In this document: positions 1-64,000 of the stretch, piece by piece | Layout of the letters: each line of letters begins with the position of its first letter | Numbering within the stretch: position 1 is the first letter of the stretch | Source: Promethearchaeota archaeon | Lineage (GTDB): Archaea > Asgardarchaeota > Lokiarchaeia > Sigyniarchaeales > SOKP01 | Length of the DNA: 64,000 nucleotides | Assembly (NCBI GenBank): GCA_019057795.1 | Contig: JAHLWS010000022.1 | Location: 13,729 to 77,728 of the forward strand | Reading direction: 5' to 3' | Made by a program: the position numbers and the translations under genes | Notes under the pieces: generated by a model | The model's input: only the letters and a program-made list of their open reading frames with translations | Told to the model about the DNA's origin: nothing | Databases searched by the model: none

Positions 1-227
1 GTATCTTCAAATTCGGGTCGTTCATTTACCCAATCTGGTTTTTTCCAACTATTAGGATTTTTATTATGGGGGAATAATCCAATTTCATTTTCTACAAAAC
101 CAGGATTCCAATCTTTGGAGTGAATAAGTGGCAGAGGAGCAACATCACCAGATACAATATTAAAGATTGGAACTTTATCTGGACGATCAAAATGAACTGC
201 TGCTCTCACACGTTCTTTTGAATTCAT
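1..227 (-). CDS. Uroporphyrinogen decarboxylase / methylcobalamin methyltransferase (URO-D family) protein, N-terminal part, runs off the window edge
   Basis: Manual translation from ATG at 227: MNSKERVRAAVHFDRPDKVPIFN..., open to base 1. The ERV..A..F..PDKVP start is typical of URO-D family proteins. Confidence 0.7.
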   Translation of the reverse strand, partial: MNSKERVRAAVHFDRPDKVPIFNIVSGDVAPLPLIHSKDWNPGFVENEIGLFPHNKNPNSWKKPDWVNERPEFED

Positions 228-355
228 AACAGCTACTTAATAATTAATTCTAATTAAAAGATAAATATTTCTTTTTATTTAAAAATATTTAGTTGATATA
301 ATATATTTAGCGTTTGAATTAAAAAATAGAAAGAATATTAGTTGTATATTAAAAT

Positions 356-487
356 TTAGAGCCCTTTTTCTTTCCTTGCTTCTTCCGTGAATTCTGGGGG
401 ACTATCACAATTAGATGCGATTTTAGACTTTATACACTCTTCACAATATTTTAAATATATCTCATTTTCGGAGTCTTTACTATCCAT
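356..487 (-). CDS. Possible 43-aa CxxC small protein
   Basis: Manual translation MDSKDSENEIYLKYCEECIKSKIASNCDSPPEFTEEARKEKGL. Below the ORF-track cut-off, no family recognised. Confidence 0.3.
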   Translation of the reverse strand: MDSKDSENEIYLKYCEECIKSKIASNCDSPPEFTEEARKEKGL

Positions 488-830
488 GTCAGCATCAACA
501 AGTTAAGTATTAAAACTCATGGAATTAACGTTAATTATCTATTATAAAGTTTATTAAAATTGAATTTTTTATACACTAAAGGACAACAAATTACCGACAT
601 AATTAAAAGGTAAAACTCTACTCATCAGCAACAATTATGAATCTTTTTTTTAGGTTTTAGAGAAGGGGAGGGGGGTCGTTAAAAGTAAAAATAAACTAAA
701 TTAAGTAAATTAAACGCTAATAAGCCATTCAAAAAAGCAATTGGATATTAGTGTATAGACTATTTCTAAAAACTTATAATTTTTCAAAAATAGAATCATA
801 CAAGATAATACTTTTTTGAGATTAAAAATC

Positions 831-2231
831 ATGGTTGAACAATGTGACATTTTGGTCGTAGGCGCTGGAACTGCCGGAATGTATCTCAGTTGGCTATTAG
901 CTAAAAAAGGTTATTCAGTTATAACCATAGAGAAAGATGAGAGGGAAAAAGTAGCTAAAAGGTTAGATGTTATCCACTTTGAGACCGATAGAATTAAAAA
1001 CGCGGGCATACCACCGTTTAAAGTAGGAGACCCTGACTGTATTGAAATTCGAGATCAATCCACACAAGTAACAACGGATTTTACAACAGAAGTTAAAATC
1101 AGAGCGCTTCAAACTATTGTGCGTCTTACACCATTTTTAAATAGAATGTATAAGGTGTTAGAAGCAGATGGAGTAAAGCTTGTTTTTTCTAGTAAATTTT
1201 TAGAATTAGTTTTTGACGACGGAAAAATTGTAGGTGTTTTAGCCGAAAAAAATGGGGAACGAATTGAATACCATGCTCGTTTAGTTATCGATGCTTCAGG
1301 TACGGGTGCCGTAATCAGAACATCCTTGCCTCAAGACTACGGAATTGAAACTTTTAAACTGGACCCAAGTAGTGTGATGTATGTACTTCTACAATACATT
1401 AAGTGGTTAAACCCAGAAGAAAAACATCCGTTACCCGACACAGGATTTCAATACTACCTGTTATGGTTCGGTCCGTGTCAGATTGAAAATGGTGCAATTT
1501 TGGGAGTTGGGCAACCAGGTTCTTACGAAAATGCTAGAAAAGCAAGAGAAGAGTTCCTTGGAAAGGCTCACTTACCTCCTTATGAAATTATAAAAGAAGA
1601 ACAAGGTTTTACTCCCTATAGAAGACCTCCTTATACTCTTGTGGGTGATGGATTACTCTGTATAGGAGATGCTGCAGCAATTACTTATCCATTTTCGGGG
1701 CACGGAGTTACCGCTACTTGGAACTTGTGCATGATTGCAGCAGAGGTTATTGAGAGTACGCTTAAAGAAGAAGGGTATATTTCTAAAGACAGGTTATGGG
1801 ACATTAATGTAAAGTATTTTAGAGATCAAGGTGCGAAATTTGCGAGCCTATTTATGCAATTATCTGGTATTCTAAACTTTTCAGCAAAAGAATGGGATTA
1901 CGTCTTAAAATCGGGATTACTTTACAAAACTGGGGACGAAGACGAAATTCCTGAACCTAATAAAGAGTACGAAGAAGACATGAGTCTAGGCGAAATGCTT
2001 AAATTTCTGTTTAAATTAATTGGCGGCATGCTAAAAAGACAATTATCCTTAAAACACGTGAAAAAATTGCTATCAGCTAATTCACTTGCTGGAAAAATTA
2101 AAAAACATTACGAAACCTTTCCAGAGGATCCGAACGAATTCGATCAATGGGTAAAGAAAGCAGACCAACTATGGAAGCAAAAACGAGTAGCAATCAAAAA
2201 ATTAGAAACCTTTTCTATTGAGTACCACTAA
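831..2231 (+). CDS. FAD-dependent oxidoreductase, geranylgeranyl reductase family
   Basis: DILVVGAGTAG Rossmann motif, IDASG and IGDAA...PFSGHG motifs. ATG at 831 preferred over TTG at 816. Confidence 0.85.
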   Translation: MVEQCDILVVGAGTAGMYLSWLLAKKGYSVITIEKDEREKVAKRLDVIHFETDRIKNAGIPPFKVGDPDCIEIRDQSTQVTTDFTTEVKIRALQTIVRLTPFLNRMYKVLEADGVKLVFSSKFLELVFDDGKIVGVLAEKNGERIEYHARLVIDASGTGAVIRTSLPQDYGIETFKLDPSSVMYVLLQYIKWLNPEEKHPLPDTGFQYYLLWFGPCQIENGAILGVGQPGSYENARKAREEFLGKAHLPPYEIIKEEQGFTPYRRPPYTLVGDGLLCIGDAAAITYPFSGHGVTATWNLCMIAAEVIESTLKEEGYISKDRLWDINVKYFRDQGAKFASLFMQLSGILNFSAKEWDYVLKSGLLYKTGDEDEIPEPNKEYEEDMSLGEMLKFLFKLIGGMLKRQLSLKHVKKLLSANSLAGKIKKHYETFPEDPNEFDQWVKKADQLWKQKRVAIKKLETFSIEYH

Positions 2232-2289
2232 AGGTTGAAATTAAAAAAAGTAGTGTTCTATTAATAAATAATTACACTTTCAGATTTGG

Positions 2290-3024
2290 TTAGCTTTTAG
2301 TTAGTGATGAACCACATTCCCCACAGAATTTTCCCTCTCCAGTAATTTTTGCACCACAATTAGGACAAAACTTTTTATTTGAAGGTGTTGGAGCTGCTAG
2401 AGATACTTGTTGCGTGCTTGGCACTGGTGTTGTTGGAGTTGTTTCAGTATAACGAATTATCTCTTCTAATTTTGCCAATTTGAAATATCCAACTATTTGC
2501 AAAATCCACCCGATAAGAATTGTTATTATTAAAAACGAAAGAACATTCATTAAAGCGGCAGTTCTTAATTTATCGCTTCCTTCTGAAGCCTCCAACGCGA
2601 TGTGGGTAGGGAATAAACTACGATTTTGATTAAAGAAGTCTGTTAAACTACGCCAAGCATCCATTTCAATCGCTCCCGCTATGATGTTTATAATAAAGCT
2701 AATGATCATCGGTATTAATGTTAAAATACTGAAAGAGAATGGCCTACCTAAAGAGTAAAAAGACCCAGCCCCAGATATAACAGTACTAATTATCCTGAAA
2801 ACGATTGCAATACTATATTTCGAGCGATAATTCTCTAACGAAGATTGTTTTAATTTATAGTTTGCGCTCCGTATATCGCTTAAGGCCATAATAGCAAAAA
2901 TAAATCCTATGAAACTTAAAATCGTACCAAGATATGGAATGATCGATAATAAGGTCATTATCGCAACTATTTTCATCTTCTTTCCAAATTCCGAAAATTC
3001 TTTCTTAATATCGACATTTAACAT
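2290..3024 (-). CDS. Membrane protein (DUF973-like) with C-terminal double zinc-ribbon
   Basis: Several hydrophobic helices, Pro/Thr linker, FCPNCG...FCGECG. Confidence 0.75.
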   Translation of the reverse strand: MLNVDIKKEFSEFGKKMKIVAIMTLLSIIPYLGTILSFIGFIFAIMALSDIRSANYKLKQSSLENYRSKYSIAIVFRIISTVISGAGSFYSLGRPFSFSILTLIPMIISFIINIIAGAIEMDAWRSLTDFFNQNRSLFPTHIALEASEGSDKLRTAALMNVLSFLIITILIGWILQIVGYFKLAKLEEIIRYTETTPTTPVPSTQQVSLAAPTPSNKKFCPNCGAKITGEGKFCGECGSSLTKS

Positions 3025-3271
3025 TAATTTTAACCTTTTTACAAGTTTTTTAATCTAAAATACATAATAATATTTATATAGTTTTAGGAAGCAAATTTTT
3101 TTAGGTTTATGGAACCAAATTATTAGCCACATTAACAAAAAAATTCCAGGTAATAACATTTTTTAATTATATGTGCTGTTAAATGTAATATGCAATATTT
3201 AGGTGAATTGCTATTTAGCTTTTCTGTCAAATTATTTAAGAATATTAAAAAAAAAAGTTTTTATTAATGTA

Positions 3272-4018
3272 CTACTTTATATCCGAGCCGCATAAGGGAC
3301 AAAATTTTCCTAATCCGGATAATTTGGTTCCACAATTTGGGCAAAAATTGCTTGCTATTTCGGTTATACCAATTGCTCGAGACTCCGGTAAGTTCACTTG
3401 TATCGATGATGTTTTCGGAACATCATATAACATCAAGTTATTCAATTTTGCTAAGTTAAAATATCCTATAACTTGATATATAAATCCAATTATTGCAGTG
3501 ATTATTAAAAATCCTAACGCAAACAATAAAGCAGCCGTTTTTAACTTGTCACACCCGTCAATTAAATCATGAGAAATGCTACCTGGAAATAGACTCCTAT
3601 TTTCTTCAAAGAATCGCTTCAAATTTTCCCATGCTTTCATTTCAGCAACTACGCTGGTTATTAAAAATGTTAAACCAGTTAACATAAGAATTACGCTTAT
3701 AGAAATTATTATCCAAAAAGAGCTGAAATAAGATGGTATAAAGAAGAAAAGAACTAAGTTTATAACTCCTAATATTAACACGATTGTACCACACATTTTT
3801 AAAATGAAAGCCCTAATATACTTCGAACGAAATTCCTCTAAATATTCGTTATTTAATTTAAGATTTGCGTTTTTGATATTTCCTAAAGCAATAAATGTAA
3901 AGATTAACGCTATTATGCCCGTCACACCAGTTACTAAACTTAAAACGGTACAAAATGCTACGATTTGCATATTTTTCCCAAATTCGTAGAAATCTTTTCT
4001 AACATCCATATTTGACAT
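3272..4018 (-). CDS. Membrane protein (DUF973-like) with C-terminal double zinc-ribbon, tandem paralog of 2290-3024
   Basis: Shares EFGK.M.IVA, FF..NRSLFP, DKL.TAAL, GYF.LAKL and FCPNCG...GKFC..CGS with the neighbouring gene. Confidence 0.75.
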   Translation of the reverse strand: MSNMDVRKDFYEFGKNMQIVAFCTVLSLVTGVTGIIALIFTFIALGNIKNANLKLNNEYLEEFRSKYIRAFILKMCGTIVLILGVINLVLFFFIPSYFSSFWIIISISVILMLTGLTFLITSVVAEMKAWENLKRFFEENRSLFPGSISHDLIDGCDKLKTAALLFALGFLIITAIIGFIYQVIGYFNLAKLNNLMLYDVPKTSSIQVNLPESRAIGITEIASNFCPNCGTKLSGLGKFCPLCGSDIK

Positions 4019-4161
4019 TTTTATGTATCCATTTTTTGATATATTTACTTAATACATTTTTTGTTAATTAATATCATTAATGGAGTCCATTATTTGCTTT
4101 AAGGATAGTTATATATCTGATTAAATTGAGAAATAAGTTTAAATTTTTAATACAAGAATTT

Positions 4162-4992
4162 CTAAAAGAAGCGCCGGATATATTCAATACTTTCCAGTAA
4201 ATCTTCCACTTTATGCAGTTCCATAATCATTGCGCCTTTATAATTAAATCTATTTGCTAATTCAAATACCAATTGAAAATCTACTGAACCTTTTCCCAGA
4301 GTAGGATGGATATCTAAATCATTCTTAAAATGTTCAACTAAATGGATATTTTTAATACGATTATGTAATTTATTCCATAACTCTTCAATATTATCGTTGC
4401 AAGACGCAGTATGACCTGTATCCCACGCTAAGAAGATATCTCCTCGATTGATATCGGCAAAGAATTTATTAAACTCGTCATATTTTAGAAAAAAACCAGC
4501 GTTTCTCGGCATATTCTCTAAAGAAGTAATTAGTTGAAAGCTTTTTATTTTTTCTAGCAATAAATTAACAGCGTCTATAAGTCGATTATTAACGCCATTA
4601 TACGACCGGTGTAAGAATTGTGCATTTCCTGGATGGATAGTAAAGTTTTCTGCTCCAATTGTTTTGCTTATTTCAGCTGACTTTATGTAACATTCTATTG
4701 TAGCGTTTAAAATCCATGGATTATGAGTGCACAAGCTTAAATACGCATAAGGTGCATGGAATTGTTTCTTGATAGAAGGATATGAATTGCATAAATCGAT
4801 AAACGCTTGTTTTTCTTCAGAAACTAAGATTTCAGGAGGGTCCAAGATTAATTCACAAATTTTTATGTCATTTCTTTCCGCGAAATTAAAAGTTCTCTCA
4901 ACTGCATTGAGCAATAATTCTTTTGAACTTTTAAATTTCCCGTGATTAACATTATCGTAAATAAAAGCTATAGAGCCAAGTCCAAGTTTCAT
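4162..4992 (-). CDS. Sugar phosphate isomerase/epimerase (AP endonuclease 2-type TIM barrel)
   Basis: HAPY, IHPG, LENMP, DTGH, IHL, H..LGKG.VDF and IME motifs. ATG at 4992. Confidence 0.85.
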   Translation of the reverse strand: MKLGLGSIAFIYDNVNHGKFKSSKELLLNAVERTFNFAERNDIKICELILDPPEILVSEEKQAFIDLCNSYPSIKKQFHAPYAYLSLCTHNPWILNATIECYIKSAEISKTIGAENFTIHPGNAQFLHRSYNGVNNRLIDAVNLLLEKIKSFQLITSLENMPRNAGFFLKYDEFNKFFADINRGDIFLAWDTGHTASCNDNIEELWNKLHNRIKNIHLVEHFKNDLDIHPTLGKGSVDFQLVFELANRFNYKGAMIMELHKVEDLLESIEYIRRFF

Positions 4993-5263
4993 TAAAATCA
5001 AAAATTTGATGAGTTTATTTATTTAAAAATTCGATAATATTTATCATTAATTTTGATTAAAAAATTATGCGTTTATTAATTCTTAATAGAACTAGATTTA
5101 TACCTATAAATAATCATTTTTTTCAAACACTATTGAGTCAAATTACGAGAAAAAGTTAAATACTCAAATAACTACAATTGAAATTATAGAGGTATTCAAA
5201 TTAGTAAAAAAAACCCAATATAATTTAATTTAGAAAATATAGAAATTTTAAGAAGTAATTTGT

Positions 5264-6634
5264 ATGTCTAACAATAATACAGAAGTTAATTTATTGGATA
5301 ACTATACCTTTTTTGTAATACCAAGTTGGGGAAATTTACTCGGGTATCCAACTTTAAGTAAATATGCTAACCATCAAGTATCGAAAATAACCCAAGATCT
5401 AGTTATATTTTTTGGGGGATCTGAATGTGCGGTCTCAACGGATAGAGGAACTTTATATTATCTTTTTGGCATGGGATATTATTATACTAAATTTGAGCTT
5501 CAAAGTGGAAGATATATTACCGACAATAGGCAATTAACGGGCTTAATTCTATCAGATTTCGTGTACGATCATTTAGCAACATCAAAAAATATTACACTAG
5601 AAAACGATCGCGATGTAATCATTAGTGAGAACCTATTTAAGTTACCAATAGATTTGTCTTATAAATCTGAAACTAAGCGTACATTTATTCAAGGAACGCT
5701 TATGAGAAATCTATTTATTCCCTATAAAGATATCTTTTTAGAATTGATGGAAACTTTGAAAAAACCCCAATCATTCCAAATAGATGGGACTGGTCCCATG
5801 CTTTTAAGCACGCACTGGGATTTCTACAATCAAATTTTAATTTCTTCTGAAATGGATCATGAATTGAAAGTAAATTATACGAGCTCAACAGCTGGATTAA
5901 ACGGAATTAAAATTGGTGTTAAAAACCACTTAAAAAGCTACTTTTCACAGCGGGAGTTACAATACATTCAAGAATCGACTTTAAAATTGAAAAGGGTATA
6001 TTCTATGATGGAATTCGATCCTATGTATTTGTTCTCAATAATCATAAATGCTTCTGCTTTGTTGAGATCAGAAATAACATCTACTAACTTTCAAAAAAGT
6101 GATAAAGACAATAATAGAATACTAAAAGAATCAATTTTTATCTCTGCTGAACCCCAGATTAATTCAGTCGTCGATTGGCCAGAACAATTTAGAAGAAAAA
6201 CAAAAGACGAATTGGAAAAATCGGTCGTACAAGTAGCTAATAAGATTTATCAACCTAACGAAGTTGATAAAAGTGCATTACCTCTCAAGGAATACAGGAA
6301 CGAGCAAGACCAATTTGAAATTAGAACAATGAAAAGACCTATTGTTGAGTTAAAACCACTCCCTAACATGCCAACTAGTAACACATTAGATGTTCTTTTA
6401 ACAGTAAAGGATATCGTAAATAGTGATTACGACGTTAGATCTATAGGGAAGGCGCTTGAAACCGCACGAGATTACATCAAAAGCATGATCTTACATTCAA
6501 ATATTTTATGGGATATGAGTAAATTTGCTAATATCTATCAACACACAGAACCAAATTTAGGGTTGAGCCCCAAAGAAAAATTCGAATTAATAGAAAAAAT
6601 CAATAAATGGATTAACCTGATAAAAAAAAGATAG
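5264..6634 (+). CDS. Hypothetical protein, 23 bp upstream of and co-oriented with the profilin-like gene
   Basis: 456-aa ORF, no family recognised. Confidence 0.75.
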   Translation: MSNNNTEVNLLDNYTFFVIPSWGNLLGYPTLSKYANHQVSKITQDLVIFFGGSECAVSTDRGTLYYLFGMGYYYTKFELQSGRYITDNRQLTGLILSDFVYDHLATSKNITLENDRDVIISENLFKLPIDLSYKSETKRTFIQGTLMRNLFIPYKDIFLELMETLKKPQSFQIDGTGPMLLSTHWDFYNQILISSEMDHELKVNYTSSTAGLNGIKIGVKNHLKSYFSQRELQYIQESTLKLKRVYSMMEFDPMYLFSIIINASALLRSEITSTNFQKSDKDNNRILKESIFISAEPQINSVVDWPEQFRRKTKDELEKSVVQVANKIYQPNEVDKSALPLKEYRNEQDQFEIRTMKRPIVELKPLPNMPTSNTLDVLLTVKDIVNSDYDVRSIGKALETARDYIKSMILHSNILWDMSKFANIYQHTEPNLGLSPKEKFELIEKINKWINLIKKR

Positions 6635-6657
6635 TTATTTTAAATTGGTATCCTACT

Positions 6658-7290
6658 ATGGTAAATTATAAGTCTATTATTAAGAGTTTGCAAAAACATT
6701 ATTCTGACGCAAACGAAGTAGTAGTCGTGGGTAACAAAGGGAAGGTTATTTATTCCACTAGTAATTGGAGCACATCGAAAGATATTAAGGCAGTCCTAGC
6801 TAGTTGGGGTAGTGGCACTGCCCAATTTGTGAGTATGAGCGGTATCAGATATTCAGTGCTTCAAATGGCACCCGAAAGATTTATAGCAACTAACAGAAAG
6901 AAAAAAGGACACTTAGTTGGAACATCAATCCTTGGTAGTGACATATATCTCATAGCTCATATCAAACCTAAAGCAAAAGGATGGATGCACATGGCGTATC
7001 CCGCAGTTACGAGAGCAGCAGCTATGATGATAAAAGGATCAAAGTCACAATTTGTTGAAACCGAAGTAGTTGATTCCGTTGAAAACGAACTTATCGCAAA
7101 AAGCAGTAGTATGGTACAACTTACAATCGATCCATATCTCAAAGCTGAAGTGGAAGGATTTTTAGAATGGATTAAGAATCCTCAAGGCTTAACTTCTTAT
7201 CTCCTTCATTCATTACAAGAAAACGATCCATATAGAATCTCCAAACTTGCGGAGATTTACAATGAATTATATAGGATTTTTTACACTTAG
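6658..7290 (+). CDS. Asgard profilin-like protein with ~85-aa C-terminal extension
   Basis: The first ~125 aa follow the Loki-profilin pattern: VVVG.KGKVIYSTSNW...D, GIRYSVLQ..PERFIATN..KKGHLV, LIAHI.P. Recognised by eye. Confidence 0.7.
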   Translation: MVNYKSIIKSLQKHYSDANEVVVVGNKGKVIYSTSNWSTSKDIKAVLASWGSGTAQFVSMSGIRYSVLQMAPERFIATNRKKKGHLVGTSILGSDIYLIAHIKPKAKGWMHMAYPAVTRAAAMMIKGSKSQFVETEVVDSVENELIAKSSSMVQLTIDPYLKAEVEGFLEWIKNPQGLTSYLLHSLQENDPYRISKLAEIYNELYRIFYT

Positions 7291-7347
7291 GTTTTATTAA
7301 TTCTTTTTAAAAAAAAGAGATAGAAGTAAAGCAACAACAATTCTTTA

Positions 7348-8415
7348 TCAATTTGACTTGGTTTTAAGCCAGTCCCCCACCATCAATTTTGATTCTTTGA
7401 GGATCTCTTTATCGTAACTGCCGAATTCTTCCTCTGCCAAAACAATCGGTGCGCGATTAATTTCTTCAACTTGCCTTATCCATTGATCAGTGAGGTTTAG
7501 GAGGATAGCATCAAGGGACACGAGATGTCTGCCAAAGGCTATGATCCCTAAATCCTCTATAATATTATACTTACCCATGAAGATATCTTCAAACTTACCT
7601 TCTGGGTGAGGGAAAGATGTGGCGTTCAATGCTTCACATATCCCGTAAACATTGAATAATGAATGGTATATCTTGTTGATATCGATAATGCTTGAAGCAA
7701 TTCTCGATCCATTTAATCCATGCCACCAAGATTTCAATGGATCAGGTATCATTCCAAAAATGTTCTTTATAGTAAAGGAGGCGTAGTGCTTTAGTTTGGC
7801 AAAGCTGATGAACGTCGATCCACGCAGGTCGTAAAGCTTTTTCGGTATCATACTATAGAGCTTATTTATCTTGACCGGTTTGAAATGTGATTCCACTAAC
7901 CTATTAACTTCGGTTGGATCGGCTACCCTTTCATTCCAGACCTCATCGGTCACATTGATGTAAGTGACATCGAACTCCCTAAAAAGATCCGTGAAACCAA
8001 ATTCGTCAAGGAAGGCTTTATCCTCCTTCTTGAGCTGATCCCAGAAACCACCTTTTTTGAACCAGTCCCAGTCGGGGTTTTCGATGAGCCAGTTCCAACC
8101 ATCACCCTTTAGGAACCATTCCAAGTTGACTTCTTTATCTCCGATAATAAAGCTCATCCCCTCCTCAAGACGGTTAAATGAATGTGTGTGTGATTCTGTA
8201 ACCACGATATGGGCGTCAAGTGCCTCCAATATCGTTCTCAAAGTCTTGGAGTCGATGAAAGCGGCTGGTGCGTTTGACACCCAGTTCGGTTTGATAATGA
8301 TGGTCTCAGATTCGAGCCAAGAGTCAATCATTATCTGCTTTAATTCATCGGAGTTGCTTAATTTCGCTATGGTTATCTGACCGAATTTGTGATAGGGAAT
8401 AGACATGTTCAACAT
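7348..8415 (-). CDS. DUF362 family Fe-S protein
   Basis: IIIKPNW, FTIKNIFGMIP and V.LDA motifs. Visibly higher GC than its neighbours. Confidence 0.75.
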   Translation of the reverse strand: MLNMSIPYHKFGQITIAKLSNSDELKQIMIDSWLESETIIIKPNWVSNAPAAFIDSKTLRTILEALDAHIVVTESHTHSFNRLEEGMSFIIGDKEVNLEWFLKGDGWNWLIENPDWDWFKKGGFWDQLKKEDKAFLDEFGFTDLFREFDVTYINVTDEVWNERVADPTEVNRLVESHFKPVKINKLYSMIPKKLYDLRGSTFISFAKLKHYASFTIKNIFGMIPDPLKSWWHGLNGSRIASSIIDINKIYHSLFNVYGICEALNATSFPHPEGKFEDIFMGKYNIIEDLGIIAFGRHLVSLDAILLNLTDQWIRQVEEINRAPIVLAEEEFGSYDKEILKESKLMVGDWLKTKSN

Positions 8416-8515
8416 TTAGTTTTAAAATGAATTAAGCACATTAAATATTCTATAAAATATAATCTTTCCATATAGATTATTTTACAAAAAGAGCTACAAA
8501 CCATGAAAATTCCTT

Positions 8516-9652
8516 CTATCGCTTCAGATAAATCGAAATTATGTCTCCATCCTCAATTACGTGACCTAGGTTATTAAATTTTTGACCGGGGTGTTTAGCA
8601 GATTTACCCCATATTAAAGAGTAGCGATAATCGCTTATGAATCGTTTGTGAATTTTACGACAGAGTTTCTCTAGTGTATCGCCCCTGTGGAGAATTATTG
8701 GTTCATCCATATCAGCTTCTTGTCTTGGCGGCTTCAAAAACACTCGTATTAAATTCAATTCCTCGAAAATTTTATGACGGAGCGCATTAATCTTATCAAG
8801 ATTCTTAACTGAGATCATAACCCAGTGATCATGACCAATTGCCTCTGTAATAACATTATTCGGTATTTTTTCTTTCATTAAATCTGATTTATTAATTACC
8901 ACAAATTCTCTTGTGTAGATACGATTTCCAAATATGAAATCTATTAATTGATCGGGTGTTATATCTGGTTCAGAGAAATAAACCCCTGCGTTCCGGACTT
9001 TAAGTTCATTCATTAGAGATTTAACTTCATCAGCATCCATAAGTTGGTGACCTTTGTAAGTAAAATGAATCCCTCCACGTGTGCGCTCTTTAATTACAAT
9101 CTTAGGTGGTCTTGTATTTAACCGTATTCCTGCGTTATTCAGCTCCATTCTAATAGTTTTCAAATCAGAAAGATTAATCATTCCATCAGAACGAAAACAT
9201 AATATAACTAACACTAACTCTGCCGAGCGTACTGCGGCTAATACTTCTTTTCCTCGCCCTTTACCCGCAGCAGCACCCAAAATTATTCCAGGTAAATCAA
9301 TAAGCTGAACTTTCGCTTCTTCGATATCCATCATACCGGGTACTGCTGTAACAGTAGTAAAATCATATGATGCAACTTTAGAACGAGTATTACCTTCAGT
9401 TAGCAAATTTAATAAAGAAGATTTTCCAACTGAGGGAAATCCAATGAACGCCACTTGGGCATCTCCTGTTCTTTTAATACCGAAGCCACCACCACCACCT
9501 TTTTTAGAACTGGCAATGCGAATCACATCTTCGCGGAGTTTGGCTAGTTGTGCTTTAATGAAATTTATGCTTTTTTGTGTGGCCTTGTTTACCTTAGTGG
9601 AAGCCAATCGTTCTTCTAATTCCTTTATTCGATCTTCGACTTTTTCAGACAT
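8516..9652 (-). CDS. drg: DRG/OBG-family GTP-binding protein with C-terminal TGS domain
   Basis: NKAT, GFPSVGKS, YDFTT, DLPGII.GA..GKGRG, INKSD, WGKSAKHPGQ. Confidence 0.92.
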   Translation of the reverse strand: MSEKVEDRIKELEERLASTKVNKATQKSINFIKAQLAKLREDVIRIASSKKGGGGGFGIKRTGDAQVAFIGFPSVGKSSLLNLLTEGNTRSKVASYDFTTVTAVPGMMDIEEAKVQLIDLPGIILGAAAGKGRGKEVLAAVRSAELVLVILCFRSDGMINLSDLKTIRMELNNAGIRLNTRPPKIVIKERTRGGIHFTYKGHQLMDADEVKSLMNELKVRNAGVYFSEPDITPDQLIDFIFGNRIYTREFVVINKSDLMKEKIPNNVITEAIGHDHWVMISVKNLDKINALRHKIFEELNLIRVFLKPPRQEADMDEPIILHRGDTLEKLCRKIHKRFISDYRYSLIWGKSAKHPGQKFNNLGHVIEDGDIISIYLKR

Positions 9653-9769
9653 ATTATACCTTTAAAAAAATAATAATGCAAATAAAAAAAATTTTTCTAA
9701 AATGTTTACTCAAAGAGTTGAATACTAAAAAGAGATAAAAGTAAAAATTAAATTAATTCTGTGAGAGAA

Positions 9770-10690
9770 TTAATCTGAATGTGCTGAAATTATCAAATCT
9801 GCAAAGAGAGACATATCTTTTAACAATATATTTAATTTATCTTGAGATTCTCTATCCAACTCTCCTGTTTTCATTACGAGTACCGAAATAATGTATTTAA
9901 AGATATGGAGCTCAATTTCCTTTCCGTCCTCGTTCAACCCTCTAAATTGAGCAGAATCAGACATAAAGATGTTCTCTCTTACCGTATTACACGCGTCGAT
10001 GAAATCTCTTAAATCTCCACGAAGCATCAAACCACTGCTTACACCTTGAACGTTATGGACTATGACATTTCCCGAAACATCAGAAATTATTATTTTTGCT
10101 TTAATTTCTTCTAATTGGCTTTCAGCTTTCTCCACGGATTTTTTCAAATCTTTATAGGACGAAATTAATATATCCCGAAAAACCTTGGCTAATTCGTCTT
10201 GTTGATAAATGCTCGTTAACATGTAATCAAAATTATAATCTTTAAACATGTCCAAGAAGATTTCCTTAGCACTTTTTACGTTAGTATCAAGTAATTCTTT
10301 CGGGTAATCTTCAGTATCGTATTTGTGCAAGAATAAAAAAATTTGCGGCTTCTCGTTGTTTTTACGATGTATATCCAACAATCCCTCAAAATATTCTTTT
10401 GCTTGATCGAAGGAATTTGGGTCGTGTAAATCAACGACACAAATTAGTATGTCAGTGCCCTTGAAAATCTCTGGCTTTGAGAAATATTCAGCGCGGTACT
10501 GCTCTTGACCGCCAAAATCGAAAATCCCAACCTGAAGACCAAGAAAAGGATGCCTTCGAGTTTCATAAAGTATTGTCGGGCTAAGTCTTTTTGTGTCTTC
10601 GGGCGTTTTTTCAGCAAACGCTACGGAGTAAAGACTTGTCTTACCGCAACCGCCTAAGCCTACTAAACTTATTTTAATAGTACATTTCAC
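9770..10690 (-). CDS. Small GTPase, Rag/Gtr-like, with C-terminal roadblock/longin-like domain
   Basis: G1 GLGGCGKTS, G2 PTI, G3 DFGGQ, G4 HKYD (His-type G4 as in Rag/Gtr), G5 TSI, C-terminal IISDVSGNVI. The true start may be ATT at 10678. Confidence 0.75.
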   Translation of the reverse strand: MKCTIKISLVGLGGCGKTSLYSVAFAEKTPEDTKRLSPTILYETRRHPFLGLQVGIFDFGGQEQYRAEYFSKPEIFKGTDILICVVDLHDPNSFDQAKEYFEGLLDIHRKNNEKPQIFLFLHKYDTEDYPKELLDTNVKSAKEIFLDMFKDYNFDYMLTSIYQQDELAKVFRDILISSYKDLKKSVEKAESQLEEIKAKIIISDVSGNVIVHNVQGVSSGLMLRGDLRDFIDACNTVRENIFMSDSAQFRGLNEDGKEIELHIFKYIISVLVMKTGELDRESQDKLNILLKDMSLFADLIISAHSD

Positions 10691-10752
10691 CTTTTTTTAT
10701 TATGTTATTTATAATTCTTTATTTCATTTATTTTTATTTTATTATTCTAATA

Positions 10753-12252
10753 TTATTTTTTATCTTTAGGTGTCAATTTATAGGTTTTTGAAAAAACTTT
10801 TCCAAACGCATCAGTTGAGGCCTCTACTAACACATTTCCATAAATTATTTCGTTATCTTCAGTTTCTAAGGGATATCCTATCTCAACAGTTTCATAAGGG
10901 AATAATTCTCTAATATTAGTTATCCAAGGTCTCTTTTCAAACAATTCTTCGACTGTAGCAATTCTGATTTTGATGTCTTCTAAAAGATAACCTATAGTGT
11001 TAGTTAACGAGATTTTTAATATTTTTTCTTCTTCTTTTACATCTTTAGATACGCGCAAGAATTTTCTAGTCCCGAGCGTTTTCGTAGTAGGTTTCTCTTC
11101 TTCAGGTTTAGTCTCAATTTTCGGTCCCTCTTTCTCGATAGGCTCTCTAACGATGAAGATCTTACGTTTTTGAATGTTGTATTGAGAAACTTTTTTAAGT
11201 TTAGCCAGAAACAATACTGCGTTCAAATTTATAGCGTTATAAGGTTCAATTTTAAGATATCCTTTTTTAGCAGCATCTTCCACAATCTCAGATCCAATTC
11301 CGGTTCTTGCAAATACTGTGTTTTTGTTTGCCCCACTACCTACTGAGCCAACAGAAATATCCGCATTTTCGGCGGTCAGATCTGTACAAAAATTACAACT
11401 TGGAGCTTTAAACTTATGTAATTGTTTGATGGAATATGATTTTACTGGTTCTCCCTTAGGGTTATAATATATGTGAAACTTTCCTTTACTGATATCCATT
11501 TTAACTACTTTTTTTAAGTCAATCCCATCTTTTTCGAAAAAGGGATAAAGTGCTTCTGGAGCGAAAGAATCCATACAGAACAAACCTATTTTAAGAATGT
11601 GAGCGCGCATAAAATATTTTAACATTCCCGAAGGAGAACTCATCATCTTATCCACGGCATCGATATTACAAGGCGTACCAACAAAAGCTATTGATCTATA
11701 ATCTTGTCGTATAGCATCCATTAATGATTCGACAGTTTGAGTGTGACAGTAAATCGAACCGGAAGCTTTTATAGCGTCCTCTTTACTGGTAATTATCTGA
11801 GAAACGGGATGCCACGGATCACTAGGATCCTTCATTGCAACGATTGCAGCATCAATTAAATGTTCCTCAAATAAATAAATTAGCAAAGAGGTCACAGTTC
11901 CTCCATCTTGACCCCCTATGACTTCTGGTATATCTGTATTCGCTACATATCCTGTCTTGAATTCTCCCATTAATTGAACCGGATCCGTGATTGTGCGGGG
12001 ACATTGGTTATAACAGATCCCACACCCAGTGCATTTCCCTATTAATTTGGGCTGCCCAGCTATAGCGTCCCACTCGAGAACTGGACAAACTGCGGCACAT
12101 GTCCCGCATTCCGTGCATATTCCTGTTCTTACAATTTCCTTCATAAGCATGCCAAACGAGTCTTTCTTTCCCTCGAGTTTTTTTTGAATATAATCGAAGG
12201 AATAATCGTATTGAGTAGCAGTTTGCTCTTTTTCCGTTTGATTCTCAGTCAT
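10753..12252 (-). CDS. Coenzyme F420 hydrogenase/dehydrogenase beta-subunit (FrhB/FdhB family) with C-terminal extension
   Basis: Two CxxCxxCxxxCP motifs, QDGG.VTSLL, VGTPC, IGLFC, C..C.D.TAENADISVG. Confidence 0.88.
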   Translation of the reverse strand: MTENQTEKEQTATQYDYSFDYIQKKLEGKKDSFGMLMKEIVRTGICTECGTCAAVCPVLEWDAIAGQPKLIGKCTGCGICYNQCPRTITDPVQLMGEFKTGYVANTDIPEVIGGQDGGTVTSLLIYLFEEHLIDAAIVAMKDPSDPWHPVSQIITSKEDAIKASGSIYCHTQTVESLMDAIRQDYRSIAFVGTPCNIDAVDKMMSSPSGMLKYFMRAHILKIGLFCMDSFAPEALYPFFEKDGIDLKKVVKMDISKGKFHIYYNPKGEPVKSYSIKQLHKFKAPSCNFCTDLTAENADISVGSVGSGANKNTVFARTGIGSEIVEDAAKKGYLKIEPYNAINLNAVLFLAKLKKVSQYNIQKRKIFIVREPIEKEGPKIETKPEEEKPTTKTLGTRKFLRVSKDVKEEEKILKISLTNTIGYLLEDIKIRIATVEELFEKRPWITNIRELFPYETVEIGYPLETEDNEIIYGNVLVEASTDAFGKVFSKTYKLTPKDKK

Positions 12253-12379
12253 AGTTAATTACTCATCAAAAACTCTGTATTAGTTTAATTTATTTGTTTG
12301 TAGATCTATGTAATGGAAATGGATTACTAATAATAAAATTTATTAAAAAAATCGCTTGCTTTCGATTAAAAAAAACGAT

Positions 12380-13981
12380 TTATTCTGCGTTTTCAAGTTC
12401 CAGTTTCTCTTCTATATGTTTAATTGCGTTGCTAGCATGAATGCGAACTATTCTGGGAAAATCGTTCACTCTTGCGAGTAAGGCACTCAAAGCGTGTTCT
12501 TCTCCAAATATTTCTAAAAATTTGATTAAACCTACTTTAACTTTGAAATTTTCGTCATCACTTCTTTTTAGGTAATCTATTATAATTGCTACATCTTTGT
12601 TTAAAGTATGTTTTAATTCTACATCATCATCTTTTACTTTATACCAATTTCTTTGAAAAATGTTATAGATGGCATCTATTGCTACTTTTTTTATAAGCCA
12701 GTATGATTCAGAGTTCTCTAAAACTTCTATTAGGTCGCCAATTGGTTCAATCTTTCCTATTTTTCCAAGAGCGATGATTGTGTTTTTTTTAACGTCTAAA
12801 TTTCTAATCTTTAATAAACTTCTTAGTGGTTTGACAAATTCCTCATTTCCAATTTCTCCCAAAATAAATGCAATGCTTTCTTTGATCGTATCGTTATCAG
12901 AATTTAAATACGAAAATAAGGAGTCGTAACTAACATTTTTATTACTCAGATAAATTTTTTTTATTGCATCTATTATGTAAAGCTTCATATCCAAATCGGT
13001 ATACTCGAAGCTAATATCTTCTATGTCCAATATGCCTAGCATTTCTGGTACTGCCGACAGGTCCCCGATCTCTCCCAAAGCTTCAATTGTAGCTATACTT
13101 ACTTCGTTATACATATTGTCTAAATTCTGTGTTAAGAAATCTACAGCATCTATTAACTTTAATTTTCCAGTAAGGGCTATAGCATTCTTTTTGACGATAA
13201 AATCGTCGCTCAGTAATAATCTAATTACATCTTGATTAATATCTGGGCCTAATAATTTTAGAATCGAAACCGCAGAATCCATTAATTCAGGATCTAATTC
13301 TTTTAAAATTCGTGTAATTTCATTTAATATAAGCTGTTTATTTTGATTCAAATTAGAGATAACTTCTGGATACTTAACTTTTAGATAACTAATATCCTCA
13401 AAAGAAACGTTAATGCTCGACAATTCGTATCCTATAAGTTTAATTATCTCTGATTTGTGTTCATTCGAGATGTTTTCACTTTTTAAAAAACTCAACAACG
13501 ATTTTATTAGAATTTCTGGACCTATACTTAATAATTGGTTTTTGACAAAATCTTTAATAGAATTATAATGTGAATCTAATTCGTTGATAAAAAGGTTTAT
13601 CTGAGGTTCTTCGAATTTTATTTTCTTTATAGCTTTCAAAACAGATAATTTAACATCAATATTATCCAATTTCTGTTCCAATATCCACATCAATGGCTTT
13701 AGAGCTTTTTCAAACCTCAATTTACCTAAAGCCTTCGCAGCTTCGCATTTAATTTCAATACCATCTTCAGATATTAAAACATTTTCTAACGTAGTAAAGC
13801 ATTCTTTCTTCAGCGAGGGAACTTCCCTACTTACTAATCCTAAATATTTTACCGCTCCTGTCCTTTTACCGTAATTCTTTTCAGTTTCAACAATATCAGT
13901 TAACAATTTAACTGAATTTTCTAATCCAAATTCCTCCCTTTTGTTAAAAATTTCTTGCGGTGAAGGTTTTGGATCAAACAT
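12380..13981 (-). CDS. HEAT-repeat (PBS lyase-like) protein
   Basis: Repeated A..ALG.IG...A...L units. Confidence 0.85.
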   Translation of the reverse strand: MFDPKPSPQEIFNKREEFGLENSVKLLTDIVETEKNYGKRTGAVKYLGLVSREVPSLKKECFTTLENVLISEDGIEIKCEAAKALGKLRFEKALKPLMWILEQKLDNIDVKLSVLKAIKKIKFEEPQINLFINELDSHYNSIKDFVKNQLLSIGPEILIKSLLSFLKSENISNEHKSEIIKLIGYELSSINVSFEDISYLKVKYPEVISNLNQNKQLILNEITRILKELDPELMDSAVSILKLLGPDINQDVIRLLLSDDFIVKKNAIALTGKLKLIDAVDFLTQNLDNMYNEVSIATIEALGEIGDLSAVPEMLGILDIEDISFEYTDLDMKLYIIDAIKKIYLSNKNVSYDSLFSYLNSDNDTIKESIAFILGEIGNEEFVKPLRSLLKIRNLDVKKNTIIALGKIGKIEPIGDLIEVLENSESYWLIKKVAIDAIYNIFQRNWYKVKDDDVELKHTLNKDVAIIIDYLKRSDDENFKVKVGLIKFLEIFGEEHALSALLARVNDFPRIVRIHASNAIKHIEEKLELENAE

Positions 13982-14086
13982 AATAGAATAAGATTTAATT
14001 TTAACAAGTAAATTATTTTTTTCTTGATTATTTACATTTTAGGTTATTAGCTTATAAAAATATTTTCAATTTAATTGCATCTAAGT

Positions 14087-14767
14087 CTATATAAAATTAC
14101 CAAAAAAATACTCCATAGATAGATTCCTTGCTTCTTTTATATGACGATTTACAGCAGATTCTGATATTTTGAAATGTTTTGCTATTTGAATTGCACTAAT
14201 TTTTTTTGGTGATTTAAAAAATCCATTTTTAGCGGCGTAAGAAGCAACCTCTTGTTGTCTTTTTGTAAAATTAGGGAAAGGAATAGCGGACTTCCAAATG
14301 GTTTCATCAACGCGATCCATTTTATCTAAATCGGTCATTCCAATGATTTGATAATTTTCTGTAAATGAGGAAATAACTTTGAATAACTGCTTAATGTATT
14401 CATTTTGAGATATTAAATTAATTAATAGACGTTCCTGTGAAATATGAATAGGAAATAGAAAAGCCCACGGTCCAGAATCAACAATCGGAAAAAATCCCGA
14501 AGTATTATTCTGATTCATAATGCAAATTATCTCGTTTCCAGTTTGATTTAATAAATGAAAAGATTGAGGATTAAACTTATTTTTAATAAATTCTTCCAAG
14601 TTCGTTATTGTATTTGGCTTAAATCGTATTCGCTGAAGAGCAAAGAAGTGGTTTTGGTCGTACTGGAAAGCGTTTAAAATTTCGATAAATTCGAGATTTT
14701 GTAATAAATCAGCAAACCCCACATATTCTAAAAAATTTCCCGGTATTTGTAATCGTATAATTTTCAT
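14087..14767 (-). CDS. Transcriptional regulator with C-terminal Bat-type (HTH_10) helix-turn-helix
   Basis: TKRQQEV...A...GFF..PKKIS...IAKHFKISESAVNRHIKEA. ATG at 14767 preferred. Confidence 0.82.
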   Translation of the reverse strand: MKIIRLQIPGNFLEYVGFADLLQNLEFIEILNAFQYDQNHFFALQRIRFKPNTITNLEEFIKNKFNPQSFHLLNQTGNEIICIMNQNNTSGFFPIVDSGPWAFLFPIHISQERLLINLISQNEYIKQLFKVISSFTENYQIIGMTDLDKMDRVDETIWKSAIPFPNFTKRQQEVASYAAKNGFFKSPKKISAIQIAKHFKISESAVNRHIKEARNLSMEYFFGNFI

Positions 14768-14830
14768 TAAATTAAAACTCTGTACGAGTAATTTTTTCTT
14801 TAATTTGAAGTATAAATCCACATTATTATA

Positions 14831-14846
14831 TGTTGCGATCGCAACA
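14831..14846. promoter_or_regulatory. Perfect 16-bp palindrome, candidate operator between the divergent regulator and SDR genes
   Basis: TGTTGCGATCGCAACA is its own reverse complement and is GC-rich within an AT-rich intergenic region. Confidence 0.6.
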
Positions 14847-14945
14847 ATTTAACTCTTTAGTAGGTATTAATTCTTTTTATATAGGGATTTTGTTTTATTT
14901 TTAAATTATAAAAAAATTAAATTTAAGGTTAAAGGGGAGAATTAT

Positions 14946-16091
14946 ATGAATGTTTTATTAACAGGTGCTTTTGGAAATGTTGGATTAAGTACTTTAAAAG
15001 AATTACTAAATAAAGATTATAACGTTAGAGTATTTGAAGTATATAACCGGAAAAATAGAAAATTAGCTAAAAAATTCAAAAACAAGATTGATATTGTTTG
15101 GGGCGACCTTAGAAATAAAGACGACGTGGAAAGCGCAGTTAAAGAACAAGATGTTATTATTCATTTAGCAGCCATTATTCCACCGCTAGCAGATGTCAAC
15201 ACAAGCTTAGCTGAATCCGTAAATGTTGGAGGAACTAAAAATTTGCTCAATGCTATAAAAAATCAAGCCCAAAAACCAAAATTAATTTTTACTTCTTCAA
15301 TTGCCATTTATGGAGATAGACTAGATAACCCAATGATTAAAACTACTGACATCCTTGCTCCAAGTCGCGGAGATTATTATGCTTTGACCAAAATTACGGC
15401 GGAAAAATTGATAAGGAAATCGGGTGTAGATTTTGCAATATTTAGATTAACATATATTACTTCAGTAAACAAATTGAATATGGATCCATTGATGTTCCAT
15501 ATGCCTTTAGATACTTCAATCGAAATTTGTGATACTAAAGATGTCGGACTAGCGCTTGCTAACGCTGTTGAGTGCGATGAGGTATGGGGCGATACGTTCA
15601 ATCTAGCTGGTGGAGAAAGATGTAGAATAACTTATAGAGAGTACCTTAATGATATGATGGAAATTTTTGGGTTAGGTCAAAATTTTTTACCTGAAGAAGG
15701 ATTTGCTGAGAAAGACTTTCATTGTGGCTTTTGCGACACCCATAAGTCCGAAAACCTATTACATTACCAAAGACACACGCTTCAAGATTATTATAAAGAA
15801 GTTGAAAAAAAAGTACGAGCGAAAAGACGTTTTGTGCCAATGGTTAAATGGATAATTCGATTAAATCTCTTAAAAAAATCGGAATTTTACAACAGGTTTA
15901 AGTTTTTTAAGAAAAAAGCTGGAGCTTTTACTATCTCGGAAAATAAATTAATTAGAAAAATCCTTTCAAACAATTTCAATAGGATAGAACTATTAGAAAG
16001 AAAAATCGAAAAGTTAGAAGAGTTAACTTCTGAATTAGTCGAAAAAAGAAGTTTATTAATATCCACGAATCAAAGTCAATCAATAAGCTAA
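14946..16091 (+). CDS. NAD-dependent epimerase/dehydratase (extended SDR)
   Basis: TGAFGNVG, HLAA, TSSIAIYG, YALTK catalytic YxxxK. Confidence 0.9.
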   Translation: MNVLLTGAFGNVGLSTLKELLNKDYNVRVFEVYNRKNRKLAKKFKNKIDIVWGDLRNKDDVESAVKEQDVIIHLAAIIPPLADVNTSLAESVNVGGTKNLLNAIKNQAQKPKLIFTSSIAIYGDRLDNPMIKTTDILAPSRGDYYALTKITAEKLIRKSGVDFAIFRLTYITSVNKLNMDPLMFHMPLDTSIEICDTKDVGLALANAVECDEVWGDTFNLAGGERCRITYREYLNDMMEIFGLGQNFLPEEGFAEKDFHCGFCDTHKSENLLHYQRHTLQDYYKEVEKKVRAKRRFVPMVKWIIRLNLLKKSEFYNRFKFFKKKAGAFTISENKLIRKILSNNFNRIELLERKIEKLEELTSELVEKRSLLISTNQSQSIS

Positions 16092-16402
16092 ATTTATTAA
16101 TCCTCTTGATATAGATTCCTCTTCAAATACTCTTTTTATAACAAAATTTTTATTACTATCAAAAATTTCCATAGTAACTATTTTCGGTTTGGTGCTTATT
16201 TTACTAATTGCGTTATTAAAATTAACTTATACCGCTAAATAGAAAATAATTTAATATAAATAACATAAGAAATAAAATAACCAATAAATTAAATAAAAAA
16301 AATTAAATCTTTCGATATTAGAAGGAGTAAATGTATCGAAAATTAATTGACAACTAAATAGAAATTCAAAATTGTAAAATTTGAGGTGGAGTAAGAAAGA
16401 AA

Positions 16403-18343
16403 ATGGAAAAATCTGAAAATCATCGGATTGGATACTATGCATGCCAGTGAGGTATAAATATACGTAGTAAAGTTGATTGCGACGAGTTAGTACAATTTGC
16501 CAAAGGTTTAGATGATGTAGTTATTTCAAAAACTCATTCCTTTCTATGAACCGAAAGCGGTCAAAACGAGATAATCAAAGACATAGAAGAAAAAGGATTA
16601 AATTGCATCGTAGCTTCTGCTTGAACGCCTAGGACACACGAACCAATTTACAGGGCAACGCTTGCTAAGACCGCTGTGAATCCTTACTTTTTTCAAATGG
16701 TTAACGTAAGAGAGCATTGTTCTTGGTGTACTGAAGATAACGAAGAAGCACTAGAAAAAGCAAAAATCTTGGTTAAAGGCGGAGTTAATAGAGCATTAAG
16801 TTTAGAAGTTGTCCCTGTAAGAACAGTTCCCGTTGAAAAAGCAACCTTAGTTGTTGGCGGAGGAATAGCTGGGATGAACGCCGCGTTAGACCTAGCAAAT
16901 GGAGGGATAAAAGTTTATTTAGTCGAAAAAAATACCACAATCGGGGGAAGAATGTCTCAGTTAGATAGAACCTTCCCAACCGACGATTGTTCGATTTGAA
17001 TTTGCGGACCCAAAATGCTTGAAGTCAATCGCCACGAAAATATCGAGATTCTTAGCTATAGCGAAGTTAAGAAGGTTGAAGGGTATGTTGGAAATTATAA
17101 AATCACCGTTGAGAAGAAGCCACGTTTCATAAATATCGATTGTAATGGTTGTGGTGCCTGTTCTGAAGTGTGTCCGGTATATACTTCGAACTATTTTGAC
17201 GAAAATTTAGGAGTAAGAAAAGCAATAGATATAGCGTTTGGACAAGCAGTACCTTTTTTGTACGACATTAATAGAGATGTATGCGTTGAATGTTTTAGTT
17301 GTGTGGAAGCTTGTGAGTTAGATGCCATTGACTTCAGTCAAGTGCCTGAAGAAGTTATGTTTAATGTAGGAACGATAATAATCGCAACTGGATGGGATAT
17401 TTACGAACCATATGGAGAATACGGATACGGAAAGTTCGAAAACGTGATTCAACAAGCCCAACTTGAAAGAATCTTAGCACCGAATGGTCCATTAGAAGGA
17501 CATGTTCATAGAATTTCGGACGCCAAAAAACCTAAAGAAATTGTGTTTATTCAATGCGTAGGAAGTCGTGACACGGAAAGACCTTATTGTAGTGGCGTTT
17601 GTTGTATGTTATCGTTGAAAAACGGAAAATTGCTTAAAGAAGAATTTCCGGACGCGAATATTACCATCTGCTACATAGATATAAGAACAAACGAAAAAGG
17701 ATTCGAAGAATACTATCAACGAGCTAAAGATTCTGATATCAGGATGATCCGGGGAAAGGTTGGCGAAATTACTGAAGATCCAGAGACTAAAAATGTAAAT
17801 GTTCGAGTTTATTCGTCATTGACTGACGAAATCATTAAAATTAGTGCGGATTTAGTCATTCTATCTACAGCTGCATTACCATCAAAAGGTACGGACCAAA
17901 TAGCTAAAGTATTAAACTTAGATGTCGATAGAAACGGTTTTTTAACAGAAGCTCACTTTGGACTAATGCCACAAGAGACTAAGACTAAGGGAATCTTTAT
18001 AGCTGGGTTTGCTCAAGGACCAAAAAATATTGCGTATTCGGTTTCTCAAGCAAGAGCTGCTGCGAGCAAGGTAGCTGAATTAACTTCTCCTGGAGAAGTA
18101 GACATTGAACTAATAACTGCTGAAGTTAATAACGAGCTGTGTATTTCGTGTAAAAGGTGCGAAAAAGCATGCCCTAAAAACGCAATAACGGTTGTTGGCG
18201 ACGAAGTGGCTATTGTTGACGAGATTAACTGCGACGGGTGTGGTATTTGCGCTACTTGTTGCCCCACTCATGCGATTGACATAAGATGCTATCGAGATTA
18301 TCAATTATTTACTGAAATTGATGGAATCTTAGAAGGAGGTTAA
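16403..18343 (+). CDS. hdrA: Heterodisulfide reductase subunit A, selenoprotein with four in-frame UGA (Sec) codons, 646 aa
   Basis: One frame from ATG 16403 to TAA 18343 with TGA at 16448 (ACQ-U-GINI), 16547 (FL-U-TESGQ), 16622 (ASA-U-TPRTHE) and 16997 (DDCSI-U-ICGPKM). These match CHCGINI, YSCSSDSQ, ASCTPRTHE and DCSLCILAPKM in the Cys paralog at 22814. GGGIAG FAD motif and ferredoxin motifs present. Confidence 0.93.
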
Positions 18344-18348
18344 ACGAA

Positions 18349-18807
18349 ATGGATGATAATTACAAAATTCTAATGTTTGCGTGTTTAAAGTGAGGCTACT
18401 CGGCTGCTGACTTAGCTGGTGTTTCTCGCATGAAATATACGGCGTCGGTAAAGATTATAAAGGTAAGATGTACTGGAAGAGTCGATGTAAAACACATCCT
18501 ACATAGCATAAATGCTGGAGCTGATGGAGTTATGGTCGTAGGATGACGGCCAAATGAATGTCAGTTCAAAAATGGCAATTTTACGGCTCAAAGGCACATT
18601 GATTTAGCAAATAGAATCCTAGACTCTAGAGGATTCGGCAATCAAAGAATTAACATGTACTGGTTAAGTGGAGCAGAAGCAGATAAACTTGTAAAAAGCG
18701 TTGAGGATGCTTACGAAAAAGTAAAAAGATCTGGACCCAATCCTTTAAAAAGCATGGATATTACGAAAGCAAAACAAAAAACATTAACTACTCCCATAGA
18801 AGAATGA
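18349..18807 (+). CDS. mvhD: Hydrogenase iron-sulfur subunit MvhD/VhuD, selenoprotein with two in-frame UGA (Sec) codons, 152 aa
   Basis: Absent from the ORF track. MDDNYKILMFACLK-U(18391)-GYSAADLAGVSR...VRCTGRVD...GADGVMVVG-U(18544)-RPNEC... matches CCNWCSYAGADLAG and GADGVLITGCHIGDC of the Cys paralog at 25920. Ends at TGA 18805-18807. Confidence 0.93.
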
Positions 18808-18860
18808 TTCTTATAAAAAAAATTTAGTTATAAGATGACTTACCTTGCGAAGGAGGGAGT
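18790..18860 (+). promoter_or_regulatory. Eukaryote-like SECIS element (Lokiarchaeota type)
   Basis: AUGAU (18804-18808), helix UCUUAUAA (18809-18816), loop AAAAAAUUUAG, UUAUAAGA (18828-18835), UGAC (18836-18839). This gives a tandem G.A/A.G quartet, a perfect 8-bp helix and an A-rich apical loop. Basal helix ACUCCC (18790-18795)/GGGAGU (18855-18860). Confidence 0.85.
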
Positions 18861-18918
18861 TTAATAATAATTTAATTTGTTAAAATGTGTATTAAATAAA
18901 TAGGTAAATGAAGGAAAT

Positions 18919-20427
18919 ATGGTTCAAGTTGTAAATAGCAAGTTATTTAAGGGAACTTCTCCCAAAGACTTAATGGAGGCTACTTATCAAGCTTCTAGAA
19001 ACTTTCAAGTAAGAGCTTTCTTTGAAGCAAAAGAAGAGATCTTGAAAGTAGGTAAATTTTCTGAAAACGAATTTTACGAAATCCTAGATGCTATGATAGA
19101 TGCCGAAACTGAGCGAAAATTAGTACTGAAAGAATTAAAGGGTAATAAGCCGTTATTTTTAGAAGAAATTGTAAAGATAGTTAAAGATTTCCCTCCTGAA
19201 AATGTTATTAGAGACATTATTTATTTAAAAGAACAAGGGTATGTTCAGGAACATGTGGAAATCAAGACTAAAACGGTAATAAAAAAAATCAAGGGAGAAG
19301 AAAAAGAAGTTGAAGTAAAAGAATTCTTTTATAGGTACCAAGTAAGGGATTTACCAGACGATTTTATTGAGCACTACTTTGAACCTGTTTCTATAGTTTT
19401 TAACGCGGGAGTCTGTTGTCAATGTGGATGGTGTTCTGCGATCTGTCCTGTAAACGCCATTGTAGTGACGGCAGACACTCTTGAAATTGACGAAGATATC
19501 TGCATGAAATGTGGTTTGTGTTTTTCGGTCTGTCCTCGTTCCTTTTCGATAGACCAAGCTAACGAAAGCATTAAAAAGTTAGACAAATCTTTAAAATGGT
19601 CTGACAAAACTGGAGCTTATATTAACGCTTACTCAGCATCAACGACCAAAGATGATATTAAGAAAGTTCGTCAAGATGGTGGTATTGTAACTTCTATCTT
19701 GGAATATCTTTTAGAAAATAATCTTGTTGATGCAATTGTAGCTGTGCAGCATTCTGAAGAATTGTGGAGACCAGAACCTGTAATAGTAGATAATGTGAAA
19801 GATTTATATAAAACGGGTGGAACTAAATATGCAAACTCGCCGTCTTTAACCATCATAGATCAATGTAAGAAATACGAGAAGATAGCTTTCGTTGGGGTGC
19901 CTTGCATGATGAAAGCTATAGAAAAGGGGACTATGTTTCCAAGTGGGTTACCATTTTTTAAAAATATTAAATACAAGATCGGGCTTTTTTGCATGGAATC
20001 ATTTCCTTACGATGGAATAATTAATTTAGCTAAAGATCAGTTTAATAAGGACATAAATGAACTAATCAAAATGAATATTGGAGGCGGTAAATTTATAATA
20101 AATTTGAAATCTGGAGAGCAAATGGATGTACCCCTTAAAGAAGTGAAAAAATACGCGCGCGATAATTGTCATTTTTGTGAAGATCTAACGTCAGATTACG
20201 CCGACATTTCTGTAGGATCAATTGGGTCGCAAGATGGATGGTCTTCTGTAATAACGAGATCGAAAGATGCAGATAAACTATATAACGATATAGTTAAAGC
20301 AGGATTAATCGAATCTAAGAGTTTAAAGGATGTAAAGCCCGGGCAATTTCTAGTAGAAAAAATTGGTGGAACTAAACGAAAAAAATGTAAATCAATAAAT
20401 TTGAAAGAGAATCAAGATGAGCACTAA
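18919..20427 (+). CDS. FrhB/FdhB-family F420-binding subunit with N-terminal winged-helix-like extension
   Basis: Two ferredoxin motifs, RQDGGIVT, VGVPC, IGLFCME, CHFCEDLTSDYADISVG. About 150 extra N-terminal residues. Confidence 0.88.
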   Translation: MVQVVNSKLFKGTSPKDLMEATYQASRNFQVRAFFEAKEEILKVGKFSENEFYEILDAMIDAETERKLVLKELKGNKPLFLEEIVKIVKDFPPENVIRDIIYLKEQGYVQEHVEIKTKTVIKKIKGEEKEVEVKEFFYRYQVRDLPDDFIEHYFEPVSIVFNAGVCCQCGWCSAICPVNAIVVTADTLEIDEDICMKCGLCFSVCPRSFSIDQANESIKKLDKSLKWSDKTGAYINAYSASTTKDDIKKVRQDGGIVTSILEYLLENNLVDAIVAVQHSEELWRPEPVIVDNVKDLYKTGGTKYANSPSLTIIDQCKKYEKIAFVGVPCMMKAIEKGTMFPSGLPFFKNIKYKIGLFCMESFPYDGIINLAKDQFNKDINELIKMNIGGGKFIINLKSGEQMDVPLKEVKKYARDNCHFCEDLTSDYADISVGSIGSQDGWSSVITRSKDADKLYNDIVKAGLIESKSLKDVKPGQFLVEKIGGTKRKKCKSINLKENQDEH

Positions 20428-21529
20428 ATCATTTCAGGATTTAATAAAGGAAGTACATGATATAGGCATTTGTCAAGAATGTGGTGGCTGTGTAAGTTTT
20501 TGCAGCTCAGCAGAATATAATATTATTGGATTTAAAGACCAATATTCGCCTCCAGTATATATTAACGAAGATAAATGTCTTGAATGTGGAATATGTTATT
20601 ATATTTGTCCACAAACGCATATTTTAGACGATGATCTCAACAAAACATATAAGTTTTCTGATTATTCTTCTATGCCAATCGGATATTACGAGGATATATA
20701 TTCGTGTCAAGCCACTGATGAGGAATTTTTAGAGTATGGAACTGATGGCGGTGTAGTGAACTCAATAATAAATTATTTGATAGAGAAAAAAATGATTAAT
20801 GGAGCAATTGTTTCGAGAACTGATGCTCCTTTTTCCAGAGAAGCAACTTTTGCCGATAATAAACCTGATTTAATAAGATCTTCTGGAACTAAATTGGATA
20901 TCTCGCCTCATTTAGACGAAATACAGAAGTTTAGTACTTATACTCATTCAATTCCAGAATTGAATCATTATAAATTCAAAAAATTAGCGGTAGTGGGTAC
21001 TCCTTGCCAATTATATACGATCAGGTGTATGCAAGATTTAGGAGTGACTCCTTCTGAAAATGTTGAGATATGTCTTGGTTTATTTTGTTATGAAAATTTC
21101 TTTTTTGAAAAATCGCAGATAAAGAAATTTGAGAAAGATTTTAACATAAAATTTTCTGACATTGTTAAGATCAACATCAAAGAGGATGTGATTTTTAGAT
21201 TAAAGAGTGAAGGAACAGGAGAAAAAATAATTCATATTCCATTTAATCATTTAAAAGAGTATATGCGTCCAGCCTGTAACGCTTGTGATGACTTCACTAA
21301 TATTTTTGCTGATATCTCATTTGGAGGGTTAGGCTCACCTGATAAATATACTACTGTTATACCTCGAACTGAGAAAGGCAAAAGTATTTTATCTCAGGTA
21401 ATTAATGCTGGAATAATTAATTGCTTAGATTTAGATTCAAATAAAAAAGATAAAATGACTGAGTTAATTTCCCAATTTTCTCAATCAAAAATTAAACGTA
21501 AAGAAGATTTTATGAAGAATATAATTTAA
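20417..21529 (+). CDS. FrhB/FdhB-family F420-binding subunit
   Basis: CQECGGC, CLECGICYYICP, TDGGVV, VGTPCQ, LGLFCYE, CNACDD..NIFADISFG. Confidence 0.88.
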   Translation: MSTKSFQDLIKEVHDIGICQECGGCVSFCSSAEYNIIGFKDQYSPPVYINEDKCLECGICYYICPQTHILDDDLNKTYKFSDYSSMPIGYYEDIYSCQATDEEFLEYGTDGGVVNSIINYLIEKKMINGAIVSRTDAPFSREATFADNKPDLIRSSGTKLDISPHLDEIQKFSTYTHSIPELNHYKFKKLAVVGTPCQLYTIRCMQDLGVTPSENVEICLGLFCYENFFFEKSQIKKFEKDFNIKFSDIVKINIKEDVIFRLKSEGTGEKIIHIPFNHLKEYMRPACNACDDFTNIFADISFGGLGSPDKYTTVIPRTEKGKSILSQVINAGIINCLDLDSNKKDKMTELISQFSQSKIKRKEDFMKNII

Positions 21530-21542
21530 AGAGGAGTCTATT

Positions 21543-22814
21543 ATAGTAGAATCAAAAAGAGATATTGAGAGAAAAAAGTTATTTGGAGATACCTTAGATT
21601 ATTTAGACAAAATTTATGAACCAGATTTAAGAAAGTTATTAAAGAGATGCTATCAATGCGGGCGGTGTAGCGGAGTTTGTCAATTAAGTAAAGTACAAAT
21701 ATATACTCCAAGTAAAATTATTCAATTAATTTTAGAGGGTTTTGAAGAAAAAGTATTAAAGAGCGAGGTATTATGGGATTGTTTAACCTGTAATCAATGT
21801 CTCAAAGATTGTCCAGAGGAAATAAACTTTGCAGATCTTGTTAGAATGGCCAGATATAAGATGAGACATTCAGCAAATCAAAATATTGATGAATCTATAG
21901 CACATAAAGGAATATATACGATGATTTCAGAAATAATGAGTCGTCCATATATTAATCCTGATAGATCTCTCGAATGGATTCCTAAAGGTTGCAAAATATC
22001 GGAGAAAGGTAATATTTTATATTATGTTGGTTGTTTACCTTTTTTTAATTACGAATTTGATAATTTAGATTCTATAGCAAAAAGTACGCTACAAATTTTA
22101 TGTAACGTCGAAAAAGAGCCTATAGTTGTTTTTAAAGATGAAATTTGTTGCGGACACGATATATACTGGGGTCAAGGAAAGTTAAAAACATTTATTAAGT
22201 TAGCAAAAAAAAATATTGAAATGTTTGAGAAAGCAGGAGTCTCTACTATCGTAACTGCATGTGCTGAATGCTATAGAACTTTTAAGATTGACTATCAAAA
22301 AATTTTTGAAGATTTTAACGAAAAATTTGAAGTAAAACATATTATTGAATACATTTATGAGATGTGGAAGGAAGGTAAAATAGAATTTATAAATACGAGT
22401 CAACCTGAAGAACAAATTTCATTTACATATCACGATCCATGTAGATTAAGCAGGTTTTTACCCAAAGAAAATAATATTACTGAAAATGTTCGGGAAATAT
22501 TTAAGGAATTCAATAAATTAGGTTATAATTTTAACGAGATGGAACATAATAAATCAAACTCGTTATGTTGTGGTGTGAATTCTTGGATGAATTGTAATGA
22601 GAAATCTAAAGCTCTTAGATATAAAAGAATGTTAGAAGCCAAATCTGCTGGTACGGTGCTGGTAACTTCCTGCCCGAAATGTGGGATTCACCTCTCTTGT
22701 CTCCAAAATGATATCGAAGAAATTTCTTCAGTAAAAATTTTAGATTTCTCCGAGTTTTTAGTAAATCATATTAAAGTTATTGAATCCAATAGAAAAAGTG
22801 AGGAACAAAAATAA
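21543..22814 (+). CDS. HdrD/GlpC-like Fe-S oxidoreductase (HdrC-like 2x[4Fe-4S] domain plus CCG domains), non-canonical start
   Basis: The frame is open upstream of ATG 21846 through CYQCGRCSGVC and WDCLTCNQCLKDCP back to a TAA at 21522. The only plausible starts are ATT 21540 or ATA 21543, after the SD GAGGAG (21531-21536). CCG motifs ICCG, HDPC, LCCG, TSCPKC. Confidence 0.85.
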   Translation: MVESKRDIERKKLFGDTLDYLDKIYEPDLRKLLKRCYQCGRCSGVCQLSKVQIYTPSKIIQLILEGFEEKVLKSEVLWDCLTCNQCLKDCPEEINFADLVRMARYKMRHSANQNIDESIAHKGIYTMISEIMSRPYINPDRSLEWIPKGCKISEKGNILYYVGCLPFFNYEFDNLDSIAKSTLQILCNVEKEPIVVFKDEICCGHDIYWGQGKLKTFIKLAKKNIEMFEKAGVSTIVTACAECYRTFKIDYQKIFEDFNEKFEVKHIIEYIYEMWKEGKIEFINTSQPEEQISFTYHDPCRLSRFLPKENNITENVREIFKEFNKLGYNFNEMEHNKSNSLCCGVNSWMNCNEKSKALRYKRMLEAKSAGTVLVTSCPKCGIHLSCLQNDIEEISSVKILDFSEFLVNHIKVIESNRKSEEQK

Positions 22815-25800
22815 TGGAAGGGTCGGTATTGGTTATTGGCGCTGGTATTGCTGGAATCCAAACATCTTTAGATCTAACTGAACTTGGATTTAAAGTTTAT
22901 CTCGTAGAAAGATCGCCTTCAATTGGCGGAAGGATGGCTCAACTTGATAAGACTTTCCCTACAAATGATTGTAGCCTCTGTATTTTAGCTCCGAAAATGG
23001 TAGAGGTGTTTAGAAATCCTAATATTGAGCTAATGACTTATCACGAAGTTAAAAAAATTAGTGGAGATCCTGGGAATTTTACCGTCACTGTTCTAAAAAA
23101 GCCACGTTATCTTGACGAATCCTTGTGCAAGGGATGTGGTGATTGTGCGACAAAATGCCCCAAAATTGAAGTTCCTAATCTCTTCGATATGAATCTTGGC
23201 AAAAGAAAATCAATTTACATACCCTTTCCACAAGCAGTCCCTCCAGTATACCTAATTGATCCCGAGCTTTGCCTTAAGATAACTAAAGGTGTGTGTGGAG
23301 TCTGTCAAAAAGTATGTACGGTTGAAGCGATAGACTTTGAGCAAAAACCTAAAGATATTATTATTAATTGTGGAGCCGTTGTTGTAGCAACGGGATTTGA
23401 TATGCCCGCTGAAAAATTAATTTCAAGATGGGGGTATCGATACCAAAATGTAGTGAGCGCTTTAGAATACGAAAGAATATTATGTGCCTCAGGTCCGTTT
23501 GAAGGTCATGTCTTACGCCCTAGTGACCAAAAAGAACCTGAGAAAATAGCTTTCGTTCAATGTGCGGGATCAAGAGATTTACACGAGAATGTTCCTTATT
23601 GTTCGAGCGTGTGTTGTATGTATACTGCAAAGGAGGCAATTATTACTAGAGAACACTCAGATAATGCTGAATGTTTTGTTTTTAGACACGATATCAGAGC
23701 ATACGGAAAGAATTTTTATGAATTTACCCAAAGGGCTCAAGATGAATATGGTGTAAAATATTTTCAGACAAAAATAAGCACTATAAAAGAAGACCCGGAA
23801 ACAAACGACTTAATTATTCACTATGAAGATTTAAAAAATGGAACATTTAATGATTTTCGAGCTAATTTAGTCGTTTTAGCTACACCATTAGTTCCTACAA
23901 AAGGAACAGAAGAATTAGCAAGCATCTTAAAAGTTGAATTAGACAAATACAATTTTTTTAAAGAAAAATCTTATTTTAATAAATCCTTGTCATCAAAAGA
24001 GGGAGTTTTTTTATGTGGTTTCTGTCAAGGACCAATGGACATACCCGAAACTGTCGCTGACGCAAGTGGAGTAGCATCTCAAGTCGCAGTGTTACTAAAT
24101 TCAGTAAAATTTAACGAAATTAAAGAAAAGAAATATGATGAACCTGAAAAGGAAATAAAGATAACCGACGACCCTCGTATAGGAGTGATTATCTGTCACT
24201 GTGGGATTAACATTGGAAAGTATGTTGATGTTTCTAGTGCTGTAGATTATGTTAAAACATTACCTTATGTTGTTCATTGTGAAGCTAACTTGTATTCATG
24301 TTCTAGTGATTCCCAAGTAAGAATAAGAGAATTGATAAAAGAACATAATCTTAATAGATTTATCGTAGCTTCTTGTACGCCAAGAACCCATGAGTCATTA
24401 TTTCAAGAAACCTGCTTAGAAGCTGGATTAAACAAATATTTATTCGAAATGGTTAATATACGCGACCAATGCAGTTGGGTTCATATGAATGAATATGAAT
24501 TTGCCACTGAAAAAGCTAAAGATTTGATACGAATGGCTGTGGCTAAAGCGCGTTTACTAAAACCTCTTACTGAAACAAAATTAGATATTACCCCAAACGC
24601 TTTAGTTATTGGTGGTGGTGTATCTGGTATGACTGTTGCCCTCAATCTTGCTAATCAAGGATTTAAAACATATATCGCTGAAATAGAAGATAAGTTAGGA
24701 GGTAATCTTAACAACCTTAATATTTTATATCCAATCCACGAGGAGGCTTCAAATTTTTTAAAAGAGATTATAAACAAAGTTGAGAAGAATAAAAATATCC
24801 AGGTTCTCCTCGAGTCAGATATTAAAGAAATTAAAGGATTTATCGGTAATTATAATGTTGTTATTAACGCATCAAATCAAAAAGTTCACGATTTAAAAGT
24901 TGGTACAATTATTATTGCTACTGGAGCTCAAGAGTTAAAACCAGAAGGTATTTTTCAGTATAGCAAAAATAATAAAAATGTAATTACTCAATTAGAATTA
25001 GAAAAAAGATTGAAAGAAAAGGATAAAGCTTGGCTCGACAACATAAATCGCATAACGATAATCCTCTGTGTCAATTCAAGGCAAAAAGAAGGAATAACTT
25101 ATTGCTCAAATATTTGTTGTGCAGTGAGTATTAAAAATATTAGTATTTTAAAAGAAATAAAACCAAACCTCGAAATTGTTGTTTTGTACAGAGATCTCCA
25201 GATGGCTAAAAAGGAGTATGAAGAATACTATCGTAAACGTAGAAAAGAGGCTATGTTTCTGAGATATGATTTAGAAAACATACCAAAAATAGTGAAAAAA
25301 AGTGGTAAATCCGAAAAATATCAAGTATCTGTATTTGACACGAATTTACAGGATAATCTTCAATTTGATACAGATTTAATTGTATTATCAACTCCTATGA
25401 TCCCCTCTGACAATTTAGAAGGATTAGCTAGGATGCTAAAAGTACCATTGGATAAAAATGGGTTTTTCTTAGAAGCACATGTTAAGCTAAGACCTTTAGA
25501 TTTTGCTACAGATGGTATTTTTTTAAGCGGATGTGCTCAATGGCCAAAGAACATTCAAGATTCAATTTCCCAAGCTAATGGAGCTGCGGGGAGAGCAAGT
25601 AGATTTTTAAGCGCTAAAACAATTACAAGCTCAGGATTGATAGCAGAAGTAAACCCAGAAAGATGTATAGGTTGTGGGAAGTGTGTATCCGTTTGTCCAT
25701 ATAATGCTATTGAACTTAAGGAGGCAATTATGGACTTTGAAGAAATTAGTTTAAAAGTTTCAAAATCCTTTATTAACTCAGCAATGTGTAAAGGCTGCGG

Positions 25801-25900
25801 CACTTGTGCGGCAACATGTCCAAACGGCGCAATATCTGTAAAGCATTATGATTTCGATCAAATTTATGCTATGATAGAATCTTATTTATTAGAATCGTAA
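22814..25900 (+). CDS. hdrA: Large HdrA-like polyferredoxin flavoprotein (Cys form, two FAD domains)
   Basis: Two GxGxxG FAD motifs, DKTFPTNDCSLC, internal RIGVIICHCGINI...CTPRTHE domain, C-terminal ferredoxin. Confidence 0.92.
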   Translation: MEGSVLVIGAGIAGIQTSLDLTELGFKVYLVERSPSIGGRMAQLDKTFPTNDCSLCILAPKMVEVFRNPNIELMTYHEVKKISGDPGNFTVTVLKKPRYLDESLCKGCGDCATKCPKIEVPNLFDMNLGKRKSIYIPFPQAVPPVYLIDPELCLKITKGVCGVCQKVCTVEAIDFEQKPKDIIINCGAVVVATGFDMPAEKLISRWGYRYQNVVSALEYERILCASGPFEGHVLRPSDQKEPEKIAFVQCAGSRDLHENVPYCSSVCCMYTAKEAIITREHSDNAECFVFRHDIRAYGKNFYEFTQRAQDEYGVKYFQTKISTIKEDPETNDLIIHYEDLKNGTFNDFRANLVVLATPLVPTKGTEELASILKVELDKYNFFKEKSYFNKSLSSKEGVFLCGFCQGPMDIPETVADASGVASQVAVLLNSVKFNEIKEKKYDEPEKEIKITDDPRIGVIICHCGINIGKYVDVSSAVDYVKTLPYVVHCEANLYSCSSDSQVRIRELIKEHNLNRFIVASCTPRTHESLFQETCLEAGLNKYLFEMVNIRDQCSWVHMNEYEFATEKAKDLIRMAVAKARLLKPLTETKLDITPNALVIGGGVSGMTVALNLANQGFKTYIAEIEDKLGGNLNNLNILYPIHEEASNFLKEIINKVEKNKNIQVLLESDIKEIKGFIGNYNVVINASNQKVHDLKVGTIIIATGAQELKPEGIFQYSKNNKNVITQLELEKRLKEKDKAWLDNINRITIILCVNSRQKEGITYCSNICCAVSIKNISILKEIKPNLEIVVLYRDLQMAKKEYEEYYRKRRKEAMFLRYDLENIPKIVKKSGKSEKYQVSVFDTNLQDNLQFDTDLIVLSTPMIPSDNLEGLARMLKVPLDKNGFFLEAHVKLRPLDFATDGIFLSGCAQWPKNIQDSISQANGAAGRASRFLSAKTITSSGLIAEVNPERCIGCGKCVSVCPYNAIELKEAIMDFEEISLKVSKSFINSAMCKGCGTCAATCPNGAISVKHYDFDQIYAMIESYLLES

Positions 25901-25919
25901 AAATAAAAGCTAAATAATC

Positions 25920-26357
25920 ATGCCAAAAGCAAAGAGAAAAGTAATAAAACAAGAGTTTAATCCAGAGCTACTAGTGTTTTGTTGTAATTGGTGCTCTTAC
26001 GCGGGAGCTGATTTGGCAGGGGTTTCTAGATTTCAATATCCGCCGAACATGAGAATTGTTAGAGTTATGTGCTCTGGAAGAGTTGAACCTTCTTTTATTT
26101 TAAAAGCTTTAAAGGATGGGGCAGATGGGGTCTTAATAACTGGATGTCACATTGGAGATTGCCATTACATAAGCGGTAACGAGTTTACGAAAGAAAGGTT
26201 TGAAAGATTACATAAAATAATAATTAAGCAATTGGGTATAAACGAAAAACGCGTTAGGTTGGAGTGGGTGTCTGCTTCTGAAGGTAAGCTTTTTGCTGAA
26301 TTAATTACAGAGTTTACGAACGATATAAAAAGATTAGGGCCGTTAAAAGTTTTTTAA
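25920..26357 (+). CDS. mvhD: MvhD hydrogenase iron-sulfur subunit (Cys form)
   Basis: FCCNWCSYAGADLAG, VMCSGRV, GADGV..GCHIGDCHY..GN, WVSASEG. Confidence 0.95.
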   Translation: MPKAKRKVIKQEFNPELLVFCCNWCSYAGADLAGVSRFQYPPNMRIVRVMCSGRVEPSFILKALKDGADGVLITGCHIGDCHYISGNEFTKERFERLHKIIIKQLGINEKRVRLEWVSASEGKLFAELITEFTNDIKRLGPLKVF

Positions 26358-26685
26358 GAAAATAAAGATGATTTTCTATTATAATTATTATATTAGTTTT
26401 TTAGTCTTAATCGTTTTGATATTAAATTCAAATTGTTAGAATTAGATCATTCTTTTCTGGTAGAATCTTTAATCTTGATCATTACAACACCTTTTTTGTC
26501 GTAAACAGATCATTTAAACACGAATCATTATCAAAACTCGCCAAGTTTGGTGCATAATATTTATATAAACATTTTTACTTATTTATTGATTAACCAAACT
26601 TTTCTTAACTCATTTGTTAAGAATTATTATTTAAAAATGAAAAGATTTTAAGGTATTTTTAATTAAAAAAGGAGCGTTATGAATA

Positions 26686-29448
26686 ATGGAAGGTTCTGTG
26701 TTGGTTATTGGTGGAGGAATTGCTGGAATTCAAACTTCTTTAGACCTAACTGAGTTAGGATTTAAAGTTTATTTAGTAGAAAAAGAGCCCACAATAGGAG
26801 GTCATATGGCTCAATTTGATAAATTATTTCCCGCACATGATTGTAGTTTATGTGTCCTAGCTCCCAAAATGGTTGCAATATATAAGAATCCTAATATTGA
26901 ACTATTTACTTTATCTGAGGTAAAAATGGTCTCTGAAAATTCTGGGACTTTTACAGCAACCATAGTTAAAAAGCCACGATATATCGTAGAAACAAAATGC
27001 AAAGGATGTGGTGACTGTGCAGCACGCTGCCCAAAAATTGAGGCCCCAAATCTATTTGATATGAATTTAGGGAAAAGAAAATCAGCGTACATTCCATTTC
27101 CACAAGCCATCCCTCCAGTTTACCTAATAGATCCTGAATTATGCTTATTTTTGAACCGGGATGTATGTGGGGTTTGTAAAAAGGTTTGCAAAGGTGAGGC
27201 AATAGATTTCAATCAGGAACCTCAGGAGATTAAATTGAAAGTTGGAGCAATTGTAATAGCTACTGGTTTTGATATGTATGGTGAAGAATTATCTGAACAT
27301 TGGGGATATCAATATAAAAACGTTGTTAACGCTTTTGAGTACGAAAGAATCATATGTCCTACTGGACCATTTGGTGGTAATATATTACGTCCTAGTGATG
27401 AAAAAGAACCTGAAACGATTGTATTCATACAGTGCGTCGGTGCTGGTTATAAAGAAAAAAGTGTTTCGTATTGTTCGCGAGTATGTTGTATGTATACTGC
27501 TAAAAATGCAATACTGACAAAGGAATATTCGGAAAACATAAATGTTACTGTTTTTAGGCATAATATCAGAGTTTTTGGTAAAAACTTTTATGAATATACA
27601 AAAAAAGCTCAAGATAATCATGACATTAAATATTATCGCACTAAAATTAAAGATATTGAAGAAGATTCAGAAACTAATGATTTGATAATTCATTATCAAG
27701 ATTTGAAGACAGGTGAGAAAAAAGAATATAGAGCGAATATGGTAGTTTTAGCGGCACCATTAGTTCCCTCAAAAGGAACAAATGAATTAGCAAAAGTTTT
27801 AAATGTCGATCTAGATAATTATAATTTCTTTAAATCAAGATCTTTCTATGATAATTCTTTATCTACGAGAGATGGAATCTTTTTATGTGGATTCTGTCAA
27901 AGCCCAATGAATGTATCAGAAACAGTAAGTCATGCAAGTGGCATAGCAGGACAAGTAGCGGTATTATTGAACGATGCAAAATATTCCCAGATTATAGAAA
28001 GAGATATTGCTATACTTCCAAAGGAAGAAATTATAAGTATTACTCCAAAAGCGTTGATAATAGGCGGTGGAATTTCAGGAATGACCGCAGCATTAAACAT
28101 TGGATCTCAAGGATTTCAAACAATTATAATCGAAAGAGAGAAAATATTAGGTGGAAATTTAAATCAGATTAATATTATCTATCCTGGTCAACAGCCAGCT
28201 TTTGAATTTGTCAAAAGTATTAAAGAGAAAGTTAACAAGCACCCTAATATCAGCGTGTACTTAGGATCTAAAATTAAGAGTATTGATGGTTCAATTGGTA
28301 ATTATGAGATAAATTTTGATGATAAAAATGAAAAAACTCATATCGATACAGTAGGAATAATTATAGTGGCTACTGGAAGTCAAGAGTTAAAACCGCATGG
28401 AAATTTTCAATATAGTAAAGAAAATGAGAATATAATTACTTTATTAGAATTGGAATTGAGACTAAAAAAGCAAGATATGGCTTGGCTTGATGAAATAAAT
28501 CATATTACAATCTTTTTATGCGTAGAATCGAGGCAAAAAGAGGGATTTTCTTATTGTTCTAATGTATGTTGTAGTAATGCTATTAAAAACATAAAAATCT
28601 TAAAAGATCTTAAGCCAAACCTCGAGCTTTTAGTGCTCTTTAGAGATCTTCATATGGCTAAGAAAGAATTCGAAGATATTATGAGTGAAAGAAAAAAAAT
28701 AGCTAATTTTATGAGATATAATCTAGAAAATCTACCAATGATAATTAAAATAAACCCAAATCCTGAAAAGTATAAAATAAACCTATATGATGATACCAAT
28801 CCTAATAATATTCTCGATTTTAAAACTGATCTTATAATATTATCTACTCCTATGGTTCCACCTGATGCTATAGAAGATTTATCAAGTATGCTTAATGTTC
28901 CTTTAGATAAAAATGGTTTTTTTATTGAAGCTCATAATAAATTACGACCTTTAGATTTTGCTACAGAAGGTATTTTCATATGTGGTTGCGCTCAATGGCC
29001 AAAGAACATTCAAGATTCAATATCACAGGCAAATGGAGCTGCAGGTCGTGCAAGTAGATTTTTAAGTATAAAAGAAATATCAACGACAAAATTAGAATAC
29101 CTTTCTTTTATGCTAGCAATTGAGTGTTTCTTCAAAGATATGATTGTAAACCCAGAGAAATGTAATGGATGCGGTCAATGTGTTGAAGTATGTCAGTTTA
29201 AAGCGATTTCAGTCATAGATTCAAAAACGGAGTATGAAGATGTGAGTTTACTTGTTAATAAAGCCTTTATTAATCCTGCTATATGTAAAGGTTGCGGAAG
29301 ATGCGCTGCAGTTTGTCGATTAAAGGCGATTGATGCCAGACACTATGATTTTAAACAAATCTCCGCAGTTATGGATCCTTATTTCTTAAAAAAAGTAAAA
29401 AGTGAAGAAAGCTTGAAAGATAAAGAAGGAATTATCGCTATGAATTAA
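26686..29448 (+). CDS. hdrA: HdrA-like flavoprotein, paralog of 22814-25900 lacking the internal CHCG...CTPRTHE domain
   Basis: Colinear with the 1028-aa paralog (MEGSVLVIG..., WPKNIQDSISQANGAAGRASRFL) but about 130 aa shorter in the middle. Confidence 0.88.
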   Translation: MEGSVLVIGGGIAGIQTSLDLTELGFKVYLVEKEPTIGGHMAQFDKLFPAHDCSLCVLAPKMVAIYKNPNIELFTLSEVKMVSENSGTFTATIVKKPRYIVETKCKGCGDCAARCPKIEAPNLFDMNLGKRKSAYIPFPQAIPPVYLIDPELCLFLNRDVCGVCKKVCKGEAIDFNQEPQEIKLKVGAIVIATGFDMYGEELSEHWGYQYKNVVNAFEYERIICPTGPFGGNILRPSDEKEPETIVFIQCVGAGYKEKSVSYCSRVCCMYTAKNAILTKEYSENINVTVFRHNIRVFGKNFYEYTKKAQDNHDIKYYRTKIKDIEEDSETNDLIIHYQDLKTGEKKEYRANMVVLAAPLVPSKGTNELAKVLNVDLDNYNFFKSRSFYDNSLSTRDGIFLCGFCQSPMNVSETVSHASGIAGQVAVLLNDAKYSQIIERDIAILPKEEIISITPKALIIGGGISGMTAALNIGSQGFQTIIIEREKILGGNLNQINIIYPGQQPAFEFVKSIKEKVNKHPNISVYLGSKIKSIDGSIGNYEINFDDKNEKTHIDTVGIIIVATGSQELKPHGNFQYSKENENIITLLELELRLKKQDMAWLDEINHITIFLCVESRQKEGFSYCSNVCCSNAIKNIKILKDLKPNLELLVLFRDLHMAKKEFEDIMSERKKIANFMRYNLENLPMIIKINPNPEKYKINLYDDTNPNNILDFKTDLIILSTPMVPPDAIEDLSSMLNVPLDKNGFFIEAHNKLRPLDFATEGIFICGCAQWPKNIQDSISQANGAAGRASRFLSIKEISTTKLEYLSFMLAIECFFKDMIVNPEKCNGCGQCVEVCQFKAISVIDSKTEYEDVSLLVNKAFINPAICKGCGRCAAVCRLKAIDARHYDFKQISAVMDPYFLKKVKSEESLKDKEGIIAMN

Positions 29449-29494
29449 TTAATAAAAAATTAAACAAAAAAATTAGAGAGTAAATTAAATTTTT

Positions 29495-30718
29495 TCAACT
29501 TTTCTTTTTGTTATCAAATTTTTTTATTGATGTATATAGTAATGTTAATACAAGAAGTAGTACCAAAGAAACAATAAGAATTATCATATATACTAAGGAA
29601 ATTCCTCCAGTATTAAAAAAAGGTTCAAAAGTCGTTGGAACGAAAGCAATTCCGATAAATTGAAACGCCGTAGTTAAACCCGCGAGAGCACCACGTCTTT
29701 CTATTGATAAAGTCTGGCTATAAAACATAACTAATGTCATTAATATACCCCCGGCGAAACCCATAAAGATAAGTCCTAAGGAAGTGAACGGAAGCGCTTC
29801 GAAACTGTTATTACCGAATAATACTAAAATTATATTAGCAATAAATAATGAAATCAATCCAATCGTTAAAGCAAGTTTTACGCCTTTTTTCTTAATAGTG
29901 AATCCCGTAAAAATACCCCCAAAAAAACCCATTACTCCGAATAAAGCAATGACTATTCCTGAAATCGTCTCGGGGATTATATGCGTAAATGATCGCGAAG
30001 TCCAGATTATAGTAGCAATAGAAGTATGTGATAGTAAAAATGCAGATATAACCAATAAGATAACTGGTAAGCGACGAATTTCTTGAGCTAAATCGGTGAA
30101 AAATGCTCGAATTTCGGCATCACTTTTAGTTACTGATTGATTTCTTCTTAATGAAAAAATAATCAGGATTCCTAATACTGTCATACTCAAAAATATTAAG
30201 TACAAATATCTCCAACCTATATTAATTATTAGACCTGCAAGTAATGGTCCAAAACCGACTCCTAAATTAGCAACAGCACCTAACAAACCTATTTTTTTGG
30301 AAATTTTAGGTCCAGGAGTGATATCTGTAAGCAAAGCTATTAAAACAGGATTAACAAAACCGAAACCAATTCCTGCTAAGACATTTGCAATAACAAAAAC
30401 CGTCAACGAGAAGGATAACGATGCTACGATCATTCCTATTCCAAAAATAGATAAACCTAAAAGAATCACCGGAAAACGACCTTTAATATCTGAAAGAGCT
30501 CCTGAGAATAGTTGAACTAAGGCAAATGGGAACATAAACGATGGAATAGCAATCAATAACGCGCTTGGAACTACTGAAAATTCTAAAGAAAGAACACCAA
30601 ATAAAACTAAAATGACATTTCCGGTAAGGGGACCTAGCGCAAAAAGTATAAAGATAATTACTTCGATTCGCTTTGAAGTTTTTTTCATTTCCATATTCAT
30701 GACGATTAATCTATTCAT
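29495..30718 (-). CDS. MFS transporter (multidrug/Bcr-like)
   Basis: About 12 TM helices, GALSDIKGRFPVIL motif A. Confidence 0.88.
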   Translation of the reverse strand: MNRLIVMNMEMKKTSKRIEVIIFILFALGPLTGNVILVLFGVLSLEFSVVPSALLIAIPSFMFPFALVQLFSGALSDIKGRFPVILLGLSIFGIGMIVASLSFSLTVFVIANVLAGIGFGFVNPVLIALLTDITPGPKISKKIGLLGAVANLGVGFGPLLAGLIINIGWRYLYLIFLSMTVLGILIIFSLRRNQSVTKSDAEIRAFFTDLAQEIRRLPVILLVISAFLLSHTSIATIIWTSRSFTHIIPETISGIVIALFGVMGFFGGIFTGFTIKKKGVKLALTIGLISLFIANIILVLFGNNSFEALPFTSLGLIFMGFAGGILMTLVMFYSQTLSIERRGALAGLTTAFQFIGIAFVPTTFEPFFNTGGISLVYMIILIVSLVLLLVLTLLYTSIKKFDNKKKS

Positions 30719-30805
30719 TTTTTAACAAGTATATAATAAAAAATATGTGTCTAATATTAAACTCTGTGCATTAAAAAATAAAAAAAAGAGAGAAATTAGT
30801 TAGAT

Positions 30806-31279
30806 TTATGAAATTTGAATCGCGATTTGAGAGAAAAAGGTGGTAACCATTATAACAAACAAGATAGTGCCAGCAAGGATAAGATATATCCGTCTTGATT
30901 TTTCATCAAATTGATCATTTAGAGCAAAACTAAAAAATGCTATGACAATAAAGAATAATCCGATATTTACGCCTATTCTCGCAATATTTCCGACAATAAC
31001 TACTTGATAATCCATCCAATAATAAAGAAGAGTAGCTCTTTCAAGTTTTTCGATGTAATCGTTATAACCATATAATCCTTGCATGTAATTCAATTCGTTT
31101 TGCTGGTTTTCTATAAGGAACCATGTATAAGCGTTATCTGCGATAGATTTACTAATCATGAGTATTGTGCCAAAGATTAGTGCTACTAATAATCCATAAA
31201 TAAGGAACTTAGTGGCCTTTTCTTTATCCATTATTGGTAACATGTCATACAACTTTATTTTTCTATCTTCTGTCTCCAT
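30806..31279 (-). CDS. Hypothetical membrane protein
   Basis: 157-aa ORF with three hydrophobic segments. Confidence 0.7.
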   Translation of the reverse strand: METEDRKIKLYDMLPIMDKEKATKFLIYGLLVALIFGTILMISKSIADNAYTWFLIENQQNELNYMQGLYGYNDYIEKLERATLLYYWMDYQVVIVGNIARIGVNIGLFFIVIAFFSFALNDQFDEKSRRIYLILAGTILFVIMVTTFFSQIAIQIS

Positions 31280-31285
31280 TTTGTA

Positions 31286-31960
31286 TCACCTAAGATAATT
31301 TGCTTTTAAAACTGATATTAAAGCGGCCATAAGGTAAATCAAGATAATGAGTACCCCTATTAGAATAAATGAATTATATAATGATTCTCCTGGCCCATCT
31401 ACTTTTATTTGGATGTCAAATAAAACATTTAAATCGGAAGCAGGACCACTATTAGAGCCATAAACGACCACATAATAATCACCTGGCCAAGATATCAGCG
31501 AATCTCCAATTCTATCTCCCATAAATTCTATATAGAAATATATCCCATCGGTAGGCAAAGTTAAGGAATTATCCCCATTAGTACTTACTGCGGGATTAAT
31601 TCCATAGCCAAACTCAGAATAAACAAACTGCAAGCCAGTTGTTATGTTAGAAGTACTATTCAAACTATAAGCTCTCTGGTACTCACTGTTAGCTAAAATT
31701 TTTATGATGACAGTTGAATTTGGATAAAAATTAGAAATTTCAATTATTAATTTCTGATCTTTGTTGAGTGTTACTGGATGAGCGAACGCTTTAGTCATCC
31801 CATCAGCACTATCTTCTTGAATGATTTCAGGTTTACTGTCATAAATAATCATTTTGTCAAGTCCAGTTCCAAATGCAGGTCCTAGAATTAAGAAAATTGC
31901 TCCAATTCCCAAAAATATGAAGGCAATCTTCTTATTTAAAAATATATTCGTTTTTGCCAT
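31286..31960 (-). CDS. Hypothetical membrane-anchored protein with extracellular beta domain
   Basis: N- and C-terminal TM helices flanking a beta-rich domain, 6 bp from the next gene. Confidence 0.7.
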   Translation of the reverse strand: MAKTNIFLNKKIAFIFLGIGAIFLILGPAFGTGLDKMIIYDSKPEIIQEDSADGMTKAFAHPVTLNKDQKLIIEISNFYPNSTVIIKILANSEYQRAYSLNSTSNITTGLQFVYSEFGYGINPAVSTNGDNSLTLPTDGIYFYIEFMGDRIGDSLISWPGDYYVVVYGSNSGPASDLNVLFDIQIKVDGPGESLYNSFILIGVLIILIYLMAALISVLKANYLR

Positions 31961-32187
31961 GTAAACACCATATAGGTTTTCATTATATTTTTGTTAAATT
32001 CTGTTAATTTCAATGTAGGTTAATTAGAAATAAAAAACTGCTCTTTAATTTTATTAACGGATGAATTAAACCAAAATCTAAATATTGATTAAAGAAAAAA
32101 AAAGAGGAAAAAAATGAGATACAAATAAAATTTATGTTGAATTCTTAATTATAATTAATTTTACTAATTGTAAGTTGAGAATTGGTT

Positions 32188-33444
32188 ATGAAAACAGATG
32201 AGTCTTATTCTGATTATATGTACAATTTTATAGATACAATATGTAAGAAGTTTGGACCAAGATATTCTTGTAGTGTTGCTGAAAAGAACGCAAATGTTTG
32301 GATTAAGGAAGAACTTGATAAATTTTGCGACAAGACTTTTATTGACGAGTTTGAAACGCGACCTGCCATGTATCCCCAAGGGTTTATTAAAATTGCAGGA
32401 ATTTTAGGAGGAATTTCTCCCATTTTCATGATATTTCAATTTCCCCTTCCAATATTATCAGCTGTTTTTGTATTTATTGGAATATGGGTCTTGTATTCTG
32501 AAATGATGCTGATGAAGGGATGGATATGGCCATTTTTCAAGAAAAAAACTTCAAGCAATGTATTTGGTATTATCAAGCCTACTGGAGAGGTAAAATTTCG
32601 AATAATATTTGAAGGTCATACGGATAGTGCCAAGGAGATGAATATAGCAAGTTATCCTCCAAAATTAAGCAAGTGGATTGCCATAATAGGGCTATATTTC
32701 TTAGTACATACTATTATCTTTTCTTTATGGAAATTCATCTCGCAAATTATTGGAGAACCCTCAATTATACTATACGATTCAGGTATTATCTCTTGGACTA
32801 TTATTGATCTTGTTTACTTTTTATCACTTATTGCAATTTATCCCTTCTTCATTTGGTTATTAAAAGGGTTTTTGGGAAAAACAGTAGTATTAGGAGCGAA
32901 CGATAATTTAGCTGCTACAGCAGTCGCTTTAGCTATAGGCAAATACTTAAACCAAAATAGACTTAGAAATATTGAAATCTGGATAGGATCACAAGGAAGT
33001 GAGGAAGTTGGAGATAAAGGAGCGGGAGCTTTTGTTGAAAAATACAGCGAACAAGGTATATTAGATAATTCTTATACAGTAGTTTTGGAATGTTGTGGGG
33101 CTGCAGAGGCAATGGCAATTATTGAAAGAGACATGCATAGAGCAATTTACGATAAAGAAATCAATAGCTTACTCGATGAGGCCTACAACGCAGCAAAATC
33201 AGAAAATCCGGACATTTTGAAGTTAAAAAAAGTGAAACTCAAAATTGGTGCGTGTGATGCGTGCCAATACATTCACAAAGGATACAAGGCTTCTGCCATA
33301 TTTGGAGTAGAAGAACATAAAAATAAAGCAGTTAATTGGCATTCGGTTAAAGATACTCCCGAAAATATTAATAAAAAGGTTCTAAAAGATTTTCTCGAAG
33401 TCTCTTTAAAATTCATAGAACTTATCGACAAAAAATATAATTAG
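32188..33444 (+). CDS. M28-family metallopeptidase, membrane-embedded
   Basis: GHTDS, GANDN, GSEEVG, LE, WHS..D motifs plus TM segments. Confidence 0.85.
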   Translation: MKTDESYSDYMYNFIDTICKKFGPRYSCSVAEKNANVWIKEELDKFCDKTFIDEFETRPAMYPQGFIKIAGILGGISPIFMIFQFPLPILSAVFVFIGIWVLYSEMMLMKGWIWPFFKKKTSSNVFGIIKPTGEVKFRIIFEGHTDSAKEMNIASYPPKLSKWIAIIGLYFLVHTIIFSLWKFISQIIGEPSIILYDSGIISWTIIDLVYFLSLIAIYPFFIWLLKGFLGKTVVLGANDNLAATAVALAIGKYLNQNRLRNIEIWIGSQGSEEVGDKGAGAFVEKYSEQGILDNSYTVVLECCGAAEAMAIIERDMHRAIYDKEINSLLDEAYNAAKSENPDILKLKKVKLKIGACDACQYIHKGYKASAIFGVEEHKNKAVNWHSVKDTPENINKKVLKDFLEVSLKFIELIDKKYN

Positions 33445-33488
33445 ATAAATAAAAAAAAAAGAAAAAACGAAAATTTAGGTCTAAATTG

Positions 33489-34931
33489 TTATTTAAATCC
33501 TAATTCTCCTAATTTTACTTGGGTTGCTTGGATTTTTTCAGGTGTAAGGTTATAGAATTTCCAAAAGACAATTGCGCCGATAAAGATAAATATAGCAGGA
33601 ATTAATCCTAAGTGAATTTGGATCCCCACTGCTGCTGATGCGGGCTGGATACTTGGATCTCCACCTTCAATAAACCCAGTTAAAGTATGAACGATAGCGA
33701 ATGTAAGTGTTTGAGCAATAATTCCTATACGTGCAAAAAACTGGGAAAATCCAACATATATTCCCTCTTCACGTTTTCCTGTAATTACAACAGATTCGTC
33801 AATTACATCTGACATGACTGGAAAGATCATAAACCAAAATCCTCCAAGGAAGATACCCCATACAAACATCACAGCAACAACACCCCAATAACTTGTTAAG
33901 AAAAGTAGTGGTAAAGTAGATATTCCTAAACCAACTGCAGAAATTAACATAATCTTCTTGTTATTATTTACTTTATGAGAATATTTAACCCAAAATGGCG
34001 TTGCGACAATCACTCCGACAAGAAAGGAAGCAAATATTAATGTAGCCATAAAATTAACTGTTATGCCTGCCGGTTGGACTATCACATACGCAACAACATA
34101 ATGTATGGAATTCTGCATCGTAACAATCTGGGATTGATACAGTGTATATATTACCATATATATCAGGAAGGATCTTTGCTTTAATGCTATAACTAAGGAC
34201 TTAAAAAAGGAATCTCTTTCTGGATTTCTTTCGTAAGTTACCAGATATTTTTCCACAAGATCTTTATCTTCTCGAAATCCAGGGATTGCCAAAAGCATTC
34301 CAAGTAGACATATTAAAGCAACTATTACTCCTTGTACAATAAATGATTGCAAAACTACAACATGGGGGATTTCTTCACTTGGGTATTTAAAAACTAAAGG
34401 AGGTATTAATGCTCCTAATGCTACTCCAATTACACCGATTGGGATATAGATCCCACTAGCGACTCTTCGTTCTTTAATGGACTGATATTTCTCAGTAAAC
34501 AGTGCCATAAAGTTTACAAAATAGAGTGAATGAAATGTATCAAATAAACACATTGTAAAAAGCAACCATGCAAATATAATCCATGCACCAGATACAGGAT
34601 CTATAACAGGTGGCATATATACAATTATGTAACTGGCACATAAAGGTAGTCCTCCAAGTAACAACCAAGGAAATCTCCTACCAATTTTCTTTGTAAATTT
34701 AAATGGACGGTTAGTTAAGTATCCAATTAAAGGATCGTTGACCATATTATATAAGGCAAATATAAATGTCGCTAAAAATATGACCCATACATCTAGACCG
34801 ATAACAGCTTCGTAATAAAAGAACACTGTGGCCATAAATGCCATATTAATGAATTCTCTTGCCAAGCTACCAGAACCATAAGATGCCATATTCAATTTGC
34901 TATGACGAACTTCTAACTCATCTTCTCCCAT
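33489..34931 (-). CDS. MFS glycoside-pentoside-hexuronide (MelB-like) transporter
   Basis: NDPLIGYLT, GRRFPW, DVIDE...TGKREEGIY motifs. ATG at 34931. Confidence 0.88.
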   Translation of the reverse strand: MGEDELEVRHSKLNMASYGSGSLAREFINMAFMATVFFYYEAVIGLDVWVIFLATFIFALYNMVNDPLIGYLTNRPFKFTKKIGRRFPWLLLGGLPLCASYIIVYMPPVIDPVSGAWIIFAWLLFTMCLFDTFHSLYFVNFMALFTEKYQSIKERRVASGIYIPIGVIGVALGALIPPLVFKYPSEEIPHVVVLQSFIVQGVIVALICLLGMLLAIPGFREDKDLVEKYLVTYERNPERDSFFKSLVIALKQRSFLIYMVIYTLYQSQIVTMQNSIHYVVAYVIVQPAGITVNFMATLIFASFLVGVIVATPFWVKYSHKVNNNKKIMLISAVGLGISTLPLLFLTSYWGVVAVMFVWGIFLGGFWFMIFPVMSDVIDESVVITGKREEGIYVGFSQFFARIGIIAQTLTFAIVHTLTGFIEGGDPSIQPASAAVGIQIHLGLIPAIFIFIGAIVFWKFYNLTPEKIQATQVKLGELGFK

Positions 34932-35282
34932 TGTTAATACCAATTTCTTATAATTTTTTAATTTAAAATAAGTTGTAATTTAACTATTAGATTCTAATGT
35001 TTATAAAATTTTTAGTTTTTATAAAATATTCAATATTTTCATACGAATTAATCCATAATCAAGCTTTTGCTCATTGTTACAGTTCAAAAAGGATTTATTT
35101 TTGTACATTTCAGTTACTAAAATTAGAGATAAACGACTAAAATCCATAAAAAAATAATAGGAAATAACATCAAAAAAAAAGATAAGATTAAAATTATTTT
35201 TATTTATTATGGTTTCTTTTCTAAAAATTCTTTGAATGGTAATGTAAGAACATCTCCGACAATAAAAAGTATAAAAACTAGC

Positions 35283-35412
35283 AATAAGAAAATCGATGTT
35301 ATTAGGAAAAAATACGAGTTAGACGAGTTTATTGAAAATTGTTTAATTTTTGTTCGAATTAAAGATAAAAAATTTAAATTTGGATGGTTGTTCCAAGATA
35401 AAAATAATTATC
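35283..35412 (+). repeat. Diverged ~130-bp repeat, copy 1 (copy 2 at 44645-44773)
   Basis: ...tttattgaaaattgtttaatttttgttcgaattaaagataaaaaatttaaatttggatgg... versus ...tttattgaaaagtttttaatttttgttcggattaattgtaaaaaatataaatttgaatgg... Confidence 0.75.
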
Positions 35413-35737
35413 AAAAATTATTATTAAAAATTGCGTTTTTTAACATTGACTTGATCGGATTGATTTTTAAAACGGTATTAGAGTACGGTAAGGTCTTATT
35501 AGGACATAGGCAAAATCGCTCTTTTTAAAATAACTTATGTTATTTGAGGATCAGATATGTATTTAGTATGTATGGATGAGTTTGAAAAAAAAATTACTCT
35601 TTCCTGAACTTAATTTTTTAATTATTTGAGCTTAAATTATTTAAATTCCATTTGCATCTCCTAACAAGTTTAAACTAGTACGCTTATTTAGTAGAACTCA
35701 AATTTGATTGGGATTAGAGAGGTTTTTAATATAAATG

Positions 35738-35835
35738 TGGTGTCAAAACTACTAAAAATGTACACCAATTATTAAGACATTTCCAACTAAAAGGGTTGGA
35801 AACGGTTGGAAACCATTAAAAACGACGGGACACCA
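35738..35835. repeat. Nested repeat cluster
   Basis: TGGTGTC (35738-35744) and GACACCA (35829-35835) are inverted. They flank TTTCCAAC (35780-35787) and two tandem copies of GGTTGGAAAC (35794-35813). Confidence 0.65.
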
Positions 35836-36155
35836 TAGGACAAAAATACTACAAAAAAACCACCAAAACTACCACATGTTAACAATTGGTTAATAAAGGG
35901 TTAATATATCACTAATCTGTTAGGCACATTCATTTATTAATGTAGAAAAATATTAATTATATAGAAAAAAAGGTGTCATTATAATCTCCAACGAGGACAC
36001 CACACGAAATTACTTCTCCCTTTATTTGGGTTAGTAGGGCTTCCTTACTCTATTTGCCTTGTGTGGTTCATAGGAAACTTGGATAGACGCTTGTTCTATT
36101 TTCAAGATTAGGAAATATTTTAATAAAAATTAATAAACATAAGGTGAAAAAAATA

Positions 36156-36266
36156 ATGGAAATGACACTTCAGGAGTTTTTAAGAATAAAATCCGAGAAG
36201 ATAAAAAAAGCAATTTTGGACGCTATTTTCAGAGAATACGATCAATACGAGGTTGATTATGATTAA
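36156..36266 (+). CDS. Small 36-aa ORF with strong RBS
   Basis: AGGTGA SD, then MEMTLQEFLRIKSEKIKKAILDAIFREYDQYEVDYD. Confidence 0.45.
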   Translation: MEMTLQEFLRIKSEKIKKAILDAIFREYDQYEVDYD

Positions 36267-36443
36267 TTACCTGATAAGTTATTGAATAATAAGTATTACA
36301 AGAAAAATTAAAAGATATTATACTTTTATTACTAATAACTATTAAATAAGTAATCCAGATAAAAATAATAAGGAAATTATTAATGTAAGATAATTAGCGA
36401 TACTTGAATCTGCAGCATCAAATCATAAAAAAACGGCGTTATC

Positions 36444-36659
36444 ATGAAAAGAGAATTTAATATTATTATAGAACAGGATGAAGATGGATATTATATTGCA
36501 AGTGTTCCTGAATTACCTGGATGCCACACTCAAGCTAAATCACTTGATAAGCTGCATGAGCGAATTATTGAAGCAATTGAACTATATATCGAAGTAGATA
36601 AAAAAAAGCTGGAAAAAACTAGTAAATTTTTCGGAATTCAGAAGGCAGAACAACAGTAA
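36444..36659 (+). CDS. hicB: HicB-family antitoxin (short form)
   Basis: IIEQDEDGYYIASVPELPGCHTQAKSLD.L.ERI.EAIELY is the HicB signature. Confidence 0.9.
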   Translation: MKREFNIIIEQDEDGYYIASVPELPGCHTQAKSLDKLHERIIEAIELYIEVDKKKLEKTSKFFGIQKAEQQ

Positions 36660-36757
36660 TTCCTTTTCATAAAAGTGAAAAAATCGGAAGGGGATTATTA
36701 CTAAAAATTTTGAAGGATATTAATATTAGTCGAGAGGAATTCCTAGCACTTCTTTAA
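36641..36757 (+). pseudogene. hicA: HicA toxin remnant (C-terminal half only)
   Basis: EGRTTVIPFHKSEKIGRGLLLKILKDINISREEFLALL*. There is no start codon, an in-frame TAA lies at 36623, and the N-terminal half with the GSH motif is missing. Confidence 0.8.
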
Positions 36758-36910
36758 CTTTATGATTACTTATTAATTGGATCGATTTATCTTTTATCTA
36801 AAATAATAATTCAAATTAACAATTTTAAGATAGCAATAATTCATTGAAATTCTTGTTAAATAATATGTCAATATGCATTTAGATAATATAGACATATATC
36901 GAATTGATCG

Positions 36911-36924
36911 TAAAAGAAACGTTT
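36911..36924 (+). repeat. Candidate attL (14-bp direct repeat TAAAAGAAACGTTT)
   Basis: Identical 14-mer at 53339-53352. The pair brackets the genes from the integrase operon to the tail module. Confidence 0.45.
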
Positions 36925-37025
36925 TAATTCGAAAAAGTGATAAGAAAAGTATAACATTTAAATAAGATGATTGTATTATTTATATTATACAATAAAAACT
37001 AATAAAAAAGAGATGACTCAAAAAA

Positions 37026-37238
37026 ATGGTAAAATGTTTGTTAACCTACGAAAGCGACGATAAAGAATGGATCGAGTCTTTTGAATACATTAAGAAATAC
37101 GAAGCTTTAGCCTATATTATTAGGAGAAAAGAAGACGACGGTTCAATTGACGTAGAGATTAACGAAGTTTGTACTTCTAAAAAAGACCTCATTAAATTAA
37201 GAGATTTTTTGAACGGTTTAAATTTGGAGGGGAATTAA
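37026..37238 (+). CDS. Hypothetical protein (element)
   Basis: 70-aa ORF at the head of the integrase operon. Confidence 0.65.
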   Translation: MVKCLLTYESDDKEWIESFEYIKKYEALAYIIRRKEDDGSIDVEINEVCTSKKDLIKLRDFLNGLNLEGN

Positions 37239-37240
37239 AA

Positions 37241-37762
37241 ATGAGCGCAAAAGTTAAAGTTAGGAAGTTAAAAGCGCCTGAAGACATACGCAAAAAAATG
37301 ATTCATATCATGTTATCCGAACGAGAAATGGCCGAACTCGACGAGTTTAGGGAAGGAACTACTCGAACGGAGTTTATCCGACAAGCTTTAAAAGATAAAT
37401 ACGATAGGATCGAAAACCCTCAATTGTTTATGGGTAATGGCGCTTCCTCAAACAACGATCAAATCTCAGAATTTTTGAGCGAAATTAAAACTACCAACGT
37501 AGAAACTAAAAAAATGTTAAAAAAATTGGTAAGTTTAAACGAAATTAAAACCATACTAAAAAGCGTTCAAGCGATGGCAAATAAACCCGAAATCGAGAAG
37601 AACGAAAAAATAATTGTAGAATTACTAAGAGAAAAGAAAAAGTTAAAACCTTTAAAAATTATCGAACTTACCGGGTTAAGAAATAACGAAGTTTACGACG
37701 TAATTTCAAACGATTTAATGTTTTCAATTAACATGAATGGCGAGGTAATTTTGAATGAATAA
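37241..37762 (+). CDS. Putative DNA-binding regulator (N-terminal RHH-like, C-terminal wHTH-like)
   Basis: IHIMLSE....LDE.....RTEFIRQAL (RHH pattern) and IVELL...KLKP..IIELTGL....VYDVI (wHTH pattern). Confidence 0.6.
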   Translation: MSAKVKVRKLKAPEDIRKKMIHIMLSEREMAELDEFREGTTRTEFIRQALKDKYDRIENPQLFMGNGASSNNDQISEFLSEIKTTNVETKKMLKKLVSLNEIKTILKSVQAMANKPEIEKNEKIIVELLREKKKLKPLKIIELTGLRNNEVYDVISNDLMFSINMNGEVILNE

Positions 37763-38675
37763 TAAGGAAGAATGGCCTTCAAATCGCGAAATTATCGACA
37801 ATTACTTAAATTATTACAATAAGGGTTCTTACTCCTATAACACGCGAAAATCGAGCTTAAATTATTTTTTTAACCAAGAGAATTTTAATTTTAACGGTAA
37901 AATTTTCGAGATCAACACTTCAGTTTTGCTCGATTACCATAAGTTTCTAAAAAGCAAGGATATTACGGTCCAAACGCAAAAAAACAAGTGGAATATTTTA
38001 TCCTCTTTTCTAAATTACACCATGGAATATTACTATAAATTCGATTTCTTGGTAAAAATACCTAAGAAAACTATTAATTGGCGCGGTACTAACGGAAGCG
38101 GTAATAAGAAAGTAAAAGATTTGATCGAAAAATCTGACCTGGAAAGATTATTATTGCATTTTAAATTTAGGAACACGAAACACTACCTTATCTTTAGGTT
38201 GTTTGCCGAAACGGGCATGAGAAAATCTGAATTGCGAAACGTAAAGATTAACGATTTAGATTTGGAAAAGCGAACGATTAAATCTTTTGGTAAGACCGAA
38301 GACGTGGTTTATTATTTTACTAAAGATTTGGCTAAATTTTTGAAGCAATTTATATCAGGACGCAAAAAAGTAGACGTTAATTCCAATATCCTTTTTCTTA
38401 CTAAATACTTCAAAAAATACTCCGATAGGAGTTTTAACTTGCTTTTAAAAGAAGCTTGTAATAATTTAGGAATAGAATCTCATATTACTTGCCACACTTT
38501 TAGATGGACAATAAACACTTATCGAAAATTGATGGGTTGTAGTGGCGAGGATCGTAAAATACTCTTAAATCATCACGTTCAAGGCGTAAACGTTCAAAAT
38601 TATTTAATCTTAGATTACGCGACCTATATTAGCATGTACGATCAATATAATCCTTATACCGAGCTTAAGTATTAA
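37755..38675 (+). CDS. int: Tyrosine recombinase/integrase
   Basis: ETGMRKSEL (R), FGK (K), HTFR (HxxR), LLNH, NY. Catalytic residues appear intact. Confidence 0.92.
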   Translation: MNNKEEWPSNREIIDNYLNYYNKGSYSYNTRKSSLNYFFNQENFNFNGKIFEINTSVLLDYHKFLKSKDITVQTQKNKWNILSSFLNYTMEYYYKFDFLVKIPKKTINWRGTNGSGNKKVKDLIEKSDLERLLLHFKFRNTKHYLIFRLFAETGMRKSELRNVKINDLDLEKRTIKSFGKTEDVVYYFTKDLAKFLKQFISGRKKVDVNSNILFLTKYFKKYSDRSFNLLLKEACNNLGIESHITCHTFRWTINTYRKLMGCSGEDRKILLNHHVQGVNVQNYLILDYATYISMYDQYNPYTELKY

Positions 38676-38938
38676 CAATTTTTATTCTTTTTTTTAATCT
38701 TTTTTTCTATAATTATAATTAAATAAACGTATTATTTAAATATTATAATAAAATCTATTAACCAATTTTTTACGTCGATATATTTTACTATTTTAATAGT
38801 AAAAAATGTAAGTGTATAATACGCTTCTATTAATTCAATAAAATAGAAGACTATATATATTCAATTTGTTATATTAATGTGAGAATATAGTTCTATTGAA
38901 TTGTATTCTAATAAAATATAAAAACGAGGTTAGAAAAT

Positions 38939-39073
38939 ATGGAACACGATAAAAATATAGGAATTAACAAAAAACTTCACATGCGAGTCAAATTAAAAGC
39001 AACTAAGGAAGAAAAAACGATTAAAGACTTCGTTAGTGAAGCAATAGAAACAAAATTAGAGGTTGAGGATTAA
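38939..39073 (+). CDS. 44-aa ribbon-helix-helix (CopG/ParG-like) protein
   Basis: Manual translation MEHDKNIGINKKLHMRVKLKATKEEKTIKDFVSEAIETKLEVED, preceded by a GAGGT SD. Not in the ORF track. Confidence 0.75.
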   Translation: MEHDKNIGINKKLHMRVKLKATKEEKTIKDFVSEAIETKLEVED

Positions 39074-39238
39074 ATGGCAATAAGCAACCTTAACCTAACA
39101 AACCAAAATCTAACTACAATTAAAAGATTGATGTATTCGCGTTTAGATACGCTATTCCAGAAAATAAATAATGGAGATGGTACGAATTCTGAAAATAAAA
39201 GTAAACTTGGTAACTCCGAACCCCAGGAAGAAGAGTAG
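39074..39238 (+). CDS. 54-aa hypothetical protein, directly coupled (TAA-ATG) to the RHH gene
   Basis: MAISNLNLTNQNLTTIKRLMYSRLDTLFQKINNGDG...EEE*. Confidence 0.5.
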   Translation: MAISNLNLTNQNLTTIKRLMYSRLDTLFQKINNGDGTNSENKSKLGNSEPQEEE

Positions 39239-39373
39239 AAAAAAAGGATCATATTCGCTTTATCCGGGCTTATTAGATTCTTTTTTTCTATTTAATAGAA
39301 TATCTTACGAATTTTTAAATCTTACCATTTTAAAGGGTTTTTGCGATAAAAATCAAAAGAGGTCGATCGCAAA

Positions 39374-42307
39374 ATGAACGTCTTAGATTGTTATCCCGAA
39401 GAATACAACATCTTATCGTGTAAAATAAGTTTCTTGGAAAACGGCAAAAAAGATATAATTTTCCTGGAAGATTGGAAAAAATACCAAAACGAAAAATATC
39501 CAAGAAACTTAATAAATAGCAATAGTTCTAATTTTTACGTTATTTGCGGGCAAATTTCAAATAATTTGATTGTTTTTGATTTTGATGTAGTTAAAAAAAA
39601 AGAATGTAATTCAGAGGAAATATACGGTAAAATTATCGAAATAGAACCGAGATTTAAGGAAGCCTTAACGATCCAAACTCAATCAGGTGGTCTTCACTTT
39701 CACGTTCAAGTCGAATCGATGGATTGCTATAATATGCTTAGTAGAAATAAGGATATACCGTGTAATCTCGAAGAGATTGACCATATCGACGTTCAAGGAG
39801 AAAAGAAAATCGCAATTTTATGGACCAAGATTATCAACCAAGAAAAGCCTTTAAAAATTACTAATTCGGAGTTTTATGAAATACTTGGTAAATTTAAGGG
39901 AAAAGAAGAAAAAGCGTTAGAAGTACCTAAAAAAGAAGTAAAAACAACGATTAATAACATTGATCTTAACAAATTGGATAAACCATATCGAGATTTTTTA
40001 AACGGTAAATTTAAAATTGATAAATATTGCGAAAAAACGGGGATTGGTGAAAACCAATATTGGAAGGATTTGTATTGGCACGTGTTAAAGAGGTTAGGAT
40101 TGTACCATTACGACCTATATCCAATTTTGGAGAAAACTCAACCGGAATTTTCTAAAGAGAAAACAGAGGCGCAATTGAAGTATAAATACCACGATTATAG
40201 GCTTCCATTCAACACAAAATCCAAACCAGGATTTATAAAAAAATCCAAATATGAACTTTATCCCGAATACTACAAAGAAACTGAAGAAATAATTACCGAT
40301 CGTGAAAAATTACGGAAAATATATCAAATACAAACAGGTAAGAGGGCAACTTGGATTCGTGATGGAAAAGAATTTTCTACAAATGATTTTTCGAGATGGG
40401 AGGCTAAGGTAAAAGGTAAAGCGTCGGAAGAAACAGTAAAACGCCAAGAAGAGCAAATCGTTGAAGAATTAATCGATGAATTCGATCTTCTCGTGTTAGA
40501 CGACACCAAACAAATACTTGTTAGGGAATACATGGCTTATCTATTTGAAATGAGAAATTTTGAAGACGAATTAAAAAGTAAAATCTTCCGAATAGAAAAA
40601 GGTTCTTATTCAAACGTTAAAAAAGATATTTTAGCCATGATAAAGGACGACAAACGAGTTAGGGTTAAACGAGATGAGTTCTATAACAAAACAGACATAA
40701 TACCGTTCAAAAATGGTGTTTACGATTTTAAAACTGATTATTTTTTTAAAATCGAACGAGTAAAGGATTTTAAATTCTTTTACGAAATATCGCACGATTA
40801 TAGGGAAGATAAAGAATATAAATGTCTTAAATTTAAAAAAATCTTAGTACAATGGATAGACAAAAAAACAAAGCAATATCATCGCAAAGGAAAAAGAAAA
40901 TTTCTATTAAACGATATTTTTGAAGCAATTGGATTAACTATGACCATGAACACCGGGTTTAAGAAGCATTTTATACCTTTAGGACCTACTGACGCGGGAA
41001 AAACGCAGTTCGGAAACATTAGAAACGCCCTTTTTGACAATAGAAACATGGTTGGAAGTTCTTTACAACGCATTGGTTCGAACGAATTTGGAACGGATAA
41101 TTTACAGTTCAAGGTAGCTCTGGCCTGCGACGAGCTTCCCGAAGGATTAATAAAACAAACGGGACCTATAAAAAACCTTTTAGGAGGAACTACGTTGATG
41201 CAAGGCGAACTTAAAGGAGGTAAAAAGTTTTTGTTTAAACCTTACGTAAAATGTTGGTTTAACGCTAATAAACCGGCAGAACTCAAGAATCCAAACGATC
41301 CCGCTTTTTACAATCGATTCATATTTATCTTTTTTCCTAACGAGTTTAAACAAGGCGATAAAACGTTTACTAACGACATCTGGGAAGACATCGTAAACGA
41401 CGACGACGAGATGCAGGGTATTATCCACGAAGCAATCGAAGGATATAAAAGGATTTTAGAGCGTAAAGGTTTTCGAAAAGAAGTAACCGAAAATACCCGA
41501 CACATTTGGCTTTACAATTCGGACCCAATATACAAGTTCCTACATAATTACACCGATAAAGACGACGAGTATCACGGTAAAATTACTGCAAAAGATTTTT
41601 TAGAAAAGTTTGCCGTTTACGGAAACGTTGCTTGGTCAGCCCAAAAAGTTTATGTCCGCCTCAACCAATATGGCGTGGTAAAATATATGGGTGATGAGTT
41701 CCAGAAACTTCGAGGTATTAAATGGAAGGAAGGAGTATGGGATGACGAGAATAACAAGGATGAGATAGAAAAGAAGAAAGAAAAAACACCTAAAATCATG
41801 GACGAATTTTTTTTAAAAGAAGAGCCTGAAATAATCGAACAACCAACTTTTGAACTTTTATTTACTCCCGAAGAAAAAGAATTAATCAAAAAGTTACAAG
41901 GAGAATTAGATTACATGAAAATACCCGTTTCGATGGACAATTTATGGGTTACTACGGGAGCAGATAAAGACTTTACTTTCCCGGAATTTGAAGCCATTAT
42001 CGAAAAATTGGATTTAATCGTCGAAGACGAAGAATTTGGATACAAAACGGTGAGATTACCTAAAAAAGAAACACAAATTATAGAAGAAGTAGATCCTTAT
42101 AATTTAGAAAAAAATATTGAGAAATTAGAAAAAGAAATTAAAGAAAAACAAGATGAACTTAAAAAGATTGACGATATCGAGAAAGTTAAAGAGATACAGA
42201 AAGAAATATATATAAAAAAAAAAGATCTAAAATTTTTCAAAGAAATAGAAAAAAAAGAAAACGAAGGTTTTGATAATTTAACAAAACTTTTGAAAGGTGA
42301 ACTCTAA
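39374..42307 (+). CDS. Primase-helicase: N-terminal Prim-Pol (AEP) domain plus D5-like SF3 helicase
   Basis: LIVFDFD (DxD), TQSGGLHFH, IPFKNGVYD (D5_N), GPTDAGKT (Walker A), CDELP (Walker B), FNAN (motif C), AFYNRF. Confidence 0.9.
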   Translation: MNVLDCYPEEYNILSCKISFLENGKKDIIFLEDWKKYQNEKYPRNLINSNSSNFYVICGQISNNLIVFDFDVVKKKECNSEEIYGKIIEIEPRFKEALTIQTQSGGLHFHVQVESMDCYNMLSRNKDIPCNLEEIDHIDVQGEKKIAILWTKIINQEKPLKITNSEFYEILGKFKGKEEKALEVPKKEVKTTINNIDLNKLDKPYRDFLNGKFKIDKYCEKTGIGENQYWKDLYWHVLKRLGLYHYDLYPILEKTQPEFSKEKTEAQLKYKYHDYRLPFNTKSKPGFIKKSKYELYPEYYKETEEIITDREKLRKIYQIQTGKRATWIRDGKEFSTNDFSRWEAKVKGKASEETVKRQEEQIVEELIDEFDLLVLDDTKQILVREYMAYLFEMRNFEDELKSKIFRIEKGSYSNVKKDILAMIKDDKRVRVKRDEFYNKTDIIPFKNGVYDFKTDYFFKIERVKDFKFFYEISHDYREDKEYKCLKFKKILVQWIDKKTKQYHRKGKRKFLLNDIFEAIGLTMTMNTGFKKHFIPLGPTDAGKTQFGNIRNALFDNRNMVGSSLQRIGSNEFGTDNLQFKVALACDELPEGLIKQTGPIKNLLGGTTLMQGELKGGKKFLFKPYVKCWFNANKPAELKNPNDPAFYNRFIFIFFPNEFKQGDKTFTNDIWEDIVNDDDEMQGIIHEAIEGYKRILERKGFRKEVTENTRHIWLYNSDPIYKFLHNYTDKDDEYHGKITAKDFLEKFAVYGNVAWSAQKVYVRLNQYGVVKYMGDEFQKLRGIKWKEGVWDDENNKDEIEKKKEKTPKIMDEFFLKEEPEIIEQPTFELLFTPEEKELIKKLQGELDYMKIPVSMDNLWVTTGADKDFTFPEFEAIIEKLDLIVEDEEFGYKTVRLPKKETQIIEEVDPYNLEKNIEKLEKEIKEKQDELKKIDDIEKVKEIQKEIYIKKKDLKFFKEIEKKENEGFDNLTKLLKGEL

Positions 42308-42634
42308 ATGACGTTAAAGATTAAAGAATCCGAAACCCTCGAGCATTACAACGCCATCGCTTACAAATACTATTTAAATTCGGGCGAAAAAAGGGAATGG
42401 CGTAGGGATTTTTGTAGAACTACTCCGTTTCACAAAGGTAAAGAGGCGCTTAAACAACACTACGCCGAAAACGGAGCGGTCAAATGTTTTATGTGTAATA
42501 AACCAATCTTAAGAGGCGAACGCACCCAAATCCTTTACCTAACCGGGATTCCCGACCCAAGAAAAATATTCAATCCAAAAACGGCTAAAATATGCCATAG
42601 ATCGTGCCTTCAAAGTTCGAGGTTGAGGGTATAA
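42308..42634 (+). CDS. Zn-finger/HNH-like protein
   Basis: CFMC...ICHRSC. The catalytic HNH histidine is not evident. Confidence 0.55.
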   Translation: MTLKIKESETLEHYNAIAYKYYLNSGEKREWRRDFCRTTPFHKGKEALKQHYAENGAVKCFMCNKPILRGERTQILYLTGIPDPRKIFNPKTAKICHRSCLQSSRLRV

Positions 42635-42877
42635 ATGGAAAATTCAAAACTTATCAACCAAGTTTTTTTAAAAGAATACGAGAAAATACAAATAAAATAT
42701 CCTGAATTTGTTAAAAGAATCGAAAATCGAGCTAATTGGATCGCCATCCTCTTAGACAAATCTATTACTTTTCTCAAATTGCTCGGTTTGGAAGGGGAAT
42801 TTAAAAGCAGGTTAAACGATAACGAACTTTTCGTTTACAATTCCATGAAAAAAATAAAAGAGGAAGTGAACAAATAA
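42635..42877 (+). CDS. Hypothetical protein (element)
   Basis: TAA-ATG-coupled ORF. Confidence 0.65.
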   Translation: MENSKLINQVFLKEYEKIQIKYPEFVKRIENRANWIAILLDKSITFLKLLGLEGEFKSRLNDNELFVYNSMKKIKEEVNK

Positions 42878-43282
42878 ATGACATATAGCTCCGAGTTGGA
42901 AATTTACAAACAAGACTTCGATTGCGAATTAAGAGGCGTTATTTCAAAATCTAAAGAATTTCAAGCGCAATTCCCCGATTTAGACGTCCTCGAAAACAAA
43001 CGCTCCGAAAAGGTTAAAAAAGCGTTAGATTCTTTCGTGCAATATCACATAGGAATTTTTGACAAGTTAAAAATCGAAATAGAGTTAGAAATGGCATTAA
43101 ACACCCTAAACGAACGATGTAAGAACGAAATAGAGGAGAGATTACACCCGATCGAAGATTACGAGTATTGGGAAGAAGACGATTTAATAAGCGTTTGTTC
43201 AAATAACGATCTGAAAAATCTATTAAAAATTATAGAAAAAATATCGTTAAATGAATTGATAATTATAGAAAAAGAGGCGTGA
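42878..43282 (+). CDS. Hypothetical protein (element)
   Basis: TAA-ATG-coupled ORF with a GAGG SD. Confidence 0.65.
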   Translation: MTYSSELEIYKQDFDCELRGVISKSKEFQAQFPDLDVLENKRSEKVKKALDSFVQYHIGIFDKLKIEIELEMALNTLNERCKNEIEERLHPIEDYEYWEEDDLISVCSNNDLKNLLKIIEKISLNELIIIEKEA

Positions 43283-43286
43283 AATA

Positions 43287-43427
43287 ATGGAAAACAAGAA
43301 AATAATTGTAATTCACGAAGTACCGTATAAAGTTCTAAAAAAATATTTCGAAGAAGAAAAAACGCTCGAAAGCCTTAAAGCCATAAGGGACTACGAGGAG
43401 TTTGTTAAGAAAAGAATTAAAAATTAA
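43287..43427 (+). CDS. 46-aa hypothetical protein (element)
   Basis: Manual translation MENKKIIVIHEVPYKVLKKYF..., SD GAGGCGTGA. Confidence 0.55.
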   Translation: MENKKIIVIHEVPYKVLKKYFEEEKTLESLKAIRDYEEFVKKRIKN

Positions 43428-43452
43428 ATTATAAAAGAGGTGAAAAAACAAC

Positions 43453-43626
43453 ATGAGCGAAGAATTAACGGAAAACAATAAAAGAACTTTTAAAGCGATT
43501 AATTGGTTAAAAGAAAGGCACGAAACTAACGATTTACTTCACTTGTTAAAAGACGTACCTGAAAACGAGATAAAGATGTTTTTAGAAGTTGGTAAATTTA
43601 TCGAAATGATGGAAAAATTAGAATAA
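43453..43626 (+). CDS. 57-aa hypothetical protein (element)
   Basis: Manual translation MSEELTENNKRTFKAINWLKERH..., SD GAGGTGA. Confidence 0.6.
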   Translation: MSEELTENNKRTFKAINWLKERHETNDLLHLLKDVPENEIKMFLEVGKFIEMMEKLE

Positions 43627-43669
43627 TTAATTTTTTTTATTTTAAATTAAAAATTACCAGGAGAAAATT

Positions 43670-44014
43670 ATGAAAATATTCCATAAAAAAGACCAAGAAA
43701 AAGTTTCTAAAATAGTTCCAGAAAATAATGCAGTTGAAAATGCATTTATAACAAAAAAACAAATTCCCGAAACCGACGAGATCCGCCCATTCCATTTCTC
43801 AAAACATGGCTTCGAAATCCTATGGAACGCGACCAAAAACCACTACGTAATATTTATCAACCCGGAAATTTACGACCTCCCCATCCCCATCATGTATAAA
43901 CTAAACGAGAAGTTATCGGACCTATTCTTCGAGTTCTATTGGGAAGAAAAAAACAAACAAGCCAAAAAAGAATACGAAAACGTCAGACTCGGCAGGTTCA
44001 TAGACGGCGCTTAA
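43670..44014 (+). CDS. Hypothetical protein (element)
   Basis: 114-aa ORF with an AGGAG SD. Confidence 0.65.
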   Translation: MKIFHKKDQEKVSKIVPENNAVENAFITKKQIPETDEIRPFHFSKHGFEILWNATKNHYVIFINPEIYDLPIPIMYKLNEKLSDLFFEFYWEEKNKQAKKEYENVRLGRFIDGA

Positions 44015-44026
44015 ATTTTATTTTTT

Positions 44027-44045
44027 ATCCCATTCGGGATTTTTT
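44027..44045 (+). terminator. Hairpin plus T-tract ending the replication operon
   Basis: ATCCC-attc-GGGAT followed by TTTTT, just after the stop at 44014. Confidence 0.5.
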
Positions 44046-44058
44046 CCCTTCTTAATAA

Positions 44059-44266
44059 AATACTTAAAATACTTAAGAAAATATTTATAAAAAAATATCA
44101 TCACCCTTATACCCATCGCAATTGTTAGTAAAATACTTACAATACTTATGACTTTTTTAAATTACTATATATAAGCAGGGGGTGGGGTATATGTATTTTT
44201 TATAACGATATATACCCCCCAACTTATGACCGTGATGTCACCTATTTTATAAGTATTATAAGTTAA
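44059..44266. other. Candidate replication origin of the element (iteron-like repeats)
   Basis: AATACTTA pairs at 44059/44068 and 44132/44141 (9-bp period), inverted TAAGTATT at 44250, and the inverted repeat GGGGTATAT (44184-44192)/ATATACCCC (44210-44218). Confidence 0.6.
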
Positions 44267-44644
44267 TTTATTTCTCAAAATATTACTAATGTAATAACTC
44301 TTAAATAGCGTTCTTATTACTATTATATATTATTAGAATAAGACTTGAGAAGTGGATTAGGATGGAATTAGAAGGGTTGTAATAGGAAAATAGAATTATG
44401 TTATGACGTGAAAATAATGGAACGAAATATAGAAATTAGGAAAATAAGGGATATATTGGGTATATTTTTAATTTAATTTACTTGGGTTAGGAAGTTGTTA
44501 ATAAAAAAGTACGAATCTACGAATTGAAAGTAAGTGGTAATAAAAGTTGGAATGTTAGAATAATTTAAGGTTATAATTAATTCGAATTTTACTTGATGAA
44601 CTTCTTAAAATATAGATTTTAGGATCGAAAAATGATATTTTAAT

Positions 44645-44773
44645 GATAAGAAATTGGGTATTTTTAGGGAAAATATGTGCTGCCATACTTTTATTGAAAA
44701 GTTTTTAATTTTTGTTCGGATTAATTGTAAAAAATATAAATTTGAATGGCCTTCCATGATAAAAAAATAATCC
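44645..44773 (+). repeat. Diverged ~130-bp repeat, copy 2 (copy 1 at 35283-35412)
   Basis: See copy 1. Confidence 0.75.
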
Positions 44774-44972
44774 CATCCTTTACCCACGAAAGTTGGTAAA
44801 GAAAAATAATTTAGAATTGACGGAAAAACTTTTTTCCTAATCAGAAAAATCTATTTTTTTAACCGTTAATAGAATATTCACCTAACGGTCGATCGTTGTT
44901 ATTTTTTAACAAATTATTAATGAGAAATAGCCTAAGAACGTAGAATAAGCGTAAATAAATAATTTATTGAAG

Positions 44973-45272
44973 TTATTTTATAATTTTATAGGTTTTGGCG
45001 TTGTATTTCTCGATGGCTCCTGAGATTTTGTAAGGAGCAAGTAATTTCCCTATTTTTCTTATTAATTTTTGAATTATGGCGCGGTCTTTTGTTAAGTCGT
45101 TAAAGGTTATTTGATAATTGGCGCTGAGGTAATCTATGGCTATATCGCGGGTTTTGAAATAGGAGTGTTTTGCTACGAATTGTTTGACGAAGGGTTCTAA
45201 TTGGTTTAAGTTTGGGTTATTTTCCGGGTTTATAGAGGAATCGTATTGGAATAATTTGTTGTTTATTACCAT
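44973..45272 (-). CDS. Winged-helix-like DNA-binding protein (element)
   Basis: FKTRDIA...LIRKIGKLL....GAIEKYNAKTYKII pattern. Confidence 0.55.
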   Translation of the reverse strand: MVINNKLFQYDSSINPENNPNLNQLEPFVKQFVAKHSYFKTRDIAIDYLSANYQITFNDLTKDRAIIQKLIRKIGKLLAPYKISGAIEKYNAKTYKIIK

Positions 45273-45343
45273 TAATAAGGCCTATTTTTGTTAAAATAAA
45301 TTACGATTTAGGTATAAATTGACTACTATTTGAAGTAAATTTA

Positions 45344-45778
45344 CTAATATCTGTGGGAGCGTAGGGCGAGGGTAATGGCGTTTAATCGTTCGAGTTCGGA
45401 TTGTTCTTTTTCGATTATTTTATCTGCGACTACTTCGGGAATGGGTTGGAATTCGTTTTTAGAATAGAAGGGGATGTCGTATCCCTTTCTTATTGCTTGT
45501 AATTGGTCTTTAGGTGGAGTTGCTGGGTGGCCGAATTGCTCAAAATATTGACATCGGTAAACGTGGAGCTTGTTTTTGAAGTCGTTTATGTTAGCAATGA
45601 AAGGTCGATATTCTTCCTGGAAGTAATTACAAGCCTGATCCAACGTAGAAAGCGGGTAATCCCGCATGAATTTAAATAGTTTAGAGCGTAGGGAACCGGG
45701 TCTGAAGGCTCGGGAAAAGCGTTGGGAGTATCTTGGCGTCTTATAGTTGATTTTTTTCCGGGTTCGGTTTAATAGCAT
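45344..45778 (-). CDS. Basic hypothetical protein (element)
   Basis: 144-aa ORF with an Arg/Lys-rich N-terminus, divergent from the structural-like operon. Confidence 0.6.
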   Translation of the reverse strand: MLLNRTRKKINYKTPRYSQRFSRAFRPGSLRSKLFKFMRDYPLSTLDQACNYFQEEYRPFIANINDFKNKLHVYRCQYFEQFGHPATPPKDQLQAIRKGYDIPFYSKNEFQPIPEVVADKIIEKEQSELERLNAITLALRSHRY

Positions 45779-46002
45779 AATAAAATAAAATAGGAAGAGA
45801 GGCTTATATCAACTTCCTATTAGTTTAAATTTTTTAATTAGATTTAGGTTATTAGATATATGTTTAAGAAACATATAATATTATTTATTTATGGGTTAGA
45901 TTCATAAGTTTTATAAAGTGTTATTACCAATTATCAATATGAGAAGTAGGAAGTTAATTCTTACTTCTAAAAAAATTATAAAAAGGGTTGATAAAAAAAA
46001 AC

Positions 46003-46950
46003 ATGAGTATTCAAGATTTAAAAAAGAACTTAGACGCGAAAATGAAGGGTTTGAGGTCGCTTAAGTTTGGTTTTACCGATAACGCGACTCCGAGTTTTAC
46101 CGAAGTGGCCGATGGGATCGATATTGACGCTTCGGGAGTAGCTTTTGATAAAAATAAACTTGCTGAGAAAATCGAACTCGCTAAAAAAGAAAAATTAGAT
46201 TTACAAAAAAAGAAAGATGGCGCTATTAAAGACGACGAGGTTTACACGGGCGAGGATTCGACGGGTTTTGGTGGTCAGGGCGATAAGGAGCAATTTATAT
46301 TGGCTTGTATGCAGGCAGGCGGGAGTTTAGAGAATTGCGAAAAGACTTGGTTGTTAAAGTTAGCCGGTTATGGTATGACGCCTGAGTTGGCAAAATTAAT
46401 TGAAACTTTAGGGAAAACGAAAAGCGTTGACACGCTCGAGTATCGAGACGGCGATTTAGAGCGCATAAAGAACGATTTTGGAGTGGATTTAAAGCCTATA
46501 ATCGAGAAGCTAAAGAGAGTAGACGGGATATGTGCTAACAATAAAAAGTTGGTCGCGGAAAACAAAAAACTTAAAGACGATTTGGTCGGAATGAAGTCTA
46601 TTTACGATGCGTTGCAGACGAGTTGGGTAAAGAAAGCAGAGGATCGAAAGCTCGAGTTAAAGGAAGTATTATCTAAAGATTACGACGAAACCGACGATTT
46701 TTTGAAAGAAAAGAGTTTAGAAGATCTCGAAAGTTACCTAAGAATCTATAAAAAGGTTGGTAAAAAAGACGACGGCGTTAAGCTTACTCCCGAAGAGGAG
46801 CGGGAAAAAGACATGAACGATAAATCCAATGGTATCGAATTACCACATCGTATTAATCAAGGCGGTATAATTAGCGATTTTGAGGGTTATATCGATCGAA
46901 AGATGGAAATAGAGCGAAAAGAAAAGTTTGGGTGGGGTAAGGAAGAATAA
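46003..46950 (+). CDS. Charged coiled-coil protein, possible capsid scaffold-like
   Basis: Asp/Glu/Lys-rich with coiled-coil heptads, first gene of the rightward operon. The function is inferred. Confidence 0.6.
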   Translation: MSIQDLKKNLDAKMKGLRSLKFGFTDNATPSFTEVADGIDIDASGVAFDKNKLAEKIELAKKEKLDLQKKKDGAIKDDEVYTGEDSTGFGGQGDKEQFILACMQAGGSLENCEKTWLLKLAGYGMTPELAKLIETLGKTKSVDTLEYRDGDLERIKNDFGVDLKPIIEKLKRVDGICANNKKLVAENKKLKDDLVGMKSIYDALQTSWVKKAEDRKLELKEVLSKDYDETDDFLKEKSLEDLESYLRIYKKVGKKDDGVKLTPEEEREKDMNDKSNGIELPHRINQGGIISDFEGYIDRKMEIERKEKFGWGKEE

Positions 46951-47699
46951 TGGGATTCGAGGATTTAAAAGGTTTGAGTAAGGCGGAACTTTACGTCGTT
47001 TTAACTGATTTAGCAAACACTCGAACTAACGCCTTCGGATTTAATGAATCTGGTCAACAGATTTACGATTTAGCGGAGGGTTTGAAGTTTGGCGTTTTAA
47101 CGCCTGAGGATATAGTTGGATCGGGAGATTTAGACGGTATAATAAGCGATTTTGTTGAGGAAGTTAAAGACGACGGGATATCTCCTGAAATGATAAACGA
47201 GATTTTAGTGGATAAGTTTCACGTAGGTAAAAAGCTCGAGATTGATAAGACCGGAAAAGCCAGATACGTGAAAGACGATGGAGCGCCTCAGGATTTTGAA
47301 GTTTACCTTAGGAAGCCTGAAGTGGAAGTTAAACCCGAGATTAAAGAAGATTTTACTGAAAAAATCTTAATGGTCAAACTTAAAGAAAAGAGCGATAATT
47401 TGGGTAAAGAATACCCGGAATTGTTTGGTAAAGATACTACTATTGACGACGCAGTCGCTTTAAAGAAAAAACTCTTAAAAGAGAAAGCAGAACTCGAGGA
47501 TAAGATTAAAGAAGACGGAGTAAAAGAAGGTTATAGCAAACAAGAAATCGAATATTACGTAAATAATTTACTCGAAGATTTAGAGAAAAAAGACGATTTT
47601 GTCGATGCAGAGACTTTAAAGAGTTATAATAGCATAAAAGGTAAGTTAAAAGCCAATTTACAAGAGATTTTATTGGAATTTAACGATAAAGGGGAGTAA
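46950..47699 (+). CDS. Charged coiled-coil protein related to the preceding gene
   Basis: Shares GIISDF, LKFG and KDDG motifs with 46003-46950. Confidence 0.6.
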   Translation: MGFEDLKGLSKAELYVVLTDLANTRTNAFGFNESGQQIYDLAEGLKFGVLTPEDIVGSGDLDGIISDFVEEVKDDGISPEMINEILVDKFHVGKKLEIDKTGKARYVKDDGAPQDFEVYLRKPEVEVKPEIKEDFTEKILMVKLKEKSDNLGKEYPELFGKDTTIDDAVALKKKLLKEKAELEDKIKEDGVKEGYSKQEIEYYVNNLLEDLEKKDDFVDAETLKSYNSIKGKLKANLQEILLEFNDKGE

Positions 47700-47701
47700 T
47701 C

Positions 47702-48178
47702 GTGCCGGTGCGACAAGTAGACGTATTGGAAGTATTATTTAACTCTTCTATACCGTTAAGCGTTAACGATATCGTTGGTAAGTTAAATCTCAACGAATCT
47801 ATTGAAAGTACGCTAAAAACAACGCCAAAAAAAAGAGTCTCGACGTGTTTGCGTTATTTAGAAAAAAAAGGTCATGTAGCGAGTTATAAATTTCACGAAA
47901 AAGACGAGATTGTATATAGACACAAAGGAGAAATGATTAAGGATTTAATCGTTCACGTTATGGTTTCGAACTTACATCCTTTCTACAAAACCGAATTTAT
48001 GGAATTAGTGTCTCCGGCGTTAACCGACGAGAAACGCGAGATTATTGGTAAGGAAATCGAAGTTTATAAAGCTTATTTAAAAGAAAAAGGTCCGAACGAA
48101 AAAAGTCTTGAGGAAGTTCGAGACAAAGTAATACGAATTAATTATTATAACGAAAAAAAGAACGAATATTTTACTTAA
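47702..48178 (+). CDS. Winged-helix DNA-binding protein (element)
   Basis: VLEVL.....PLSVNDIV..L...KRVSTCLRYLEKKGHV. Confidence 0.65.
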   Translation: MPVRQVDVLEVLFNSSIPLSVNDIVGKLNLNESIESTLKTTPKKRVSTCLRYLEKKGHVASYKFHEKDEIVYRHKGEMIKDLIVHVMVSNLHPFYKTEFMELVSPALTDEKREIIGKEIEVYKAYLKEKGPNEKSLEEVRDKVIRINYYNEKKNEYFT

Positions 48179-48193
48179 ATAGGTGAAAAAATT

Positions 48194-48988
48194 ATGAGTT
48201 TAGTAAAATTGGAAGGTTATTTAGAAAGAATTACGGACCCGAATAGAAGAAGCGTGTTAAGAGCCGTTAAGAAGTACGTGGTCGAATTAGAAGGGTATTC
48301 AAGTAGAGTTGGCGAGTTCGCTAAGAGATATACGGTGACCGACCCTAACGATATAGCTTTTTACGAAGGAGCCGGGATTAACTTAAGCAAGGATTTCCCA
48401 ACGCAAATAGCGGAATTTAAAGAAAGGATCGTTAGGGAAGCTATAAACGGTAGTATCGATAAACAACTTATAGAAAACGTCTTGGCCTATTTTTGTTGCG
48501 ACGTGGTTAAAATCGAAAAGTTATGGGACGATTTAGTGAACCCTAAAAGCGTCGATGGGGAGAAAGAATTAATCGAAAAAATAGCCGGTTTTCAAAAGGC
48601 TCTGAACGGTCTTACTTGGCATCCAAGGTCTCACGCGCTCGATAAAAGCGAGACCGAATTAATCGTATCCCGTATTTTAGAGCGATTGCGTAAGCACGGG
48701 TTAAAGGGGATTGGAAGGCCGTTTTTGATCCGCTTGAAAGTTTTGAAAAAGTCGCCCGAAAAAGAAGGAGAGCCGGTAACCATCGAAGAGATGGAAGTAA
48801 TTGCGAATAGGATCGAGAAGGAAGTTAAATATTGGGAAGAATTGCTTACAGAACACGCGAATAAATGTGCCGAATCGAAAATGATTAAAGAGATAATGCG
48901 GGAACAAAAGAAAGAATTCCCTAAAATAACGCCTGAAATCGTAAAGGAAGAAATAATAGGGAAAATATCGCTTAATAAAACGGGTTGA
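48194..48988 (+). CDS. Hypothetical protein (element)
   Basis: 264-aa ORF, SD AGGTGA. Confidence 0.7.
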   Translation: MSLVKLEGYLERITDPNRRSVLRAVKKYVVELEGYSSRVGEFAKRYTVTDPNDIAFYEGAGINLSKDFPTQIAEFKERIVREAINGSIDKQLIENVLAYFCCDVVKIEKLWDDLVNPKSVDGEKELIEKIAGFQKALNGLTWHPRSHALDKSETELIVSRILERLRKHGLKGIGRPFLIRLKVLKKSPEKEGEPVTIEEMEVIANRIEKEVKYWEELLTEHANKCAESKMIKEIMREQKKEFPKITPEIVKEEIIGKISLNKTG

Positions 48989-49317
48989 TCGTTATTATAG
49001 AAGGAAATACTCCGATTACGATTCGAATAGAGACGCCTGAAAGGGCTATATTGCGGGAAATCAACGAGAATCTCTATAATGGAGACCATAATTACGGACC
49101 ATTGTTACAACGGATTTGTAATTTTGCAGTTCACGAATTTATGAGAGAATATAAAGATTCGAAAAAGAATCAAGCGATTAAAGATCGTAAGGACGGTTTA
49201 CAAGACCTACGGGAAACGCTTATAATCGAAGGGCTTCCAAAATTAGAGAAGGAAATTATAGGGTTAGGGGTTTCGAACGCTCGTAGTTTCTTTTCTAAGA
49301 TGTTCGAGAAAAAATAG
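48985..49317 (+). CDS. Hypothetical protein (element)
   Basis: 110-aa ORF overlapping the previous stop (TTGA), followed by a G/C hairpin at 49337-49363. Confidence 0.6.
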   Translation: MIVIIEGNTPITIRIETPERAILREINENLYNGDHNYGPLLQRICNFAVHEFMREYKDSKKNQAIKDRKDGLQDLRETLIIEGLPKLEKEIIGLGVSNARSFFSKMFEKK

Positions 49318-49415
49318 GAAAATTTAATTAGAAAACGGGGGGATGTTTTTTTTTATTCCCTCCAAAAAAACATTTACTTAGAATAAAATAATAAAATAAG
49401 AGTTGAAAAGAAAAA

Positions 49416-49658
49416 ATGAAAATAAAAAAATTAATATTAATGGTTATATGTTTTATTGGGTTAATAGGTTTATTTGGTTCTTTATCGTATAGTTTAATCA
49501 TAATTATAGTTATTTTTTCAGAAGGGATGATTTCGTTTATTGAACCAAATCTTTTAATGTTAACAGTAGAATTAATTATGATTATTATTAGTATTGTTAG
49601 TTTTCCAATTATTGTTTCTTCTACAGTAAAAAATATATTCTTTAAAAAAATTAATTAG
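49416..49658 (+). CDS. Small two-TM membrane protein (element)
   Basis: Two long hydrophobic stretches. Very AT-rich. Confidence 0.55.
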   Translation: MKIKKLILMVICFIGLIGLFGSLSYSLIIIIVIFSEGMISFIEPNLLMLTVELIMIIISIVSFPIIVSSTVKNIFFKKIN

Positions 49659-52211
49659 GTGAATTATGTTATTAAATATTATAATTACGAAGATTTAGGG
49701 ATAACGAGCGCTAAAAAACCGTTTAACACGCATTTATTTTGGCACCACGCAACTTATGGTTTTGTTATGGTAGATTCAGTAGATCAAACGGTTTTATTGT
49801 TTTCTACTAAAGCACGTCTATTAATTGACGGTTCCGATTGGGATACGGTAGATTTATCTGATAACACTAATTCCTATAAAATTCAGGCGGGTTGGTTAGA
49901 CGGAAACGATTTGTGGTTAGTTATGTGTGATAATCCAGGAGACGATTTTGGAGTATGCTACGTAGAATTAGACGATTCTAACGATTGTAATCCCGTAGGA
50001 ATTGGAGCAGGTGGGACTGCTGATGCAGGTACGGTTTACGCTTACGATATTTTTAAAATAGGAACGGATGTTTTTGTGTTAAATAATGAGGAAAGGACGA
50101 ATGTCCCAAAAATAGTAGTGTGGGATGTTGATACAGCTCCTTTTATTGAAAAAGACTCTTGGAATGGGGCAGATTGTACTTATAATCTTGGTCCTTATTC
50201 TTTTGTTGTTATTGTTGGGAATATAGTTTATTTTACGGTTGACATGATCGGTTGTAATTATGTTGGTATAATGACTTATAATCATACGACAACGACAATT
50301 ATAGCGCCGGTTGAATATACGGATGCAGGATATTCTCATCCGTCTTCAAGAAATCAACTTTCAATCGCTTACGACGGTTCTGATATTTTATATTTTATCG
50401 TAAAAAAAGACGCTGATTCTAAAAATTACCTTTATTCTTATGTTATCTCTACCAATACTTTAACCAAATTAGGCGAATATAACATTTGTTTACAATTGAA
50501 TCGTTCTACTGCTTCGGGCGTTATGGAAAAGGCGTTCCATTTAACCGAGCCGAGAGTGTACCAACTACACCCTTACGCGAAATACCAACTATATTACGTC
50601 GCCAATCTCGGATCGGGCAACGTAATAATCGCTATAACGGATAATTTCTTGATGCTTAACGGAGGAGAGATGTACGAGTATACCGACCACGCCAACAAAA
50701 TGGTAAAAGTGGAGTTCGTTCACGAGATTCAAGAAGCTTCCTACGGTTCTTTAGGCGTCGTTCGAAACGAGATAACGATCGAGAAGGGGATGTTTACGCA
50801 GATTATAGGGACTTTCACCACGAACGAGTTGGATCGGTTGTATAAGGGGACTTACAACTTTAGGGACGACGCTGTGGGCTCAGAACCTTCTGGATGGACT
50901 TCTAACAACGATGCGGATTGTACTACGACCATAATAGCGTCCAAAAGCGGTCATAAAAAGGTTTTACAACTTAGTGATCAGAGTGGTGTCGGAAAAACAG
51001 AAATTACGCAAACGTTTGTTGATGGTGCGCAAGTGAGCGATACTATTGAATTCTATTGGGAGACTTCAGATATATCAAAAAATAGTATTATATTTATTAA
51101 AAAAGGTGCCTCAGTAGGCGTTGCGTTATATATTAATAATTCTAAATTTCGATATTACGACGGGGCTTTTCAAGATTCAGGTGCCGTTCCTACTAATAAC
51201 GTTATATCTCGTCATAAGGTTGTATTTGATTGCGCTACGGATACTTTTGATTGGTATATAAACGGAGTTAAGGAAGTCGATGGTGGTGGTTTCTGGAACG
51301 TTCAAGACGATTTAGATAGAATAACTTTTCGAACTGTTGACATTGATACAGGATATACTACTCTCTTTGATGCTATTTCTTATTCTTGGGACGTTAATTA
51401 CAACGTAGGCGACAACCTTTCAGTGGAAGCCGGGGAAACCGACCAAGTAATTTTCGAGGGTATAGTGGTCGATTTCGACGGCGAACGGCTCCAAAAAGTC
51501 TGGTTAGAATCGCCCGCCAAGAAAGAACTCGAAAGAAAGCCAAGGGGCGATTTCTCGGGCAGGTCGGACGAGATCATGGCTTCGTTAGTTTCTACCTATT
51601 GCAAGTATATTACCGTAGGAACGCTTTCGAGCGGGACGGCGATGGGTACGATAACTTTCGCGGGAGACAAAACTCTACAAACCATATTTAACGAGTTATC
51701 CCTGTTCGAGAAATGGAAGTGGAAGTTAGACCCTCAAGGAAGGCTATTCTTTAACGATTGTACGATCGACACTTTAGTCGATTTGAGCAAAACGGATAAA
51801 ATATGGAGGGTTAAAACGGGCGAGGTTAGAGAACCTTACAATTACTTTTACCTAAAAGGGGCGATACTTTCAAATGGTCAGTTAGTAAAGGAAATCAAAG
51901 AAGCAGACGACCTCGCGTCCCAACAACAGTTCGGATACAATCCTTTCGAAGAAACTTTCGCTTCTTTTAACGCCCAAGGGATTTTAAACCAATTAGCAAC
52001 CAATATAAAAGCTAAGCTAAAAGAAACGCCTTTAATGGTCGAGTTTTGGCACTACGACGCGGACTTAGGTATGCTTGCTATAATGGAAACGATAACATTC
52101 GTTTACGACACGACCAACGTAAACGTTGCTTCAGATCAATTTCTAATCAATAGGGTATTGTTTAAAGACGGAAAATATGGAGGTTATACCATTGCCGACG
52201 AACTCGTCTAA
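49659..52211 (+). CDS. Tail-tip/baseplate hub-like protein with N-terminal beta-rich region and inserted ConA/LamG-like domain
   Basis: VIFEGIVVD...L...EKWKWKLDPQGRLFF resembles phage hub proteins. The insert YKGTYNF.DD..GSEPSGW...GHKKVL...FDWYING...FDAISYSWD.NYNVGDN looks like a lectin beta-sandwich. Assigned by eye. Confidence 0.6.
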   Translation: MNYVIKYYNYEDLGITSAKKPFNTHLFWHHATYGFVMVDSVDQTVLLFSTKARLLIDGSDWDTVDLSDNTNSYKIQAGWLDGNDLWLVMCDNPGDDFGVCYVELDDSNDCNPVGIGAGGTADAGTVYAYDIFKIGTDVFVLNNEERTNVPKIVVWDVDTAPFIEKDSWNGADCTYNLGPYSFVVIVGNIVYFTVDMIGCNYVGIMTYNHTTTTIIAPVEYTDAGYSHPSSRNQLSIAYDGSDILYFIVKKDADSKNYLYSYVISTNTLTKLGEYNICLQLNRSTASGVMEKAFHLTEPRVYQLHPYAKYQLYYVANLGSGNVIIAITDNFLMLNGGEMYEYTDHANKMVKVEFVHEIQEASYGSLGVVRNEITIEKGMFTQIIGTFTTNELDRLYKGTYNFRDDAVGSEPSGWTSNNDADCTTTIIASKSGHKKVLQLSDQSGVGKTEITQTFVDGAQVSDTIEFYWETSDISKNSIIFIKKGASVGVALYINNSKFRYYDGAFQDSGAVPTNNVISRHKVVFDCATDTFDWYINGVKEVDGGGFWNVQDDLDRITFRTVDIDTGYTTLFDAISYSWDVNYNVGDNLSVEAGETDQVIFEGIVVDFDGERLQKVWLESPAKKELERKPRGDFSGRSDEIMASLVSTYCKYITVGTLSSGTAMGTITFAGDKTLQTIFNELSLFEKWKWKLDPQGRLFFNDCTIDTLVDLSKTDKIWRVKTGEVREPYNYFYLKGAILSNGQLVKEIKEADDLASQQQFGYNPFEETFASFNAQGILNQLATNIKAKLKETPLMVEFWHYDADLGMLAIMETITFVYDTTNVNVASDQFLINRVLFKDGKYGGYTIADELV

Positions 52212-52707
52212 AAGAGATATTTTACCTAAAAAAGAAAAGAAATTAGACCAGGAAAATTCTCAACTAATTCAACAAATAGCTACAAATATAAATGTTTTTA
52301 CATCGTTCCCGATAGGAGCAAAAATAGATTATTTCGGAACGGGAATTAAAGGAACGATAACAACGAGAGATTACGAGATTTCAATAGCAAACGGAGACGA
52401 TTTCGACATGAAAGGCTGGTTCGTAGCTAACGGTCAAGAGTCTACGCCTGATTGTATTGATAAATTCGTTAGAAACGAGGCTATTTCGGGAGTAGGTGGT
52501 GGCTCTGACGACGCAGTAGTGGTTGCTCACACTCATAATACTGCGACTTATATTAATGGTTTGGCTGGTGATGAGCCTGTTCTTACCTATGCGGGTAGAG
52601 CTTCGCCAGTTTGGCGTGCTGATATAATACAATCTACTGGTGAATCTGGCGTAGGAAAAAACGTACCAGCAAAAATAAGCGCGATACCGATTATTAGAAT
52701 GAGTTAG
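52177..52707 (+). CDS. Tail fibre / tail-collar domain protein
   Basis: PIGAKIDYFG...GWFVANGQESTPD..DKFVR...GGSDDAVVVAHTH...N.P.......IIR matches the phage tail-collar and fibre-tip pattern. The start may be TTG 52192, after GGAGGT. Confidence 0.75.
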   Translation: MEVIPLPTNSSKRDILPKKEKKLDQENSQLIQQIATNINVFTSFPIGAKIDYFGTGIKGTITTRDYEISIANGDDFDMKGWFVANGQESTPDCIDKFVRNEAISGVGGGSDDAVVVAHTHNTATYINGLAGDEPVLTYAGRASPVWRADIIQSTGESGVGKNVPAKISAIPIIRMS

Positions 52708-52803
52708 AATAGAATTAGAGGCTCGAATTTTAAAATTGGAAATAACTAAAGCTTAAAAAATTTTAAAAATCAAATTAAACGAAGAAAGAGGTGAAAAAAT
52801 AGA

Positions 52804-53172
52804 ATGATGAATAGTATAACCGAAGAAAAAAAAGAAAATCAACTAAATTACGATTTTTATTTGAAAACGATTCACGAAGCGATTCGTGAAGAGACAAAAA
52901 ATCATCTAACGTACCTTAATAAAATTATCGTTGAAAAACAAGAAAATAAAGATTATTTACAGAGACTTTCTTCCTTTGAAGTAATTTTGAAAAAATCCCA
53001 CGAGGAAATACGCCTGGAAGACGTTATTTCAAAAGAATTAGAAAAAGTAGAAAACGTTTTAAGAGACGCAATAGAAGTCCGAGAGTCTTATTTCGAGGCG
53101 ATAAAAAAAACCATGGGCCGATTAAAAAAAACCATAGGTTATTTAAACGAAGAAATCAACGCAAACCATTAA
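52804..53172 (+). CDS. Coiled-coil hypothetical protein (last gene of the element)
   Basis: 122-aa ORF, SD GAGGTGA. Confidence 0.65.
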   Translation: MMNSITEEKKENQLNYDFYLKTIHEAIREETKNHLTYLNKIIVEKQENKDYLQRLSSFEVILKKSHEEIRLEDVISKELEKVENVLRDAIEVRESYFEAIKKTMGRLKKTIGYLNEEINANH

Positions 53173-53338
53173 ATAATTTACTTTCTTTTTCTATTTTTAA
53201 TAGCGCGGTATTAAAGTAAAAAAATAGTTAATTTTTAGGGTTAAATCGTATATAAAAAAAGATTAAAAATTAAAATCGTTATTTTACCTGGACCTAAAAT
53301 TTTCTTAAAAACTTCATAATCTTATCATTTTCAAAACT

Positions 53339-53352
53339 TAAAAGAAACGTTT
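53339..53352 (+). repeat. Candidate attR (14-bp direct repeat TAAAAGAAACGTTT)
   Basis: Identical to 36911-36924, and ends 16 bp upstream of the inferred alaX start. Confidence 0.45.
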
Positions 53353-53368
53353 CACGAAGTGAAAAAAA

Positions 53369-54523
53369 CTGACTGAAAAATTATACTGGAAAACTCCTTA
53401 CGAAACATCGTTTCAAGCAAAAGTTATTGGTGTGAAAGGAGAAGGAGTAATCTTAGACAGAACTCTCTTTTATCCCCAAGGTGGAGGACAGGTAAGCGAT
53501 AAAGGAAAGTTAGATAAAGAAGGGTTGATCCTAAAGGTTGAAACGGTCTCTAAAGAGGGAAATGATATTATACATCATATCTCCTCTAATGTCGAGAGTA
53601 AAATAAAAATAGGGGATATTGTCACTGGAGAAATCGACTGGAATTATAGATATGGCGTGATGAGAGCACATTCGGCCCAACACATATTATCAGCTCTTAT
53701 TAAAAACAAATTTAATATCGATACAGCTCACGCAAATATTTCGTTTGAAGATGTTTCACTTCAAATTGCCCAAGATATCAACGATATTCAATTTAAGGAA
53801 GTAATACACGAATTCAATAGGGTTTGCACCATTGAAAATCATAAGTTTCACACGACTCTTATCCAAAGTGACGAAATTAAAAACTTCACGGAAAATATTC
53901 GAGGAAAGATTCCAGAACAAGGTGAAATTAGATTAGTAGAACTTAAAAACTACGATTTAATCTGTTGTGGTGGGACTCATGTTAAAAACTCCACGGAGAT
54001 CGGACCGATTTTCGTTTATGAATTTAATAAAGGGAGGAATATTAAGTTTAAAGTCGGATTAAACTCTATAAATCAGTTTTCAGCTGATAATATCGATATT
54101 TTACGCTATGCTCAACTGTTAAATATCCCCGCTTCAGAAATATTACAAAATTTTCAGATGCAATTAGATAAAAAAACAACTCTTCAACAAAATTACATCA
54201 ATCTAGCCAACATTGCATTAGAATTTGTTTCACTACATCCCATTACAATAATAAAAAATGTTAAAGTAGGACTTTTAGAATTAAATTTGGAATATAAAAT
54301 CATTCACAAACAATTCAAAGAATTTCCAGTAGATTATCTTCTAATTATAAAACAGGAAAATAACAAAATACTAGTTCTTTCAAATACCGAAAAAGTAAAA
54401 GCCAACGAGGTTCTAGAAACTTTACTGAAAAGATATGGTGGAAAGGGTGGAGGCAACCCTCATTCTGCTCAAGGAACATTAAACGAAGAACCAGAAGAGC
54501 TTTTATCAGATTTAGGTTTTTAA
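53369..54523 (+). CDS. alaX: AlaX alanyl-tRNA editing protein with DHHA1 domain, CTG start
   Basis: (L)TEKLYWKTPYETSFQAKV...LDRTLFYPQGGGQ..D, HSAQH, CGGTHV, GGKGGG. An in-frame TGA at 53360 leaves CTG 53369 as the only start that includes TEKLY. Confidence 0.9.
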   Translation: MTEKLYWKTPYETSFQAKVIGVKGEGVILDRTLFYPQGGGQVSDKGKLDKEGLILKVETVSKEGNDIIHHISSNVESKIKIGDIVTGEIDWNYRYGVMRAHSAQHILSALIKNKFNIDTAHANISFEDVSLQIAQDINDIQFKEVIHEFNRVCTIENHKFHTTLIQSDEIKNFTENIRGKIPEQGEIRLVELKNYDLICCGGTHVKNSTEIGPIFVYEFNKGRNIKFKVGLNSINQFSADNIDILRYAQLLNIPASEILQNFQMQLDKKTTLQQNYINLANIALEFVSLHPITIIKNVKVGLLELNLEYKIIHKQFKEFPVDYLLIIKQENNKILVLSNTEKVKANEVLETLLKRYGGKGGGNPHSAQGTLNEEPEELLSDLGF

Positions 54524-54745
54524 TTGTTTCATAGCTTCATCTATAGCCAAATCTTTTAATTCATTAGCCTTTTCGTAATGTTCCTTACAAAACCATTCAG
54601 CGTAAGGGGGATGTCCGACCATTCCTTTTTCTTCCATCCTTTTATCCCATTTTTTATCTGAGGCCCTTTTTTCAAAATAAATTAAACCTCCTTCATCAGG
54701 ATAATCAAGTCTTTTATCGCATATACAACAAACTGGGGGCTTCAT
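54512..54745 (-). CDS. Small zinc-binding protein
   Basis: CCICD...GHPP..EWFCKEH. Confidence 0.7.
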   Translation of the reverse strand: MKPPVCCICDKRLDYPDEGGLIYFEKRASDKKWDKRMEEKGMVGHPPYAEWFCKEHYEKANELKDLAIDEAMKQLKT

Positions 54746-54847
54746 TTTAAATTATAAAATTATTTTAATTTTGTATCAAATTTATTTGAAAAAAGTCATT
54801 ATTGATATTAATTTATTTTGAAATCATAATCAAGTGAATGATGTAGA

Positions 54848-56815
54848 ATGGACATCGAAAAATTCCTTAACGATATTCTAGATGTAATAAATGGGCAAAA
54901 AGCATGGGATTGGGTAGCTAAAATTTCCCAGTATAATCGAATTCAAGCATCTAATGGATATCATGATAGTCTTGAGACAGTTAAAGAAGAATTAGTGAAA
55001 ATGGGATATAACGATATAGAGCATTTTAAGTCACCTGCTGACGGCAAAACAACTAATTGGGGTTATGAAGCTCCTTATCAATGGGAAATTGAATCAGGAG
55101 AGTTGTGGATCACAGAGCCAGAAAAAGTTAAACTCTGCGATTTTGATGATATACCAACTTCAATAATTACTCACTCAAAATCATGCGATGTGCTTGCTGA
55201 AGTTGTGGATATCGGTAAGGGTGATAAACAAGAGGATTATGAGAAATATAATATTGATGGAAAAATCATATTAATGTCGAGCTCAACTTACATGTATCAT
55301 GCATATATCGAAAATTCCGGAGCACTTGGAGTGATCTATTATCCAGATTTGAAGAGAACCAGAGATAATTTTGATCGCCGTATATATAATAGCTTTTTCA
55401 CCTCAAAAAAAAGAATGCAGAATGCAAAATTCGGATTTAGTATTTCATTTAATCAAGCAATGCATTTAAAAGAATTATTAAAGAAAGGATCTGTCAAAAT
55501 ACATGCAAAAATAGCTTCTGAATTTTTGAATGGTAATCTGGAGGTATTAACGATTAATATAAAGGGGAAGGATTATCCTGAACAAGAAATAATTATTATT
55601 TCACATTTATGCCATCCTCGTCCTAGTGCTAACGATAATGCGAGTGGAGCGGCTGGCTTGTTGGAATTAGCAAGAGCTCTCAAATATTCAATAGATAAAA
55701 AGATCTTAGAAATACCAAAACGAACAATAAGATTTGTATGGGTACCAGAATTCAATGGAACTATACCTTGGATGAAATATCATGAAAACAAAATGAAGAA
55801 TGTATTAACTTGTATAAATTTAGATATGATAGGAGAACATCCTTTAAAGATTGGATATCCTATGATTGTAAACCTAACTCCACGTTCTACACCTTCAATC
55901 CTAAATGATATATCAACTTATTTTATTGAAAATATTGCCGATCATCCTAAAGGGATTGCCATTAATGGGACTAAAATACCGATGTCCTATCGTATTAAAA
56001 GTTTTGATGGGGGAAGCGATCATATTCTATTTATAGACGCCTACTTTGGTATTCCCTCCCTCATGTTTGGTCATGAGGATAATCATTACCATTCCTCTAT
56101 GGATACTGTAGAGTATTGTGATTCAACTGAATTAAAAAGAGTCATTTCAATGGCTATGACCATCTCTTATATTCTTGCAATTCAAGATAAGGATATTACA
56201 GAACAGTTATGGCCTTACATTCATCAAGGAATTCTCAATAGGTTTGCCACCTTGATTAAAATCTTAGAAGAACTATCTCTCATTATTAAATCTTCTATCA
56301 ATCAATCAAATGGAGAGTTAAGCGAACTCTTCTTATTAGGAGAAGAATTATTCAACACCTATTTGGATTATGAATTAGAATCATTAGAGTGGATTAAGAA
56401 AGTTGATATATCCACTAGTACTGTTTCTTTGATTGAATTAACTAAGGATGAAATAAAACAATTCGTTGAAATTCAGAGAATAATATGGAGTAAGCAAATA
56501 AAAGGTGTGATCATAGATAATACTAGCGTTTCAGCTCGATTTAGAGAGACTTATCAAGCAAACTTCGAAGGACCCCTTCTTGTAGATTACTTATTTAAAT
56601 TATATAAAATACCCCTTTTCAAAGAATTTATAGAGAAAATGAAGTATGAATATTTTGGCCCACTCAATGAATTGATCAATTTAATCTGTAAAGGTAACGA
56701 TATTTTGAGGGTAGCAAGTTCTCTTTCTTTAGATTATAAGGAAATTGTAACCCCTAGCAAGATATTGGAATTAATAAATTATCTAGAAGATGAAAAATTG
56801 ATAAAGAGAATATAG
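54848..56815 (+). CDS. M28-like aminopeptidase (DUF4910 family) with PA domain
   Basis: HLCHP...ANDNASG, VPE..G, NLDMIG, GSDH, YHSSMD. Confidence 0.85.
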   Translation: MDIEKFLNDILDVINGQKAWDWVAKISQYNRIQASNGYHDSLETVKEELVKMGYNDIEHFKSPADGKTTNWGYEAPYQWEIESGELWITEPEKVKLCDFDDIPTSIITHSKSCDVLAEVVDIGKGDKQEDYEKYNIDGKIILMSSSTYMYHAYIENSGALGVIYYPDLKRTRDNFDRRIYNSFFTSKKRMQNAKFGFSISFNQAMHLKELLKKGSVKIHAKIASEFLNGNLEVLTINIKGKDYPEQEIIIISHLCHPRPSANDNASGAAGLLELARALKYSIDKKILEIPKRTIRFVWVPEFNGTIPWMKYHENKMKNVLTCINLDMIGEHPLKIGYPMIVNLTPRSTPSILNDISTYFIENIADHPKGIAINGTKIPMSYRIKSFDGGSDHILFIDAYFGIPSLMFGHEDNHYHSSMDTVEYCDSTELKRVISMAMTISYILAIQDKDITEQLWPYIHQGILNRFATLIKILEELSLIIKSSINQSNGELSELFLLGEELFNTYLDYELESLEWIKKVDISTSTVSLIELTKDEIKQFVEIQRIIWSKQIKGVIIDNTSVSARFRETYQANFEGPLLVDYLFKLYKIPLFKEFIEKMKYEYFGPLNELINLICKGNDILRVASSLSLDYKEIVTPSKILELINYLEDEKLIKRI

Positions 56816-56832
56816 ATATCTTCTAATATTCA

Positions 56833-58137
56833 TTATTCTATATTTATATTATCCCGATTAATTTTTAGCATTTCTTCAAACATATCTTGCGCATTTGAAG
56901 CATTATCTATCGTTGGATCTAATAAAAGTGCTTGGAAAGCTAAATCTTTCGATTTTTTAAGAATTGCCTCCACTAATAGATCTTGAACAGAAGCTTGATT
57001 GCGTAAGAGTGCTGCCAGCCCTATAGGATAATCTCCAAGTTTGATTGCTTCTAATCCATGCTTATTCACAATCGCTGGACATTCTACTACCAAATCTAGA
57101 GGTATATTTGTAATTATGCCATCATTAGGTAAATTTACTGAAGCTTCTTCATGACCAGAATCAGTTAACATACCTTCAATAATAGGAATTGCCCGTTCAA
57201 CATCAGGCTTTACAAGACGTGCTCCTTTTCCTTTCTTAATTAATTTTAGAATTTTTTTTCCCGCAGCTAATGTATAATCTTTATAAGTATTATAAAAGAA
57301 TCGTACTCCGTCAAAATCAGCTTTTTCCCATCCCCAAGAAATATATTCGCCGTAGTGAGAGTCCGGGGTATAAGGAATGTATCCAAATTTCTCAAGGATA
57401 TAAGCATTAAGGTCAAAGTCACACATAAAACCATCTAATTTTTTAAGGTAAGGCGGTCCCTTTTTTCGAATGTCAGGGTAAGCATCTTTATTTGTATCGA
57501 TGTACTTTATGGAAAGAATAACACCAAAATGATTTAGTCCTCCTGCCTTTATGTCTAAATTTGAAAGCGGTGTGTTGAGAATTCGGGAAATATGAAATAT
57601 AAAATGGTGAAATTCATGGCAAAGCCCTACAAATTTCAACATAGGAAACTTTCGTTTTATTGCTAGACAAATCCTACTCATTGGATTTGAATAATTAATA
57701 AAGAGGGCATTGGGGCAAATCTTTTCTACATCCTCGCAGATTTCAAGGATGGGTGGAATAACCCTAAGTGAATGAAAAAGGCCTCCTGGTCCACCATTTT
57801 CTCCCATAATTTGCTTATTACCATATTTACGAGGAGTTTCGTAATCTAAATCAAACAAATCGAATCTAGGAGTTACTTCAATGGAATTGATTATAAATGT
57901 AGCATCTTTCAAGGCTTCCCTGCGGTTTATAGTTGATTCTAATGTGAAGTTTAAATTTTTTTGATCGATAGCGTCTTTACAAGCCTGGTAAGCTAAATCT
58001 AGCGTTGTGGGATTTAAATCGTGTAAGGAGATTGTTGCTCCTTCTAAAACTTCGCTATTTAATATACTACCAACAGATCCTAGCCCAAATTGCAAAGATC
58101 CAGCTCCAATTAGAACAATTTTTTCTTTTTTAACCAT
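56833..58137 (-). CDS. Family 4 glycoside hydrolase (NAD-dependent alpha-glucosidase/galactosidase)
   Basis: IGAGS..F, GENGGPGG, NYSNPM, GLCH, GLNHF. Confidence 0.92.
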   Translation of the reverse strand: MVKKEKIVLIGAGSLQFGLGSVGSILNSEVLEGATISLHDLNPTTLDLAYQACKDAIDQKNLNFTLESTINRREALKDATFIINSIEVTPRFDLFDLDYETPRKYGNKQIMGENGGPGGLFHSLRVIPPILEICEDVEKICPNALFINYSNPMSRICLAIKRKFPMLKFVGLCHEFHHFIFHISRILNTPLSNLDIKAGGLNHFGVILSIKYIDTNKDAYPDIRKKGPPYLKKLDGFMCDFDLNAYILEKFGYIPYTPDSHYGEYISWGWEKADFDGVRFFYNTYKDYTLAAGKKILKLIKKGKGARLVKPDVERAIPIIEGMLTDSGHEEASVNLPNDGIITNIPLDLVVECPAIVNKHGLEAIKLGDYPIGLAALLRNQASVQDLLVEAILKKSKDLAFQALLLDPTIDNASNAQDMFEEMLKINRDNINIE

Positions 58138-58202
58138 TTTTTTCTTACCGTTATTTCATTTTTGTTTCATTGAATAGTAATTTTAAGTAAAATGTAAAAA
58201 TA

Positions 58203-60836
58203 TTATGGATTTTTCAATAAGTCATACAAAGATCTCACCACAAAATCTTCTTTTTTAATTTTTAAATAAACTGGTTCAGATGAGTATATTAATTCTAAAT
58301 TTTTTAACGAAATAATTCTAGTTTCATTTGGTTCCATGGAAAAGTAATTGTCAGACGCCACAAAATCAAATTTATCAGAATCTATATGTATATTTAATGC
58401 AATCTCTTTGCTCGTTAACTTAACTTCGTATTCCTTTCTATTTGCTTCACCGCAAAAGACTTCGTTAAGTTCCCAAGAAATAAAAGGATCTTTTATTGGA
58501 AATTTTTTAGGAGCTGTAAATAGTCTAAATCCGTGAAATAATTGTTCACCCTCAAGATTATCGTATTTTAATTTAAAAAAGACAATGTGATTTTGTAAAT
58601 CGTCCTTAGTTTGATGAATATCAGTAGTGTCAATTATTCCAAGTCTTTTTGAAGAACAAGGACGAATATTTGATTTAAATGAGCCTTTTTTTAGCGTGTT
58701 TCCATTTGATTCAAGGATTTTCCATTCATACAAGAATTTTTGGGAAGTTCTACAATCGTTTGTAATCCAAAACTCGATGGAATTATTGTCTTCTTTTACA
58801 CTAGCAAAGATTGGGTGGTAGAATCTTTTTGCGTAGTAGTGCAATGCTTTCCAACGACCGTAATAGTCCAGAGATGACCAGCTTGCCACTGGCCAACAAT
58901 CGTTTAATTGCCAATAAAGCGACCCCATACAGTGGTAATCGTTTCGATTGCGACGCCAGTGCTCGACACCATATTCTATCGCTTCTGCTTGCGTGATTTG
59001 CGATAAAACTACTTGATCTTCAAATCCTTGAGGAATTGAGAATCGTTTTTTCATATAGTTGAAAATTTTTTTGTTTCCTGCAGAGTTTTTCTGATGGTTT
59101 TCCATAATAGGCGAAAAGAAATCAAATTGTTCAGTGGGGCAAAAAGCTTCAATCGTCTTAATTGAAGGAAAGGATTCATAGCCAAATTCAGACATAAAAC
59201 GTGAATCGAATTTTCGATATGCTCGAAAAGGCTTATTTCTATGCCAAACGTCCCAAAAGTGCGAGTCGCCTATATTTGGTAAGTTGGAGTTTTGTATCCC
59301 CACATTTTTACCTACATAGCCATTTGAAGGAGAACTTGGCCAATATGGACGGATTGGATCGTATTCCTCTATTAGTTTTGGCAAAACATCTTCAAAAATT
59401 CTTATGTACCCTAACTTAAAGTTGTTTATCAAATTATCATCAGTAATTTCAGAAGTATTTAATTGCCACTTCCATAGCCACTCAACTTCGTTATTACCAC
59501 ACCATAAAGCTAAACTGGGATGATTTCTCAATCTTATTATGTTTTGAATAGCTTCTATCTTTATATTTTCAATAAATTCTTCTTTATGTGGATAAACAGC
59601 GCAAGCAAATGGGAAATCTTGCCACACTAATATACCTAATTCATCACAAAATTCGTAGAATAGATCATCTTCATAAATACCACCACCCCAAACGCGAATC
59701 ATATTCATGTTTGCTTCTTTAGCGTTAATTAAGTTTGATTCGTATAAACCCCTTCTTTTACCTCTCGGAATAAAACTGTCTATTGGAATCCAATTTGCTC
59801 CCTTAGCAAAAATAGGAACACCATTTAATAAGAAAAAAAAAGTTTCCCCCCATTTATCAGATTTCTGAATTAATTGAATATCTCTTATACCGATTTTTTG
59901 TTTGAAGGAATCTATTCTAAATTTATCGTGAATAGACACCGTAAGATCGTAAAGATTGGGAGTGCCAAGATCGTGCGTCCACCAGAGATAAGGATATTCG
60001 AGGTTAAGTTCAAAAATTGGGTTTAAAGAATGGAGAGGCTTATCCTTAGTAAAAATAGTGCCATCAGGAGCCTTCAAGTCAACCCTTATAGAATATTGGT
60101 TGAGATCAATTGATTGTAAATCGGAGGATAAATTAATTTTTATTGATAAATCTGCTGACATCACACCGATATCAGTAATTTCTTCAAAATTGGTTATGTT
60201 ATTGAAATCTTTATTATACTGTAATTTTTGAGTAATATATACGGAATCAATTCTTAAATTATCAAATCCAATTAATTCAATTGGTTGCCATATCCCAATG
60301 TCTGGCAATTTAGGACCCCAATCCCAACCAAAGGAATATTGAGCCTTACGTAAATACGGCACTCCCGGAATAGCAGCGAAACCAGTATTTAAATTTATAC
60401 CATTCTTTTTTTTCTCCTCTCTTGCTTTTACAGTCGGACTTTTGAATTTAATCTGCAATCTATTATTTTTACTTTTTAATTTTGGTTTTACATTGAAATC
60501 ATATCGAATAAACATATTATTAGTAAAACCAAGATGTTCTTCATTTAAAATAACATCTGATATAGTATCCAGCCCGTAGCAGCGGAGTAATATGTTTTTA
60601 TGCTCTAAAAAACCTGGTTCCAAGTCAAATTCTGTTTCATAATCCCACTCTGATTCGTATACCCAACTCATCTTCTGCTCATTTAAACCATAAAAGGGAT
60701 TCTCGATAATTTCATTATCTATTAATGTTTCAAATACTGACCCAGGGACCTCTGTAGGTATATTTAGGCCTCTTTCTTTATGGAATAGTGTCCAGTTTTC
60801 CGATAAAATAATCTTTTCTACTTTTTCCATAATCAA
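58203..60836 (-). CDS. Glycoside hydrolase family 2, beta-mannosidase-like
   Basis: RKAQYSFGWDWGP, KGANWIP, RVWGGG, WCGNNE, RFMSEFG, WQLNDCWP. Confidence 0.93.
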   Translation of the reverse strand: MIMEKVEKIILSENWTLFHKERGLNIPTEVPGSVFETLIDNEIIENPFYGLNEQKMSWVYESEWDYETEFDLEPGFLEHKNILLRCYGLDTISDVILNEEHLGFTNNMFIRYDFNVKPKLKSKNNRLQIKFKSPTVKAREEKKKNGINLNTGFAAIPGVPYLRKAQYSFGWDWGPKLPDIGIWQPIELIGFDNLRIDSVYITQKLQYNKDFNNITNFEEITDIGVMSADLSIKINLSSDLQSIDLNQYSIRVDLKAPDGTIFTKDKPLHSLNPIFELNLEYPYLWWTHDLGTPNLYDLTVSIHDKFRIDSFKQKIGIRDIQLIQKSDKWGETFFFLLNGVPIFAKGANWIPIDSFIPRGKRRGLYESNLINAKEANMNMIRVWGGGIYEDDLFYEFCDELGILVWQDFPFACAVYPHKEEFIENIKIEAIQNIIRLRNHPSLALWCGNNEVEWLWKWQLNTSEITDDNLINNFKLGYIRIFEDVLPKLIEEYDPIRPYWPSSPSNGYVGKNVGIQNSNLPNIGDSHFWDVWHRNKPFRAYRKFDSRFMSEFGYESFPSIKTIEAFCPTEQFDFFSPIMENHQKNSAGNKKIFNYMKKRFSIPQGFEDQVVLSQITQAEAIEYGVEHWRRNRNDYHCMGSLYWQLNDCWPVASWSSLDYYGRWKALHYYAKRFYHPIFASVKEDNNSIEFWITNDCRTSQKFLYEWKILESNGNTLKKGSFKSNIRPCSSKRLGIIDTTDIHQTKDDLQNHIVFFKLKYDNLEGEQLFHGFRLFTAPKKFPIKDPFISWELNEVFCGEANRKEYEVKLTSKEIALNIHIDSDKFDFVASDNYFSMEPNETRIISLKNLELIYSSEPVYLKIKKEDFVVRSLYDLLKNP

Positions 60837-60837
60837 C

Positions 60838-61638
60838 TTAAATTATATATTTAAAATTTTCATCATTTATTATCCAAGCACCCAAAAACCTATCTTTAGT
60901 TTTAGTATCCCAAATGTTTTCAATATTAGTTATACCTTCATACAGTTTTTCTAATAATTCTTTTCCCACGGGGTATTCTTCATGTGAAGGATATATTTCT
61001 TGTACATTCGATTCATCAAAAAACCCTAGTAATTTTGAAATGCTATCTAAAATTACAGAAAATTGTCGTTTTTTTGGCAGGTACATTGCTCCATAATGAG
61101 CAGTATCTCCTGTAAATAAATCACCCTTATCAGTTAAGAGAGATATTGAGCCAATGGAATGGCCGGGGGTATGAAAAACTTTAACCTTTATACCTCCTAA
61201 ATCAAACTCATCTCCTTCTTTCAATGAATTTACAATTAGTGAAGGTTGTAAAATAAAATCCTTTTTGCTATATTCATTTACTAACTCCTTTGAGGAATCT
61301 TTTATATAAGAAATATCTAACGGCAAAGAAGCCCCGTTTTTCTCACTTTCATGGATATATACTTCAGAAAATTCATCATTTGCCCCTCTATGGTCAAAGT
61401 GGAAATGAGAATTAAATACTAAAAGCTTTCTTGTTCCGATGATTTTATCAACAATCGGTTTTAAAGGAAAGAGACCACATCCTGTATCAATTAATAAAGC
61501 TTTTTCATCGCCGAGTAATATGTATATATTTACGTAAGTAGTATAAAAGCGAGGATCAAGCTCATCTAACCTTTCTCTGATAACATATAAATATTCTTTA
61601 TGTTCTATAACTTCATACCAGTTTTCAGCATTTAACAT
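60838..61638 (-). CDS. Metallo-beta-lactamase fold hydrolase
   Basis: IDTG, SHFHFDH, TPGHS, FTGD, PSH. Confidence 0.9.
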   Translation of the reverse strand: MLNAENWYEVIEHKEYLYVIRERLDELDPRFYTTYVNIYILLGDEKALLIDTGCGLFPLKPIVDKIIGTRKLLVFNSHFHFDHRGANDEFSEVYIHESEKNGASLPLDISYIKDSSKELVNEYSKKDFILQPSLIVNSLKEGDEFDLGGIKVKVFHTPGHSIGSISLLTDKGDLFTGDTAHYGAMYLPKKRQFSVILDSISKLLGFFDESNVQEIYPSHEEYPVGKELLEKLYEGITNIENIWDTKTKDRFLGAWIINDENFKYII

Positions 61639-61823
61639 AAAATAAATAGTTAGAAAATTAATTTAAAATTTATTATTCACTAAAGCAAAAAAAAGGACAA
61701 TCTCCATAAGTAATAATATCGAAAAAAAAAATTATTATTATAAATATAAGTAGATACTATGTTAAAACATTAAATAAAAAAATTATGAGTTATATCAAAT
61801 ATTAAAGATAAGATGAAATTATT

Positions 61824-62453
61824 ATGGATTTTATAACTGAAATTGTAGAGCTAAATGAAGATTCTGTGAAAGAATTGTTAAAAAAACGCCTTGAAAGCAA
61901 TGACGATCCTCTTAAAATAATGGATGATGTTAAAGGAGCAATGAAAATAATTGGTGAAAAATTTAGCAATAAGGAATATTTCCTTCCAGAATTAATCATG
62001 TCGGGAGAAATTTTACGAGATATTTTTGAAGTCTTAGGTCCGAAATTAAAAGAATCTAATATAACTGAGGAAAAAAAGGGAAGAGTTTTGTTAGGAACTG
62101 TAGTAGGAGATATACATGATATTGGAAAAGATGTTGTGAGATTTATGTTGGATGCAAATGGGTTCGAAGTGTTAGACTTGGGCGTAGATGTTCCTGCTGA
62201 GAAATTTATAGAAAGCATAAGGGAATTTAAACCCCAAGTGGTAGCCTTAAGTGGATTTCTTACGCTTGCATTTGATTCAATGAAAGAAATCATTCAAAAA
62301 TTCGAAGAGGCCGGGTTAAGAGATAGTGTAAAAATTATGATTGGAGGAGGGACAGTGGACGAATCGATTGTTGAATACGTCAGCGCTGACGCATATGGTG
62401 AAAGCGCTGTTGAAGCAGTAGCTTTAGCTTCTAAATGGACGGAGGTGCGATAA
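61824..62453 (+). CDS. Corrinoid (B12-binding) protein of a methyltransferase system
   Basis: GTVVGDIHDIGKD, DLGVDVP, MIGGG, plus an N-terminal cap domain. Confidence 0.93.
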   Translation: MDFITEIVELNEDSVKELLKKRLESNDDPLKIMDDVKGAMKIIGEKFSNKEYFLPELIMSGEILRDIFEVLGPKLKESNITEEKKGRVLLGTVVGDIHDIGKDVVRFMLDANGFEVLDLGVDVPAEKFIESIREFKPQVVALSGFLTLAFDSMKEIIQKFEEAGLRDSVKIMIGGGTVDESIVEYVSADAYGESAVEAVALASKWTEVR

Positions 62454-62454
62454 A

Positions 62455-63801
62455 ATGGTTAAACCCGAGCAATTATACGAATTAAGAAAACAGCGAATTA
62501 GTGACGCTCGTGCTGTGAAAGAACCTGATAAAGTACCTTGTGTAAATTTTATTTCTACTTTTTATCCTACTATACAAATGGGAATAACAAATGAAGAAGC
62601 AATGTATAGTATGAAAAAGACTGCTAAAGCATTCATTAAAGTATTTAAAGATTCGAATATCGATTGTGCTCCTGGCATAATTCCATTTTCTGGACAGGTT
62701 TTTGACAATCTGGGAATCCAGTTTTTCGCATGGCCGGGAGCTGCTGATGAAACCAGGCGACTAAAAGCGCATCAACCATTTCAATTTATAGAAAGCGAAT
62801 ATATGAAAGCTAGCGAATATGAAGAATATTTTCAAGACCCAACTGGATTCTTACTCAGAAAGATTATTCCGAGACATCATAAAAACTTAGGGAGTTTTTC
62901 TTTATTTCCAAGCTCTGGTTTTCCCCTAGGAAATGGTTATATATCAATGACAAATTTAGCAATGTATTTTGGGTCACAAAATATGCCATTACTCTATAAG
63001 CTTATTATGTATCTTGCAAAAGATAAAATGGGGAATATGTTCCCTGGAAAGGAAGCGATTAAAGCATTAGGAGACGCTGCGGTTAACATATTTAAATCGC
63101 TTATCCCTACAATGAGATATGCTAAAAAAATGAAAAAATATGGTTATCCCGTATTTACTATGTCCATAACTCAAGCCCCATTCGATGCCGTTAGCGAATT
63201 TTTTAGAGGATTAACAGGTATAATGACCGATATGTATAGACATCCAGAAGAGTTAAAGAAAATATTAGACCTCCAAGTCGAATCAGCTATTCAAATAGGA
63301 GTTGCGGATGCAGAGATGAGAGATGCAAAAATAGTATTCGTTCCTCTTCACAGAGGTGCTGATGGATTTATGAGCAATAAACAATTTGAGGAATTTTACT
63401 GGCCAACTCTAGTTAAAGTAATGGAAGGATTAATTCAAAAGGACCTGATGCCCATGCCATTTTTCGAGGGTGGATATAATGAAAGGTTATCATATCTGCA
63501 AGAATTCGCAAAAAAAAATAGGGGAAAAGTGCTTTACTATTTTGATAAAACAGACATGAGTAAAGCAAAAGAAATGTTTGGAGACTATGTGTGTATCCGA
63601 GGAAATGTGCCAGGATCGCTGCTAGTCGGTGGAACTCCCGCAAAAGTCGAAGAATATGTGAAAAACCTAATAGAAAATTGCTCATCTGGTGGCGGATTAA
63701 TAGTTGATGGTGGAGTTAGCGGTATTCCTGATGAATCTAAATTTGAAAATGTGAAAGCTATGATAGATGCTACTAATAAGTATGGTGTTTATCGAAAATA
63801 A
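62455..63801 (+). CDS. Uroporphyrinogen decarboxylase-family (methylcobalamin methyltransferase-like) protein
   Basis: EPDKVP, APFD, PLHRG.DGFMS..QFEEFYWP, CIRGNVP. Directly follows the corrinoid gene. Confidence 0.85.
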   Translation: MVKPEQLYELRKQRISDARAVKEPDKVPCVNFISTFYPTIQMGITNEEAMYSMKKTAKAFIKVFKDSNIDCAPGIIPFSGQVFDNLGIQFFAWPGAADETRRLKAHQPFQFIESEYMKASEYEEYFQDPTGFLLRKIIPRHHKNLGSFSLFPSSGFPLGNGYISMTNLAMYFGSQNMPLLYKLIMYLAKDKMGNMFPGKEAIKALGDAAVNIFKSLIPTMRYAKKMKKYGYPVFTMSITQAPFDAVSEFFRGLTGIMTDMYRHPEELKKILDLQVESAIQIGVADAEMRDAKIVFVPLHRGADGFMSNKQFEEFYWPTLVKVMEGLIQKDLMPMPFFEGGYNERLSYLQEFAKKNRGKVLYYFDKTDMSKAKEMFGDYVCIRGNVPGSLLVGGTPAKVEEYVKNLIENCSSGGGLIVDGGVSGIPDESKFENVKAMIDATNKYGVYRK

Positions 63802-64000
63802 AAAGTACGACAGAATAATGGATTATTGTATTTTCTTACAATAATCAAAGTTTTTTTTTTATGAGGCTGCAAGTTCATCTCACCAACCGACAATAATGGC
63901 CTCCACTTTCGAGACATCAATAGGTTGATAGTATTTTGAAATATCCACAGTTAACCCTTCATAATGGCGACTCCTCGTACGCCACTTCGCCGTCTGTTCC

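Follow-up and report, generated by a model that had tools for sequence, protein, structure and literature searches.

The locus described here raises the question of how six in-frame UGA codons distributed over two neighboring genes, hdrA and vhuD, can be read as selenocysteine (Sec) when the two coding sequences are only 5 nt apart and a single SECIS-like hairpin follows the second of them. The pair was studied within a stretch of 64,000 nt (hereafter the window) that belongs to an assembly of a Loki-type Asgard archaeon of 4.95 Mb with 31% GC in 87 contigs. As judged from sequence comparisons, the six UGA codons of both genes are very probably recoded as Sec by the hairpin after vhuD alone.

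The hdrA-vhuD gene pair and the hairpin at its 3' end

The hdrA gene is preceded by a Shine-Dalgarno-like GAGGTG motif (16383-88) and contains in-frame TGA at codons 16, 49, 74, and 199 (nt 16448-50, 16547-49, 16622-24, and 16997-99). A Pfam search of its product revealed the FAD/pyridine-nucleotide oxidoreductase and 4Fe-4S ferredoxin domains that are expected for HdrA, and comparison with three paralogues placed all four UGAs at invariant Cys/Sec columns. The vhuD gene (also named mvhD), whose ribosome-binding site GGAGG (18335-39) lies within the 3' end of hdrA, contains TGA at codons 15 and 66 (nt 18391-93 and 18544-46), and a third TGA (18805-07), the terminal codon of the gene, is at the same time the UGA of the AUGA motif of the hairpin. 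The features of the region are the following, all of them on the forward strand.

16403-18343, + strand: hdrA, 646 codons, four UGA codons predicted to encode Sec, stop TAA
18344-18348, + strand: spacer between hdrA and vhuD, 5 nt
18349-18807, + strand: vhuD (mvhD), 152 codons, two UGA codons predicted to encode Sec; Pfam FlpD, E 3.7e-42
18790-18795, + strand: 5' strand of helix I (lower stem), ACUCCC, inside the vhuD coding sequence; predicted from minimum free energy (MFE) folds and from covariation in orthologues and paralogues
18804-18838, + strand: SECIS core, i.e. AUGA, helix II, apical loop, and GA; 57.3 bits with model R1
18843-18853, + strand: 3' mini-hairpin CCUU-GCG-AAGG (helix III), placed between GA and helix I
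18855-18860, + strand: 3' strand of helix I, GGGAGU; same basis as the 5' strand
18919-20427, + strand: first of two frhB-like genes, without UGA codons; Pfam FrhB_FdhB_N/C; 3' of the SECIS on the same strand

The core of the element starts with AUGA (18804-07) just before a stem of nine positions (18808-16 with 18828-36), in which a U.U opposition (18808.18836) is followed by eight Watson-Crick pairs that constitute helix II (18809-16 with 18828-35). The stem is closed by an apical loop of 11 nt (18817-27, AAAAAAUUUAG) whose first five nucleotides are A-rich and whose final nucleotide is G, and GA (18837-38) stands directly after the stem. The AUGA is located 2356 nt downstream of the first UGA of hdrA, and the SECIS overlaps the stop codon of vhuD. 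A back-up in-frame TAA provided by the 5' strand of helix II (18814-16) is found two codons past the terminal UGA, so that read-through of the latter would extend the protein by just three residues, Sec followed by Phe-Leu.

A first-pass annotation of the window had already described four UGAs in hdrA and two in mvhD, with the genes 5 bp apart, and a SECIS-like hairpin starting at 18804, about 2.36 kb past the first UGA. These statements were all confirmed. The annotation had also stated that the neighboring genes end in TAA, which is true for all six flanking genes checked.

Searches for a second recoding signal

A covariance model of the SECIS core built from related elements (R1) was run with filters off over the whole 64-kb window, as a scan for further elements, and yielded a single significant match, at 18801-18841 (57.3 bits, E 9e-11); the next best score in the window was 16 bits, on the other strand. 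When 35 related loci were scanned with R1, about 21 of them outside the training set, there was exactly one significant match per locus in 35/35, always at the vhuD end. Neither a relaxed core scan nor the R1 scan detected a second element in the hdrA 5' leader. Searches against Rfam returned nothing relevant in the window at the gathering score and nothing at E<=10 in the region 16000-19100, and the RNAz analysis of Mariotti et al. (2016) likewise found nothing else (PMC4989117).

These results bear on the alternative that hdrA is endowed with its own, different recoding signal, for instance a structure or a sequence context that would be neither lokiSECIS-like nor euryarchaeal-like, and that the hairpin serves vhuD only. 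The explicit searches covered two element types, and the hdrA genes of Methanococcales do possess their own SECIS (PMC4989117). Within the hdrA gene of the window two weak look-alikes were found, a GUGA...GA candidate at 17313-17352 in the relaxed core scan and one marginal match at 17413-17451 in the scan for the euryarchaeal (GAA_A) type. Both look-alikes were rejected when the orthologues were inspected, since the pairing of the former was kept in only 2/29 of them and the latter in only 1/29. Synonymous-site conservation along hdrA and vhuD, calculated with 29 orthologues, was without an internal peak (maximum internal z 1.7), and it was high only at the first codons of hdrA and at the hdrA end that overlaps the vhuD ribosome-binding site. 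Moreover, the 5-nt spacer leaves no room for an element. A separate signal for hdrA is therefore regarded as improbable, and a conserved second SECIS in the 5' UTR or coding region of hdrA, which would have spoken against the first-pass annotation, was not found in these searches.

Conservation of the element and its genomic context

The closest relatives of VhuD (66-81% identity) are encoded in MAGs labelled Promethearchaeota, a name that covers Lokiarchaeia together with further Asgard groups. The pattern of four plus two UGAs (hdrA 16/50/75/200, vhuD 15/66) is retained at about 24 orthologous loci from MAGs, and a few orthologues carry three, five, or six UGAs in HdrA. The gap between hdrA and vhuD is 3-6 nt in the orthologues, and the stop codon of hdrA is always TAA or TAG and never UGA, which fits with UGA being recoded throughout this mRNA. 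In the orthologues, the match to the vhuD protein extends precisely up to the AUGA, and an element of the same type was found at the vhuD end in 73 of the 80 loci fetched with VhuD. A frhB-like gene is located about 115-122 nt past the AUGA in 39/39 orthologous loci, which indicates that the element is intercistronic in a conserved cluster, as had been proposed for the window, where the SECIS was placed mid-cluster and upstream of the FrhB genes.

The alignment of 34 diverse elements revealed compensatory changes in 8/8 pairs of helix II, which was 98.9% paired, versus 39-51% when the 3' partner was slid. Because the aligned elements had been chosen by a scan that required pairing, this percentage is partly by construction, unlike the variety of pair types at fixed positions. 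The AUGA (34/34), three As of the loop, the loop-final G, and the A of the GA were invariant across the alignment. Hence, both the conservation of the hairpin in orthologous loci and the covariation of helix II, which had been put forward as checks of the first-pass annotation, were observed.

This pattern also argues against the hairpin being no more than a terminator or an AT-rich palindrome that arose by chance. The hairpin is indeed located at a gene end, and a T4-5 run just past the 3' strand of helix I is present in most orthologues (only T3 in the window); this run could be an archaeal terminator. Nevertheless, little or no variation was seen in the AUGA, the A-run and final G of the loop, and the GA, whereas the stem covaries, and the same element is found in the genome behind unrelated selenoprotein genes (vhuU and prxL). 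In addition, the strict SECIS pattern gave 0 matches in 6 simulated Mb (both strands) versus 11 in the 4.95-Mb genome. A terminator or fortuitous palindrome is thus given almost no weight as an explanation, and the hairpin is treated in what follows as a SECIS.

Besides the core, two further helices were predicted in the element. When only helix II was fixed, folding produced a lower helix, helix II, and a short hairpin inserted between GA and the lower helix's 3' strand in 10/10 elements folded from the genome; in the window, the lower helix comprises 18790-95 with 18855-60 and the hairpin 18843-46 with 18850-53. The lower helix was 85% paired among orthologues, with compensation at 4/6 pairs. 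In 29 more distant elements realigned to the model R2, the lower helix was 89% paired (6/6 pairs covary) and the mini-hairpin 99% paired (2/3 covary), versus 34-59% in a control with the partner slid, although such a realignment is fitted to the model and thereby favors the structure. A three-way junction fold was adopted by 38/48 elements, versus 31% with shuffled flanks, and the loop of the mini-hairpin contained GC in at least 35/48 elements, including those of MAGs labelled Jordarchaeia, Freyarchaeota, and Borrarchaeota. It is conceivable, though on balance doubtful, that the Asgard SECIS, rather than being a plain two-helix hairpin of the eukaryotic kind, is a three-way (k-junction-like) RNA whose short third helix, with its conserved GC-containing loop, is required for the signal. 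If that were true, the third helix could be a docking site that replaces SBP2, or it could permit action over more than 2 kb across cistrons. To our knowledge, no SBP2 is known in Lokiarchaeota.

The 11 strict-pattern elements of the genome include four located behind hdrA-vhuD pairs, which contain 2+2, 2+2, 3+2, and 4+2 UGAs (the last one being the pair of the window) and have one SECIS each with different stem sequences. The three other pairs lie on contigs C5, C42, and C87 (loci L001-L003), and the two genes seem to overlap in C87. The remaining elements follow vhuU, a Prx-like gene (prxL), and small UGA-containing ORFs.

Two of the loci in the genome deserve a separate description. On the minus strand of contig C24 (G000:C24:23574-23608, equivalent to L006 175-209), a full-scoring SECIS with 49 bits in R1, 54 bits in R2, and a complete three-helix fold was observed to which no selenoprotein gene could readily be assigned; apart from a 37-codon CxxC...CxxC micro-ORF (L006 250-363, minus strand) there is no candidate. 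In this micro-ORF, UGA is the last codon before the stop and lies about 40 nt upstream of the SECIS. On contig C78 (G000:C78:176434-176796, equivalent to L009 235-597, plus strand), a 120-codon ORF without a Pfam match carries two consecutive UGAs, codons 83-84 (motif G-C-U-U), and one more as codon 94, and the SECIS starts 9 nt past its stop codon.

The genome also encodes several components of a Sec pathway, some of them as candidates. SepSecS is present (484 bits, above the cut-off), and candidates were found for EFSec (232 bits, on the same contig as the window) and for PSTK, both scoring below the curated cut-offs; there are two selD genes with one in-frame TGA each. No tRNA-Sec was found with RF01852 genome-wide, with ARAGORN run with and without introns, or with Rfam around the EFSec/SepSecS region. 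The published Loki tRNA-Sec harbors an intron in the T-loop, and an intron of this kind would defeat these tools, which may account for the negative result. TGA is an ordinary stop codon elsewhere in the genome, where 321 of 2320 long ORFs terminate with it, and it is not reassigned globally.

The lack of a located tRNA-Sec would be in keeping with a SECIS-independent read-through of the hdrA UGAs as Cys or some other amino acid, or with hdrA being a decaying pseudogene. However, UGA occupies the same four positions in about 24 MAGs within an intact 646-codon frame, neighboring genes are 62-95% identical among the orthologous loci, and the paralogues have invariant Cys at the four corresponding columns. 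The use of TGA as a normal stop elsewhere and the presence of Sec pathway genes likewise speak against such non-Sec reading, which is considered highly improbable, more so than a separate signal for hdrA.

Proposed mechanism and comparison with known systems

The proposal of the first-pass annotation that one distal eukaryote-like SECIS acts for both cistrons is supported comparatively by the finding of one covarying element, and no more, for each hdrA-vhuD pair in 35/35 loci, and also by the conserved UGA positions, the 3-6 nt spacing, the non-UGA stop of hdrA, and the absence of a conserved second element in the searches described above. We therefore favor, with a probability of about 0.88, a model in which both genes share one mRNA, a single SECIS delivers Sec at four UGAs of hdrA and two of vhuD, and the seventh UGA ends vhuD. 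According to this model, hdrA and vhuD would be transcribed as one mRNA, possibly extending into the frhB genes. Because the only SECIS would have to be on the same mRNA as hdrA, we infer that the transcript is polycistronic, and the 5-nt gap and the GGAGG within the hdrA end (18335-39) agree with this view. The RNA between 18790 and 18860 would then fold so that a kink-turn-type AUGA/GA core forms the foot of an 8-bp helix with the A-rich 11-nt loop at its tip, and would recruit the elongation factor specific for Sec, loaded with Sec-tRNA(Sec). Sec would be delivered at the four hdrA UGAs, situated 1.8-2.36 kb upstream of the element across the cistron boundary, as well as at the two vhuD UGAs, 260 and 413 nt upstream of it. 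The seventh UGA, within the AUGA of the element, would be too close for recoding and would terminate vhuD; that the terminal UGA is too close to be recoded was proposed by Mariotti et al. (2016) (PMC4989117).

Two consequences of this arrangement may be anticipated. Both the core and the 5' strand of the lower helix are situated inside the vhuD coding sequence or at its very end, so each terminating ribosome would have to melt the element. Furthermore, under coupled transcription and translation, codon 16 of hdrA would be reached by the ribosome long before the SECIS is transcribed, so that either uncoupled translation or wasted or abortive first rounds would be needed.

The first-pass annotation had presented the arrangement as a new combination of operon organization and eukaryote-like recoding; this part of it does not stand, because the arrangement was published in 2016. 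Mariotti et al. described in Lokiarchaeota a lokiSECIS shared by the pair and placed after VhuD, with as many as six UGAs spread across about 2 kb (PMC4989117), and Huang et al. (2024) reported that the adjacent genes hdrA and frhD (= vhuD) share one eSECIS-like structure across Asgard archaea (PMC11227280). A 2026 review adds no experimental test. The locus is thus an orthologue of the published Lokiarchaeal HdrA-VhuD pair, and the present finding is a correct rediscovery that provides a well-supported further example rather than a discovery.

The element of the window shows every published core feature of the lokiSECIS, i.e. AUGA, a nine-position stem, and an 11-nt loop with an A-rich start and a final AG, followed by GA; in the published elements the last nucleotide of the loop is G, usually preceded by A, and GA or AA comes after the stem (PMC4989117). 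As in those pairs, there is one element, downstream of VhuD and overlapping its stop codon, HdrA contains up to four Sec and VhuD two, the spacer is very short, and the stop codon of HdrA is never UGA (PMC4989117). No difference was found in the core, and the differences consist of the additional lower helix, 3' mini-hairpin, and conserved downstream frhB observed here. The Asgard type I eSECIS-like model also accommodates the element, with its GA_[G/A]A core, an upper stem of 7-15 bp in which no more than 2 mismatches are allowed, and a loop of 8-20 nt; it differs in covering only the core, upper stem, and loop, and no conserved nucleotides were reported across families in the internal loop or lower stem (PMC11227280). 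The main texts of Mariotti et al. (2016) and Huang et al. (2024) model only the core, upper stem, and loop and mention no third helix, and our literature search returned no paper that ties SECIS elements to a three-way junction in the present sense. The lower helix and the conserved 3' mini-hairpin, as modeled here, may therefore be new and would represent a modest addition to the published models.

The element shares with eukaryotic type I SECIS the AUGA/GA quartet, the unpaired As of the loop, a lower helix, and long-distance downstream action, the last of these being deduced for the present locus. It differs from them in its shorter helix II, in the third helix on the 3' strand, in the overlap with a coding sequence and the presumably polycistronic mRNA, and in that it has no Rfam match, although the Rfam library is expected to include eukaryotic SECIS models. 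The VhuD SECIS of Methanococcales and Methanopyrus resembles it in that one 3' element serves two VhuD UGAs, in the hdrA-vhuD synteny, and in that AUGA and GAC/AAC flank the main stem. In contrast, euryarchaeal SECIS elements are built on a GAA_A bulge, and hdrA has there its own element according to the published model. The search for this type, in which the bulge separates two stems and the upper stem has G-C pairs, gave only the marginal match within hdrA at 17413-17451 that was rejected above. The predicted fold also recalls the k-junction (Wang et al. 2014, PMC4005666), in which a helix is followed by a loop, tandem G.A pairs open a second helix, and a third helix lies in the non-bulged strand; linkers are longer here, and the resemblance is restricted to the two-dimensional layout.

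The shared SECIS would constitute the most extreme known case in which one recoding signal serves many distant UGAs in two genes, and it is central to the argument for an origin of the eukaryotic SECIS in Asgard archaea. While the overall picture is unchanged, the locus described here adds to it a clean and well-conserved example, with strong covariation and a third conserved helix that is absent from the published models.

Follow-up and report, generated by a model that had tools for sequence, protein, structure and literature searches.

Stop codon and SECIS core coincide at the end of lokiarchaeial mvhD: a conserved yet not obligatory layout

Introduction

The mvhD gene described here contains three in-frame UGA codons, two of which are positioned to be read as Sec and the last of which ends the protein. 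That last UGA is also part of the core of the SECIS, which raises the question of how a UGA can serve as stop on an mRNA where other UGA are recoded, and whether ending a gene on its own SECIS is a device maintained by selection or a consequence of how tightly gene and element are packed. The gene belongs to a Promethearchaeota archaeon (genome of 4.95 Mb, 31% GC, agreeing with Lokiarchaeia in gene content and type of SECIS) and was studied in a window of 64,000 nucleotides (the whole stretch of DNA that was analysed), to which the coordinates of the locus refer.

This layout is already known. An overlap of stop and SECIS, with the same reasoning that such a UGA cannot be recoded, was reported for Lokiarchaeota vhuU in the account of that gene by Mariotti et al. 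(2016; PMC4989117), while the UGA stops of Lokiarchaeia selenoprotein genes have been found often to overlap the AUGA motif (Huang et al., 2024; PMC11227280), and mvhD is here a further example. What is added is (i) a quantification over orthologs, (ii) the rejection of a backup stop, (iii) a deficit of reading frames that run through the element and (iv) a near-universal third helix.

The hdrA-mvhD locus

The first gene of the pair, hdrA (16403..18343, forward strand), encodes 646 residues with in-frame UGA (Sec) at codons 16, 49, 74 and 199 and stops on UAA; its product matches HdrA models with E-values of 1e-232 to 1e-177, all under the equivalog cut-offs. Five nucleotides further on, mvhD/vhuD (18349..18807, forward strand, 152 residues) starts on the ATG at 18349 and has in-frame TGA at 18391 (codon 15), 18544 (codon 66) and 18805 (codon 153), that is, two Sec codons and the stop. 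In an alignment to the solved VhuD 9sfi_K (E 2e-39), U15 and U66 fall on its X/Sec positions. The product scores 164.7 bits against the VhuD model NF045873 (NCBIfam), short of the curated cut-off of 215, yet its homology to MvhD/VhuD is clear and it has both Sec sites. Upstream of the SECIS there are hence six in-frame UGA, four in hdrA and two in mvhD, at Cys-homologous sites. The gene that follows encodes an FrhB-like protein (18919..20427, forward strand) and keeps its strand and its position at all 80 orthologous loci, its start lying 53-99 nt from the core in every one of them; this fixed neighbour confines the SECIS to a short intergenic space. A second hdrA-mvhD pair 4 kb downstream (22814-26357 in the window) has Cys for Sec, ends GPLKVF and carries neither tail nor SECIS.

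Public DNA runs from other studies span the locus and show no indel at the mvhD stop. Two contig sets from RNA runs (one study, relatives of about 93-96% identity) cover hdrA-mvhD to about 18755-60, with the SECIS outside coverage, and are uninformative on transcript ends or level; a promoter and terminator scan gave no signal above chance. As for the Sec machinery, the genome contains SepSecS (484 bits, over the cut-off), adjoined by a tRNA whose anticodon is UCA (28 bits in Rfam, a weak score), an EFSec-like gene and two Sec-containing SelD genes, both over the cut-off. Two tandem Sec selD genes (L042 and L043, G000 C26:15739-18300) are each provided with a type II element, the AUGA of which follows the stop by about 10 nt.

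A lokiSECIS with a third helix

After GPNP, mvhD continues for 20 sense codons (19 after GPNPL) before the TGA at 18805-07, which is followed in frame by TTC TTA TAA (UAA at 18814-16). The coordinates of the first-pass annotation were right throughout, including its central observation that the in-frame stop is the UGA of an AUGA core (A18804-UGA) and that the basal ACUCCC lies inside the coding sequence. This ACUCCC (18790..18795, codons T-P of the ORF) is the 5' strand of helix I and pairs with GGGAGU (18855..18860), all parts of the element being on the forward strand. The core consists of a 5' strand AUGA-U (18804..18808), in which AUGA is invariant in 23 orthologs, and a 3' strand U-GA-C (18836..18839, GA at 18837-38). 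Between them stands helix II (18809..18835), with 8 bp and an A-rich loop at 18817-27, and the UAA tops its 5' strand. Counted from the core, the stem has nine positions (18808-16 with 18828-36), eight of them Watson-Crick pairs and the first a U.U, and the 11-nt apical loop has six A at its start and UAG at its end. Overlooked at first was helix III, a small extra hairpin CCU-UGCGA-AGG (18843..18853) that makes the element a three-way junction.

Covariation supports all three helices. In an unfitted alignment of 23 orthologs, 87% of cells are paired and 10 pairs show double changes; in 51 orthologs outside model building, whose alignment was fitted to the structure model and is hence biased toward it, 94% are paired, double changes are seen at 15 of 18 pairs and 0 of 500 shuffles match, with the same result as in the unfitted alignment. 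Slid-register controls are only about 50% paired. All the published sequence features of the type I lokiSECIS are present (AUGA, nine-position stem, 11-nt loop, leading adenines, final G, GA), as is its position at the 3' end of a selenoprotein gene with one element per hdrA-vhuD pair, and it is the sole element of this type within the window. By sequence, conservation and covariation the hairpin is a lokiSECIS, which would act in Sec insertion.

That the hairpin is no SECIS or the overlap a recent stop loss in this strain, both of which the first-pass annotation had allowed for, or else that the overlap is an assembly error, has a practically negligible probability. The single-sequence fold is admittedly weak (MFE -13.7 kcal/mol, z only -1.57) and an Rfam scan of the window gave no match, lokiSECIS having no Rfam family, but the match to the published features, the covariation and the stops of the orthologs (58 of 81 share the core stop, see below) stand against it, and the last two refute it.

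A loose genome-wide hairpin scan returned 738 matches, mostly chance, and a strict pattern 16, against 3-5 in shuffled sequence, of which about 10 lie downstream of plausible selenoprotein genes. Across five gene groups, 112 of 113 SECIS have a hairpin in the position of helix III, where about 37 would be expected from shuffles; it lies after the GA of the 3' core and ahead of helix I, its loop often containing GC(A/G)A, and occurs in both selD elements too (L001-L023, L048-L159). The third helix is near-universal among the lokiSECIS examined and is an addition of this analysis: a literature search on Asgard SECIS with a three-way junction found no paper describing it, and the description of the lokiSECIS of VhuU.1 and the HdrA-VhuD pairs, as given in the sections of PMC4989117 on these elements, lacks it on the 3' strand. 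The same sections name the exact overlap for vhuU only, and here it is quantified for vhuD in 81 orthologs. The type I eSECIS-like elements of Asgard archaea (PMC11227280) share the AUGA_GA core, the apical adenines, the lower stem and the frequent stop overlap; that study is without an analysis of reading frames, backup stops or tail selection, and calls the internal loop not conserved. Judging by sequence, the element resembles the type I eukaryotic SECIS in its kink-turn core motif and unpaired adenines, and would likewise act from 3' of the gene. Eukaryotic SECIS differ in having a longer helix II, in lying well inside the 3' UTR and in being bound by SBP2, a protein that Mariotti et al., where they treat Lokiarchaeota, did not find (PMC4989117); the present element gave no match to their Rfam covariance model, has a shorter stem and overlaps the ORF.

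Other candidate selenoprotein genes

Several further elements were seen beside other reading frames. A 69-aa ORF with four in-frame UGA (L036:357-563, minus strand, G000 C63) scores 51 bits against NCBIfam NF041374, GDCCVxC (seleno)protein (cut-off 40), and has a lokiSECIS 24 nt past its stop; this family does not figure in the list of Asgard selenoproteins given by Huang et al. (2024; PMC11227280). An ORF with G-C-U-U and a further UGA (L037:235-594, G000 C78) has no NCBIfam match and a lokiSECIS 12 nt past its UAA, which makes it a candidate undescribed selenoprotein. A 65-aa membrane-anchored ORF with GGG-U-LC (L038:330-524, G000 C26) has its lokiSECIS 7 nt past the stop. Lastly, a well-formed lokiSECIS with the third helix (L039, G000 C24:23608, minus strand) is without an obvious upstream selenoprotein; the only ORF there is Cys-rich, 36 codons long and ends UGA UAA about 45 nt ahead of the core.

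The overlap is conserved yet not obligatory

Among the 81 orthologs with a scored SECIS (the search ran from about 60 nt ahead of the stop to 120-150 nt past it, and some 20 loci in which no SECIS was scored were set aside), the stop is the core UGA in 58 (72%), from six genera, in counts that overstate independence since the genomes are related. The proposed check on ortholog 3' ends thus comes out in favour of conservation. The remaining orthologs stop on UAG at -5 nt (12), UAA at -7 to -19 (10) or UGA at -4 (1). On the ortholog tree, which is of low resolution and in which rows L230 and L231, misaligned by an indel, were given no weight, the states are scattered and at least nine changes of state are needed; most of these came about through slips of a single base, located in the C-run of helix I, in the internal loop or in A-runs of the tail. 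In related families the protein ends 3-4 residues past GPNP, 10-15 nt ahead of the core. Paralog groups differ in how often the core UGA is the stop: 19 of 25 for vhuU (including all 18 same-genus genes scored), 9 of 26 and 5 of 23 in two other vhuD searches and 0 of 14 in a fourth (C87). The exact overlap is conserved yet not obligatory, one among several accepted endings.

Four orthologs of one genus (L232-L235) have a longer, type II-like element, with a stop UGA 4 nt ahead of the AUGA. One vhuD gene (L079:1909-1997) shares 94% identity with the G000 C5 paralog but has a SECIS resembling that of the C42 group, which suggests SECIS exchange between paralogs.

These counts bear on the idea that the overlap is a built-in way of telling stop from Sec. 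Part of it stands, since a UGA in the A site cannot simultaneously sit in the core and the core UGA should thus, on steric grounds, be unrecodable by the same element in cis. That the overlap exists as a dedicated device is not supported: 23 of the 81 orthologs and most paralogs end a few bases before the core, stops on UGA 4-30 nt ahead of a core exist, and the upstream UAA and UAG endings need no discrimination between stop and Sec.

The downstream UAA belongs to helix II

If the core UGA were sometimes read as Sec, for instance by a SECIS-loaded factor acting in trans, the UAA behind it could be a selected backup and a ...PIEE-U-FL isoform would be made. The UAA is indeed common, with a UAA three or four codons on in 52 of 60 core-stop orthologs, but a UAA or UAG within four codons in the core frame is equally frequent at loci that stop elsewhere (24 of 30), and independent pairs show no association between the two. 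Moreover, compensatory changes from U-A to C-G remove the UAA in core-stop lineages, where the next hard stop is then 22-33 codons off, and vhuU and the other vhuD groups are mostly without it (in vhuU the next hard stop is 4-37 codons away, and within 4 codons in 1 of 19). The UAA positions are conserved no more than the remainder of helix II, in which the triplet pairs with UUA next to the conserved loop G. The UAA three codons on is a structural by-product of helix II, not a selected fail-safe, and the backup stop of the first-pass annotation has to be abandoned; reading of the core UGA as Sec is highly improbable.

Reading frames seldom pass the core

Translation in these genes ends on the core or shortly ahead of it and almost never goes past. 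Of 178 distinct gene-SECIS pairs from five ortholog groups (related loci in a bounded search window, representing perhaps 15-20 independent events), the stop is at the core in 93, up to 27 nt ahead of it in 80, farther upstream in 4 and beyond it in 1. When frameshifts were placed in silico in the last 12 codons, 44% would have run past the core, against 1 of 178 observed, and frames reading past the core seem to be avoided. The single gene with a frame through core and helix II (L100) stops 13 nt past the core UGA and has a 14-nt loop and one Sec in its aligned part.

Since a ribosome occupies some 10-15 nt on the 3' side of its A site, termination would open helix I or the core in most of these genes, both where the core UGA is the stop and where the stop lies ahead of it.

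The distribution of UGA points in the same direction. The distal hdrA stops are UAA or UAG in 86 of 86 loci and UGA in none, while genome-wide UGA ends 14% of long ORFs; six UGA stops other than a core UGA lie 4-30 nt ahead of a core. Together, these fit a proximity rule, in which UGA is allowed as stop only near the element. A parallel is the minimal UGA-SECIS distance of eukaryotes, below which a UGA is read as stop (Martin et al., 1996, as cited in PMC4989117). For the lokiSECIS, vhuU puts such a distance at no more than about 84 nt.

The charged tail of MvhD

What leads the reading frame into the SECIS is a charged C-terminal tail of 20 codons (18745..18804, forward strand). The first-pass annotation saw in it an extension beyond a usual GPNPL end, which is true in part, but three Sec-VhuD paralogs and two Cys-type MvhD domains of the same genome also have charged tails. 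The tail is modelled with low confidence (pLDDT 46-62) and changes quickly in evolution, its pN/pS of 0.49-0.74 comparing with 0.07-0.16 in the domain. It nevertheless stays open: in-frame stops occur in 0 of 16 ungapped tails of one clade, against 6.9-8.5 expected from neutral simulation (P 0.006-0.009), and an earlier in-frame stop is found in 1 of 59 in-frame orthologs, while the other two frames contain stops in 47-52 of 59 tails. In L019 the early stop was produced by a one-base change within an A11 run, perhaps through an error of assembly.

One way to account for this is that the peptide, as a flexible charged extension, is what the tail is retained for and that its running into the SECIS is incidental, as might be expected from the similar tails of 15-20 residues on Cys-type MvhD domains that have no SECIS, from a pN/pS under 1 and from the lack of stops. 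Its length varies, however, between 11 and 25 residues across orthologs and the tail is absent (3-4 residues) in the related families; its sole conserved residue is one proline, dictated by helix I, several lineages alter the last residues by frameshift, and a role of the peptide is silent on why frames almost never cross the core. As the main reason for the layout it is possible but unlikely, although it is compatible with the best explanation, given below, as a contributing cause. The open tail reflects selection either on the peptide or on ribosomes reaching the element, two causes that are inseparable in these data.

Is termination on the element selected?

Selection on ribosome arrival would take its strongest form if termination on the SECIS were itself favoured, with each finishing ribosome unfolding the element, stripping or recycling its factors and so resetting it or briefly silencing it as a negative feedback. 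A tail that stays open up to the element, 173 of 178 stops within 27 nt of the core and the uniform core stop of same-genus vhuU all speak for it. On the other hand, the exact overlap is dispensable, as seen from its repeated switches and its absence from the C87 group, and the short intergenic space found at all 80 loci also explains the packing. Besides, only ribosomes past both Sec codons would get to the element, so that its occupancy should be low, and when a SECIS, although of another type, was moved to directly after the coding region in Methanococcus maripaludis, it worked and no impairment was apparent (PMC9622424). We regard such selected termination as rather improbable, and just as doubtful the broader proposition that Lokiarchaeia select termination on, rather than elongation through, a three-way-junction SECIS, coupling termination to Sec insertion via unfolding and reset. 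Feedback on Sec insertion, as the first-pass annotation had suggested, is an unlikely purpose of the overlap, the short space before the next gene being sufficient reason for stop and SECIS to be tightly packed.

A probable explanation: a packed element and a tolerated stop

The best explanation overall, and in our view quite a probable one, is that the SECIS is packed against the end of the gene and that a nearby UGA is tolerated as stop. It draws on sequence, conservation, covariation and the distribution of stops, from which we infer SECIS activity, melting by the ribosome and termination at 18805. A type I lokiSECIS at the end of mvhD would serve all six Sec codons in hdrA and mvhD. Lokiarchaeial SECIS being crowded against the coding end, the terminating ribosome would come to rest on helix I or the core, and a ribosome decoding a UGA at or just before the core would, for steric reasons, have unfolded the element, so that no recoding could take place. 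UGA would be tolerated as stop there and only there, and distant UGA stops on the same mRNA would be avoided. In the mvhD family, a flexible tail would lead the frame to the core, where the invariant UGA offers a ready-made stop; one-base slips that shift the stop to a UAG or UAA slightly earlier would be tolerated, and those that send the ribosome through helix II apparently would not. A purely passive model does not by itself explain the stop-free tails, the 72% of orthologs with a core stop or the 18 of 18 same-genus vhuU genes.

For the annotation of these archaea, packing of element and gene end translates into a simple rule, which is to take as stop, rather than Sec, any UGA that coincides with a lokiSECIS core or lies within about 30 nt of one, and to look for lokiSECIS inside the end of coding sequences. 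If termination on the element were after all selected, it would represent a new link between termination and recoding.

Follow-up and report, generated by a model that had tools for sequence, protein, structure and literature searches.

The window analyzed here, a stretch of 64,000 nucleotides, contains a mobile element of 16.4 kb (positions 36911-53352) integrated in the genome of an Asgard (Promethearchaeia) archaeon. The element encodes its own replicase and integrase together with scaffold-like and tail-tip genes, being without genes for a capsid, portal, terminase, or tail tube, a combination that makes a satellite its most likely identity. More specifically, we give about even chances to an integrative, self-replicating satellite that borrows the particles of a verdandivirus-like tailed virus. 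The features of the element and of its insertion site are the following:

36911-36924, no strand: attL core TAAAAGAAACGTTT, from the identical 14-mer at the other end and the empty sites
37026-37238, plus strand: 70-aa ORF from the ORF list, with no match in Pfam or PHROG
37241-37762, plus strand: 173-aa protein with a weak ribbon-helix-helix (RHH) N-terminus (Pfam RHH_1, E 0.0048, below cut-off)
37755-38675, plus strand: tyrosine integrase, 306 aa (Pfam Phage_integrase, E 3.9e-18)
39074-39377, plus strand: two overlapping small putative ORFs of 54 and 68 aa from the ORF list, without family matches
39374-42307, plus strand: AEP primase-polymerase/D5_N/SF3 helicase fusion, 977 aa (Pfam and motifs)
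42308-44014, plus strand: five small, tightly packed ORFs of 108, 80, 134, 57, and 114 aa (ORF list)
44015-44972, no strand: non-coding gap with iteron-like repeats and a hairpin, candidate replication origin (sequence and repeats)
44973-45272, minus strand: family-conserved gene, 99 aa (56% identical to the L042 homologue, dN/dS 0.19)
45344-45778, minus strand: family-conserved basic protein, 144 aa (52% identical to the L042 homologue, dN/dS 0.21)
45988-46950, plus strand: scaffold-like protein, 320 aa (homology to a 670-aa provirus protein)
46950-47699, plus strand: family-specific acidic protein, 249 aa (dN/dS 0.17-0.20)
47702-48178, plus strand: 158-aa protein, possible winged helix-turn-helix (Pfam Penicillinase_R, E 0.0055, below cut-off)
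48194-48988, plus strand: family-specific all-helical protein, 264 aa (three homologues, ~60% identity)
48985-49317, plus strand: 110-aa ORF, of which the N-terminal half alone is common to relatives (tblastn/blastn against L042 and L043)
49416-49658, plus strand: hydrophobic membrane protein, 80 aa, first gene of the tail-tip cassette (hydropathy)
49659-52211, plus strand: tail hub (Tal-like), 850 aa (AF2 fold, structure matches, and homologues)
52177-52707, plus strand: fibre-like protein, 176 aa, overlapping the end of the hub gene (PHROG tail fibre, E 1.5e-3)
52804-53172, plus strand: charged, probably coiled-coil protein, 122 aa, the last gene of the element (sequence; no significant family match)
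53339-53352, no strand: attR core TAAAAGAAACGTTT, from the empty sites, 80 nt upstream of the alaX-like gene
53432-54523, outside the element: alaX-like gene (AlaX-like domains in Pfam)

The element is one discrete unit, which site-specific recombination placed ahead of alaX, at a core of 14 nt. Identical copies of the direct repeat TAAAAGAAACGTTT border it at both ends, and in the same-genus genomes G246 (L032) and G249 (L034) the site is empty, with position 36924 joined straight to 53339 in a 14-nt overlap. The same junction sequence occurs in G241 (L033), left flank, core, and right flank being present in the three loci. Also, in contigs of run X3, position 36924 is followed by CACGAAGTGA, the sequence that starts here at 53353, which corresponds to an empty site in a related sediment population. 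The uninterrupted site is thus found in three related genomes and one related sediment population, and the unit delimited in the initial annotation has exact boundaries. Because the element is present in some and absent from other close strains, it has moved recently as a unit. Neither of the signs of activity suggested beforehand, circular junctions and raised coverage, was seen at the level of assembled contigs: in the two sediment metagenomes that hold the element, no contig carries a circular junction, and the depth on the element equals that on its flanks.

Functions for both integration and replication are encoded, comprising an integrase with conserved catalytic residues, an AEP-SF3 primase-helicase, and precise att repeats. 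In an alignment of four integrases, residues R156, H247, R250, H273, and Y283 are invariant, which together with the Pfam match supports the integrase proposed at the outset. The gene of the 173-aa RHH-like protein runs into the integrase start, and a 27%-identical homologue lies ahead of a second integrase on contig C82. An RHH gene had been described in the initial annotation as following the integrase; the weak RHH_1 match agrees with such a product, but the gene is really placed before it. For the primase-helicase, Pfam detects D5_N (E 1.9e-6) and DUF5906 (E 1.7e-10), the AEP motifs VFDFDV, SGGLHFH, and IDVQG can be read from the sequence, and the helicase part is 58-64% identical to its counterparts in L059-L061, so that the Prim-Pol/SF3 helicase assignment holds. 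The five small ORFs that follow have no match in Pfam, PHROG, or PADLOC. Behind them, the proposed origin corresponds to a repeat-rich non-coding gap of ~960 nt, with a 30-nt repeat pair at 44049-44078 and 44122-44151, each copy containing two AATACTTA, and a GGGGTATAT/ATATACCCC hairpin at 44184-44218. The GC skew goes up past ~44 kb, and L059 has a comparable gap of ~1 kb behind its own primase-helicase. Judged by its repeats, this gap is a candidate replication origin.

The late block encodes proteins of 99, 144, 320, 249, 158, and 264 aa, and it recurs, head-less and with its gene order preserved, in at least four further metagenome samples, at 50-66% identity and with dN/dS values of 0.16-0.41, that is, under purifying selection; these relatives are known from short contigs. 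Moreover, every ORF of the element is intact, as was initially noted. The recurrence of the head-less block together with these dN/dS values indicates long-term selection rather than recent decay. In L042 and L043, where identity and selection are of this order, the late block opens with the scaffold-like gene. These two relatives also bear on the possibility, raised in the initial annotation, that head genes were simply deleted here, and they argue against it, since both share the head-less block.

Among the late proteins, the one of 320 aa is homologous, as a separate protein, to the C-terminal third of a 670-aa protein, which sits between the portal and capsid genes in a complete verdandivirus-like tailed provirus. 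The two proteins match in tblastn (30% over aa 80-319) and phmmer (E 1e-19), hhalign pairs aa 84-319 with aa 482-666 of the larger protein (99.1%, E 1.3e-18), and the motif TGFG..AC.Q.GGS..C..W and a C-terminal KFGW are common to both. From position and composition, we infer a scaffold role for the C-terminus of the 670-aa parent, for which Mu gpI-type protease-scaffold clusters are a weak lead (scores 0.83). Two scaffold-like proteins had been claimed; homology upholds the first, whereas for the second, of 249 aa, the likeness is one of composition. This acidic protein has just one other 50% cluster in 1.84 billion representatives and shows no similarity in hhalign to the head and tail proteins of related Asgard viruses.

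Other labels of this region fared unevenly. For the two minus-strand genes (99 and 144 aa), called regulators, no evidence of such a role was found, and the winged helix-turn-helix of the 158-aa protein, which is 65% identical in L042 and L043, corresponds to the weak Penicillinase_R match. The initial gene list had also left out the 264-aa, 110-aa, 80-aa membrane, and 122-aa genes. The AF2 model of the 264-aa protein is all alpha, at a low-confidence pLDDT of 58, and hhalign finds in it no similarity to MCP, portal, TerL, or TMP.

Searches of the element with Pfam, PHROGs, and hhalign against Asgard virus proteins revealed no MCP, portal, TerL, tail tube/MTP, TMP, or Dit, and these three methods gave no packaging ATPase among its late ORFs either. 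With head and tail proteins taken from related Asgard viruses as targets, hhalign probabilities are ≤2%, the scaffold match excepted. The claimed absence of a capsid protein, portal, terminase, tube, and tape measure therefore holds within Pfam, PHROGs, hhalign, and one low-confidence fold, and the fold and Asgard-virus comparisons proposed for the late ORFs turned up neither a capsid protein nor a packaging ATPase. Also, no small terminase, cos, or pac site was recognised in the element. The same methods (PHROGs and tblastn) did pick up TerL, portal, and an MCP homologue in a tailed provirus on contig C78 of the same genome. In terms of known virus groups, the element has none of the HK97-fold MCP, portal, and large terminase of verdandivirus-like Caudoviricetes; nor does it resemble a spindle-shaped (wyrdvirus/His1-like) virus, as no AAA+ morphogenesis ATPase was found and the adhesin has the fold of a tailed-virus hub.

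This hub belongs to a cassette of small membrane protein, hub, and fibre. The AF2 model of the 850-aa protein (pLDDT 88.5) has the fold of a gp27/gp44-type tail hub, with an inserted 7-bladed β-propeller (aa ~7-345) and a LamG-type lectin domain (aa ~397-579). Over the model range 1-850, VIA-align gives Z ~20 to the hubs of CIS, Mu-like, and Haloferax tailed virus 1 tails; the individual matches include a CIS baseplate (9gtr_q, Z 20.7), the Haloferax tailed virus 1 tail (9h4p_BD, Z 19.6), 3d37 (Z 19.6), and the lectin 5mqr (Z 23.7), and Foldseek returns 3cdd and minor tail proteins in BFVD. The hub-like protein of the initial annotation is thus a confident prediction. In its hub domain, the protein shares 62-84% identity with the hubs of complete tailed viruses, and its homologues (n = 57) occur in tail modules of tailed viruses, downstream of portal, MCP, and MTP. 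Homologous hub genes always stand behind TMP and a 142-aa protein, with a small gene of 68-85 aa also present in four of six. The fold is therefore that of a siphovirus Tal or gp27-gp44-type hub, and so is the position in the viruses of the homologues, the element itself being without TMP and Dit.

The other two cassette genes have counterparts in the same places. In L001 and L003, the gene ahead of the hub likewise encodes a membrane protein of this small size, and a 68-aa gene lies there in L029; the 80-aa protein had also been considered as a spindle-virus capsid protein, a candidate rejected because its counterparts adjoin hubs in tailed proviruses. In the fibre-like protein, 70-75% identity to the proteins behind the hub in L001 and L003 extends over the first ~30 aa. 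What had been called a tail-collar fibre keeps a tentative fibre assignment through the weak PHROG match, this N-terminus, and its position, but not its Collar domain, as 52177-52707 has no Pfam match at E ≤0.01. Relatives L042 and L057 are without the tip cassette, which is therefore accessory and no family trait; it was acquired later. Similarity to the family stops within the 110-aa ORF, at about 49060-49150, and this junction of cassette and family-conserved block inside an ORF marks a recombination joint.

The initial annotation had read the element as a satellite that remodels a helper capsid and substitutes its own tip. Both virus-derived parts are real, although the own tip is not shared by the family, and we infer the life cycle itself as follows. 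Once a helper of the L001/L003/L026 type infects the cell or is induced, the element would excise and would be replicated from the repeat region by its own primase-helicase. The 320-aa protein could then use the C-terminal motif that it shares with the scaffold domain of the helper to compete with that domain for the capsid protein, and such competition would redirect or resize helper capsids, comparable to SaPI CpmB and P4 Sid. In this member, the own hub and fibre may be built on helper tails, conferring the receptor specificity of the satellite. A co-occurring helper provirus was a suggested check; the genome does hold a tailed provirus, on C78, but it does not match the borrowed parts: it has no protein or DNA similarity to the element, and its scaffold candidate is without the KFGW C-terminus. 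No Dit, TMP, or MCP of the L001 type is present in the genome, and a virus of the L001/L026 type, the predicted helper, was not found in the assembly.

Much of the same evidence could describe an integrative plasmid or an interference or defence element, a non-packaged replicon with a captured scaffold fragment and tail-tip cassette, whose viral parts would be kept as a decoy scaffold or hub that poisons virus assembly, or for surface adhesion. The integrase, primase-helicase, and iteron-like gap are plasmid-like, the helicase module is common to the otherwise unrelated elements L059-L061, no packaging gene or signal is recognised, the depth is chromosomal, and in the hub the propeller and LamG domains look like domains present in giant surface proteins of the host. 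Moreover, circular mobile elements with an integrase and without MCP have been reported in Asgard archaea and left unassigned (PMC13700489). However, PADLOC gave no match of note, and a complete hub domain so close to functional virus hubs, with its cognate membrane protein and fibre N-terminus, exceeds the needs of a decoy. Interference would also be compatible with hitch-hiking, the two being combined in the bacterial satellites P4, PICI, and PLE, and overall we regard a non-packaged replicon as unlikely.

Somewhat less probable again is an autonomous virus of an undescribed kind, in which one or more of the helical proteins of 320, 249, and 264 aa would build a new type of capsid or nucleoprotein, with the hub-like protein acting as an adhesin at a vertex or terminus. 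Four conserved late proteins are indeed without a recognisable fold or family in Pfam, PHROGs, and hhalign, and capsid proteins of archaeal viruses are often unrelated to HK97 or jelly-roll folds. Medvedeva et al. (bioRxiv 10.1101/2021.07.29.453957) also regarded new viruses as a possibility for several CRISPR-targeted Asgard mobile elements. Nonetheless, the 320-aa protein matches an internal domain of an HK97-type head-assembly protein and not a shell protein, a packaging ATPase is absent, L042 and L057 would have no adsorption device without a hub, and the small membrane protein that recalls a spindle capsid is a conserved hub neighbour in tailed viruses. A defective provirus or recombinant scar appears the least probable of these; here a verdandivirus-like provirus, stripped of head and tail-shaft genes, would have merged with a plasmid replicon, and its viral remnants would serve no present function. 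The closest homologues of both virus-derived parts do reside in complete tailed proviruses, and a recombination joint lies within an ORF at about 49.06-49.15 kb. Against it stand the intact ORFs, the selected head-less block of the other samples, and the recent movement as a unit. Also, verdandiviruses are reported without replication genes, so the replicon, with its primase-helicase, would not be a provirus remnant.

Tailed-virus satellites are well studied in bacteria. As in SaPI/PICI and P4, the element has an integrase, its own primase-helicase-type replicase with a putative origin, and a short specific att site, and lacks capsid, portal, and terminase genes. As in SaPI/PICI, it encodes a protein related to a helper-type scaffold by its C-terminal end, CpmB being related to the 80alpha scaffold, and CpmB and P4 Sid redirect or resize capsids in bacteria. 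However, its host is an archaeon, TerS, cos, and pac are unrecognised, and no ORF has a PHROG match to PICI Pri-Rep, Stl/AlpA, TerS, or Cpm or to P4 alpha, Sid, Psu, or delta. The likeness, as far as the genes indicate, is one of organization only. Moreover, P4 and PICIs carry no tail hub and fibre of their own, unlike this element. Capsid-forming PICIs and Streptomyces MiniFlayer, which has its own tail fibre (PMC10690885), also keep part of a virion gene set, but theirs comprises capsid and packaging genes, with tails or replication borrowed; the element is the reverse, supplying replication and a tail tip itself while lacking a capsid.

In Asgard archaea, one small satellite candidate alone has been proposed so far, in 2026. 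This is NMV2S, a circular element of 3.8 kb that encodes an Arc-like regulator and a Cas4-like nuclease and inserts into the genome of its helper, the siphovirus NMV2 (August 2026 preprint, bioRxiv 10.64898/2026.08.12.739948), so the earlier statement that no Asgard equivalent had been described needs qualifying. Like the element, it encodes a helicase-primase and has been proposed to be a satellite of a tailed virus of Asgard archaea; by its description, it is set apart in having no integrase and no morphogenetic genes. For archaea as a whole, a 2025 preprint counted just two satellites described until then, pSSVx and pSSVi, and added the SRCE candidates. These likewise join a plasmid-type replication module to incomplete virion genes of a helper lineage, but all are linked to spindle-shaped viruses, from which an AAA+ ATPase and/or small hydrophobic MCP was borrowed, whereas the genes borrowed here come from a head-tailed virus (bioRxiv 10.1101/2025.02.15.638363). 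Among satellites of head-tailed archaeal viruses, the element may be the first with morphogenetic genes, its family sharing a scaffold-domain mimic as part of the conserved core and this member choosing its own receptor through a captured tail-tip cassette, on the head and tail shaft of a helper, a proposal that we put somewhat below even chances.

If the element is a satellite, scaffold mimicry as a way to hijack capsids would have an independent origin in the archaea most closely related to eukaryotes, and the receptor-binding tip of a helper would be swapped for that of the satellite. Testable pairs would then be the 320-aa protein with the L001-type capsid protein, and the hub with the 142-aa protein and the tape measure. 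The element, a small replicon with precise integration, defined att sites, an integrase, and a replicase, is also a candidate backbone for the genetic tools that Asgard archaea still lack.

A distantly related replicon, L059, has an integrase, primase-helicase, 1-kb gap, divergent regulators, small ORFs, and a large β-helix spike, and recognisable head genes are absent from it too. With the verdandivirus-like proviruses (L001-L005 and L026-L029), the element shares a homologous hub-with-adhesin, fibre N-terminus, and scaffold-like domain, the small membrane protein at the same position ahead of the hub gene, and a distantly related tyrosine integrase (22-23%), but not TerL, portal, decoration protein, MCP, major tail protein, tape measure, or the 142-aa Dit-like protein. 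Finally, its length of 16.4 kb comes near the reported verdandivirus genome size of ≤20 kb (Medvedeva et al., bioRxiv 10.1101/2021.07.29.453957), instead of about one third of it.

The assembly carrying the element comprises 4.95 Mb in 87 contigs. To the right of the element lies an AlaX-like gene 83-91% identical to genes of Promethearchaeota or Promethearchaeia archaeon MAGs; Promethearchaeota being the current formal name of the Asgard/Lokiarchaeota lineage, the host is an Asgard archaeon, in agreement with the initial annotation. In two genomes of the same genus (G246 and G249, empty sites L032 and L034), the homologue of 36804-36924 is joined to that of the sequence starting at 53339, the two overlapping by 14 nt. 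In the sequence itself, attL is ...CGATCG-TAAAAGAAACGTTT-TAATTCG... and attR is ...AAAACT-TAAAAGAAACGTTT-CACGAAG..., and the empty sites L032, L034 and L033 (genome G241) read ...CGATCG-TAAAAGAAACGTTT-CACGAAG.... The element is therefore a single 16.4-kb insertion, and the boundaries proposed in the initial annotation, 36911-53352, match exactly the junctions of these three empty sites. The insertion point lies 80 nt upstream of alaX, and no tRNA gene is present at the site. Among sediment metagenome runs of one study, contigs of run X3 pass from 36924 to CACGAAGTGA, with a depth of 20-65 over the flanks and <5 over the element; contigs assembled from runs X1 and X2 contain it in integrated form, as deeply covered as its flanks. 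Close strains thus differ in whether they carry the element, and its movement, as one unit, was recent. Neither a circular junction nor excess depth over the element, both proposed earlier as checks, was seen in the assembled contigs. None of the sequencing runs listed as containing the element is of RNA.

A 60-85-nt repeat at 35328 and 44690 had suggested two tandem elements, with a unit of 9.4 kb. This reading was rejected, since the empty sites make 36911 the first position of the element and the repeat copy at 35328 falls outside it. This left copy (35328-35412) is 85 nt long and 84% identical to 44690-44772 of the element. It belongs to a variable stretch just left of attL (35285-36842), far shorter in relatives (~414 nt in G249), which also includes a gene for a HicB-like antitoxin (36444-36659) and, at 36160-36254, a 95-nt repeat that recurs on contig C71; a related element that inserted here earlier may have left this stretch behind. 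On the right, the gene at 53432-54523 could be mistaken for a split or truncated alaS (AlaRS). This was rejected, the product being an AlaX-like editing protein of 363 aa (tRNA-synt_2c C-terminal end, tRNA_SAD and DHHA1) that is complete in relatives and conserved in the genus (29 of 41 other genomes), with the attachment site in the upstream leader of its gene.

Three genes of the element, with their coordinates and matches:

37755-38675, tyrosine integrase (Pfam Phage_integrase, E 4e-18)
39374-42307, 977-aa primase-helicase with D5_N and DUF5906 (SF3 helicase) domains
45988-46950, 320-aa scaffold-like protein, aa 84-319 aligning with residues 482-666 of a 670-aa protein

R156, H247, R250, H273 and Y283 of the integrase are invariant when it is aligned with three others. 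The N-terminus of the 977-aa protein carries the three archaeo-eukaryotic primase motifs (VFDFDV, SGGLHFH and IDVQG), and a PDB sequence search with this region gave no match. A 960-nt non-coding gap follows, with paired 30-nt repeats, each containing two AATACTTA units, and a GGGGTATAT/ATATACCCC hairpin; it is a plausible candidate replication origin. Pfam, PHROGs and PADLOC gave no match for the small ORFs in this half.

The other half begins with a late block of 99(-), 144(-), 320, 249, 158 and 264-aa genes. In none of the late ORFs of this half do Pfam and PHROGs recognise a capsid, portal, terminase, tube or tape-measure family. However, Pfam portal and TerL searches of the genome itself were negative although a provirus on contig C78 has both genes, found with PHROGs and tblastn. 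Pfam alone is thus blind to Asgard virus proteins, and therefore family alignments of the 320, 249, 158, 264 and 110-aa proteins were compared by hhalign with the MCP, portal, TerL, decoration, major tail, tape-measure and Dit-like proteins of related Asgard (pro)viruses. All pairs gave a probability of <=2%, with the single exception of the scaffold match of the 320-aa protein. The model of the 264-aa protein is all-helical and of low confidence (pLDDT 58), the 320-aa and 249-aa proteins are highly charged, and an ESM Atlas search with the 249-aa protein returned nothing. A hidden capsid protein or packaging ATPase, which the initial annotation named as evidence for an autonomous virus, was therefore not found within the limits of Pfam, PHROGs, hhalign and the low-confidence 264-aa model.

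The exception is a match at 99.1% (E 1.3e-18) to a 670-aa protein encoded between the portal and the decoration-protein/MCP pair of provirus L001 (NCBI GCA_004196295.1). Both proteins share a Cys-containing TGFG..AC.Q.GGS..C..W motif and the extreme C-terminus ...DFEGYID...KFGW. The same position and a charged C-terminal domain are found in the protease-scaffold fusions lambda C/Nu3, Mu I/Z and P2 O. A feature search of the ESM Atlas with the 670-aa parent gave only sub-threshold leads of protease/scaffold type, to Mu gpI-type protease clusters, and the scaffold assignment is therefore inferred. A PDB sequence search with the scaffold family gave no match.

Relatives of the late block are rare: the 264-aa protein has three, and the 249-aa protein a single 50% cluster among 1.84 billion representatives. 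They lie on contigs L042, L043, L055/L056 and L057/L058, all from other samples. L042 keeps the order 99(-), 144(-), 320, 249, 158, 264 and a short ORF, at 50-66% amino-acid identity to the element, and the shorter contigs L043 and L055-L058 carry portions of it. Every late-block gene shows a dN/dS of 0.16-0.41, the less saturated L042-L043 pairs included. The head-less block starting with the scaffold-like gene is thus an old, selected arrangement and not the product of a recent deletion; the relatives do not show the simple loss of head genes that the initial annotation named as a refutation. In L042 and L057 no hub follows the block, the strand instead flipping to unrelated genes, and the similarity of relatives to the window stops inside a 110-aa ORF, at ~49.06-49.15 kb. 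By this comparison, the tip cassette (~49.15-53.3 kb; an 80-aa membrane protein, an 850-aa hub and a 176-aa fibre-like protein) is an accessory acquisition of this family member. Searched with the hub, the 320-aa protein and the 264-aa alignment, IMG/VR gave no hit, and a JGI metagenome scan gave only the 2.3-kb contig already known. Among 400 species genomes of the phylum, none has a full-length hub or a member of the scaffold-like family, relatives of the primase-helicase are almost absent, and a DNA search gave short AT-rich noise only.

The hub has 57 metagenomic homologues. In every fetched context (virus or provirus loci L001-L005 and L026-L029) these follow a short tape measure (PHROG TMP, E 2e-8) and a 142-aa beta-rich protein, of 171 aa in L004/L005, with a module containing portal, MCP and major tail protein upstream. 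The AF2 model from the 57-sequence alignment is confident (pLDDT 88.5) and has three parts: a beta-propeller (residues 7-345), a LamG-type lectin (397-579; 5mqr, Z 23.7) and a remainder that matches the baseplate hubs of a CIS (9gtr_q, Z 20.7) and of the Haloferax tailed virus 1 tail (9h4p_BD, Z 19.6), with further matches to 3d37, Mu-type 3cdd and siphovirus minor tail proteins in BFVD. Identity to virus hubs is 62-84% in the hub domain (aa 590-850) and 33-54% in the propeller, and many homologues, of ~630 aa, have no lectin cassette. A small 68-85-aa gene immediately precedes the hub homologue in L001/L002, L003 and L029. The 80-aa hydrophobic ORF had also been considered as a wyrdvirus/His1-like MCP before a large adhesin, that is, a spindle virus; this was rejected because tailed proviruses, too, have membrane proteins just as small ahead of the hub, and because the adhesin folds as a tail hub. 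The 176-aa protein, annotated initially as a tail-collar fibre, is fibre-like: it has a weak PHROG tail-fibre match and a first ~30 residues 70-75% identical to the proteins following the hub in L001 and L003. Pfam Collar is undetected, and a PDB sequence search gave no match.

The LamG cassette (50820-51420, hub aa 388-588) also has matches in very large host ORFs of 89 other genomes among the 400 of the phylum, and the propeller (49680-50690, aa 8-344) is 38-39% identical to a 20,619-aa open frame (G207:C13). These similarities suggest that virus adhesins and the giant surface proteins of Asgard archaea have exchanged domains.

As to a helper, the same genome carries an integrated, verdandivirus-like tailed provirus at a contig edge (C78:~300-16400), with TerL (phrog_38, E 8e-42), portal, tail genes and a 310-aa homologue of the MCP, sharing 28% identity with that of L004. 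Its further genes encode an integrase of 394 aa, an N6/N4 DNA methylase and a NosD/beta-helix spike of 1353 aa. It resembles the element in neither DNA nor protein sequence, and its scaffold candidate has no KFGW end. The borrowed parts point instead to viruses of the L001/L003/L026 type, whose Dit-like, TMP and MCP genes are absent from the assembly. Two short CRISPR arrays with different repeats are present (C19:~30-330 and C68:1-200); the four C19 spacers match neither the element, the C78 provirus nor any fetched locus, and none of nine fetched phylum loci with DNA matches to the element lies in a CRISPR array.

As a single explanation, a satellite fits the element best, with about an even chance of being correct; it would explain why intact virion-interaction genes under selection sit on a replicon unable to build a virion. 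CpmB/Sid-type capsid redirection is a close mechanistic precedent. An interference or plasmid element fits the integrase and primase-helicase; a PADLOC search of the element gave nothing significant, and we consider it unlikely. Somewhat less likely still is an undescribed autonomous virus, in which late proteins would form a capsid of a new type. A defective recombinant fits the join inside the 110-aa ORF and sits poorly with the constraint on every late-block gene, so that it appears improbable. The element is no member of any bacterial satellite family, nor of the verdandiviruses, and its identity with FylV1, a 16-kb Lokiarchaeum provirus, was rejected, since FylV1 differs in its site, has a DJR MCP and lacks a replicase. 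The newness of the element as a candidate Asgard satellite is limited by the 2026 proposal of NMV2S, a 3.8-kb candidate satellite of the Asgard siphovirus NMV2 (bioRxiv 10.64898/2026.08.12.739948), and by the MCP-less Asgard MGEs already reported, unassigned (PMC13700489).

Finally, a distantly related replicon (L059, a 16.9-kb contig of SRR14803105), its helicase 64% identical to that of the element, has the same plan of integrase, primase-helicase, 1-kb gap, divergent HTH regulators, small ORFs and large beta-helix spike, likewise without recognisable head genes. Its integrase has 484 aa, its primase-helicase a DnaG-type zinc ribbon, and its 851-aa beta-helix spike matches part of the spike of the C78 provirus at ~30% identity. 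The genome under study holds a second small integrase element (C82:~116.5-125.5 kb) with an RHH-like gene upstream, an integrase 50% identical to that of the window and HTH regulators sharing 43-47% identity with those of L059; C82:121514-121675 holds a stray C-terminal fragment of an integrase.
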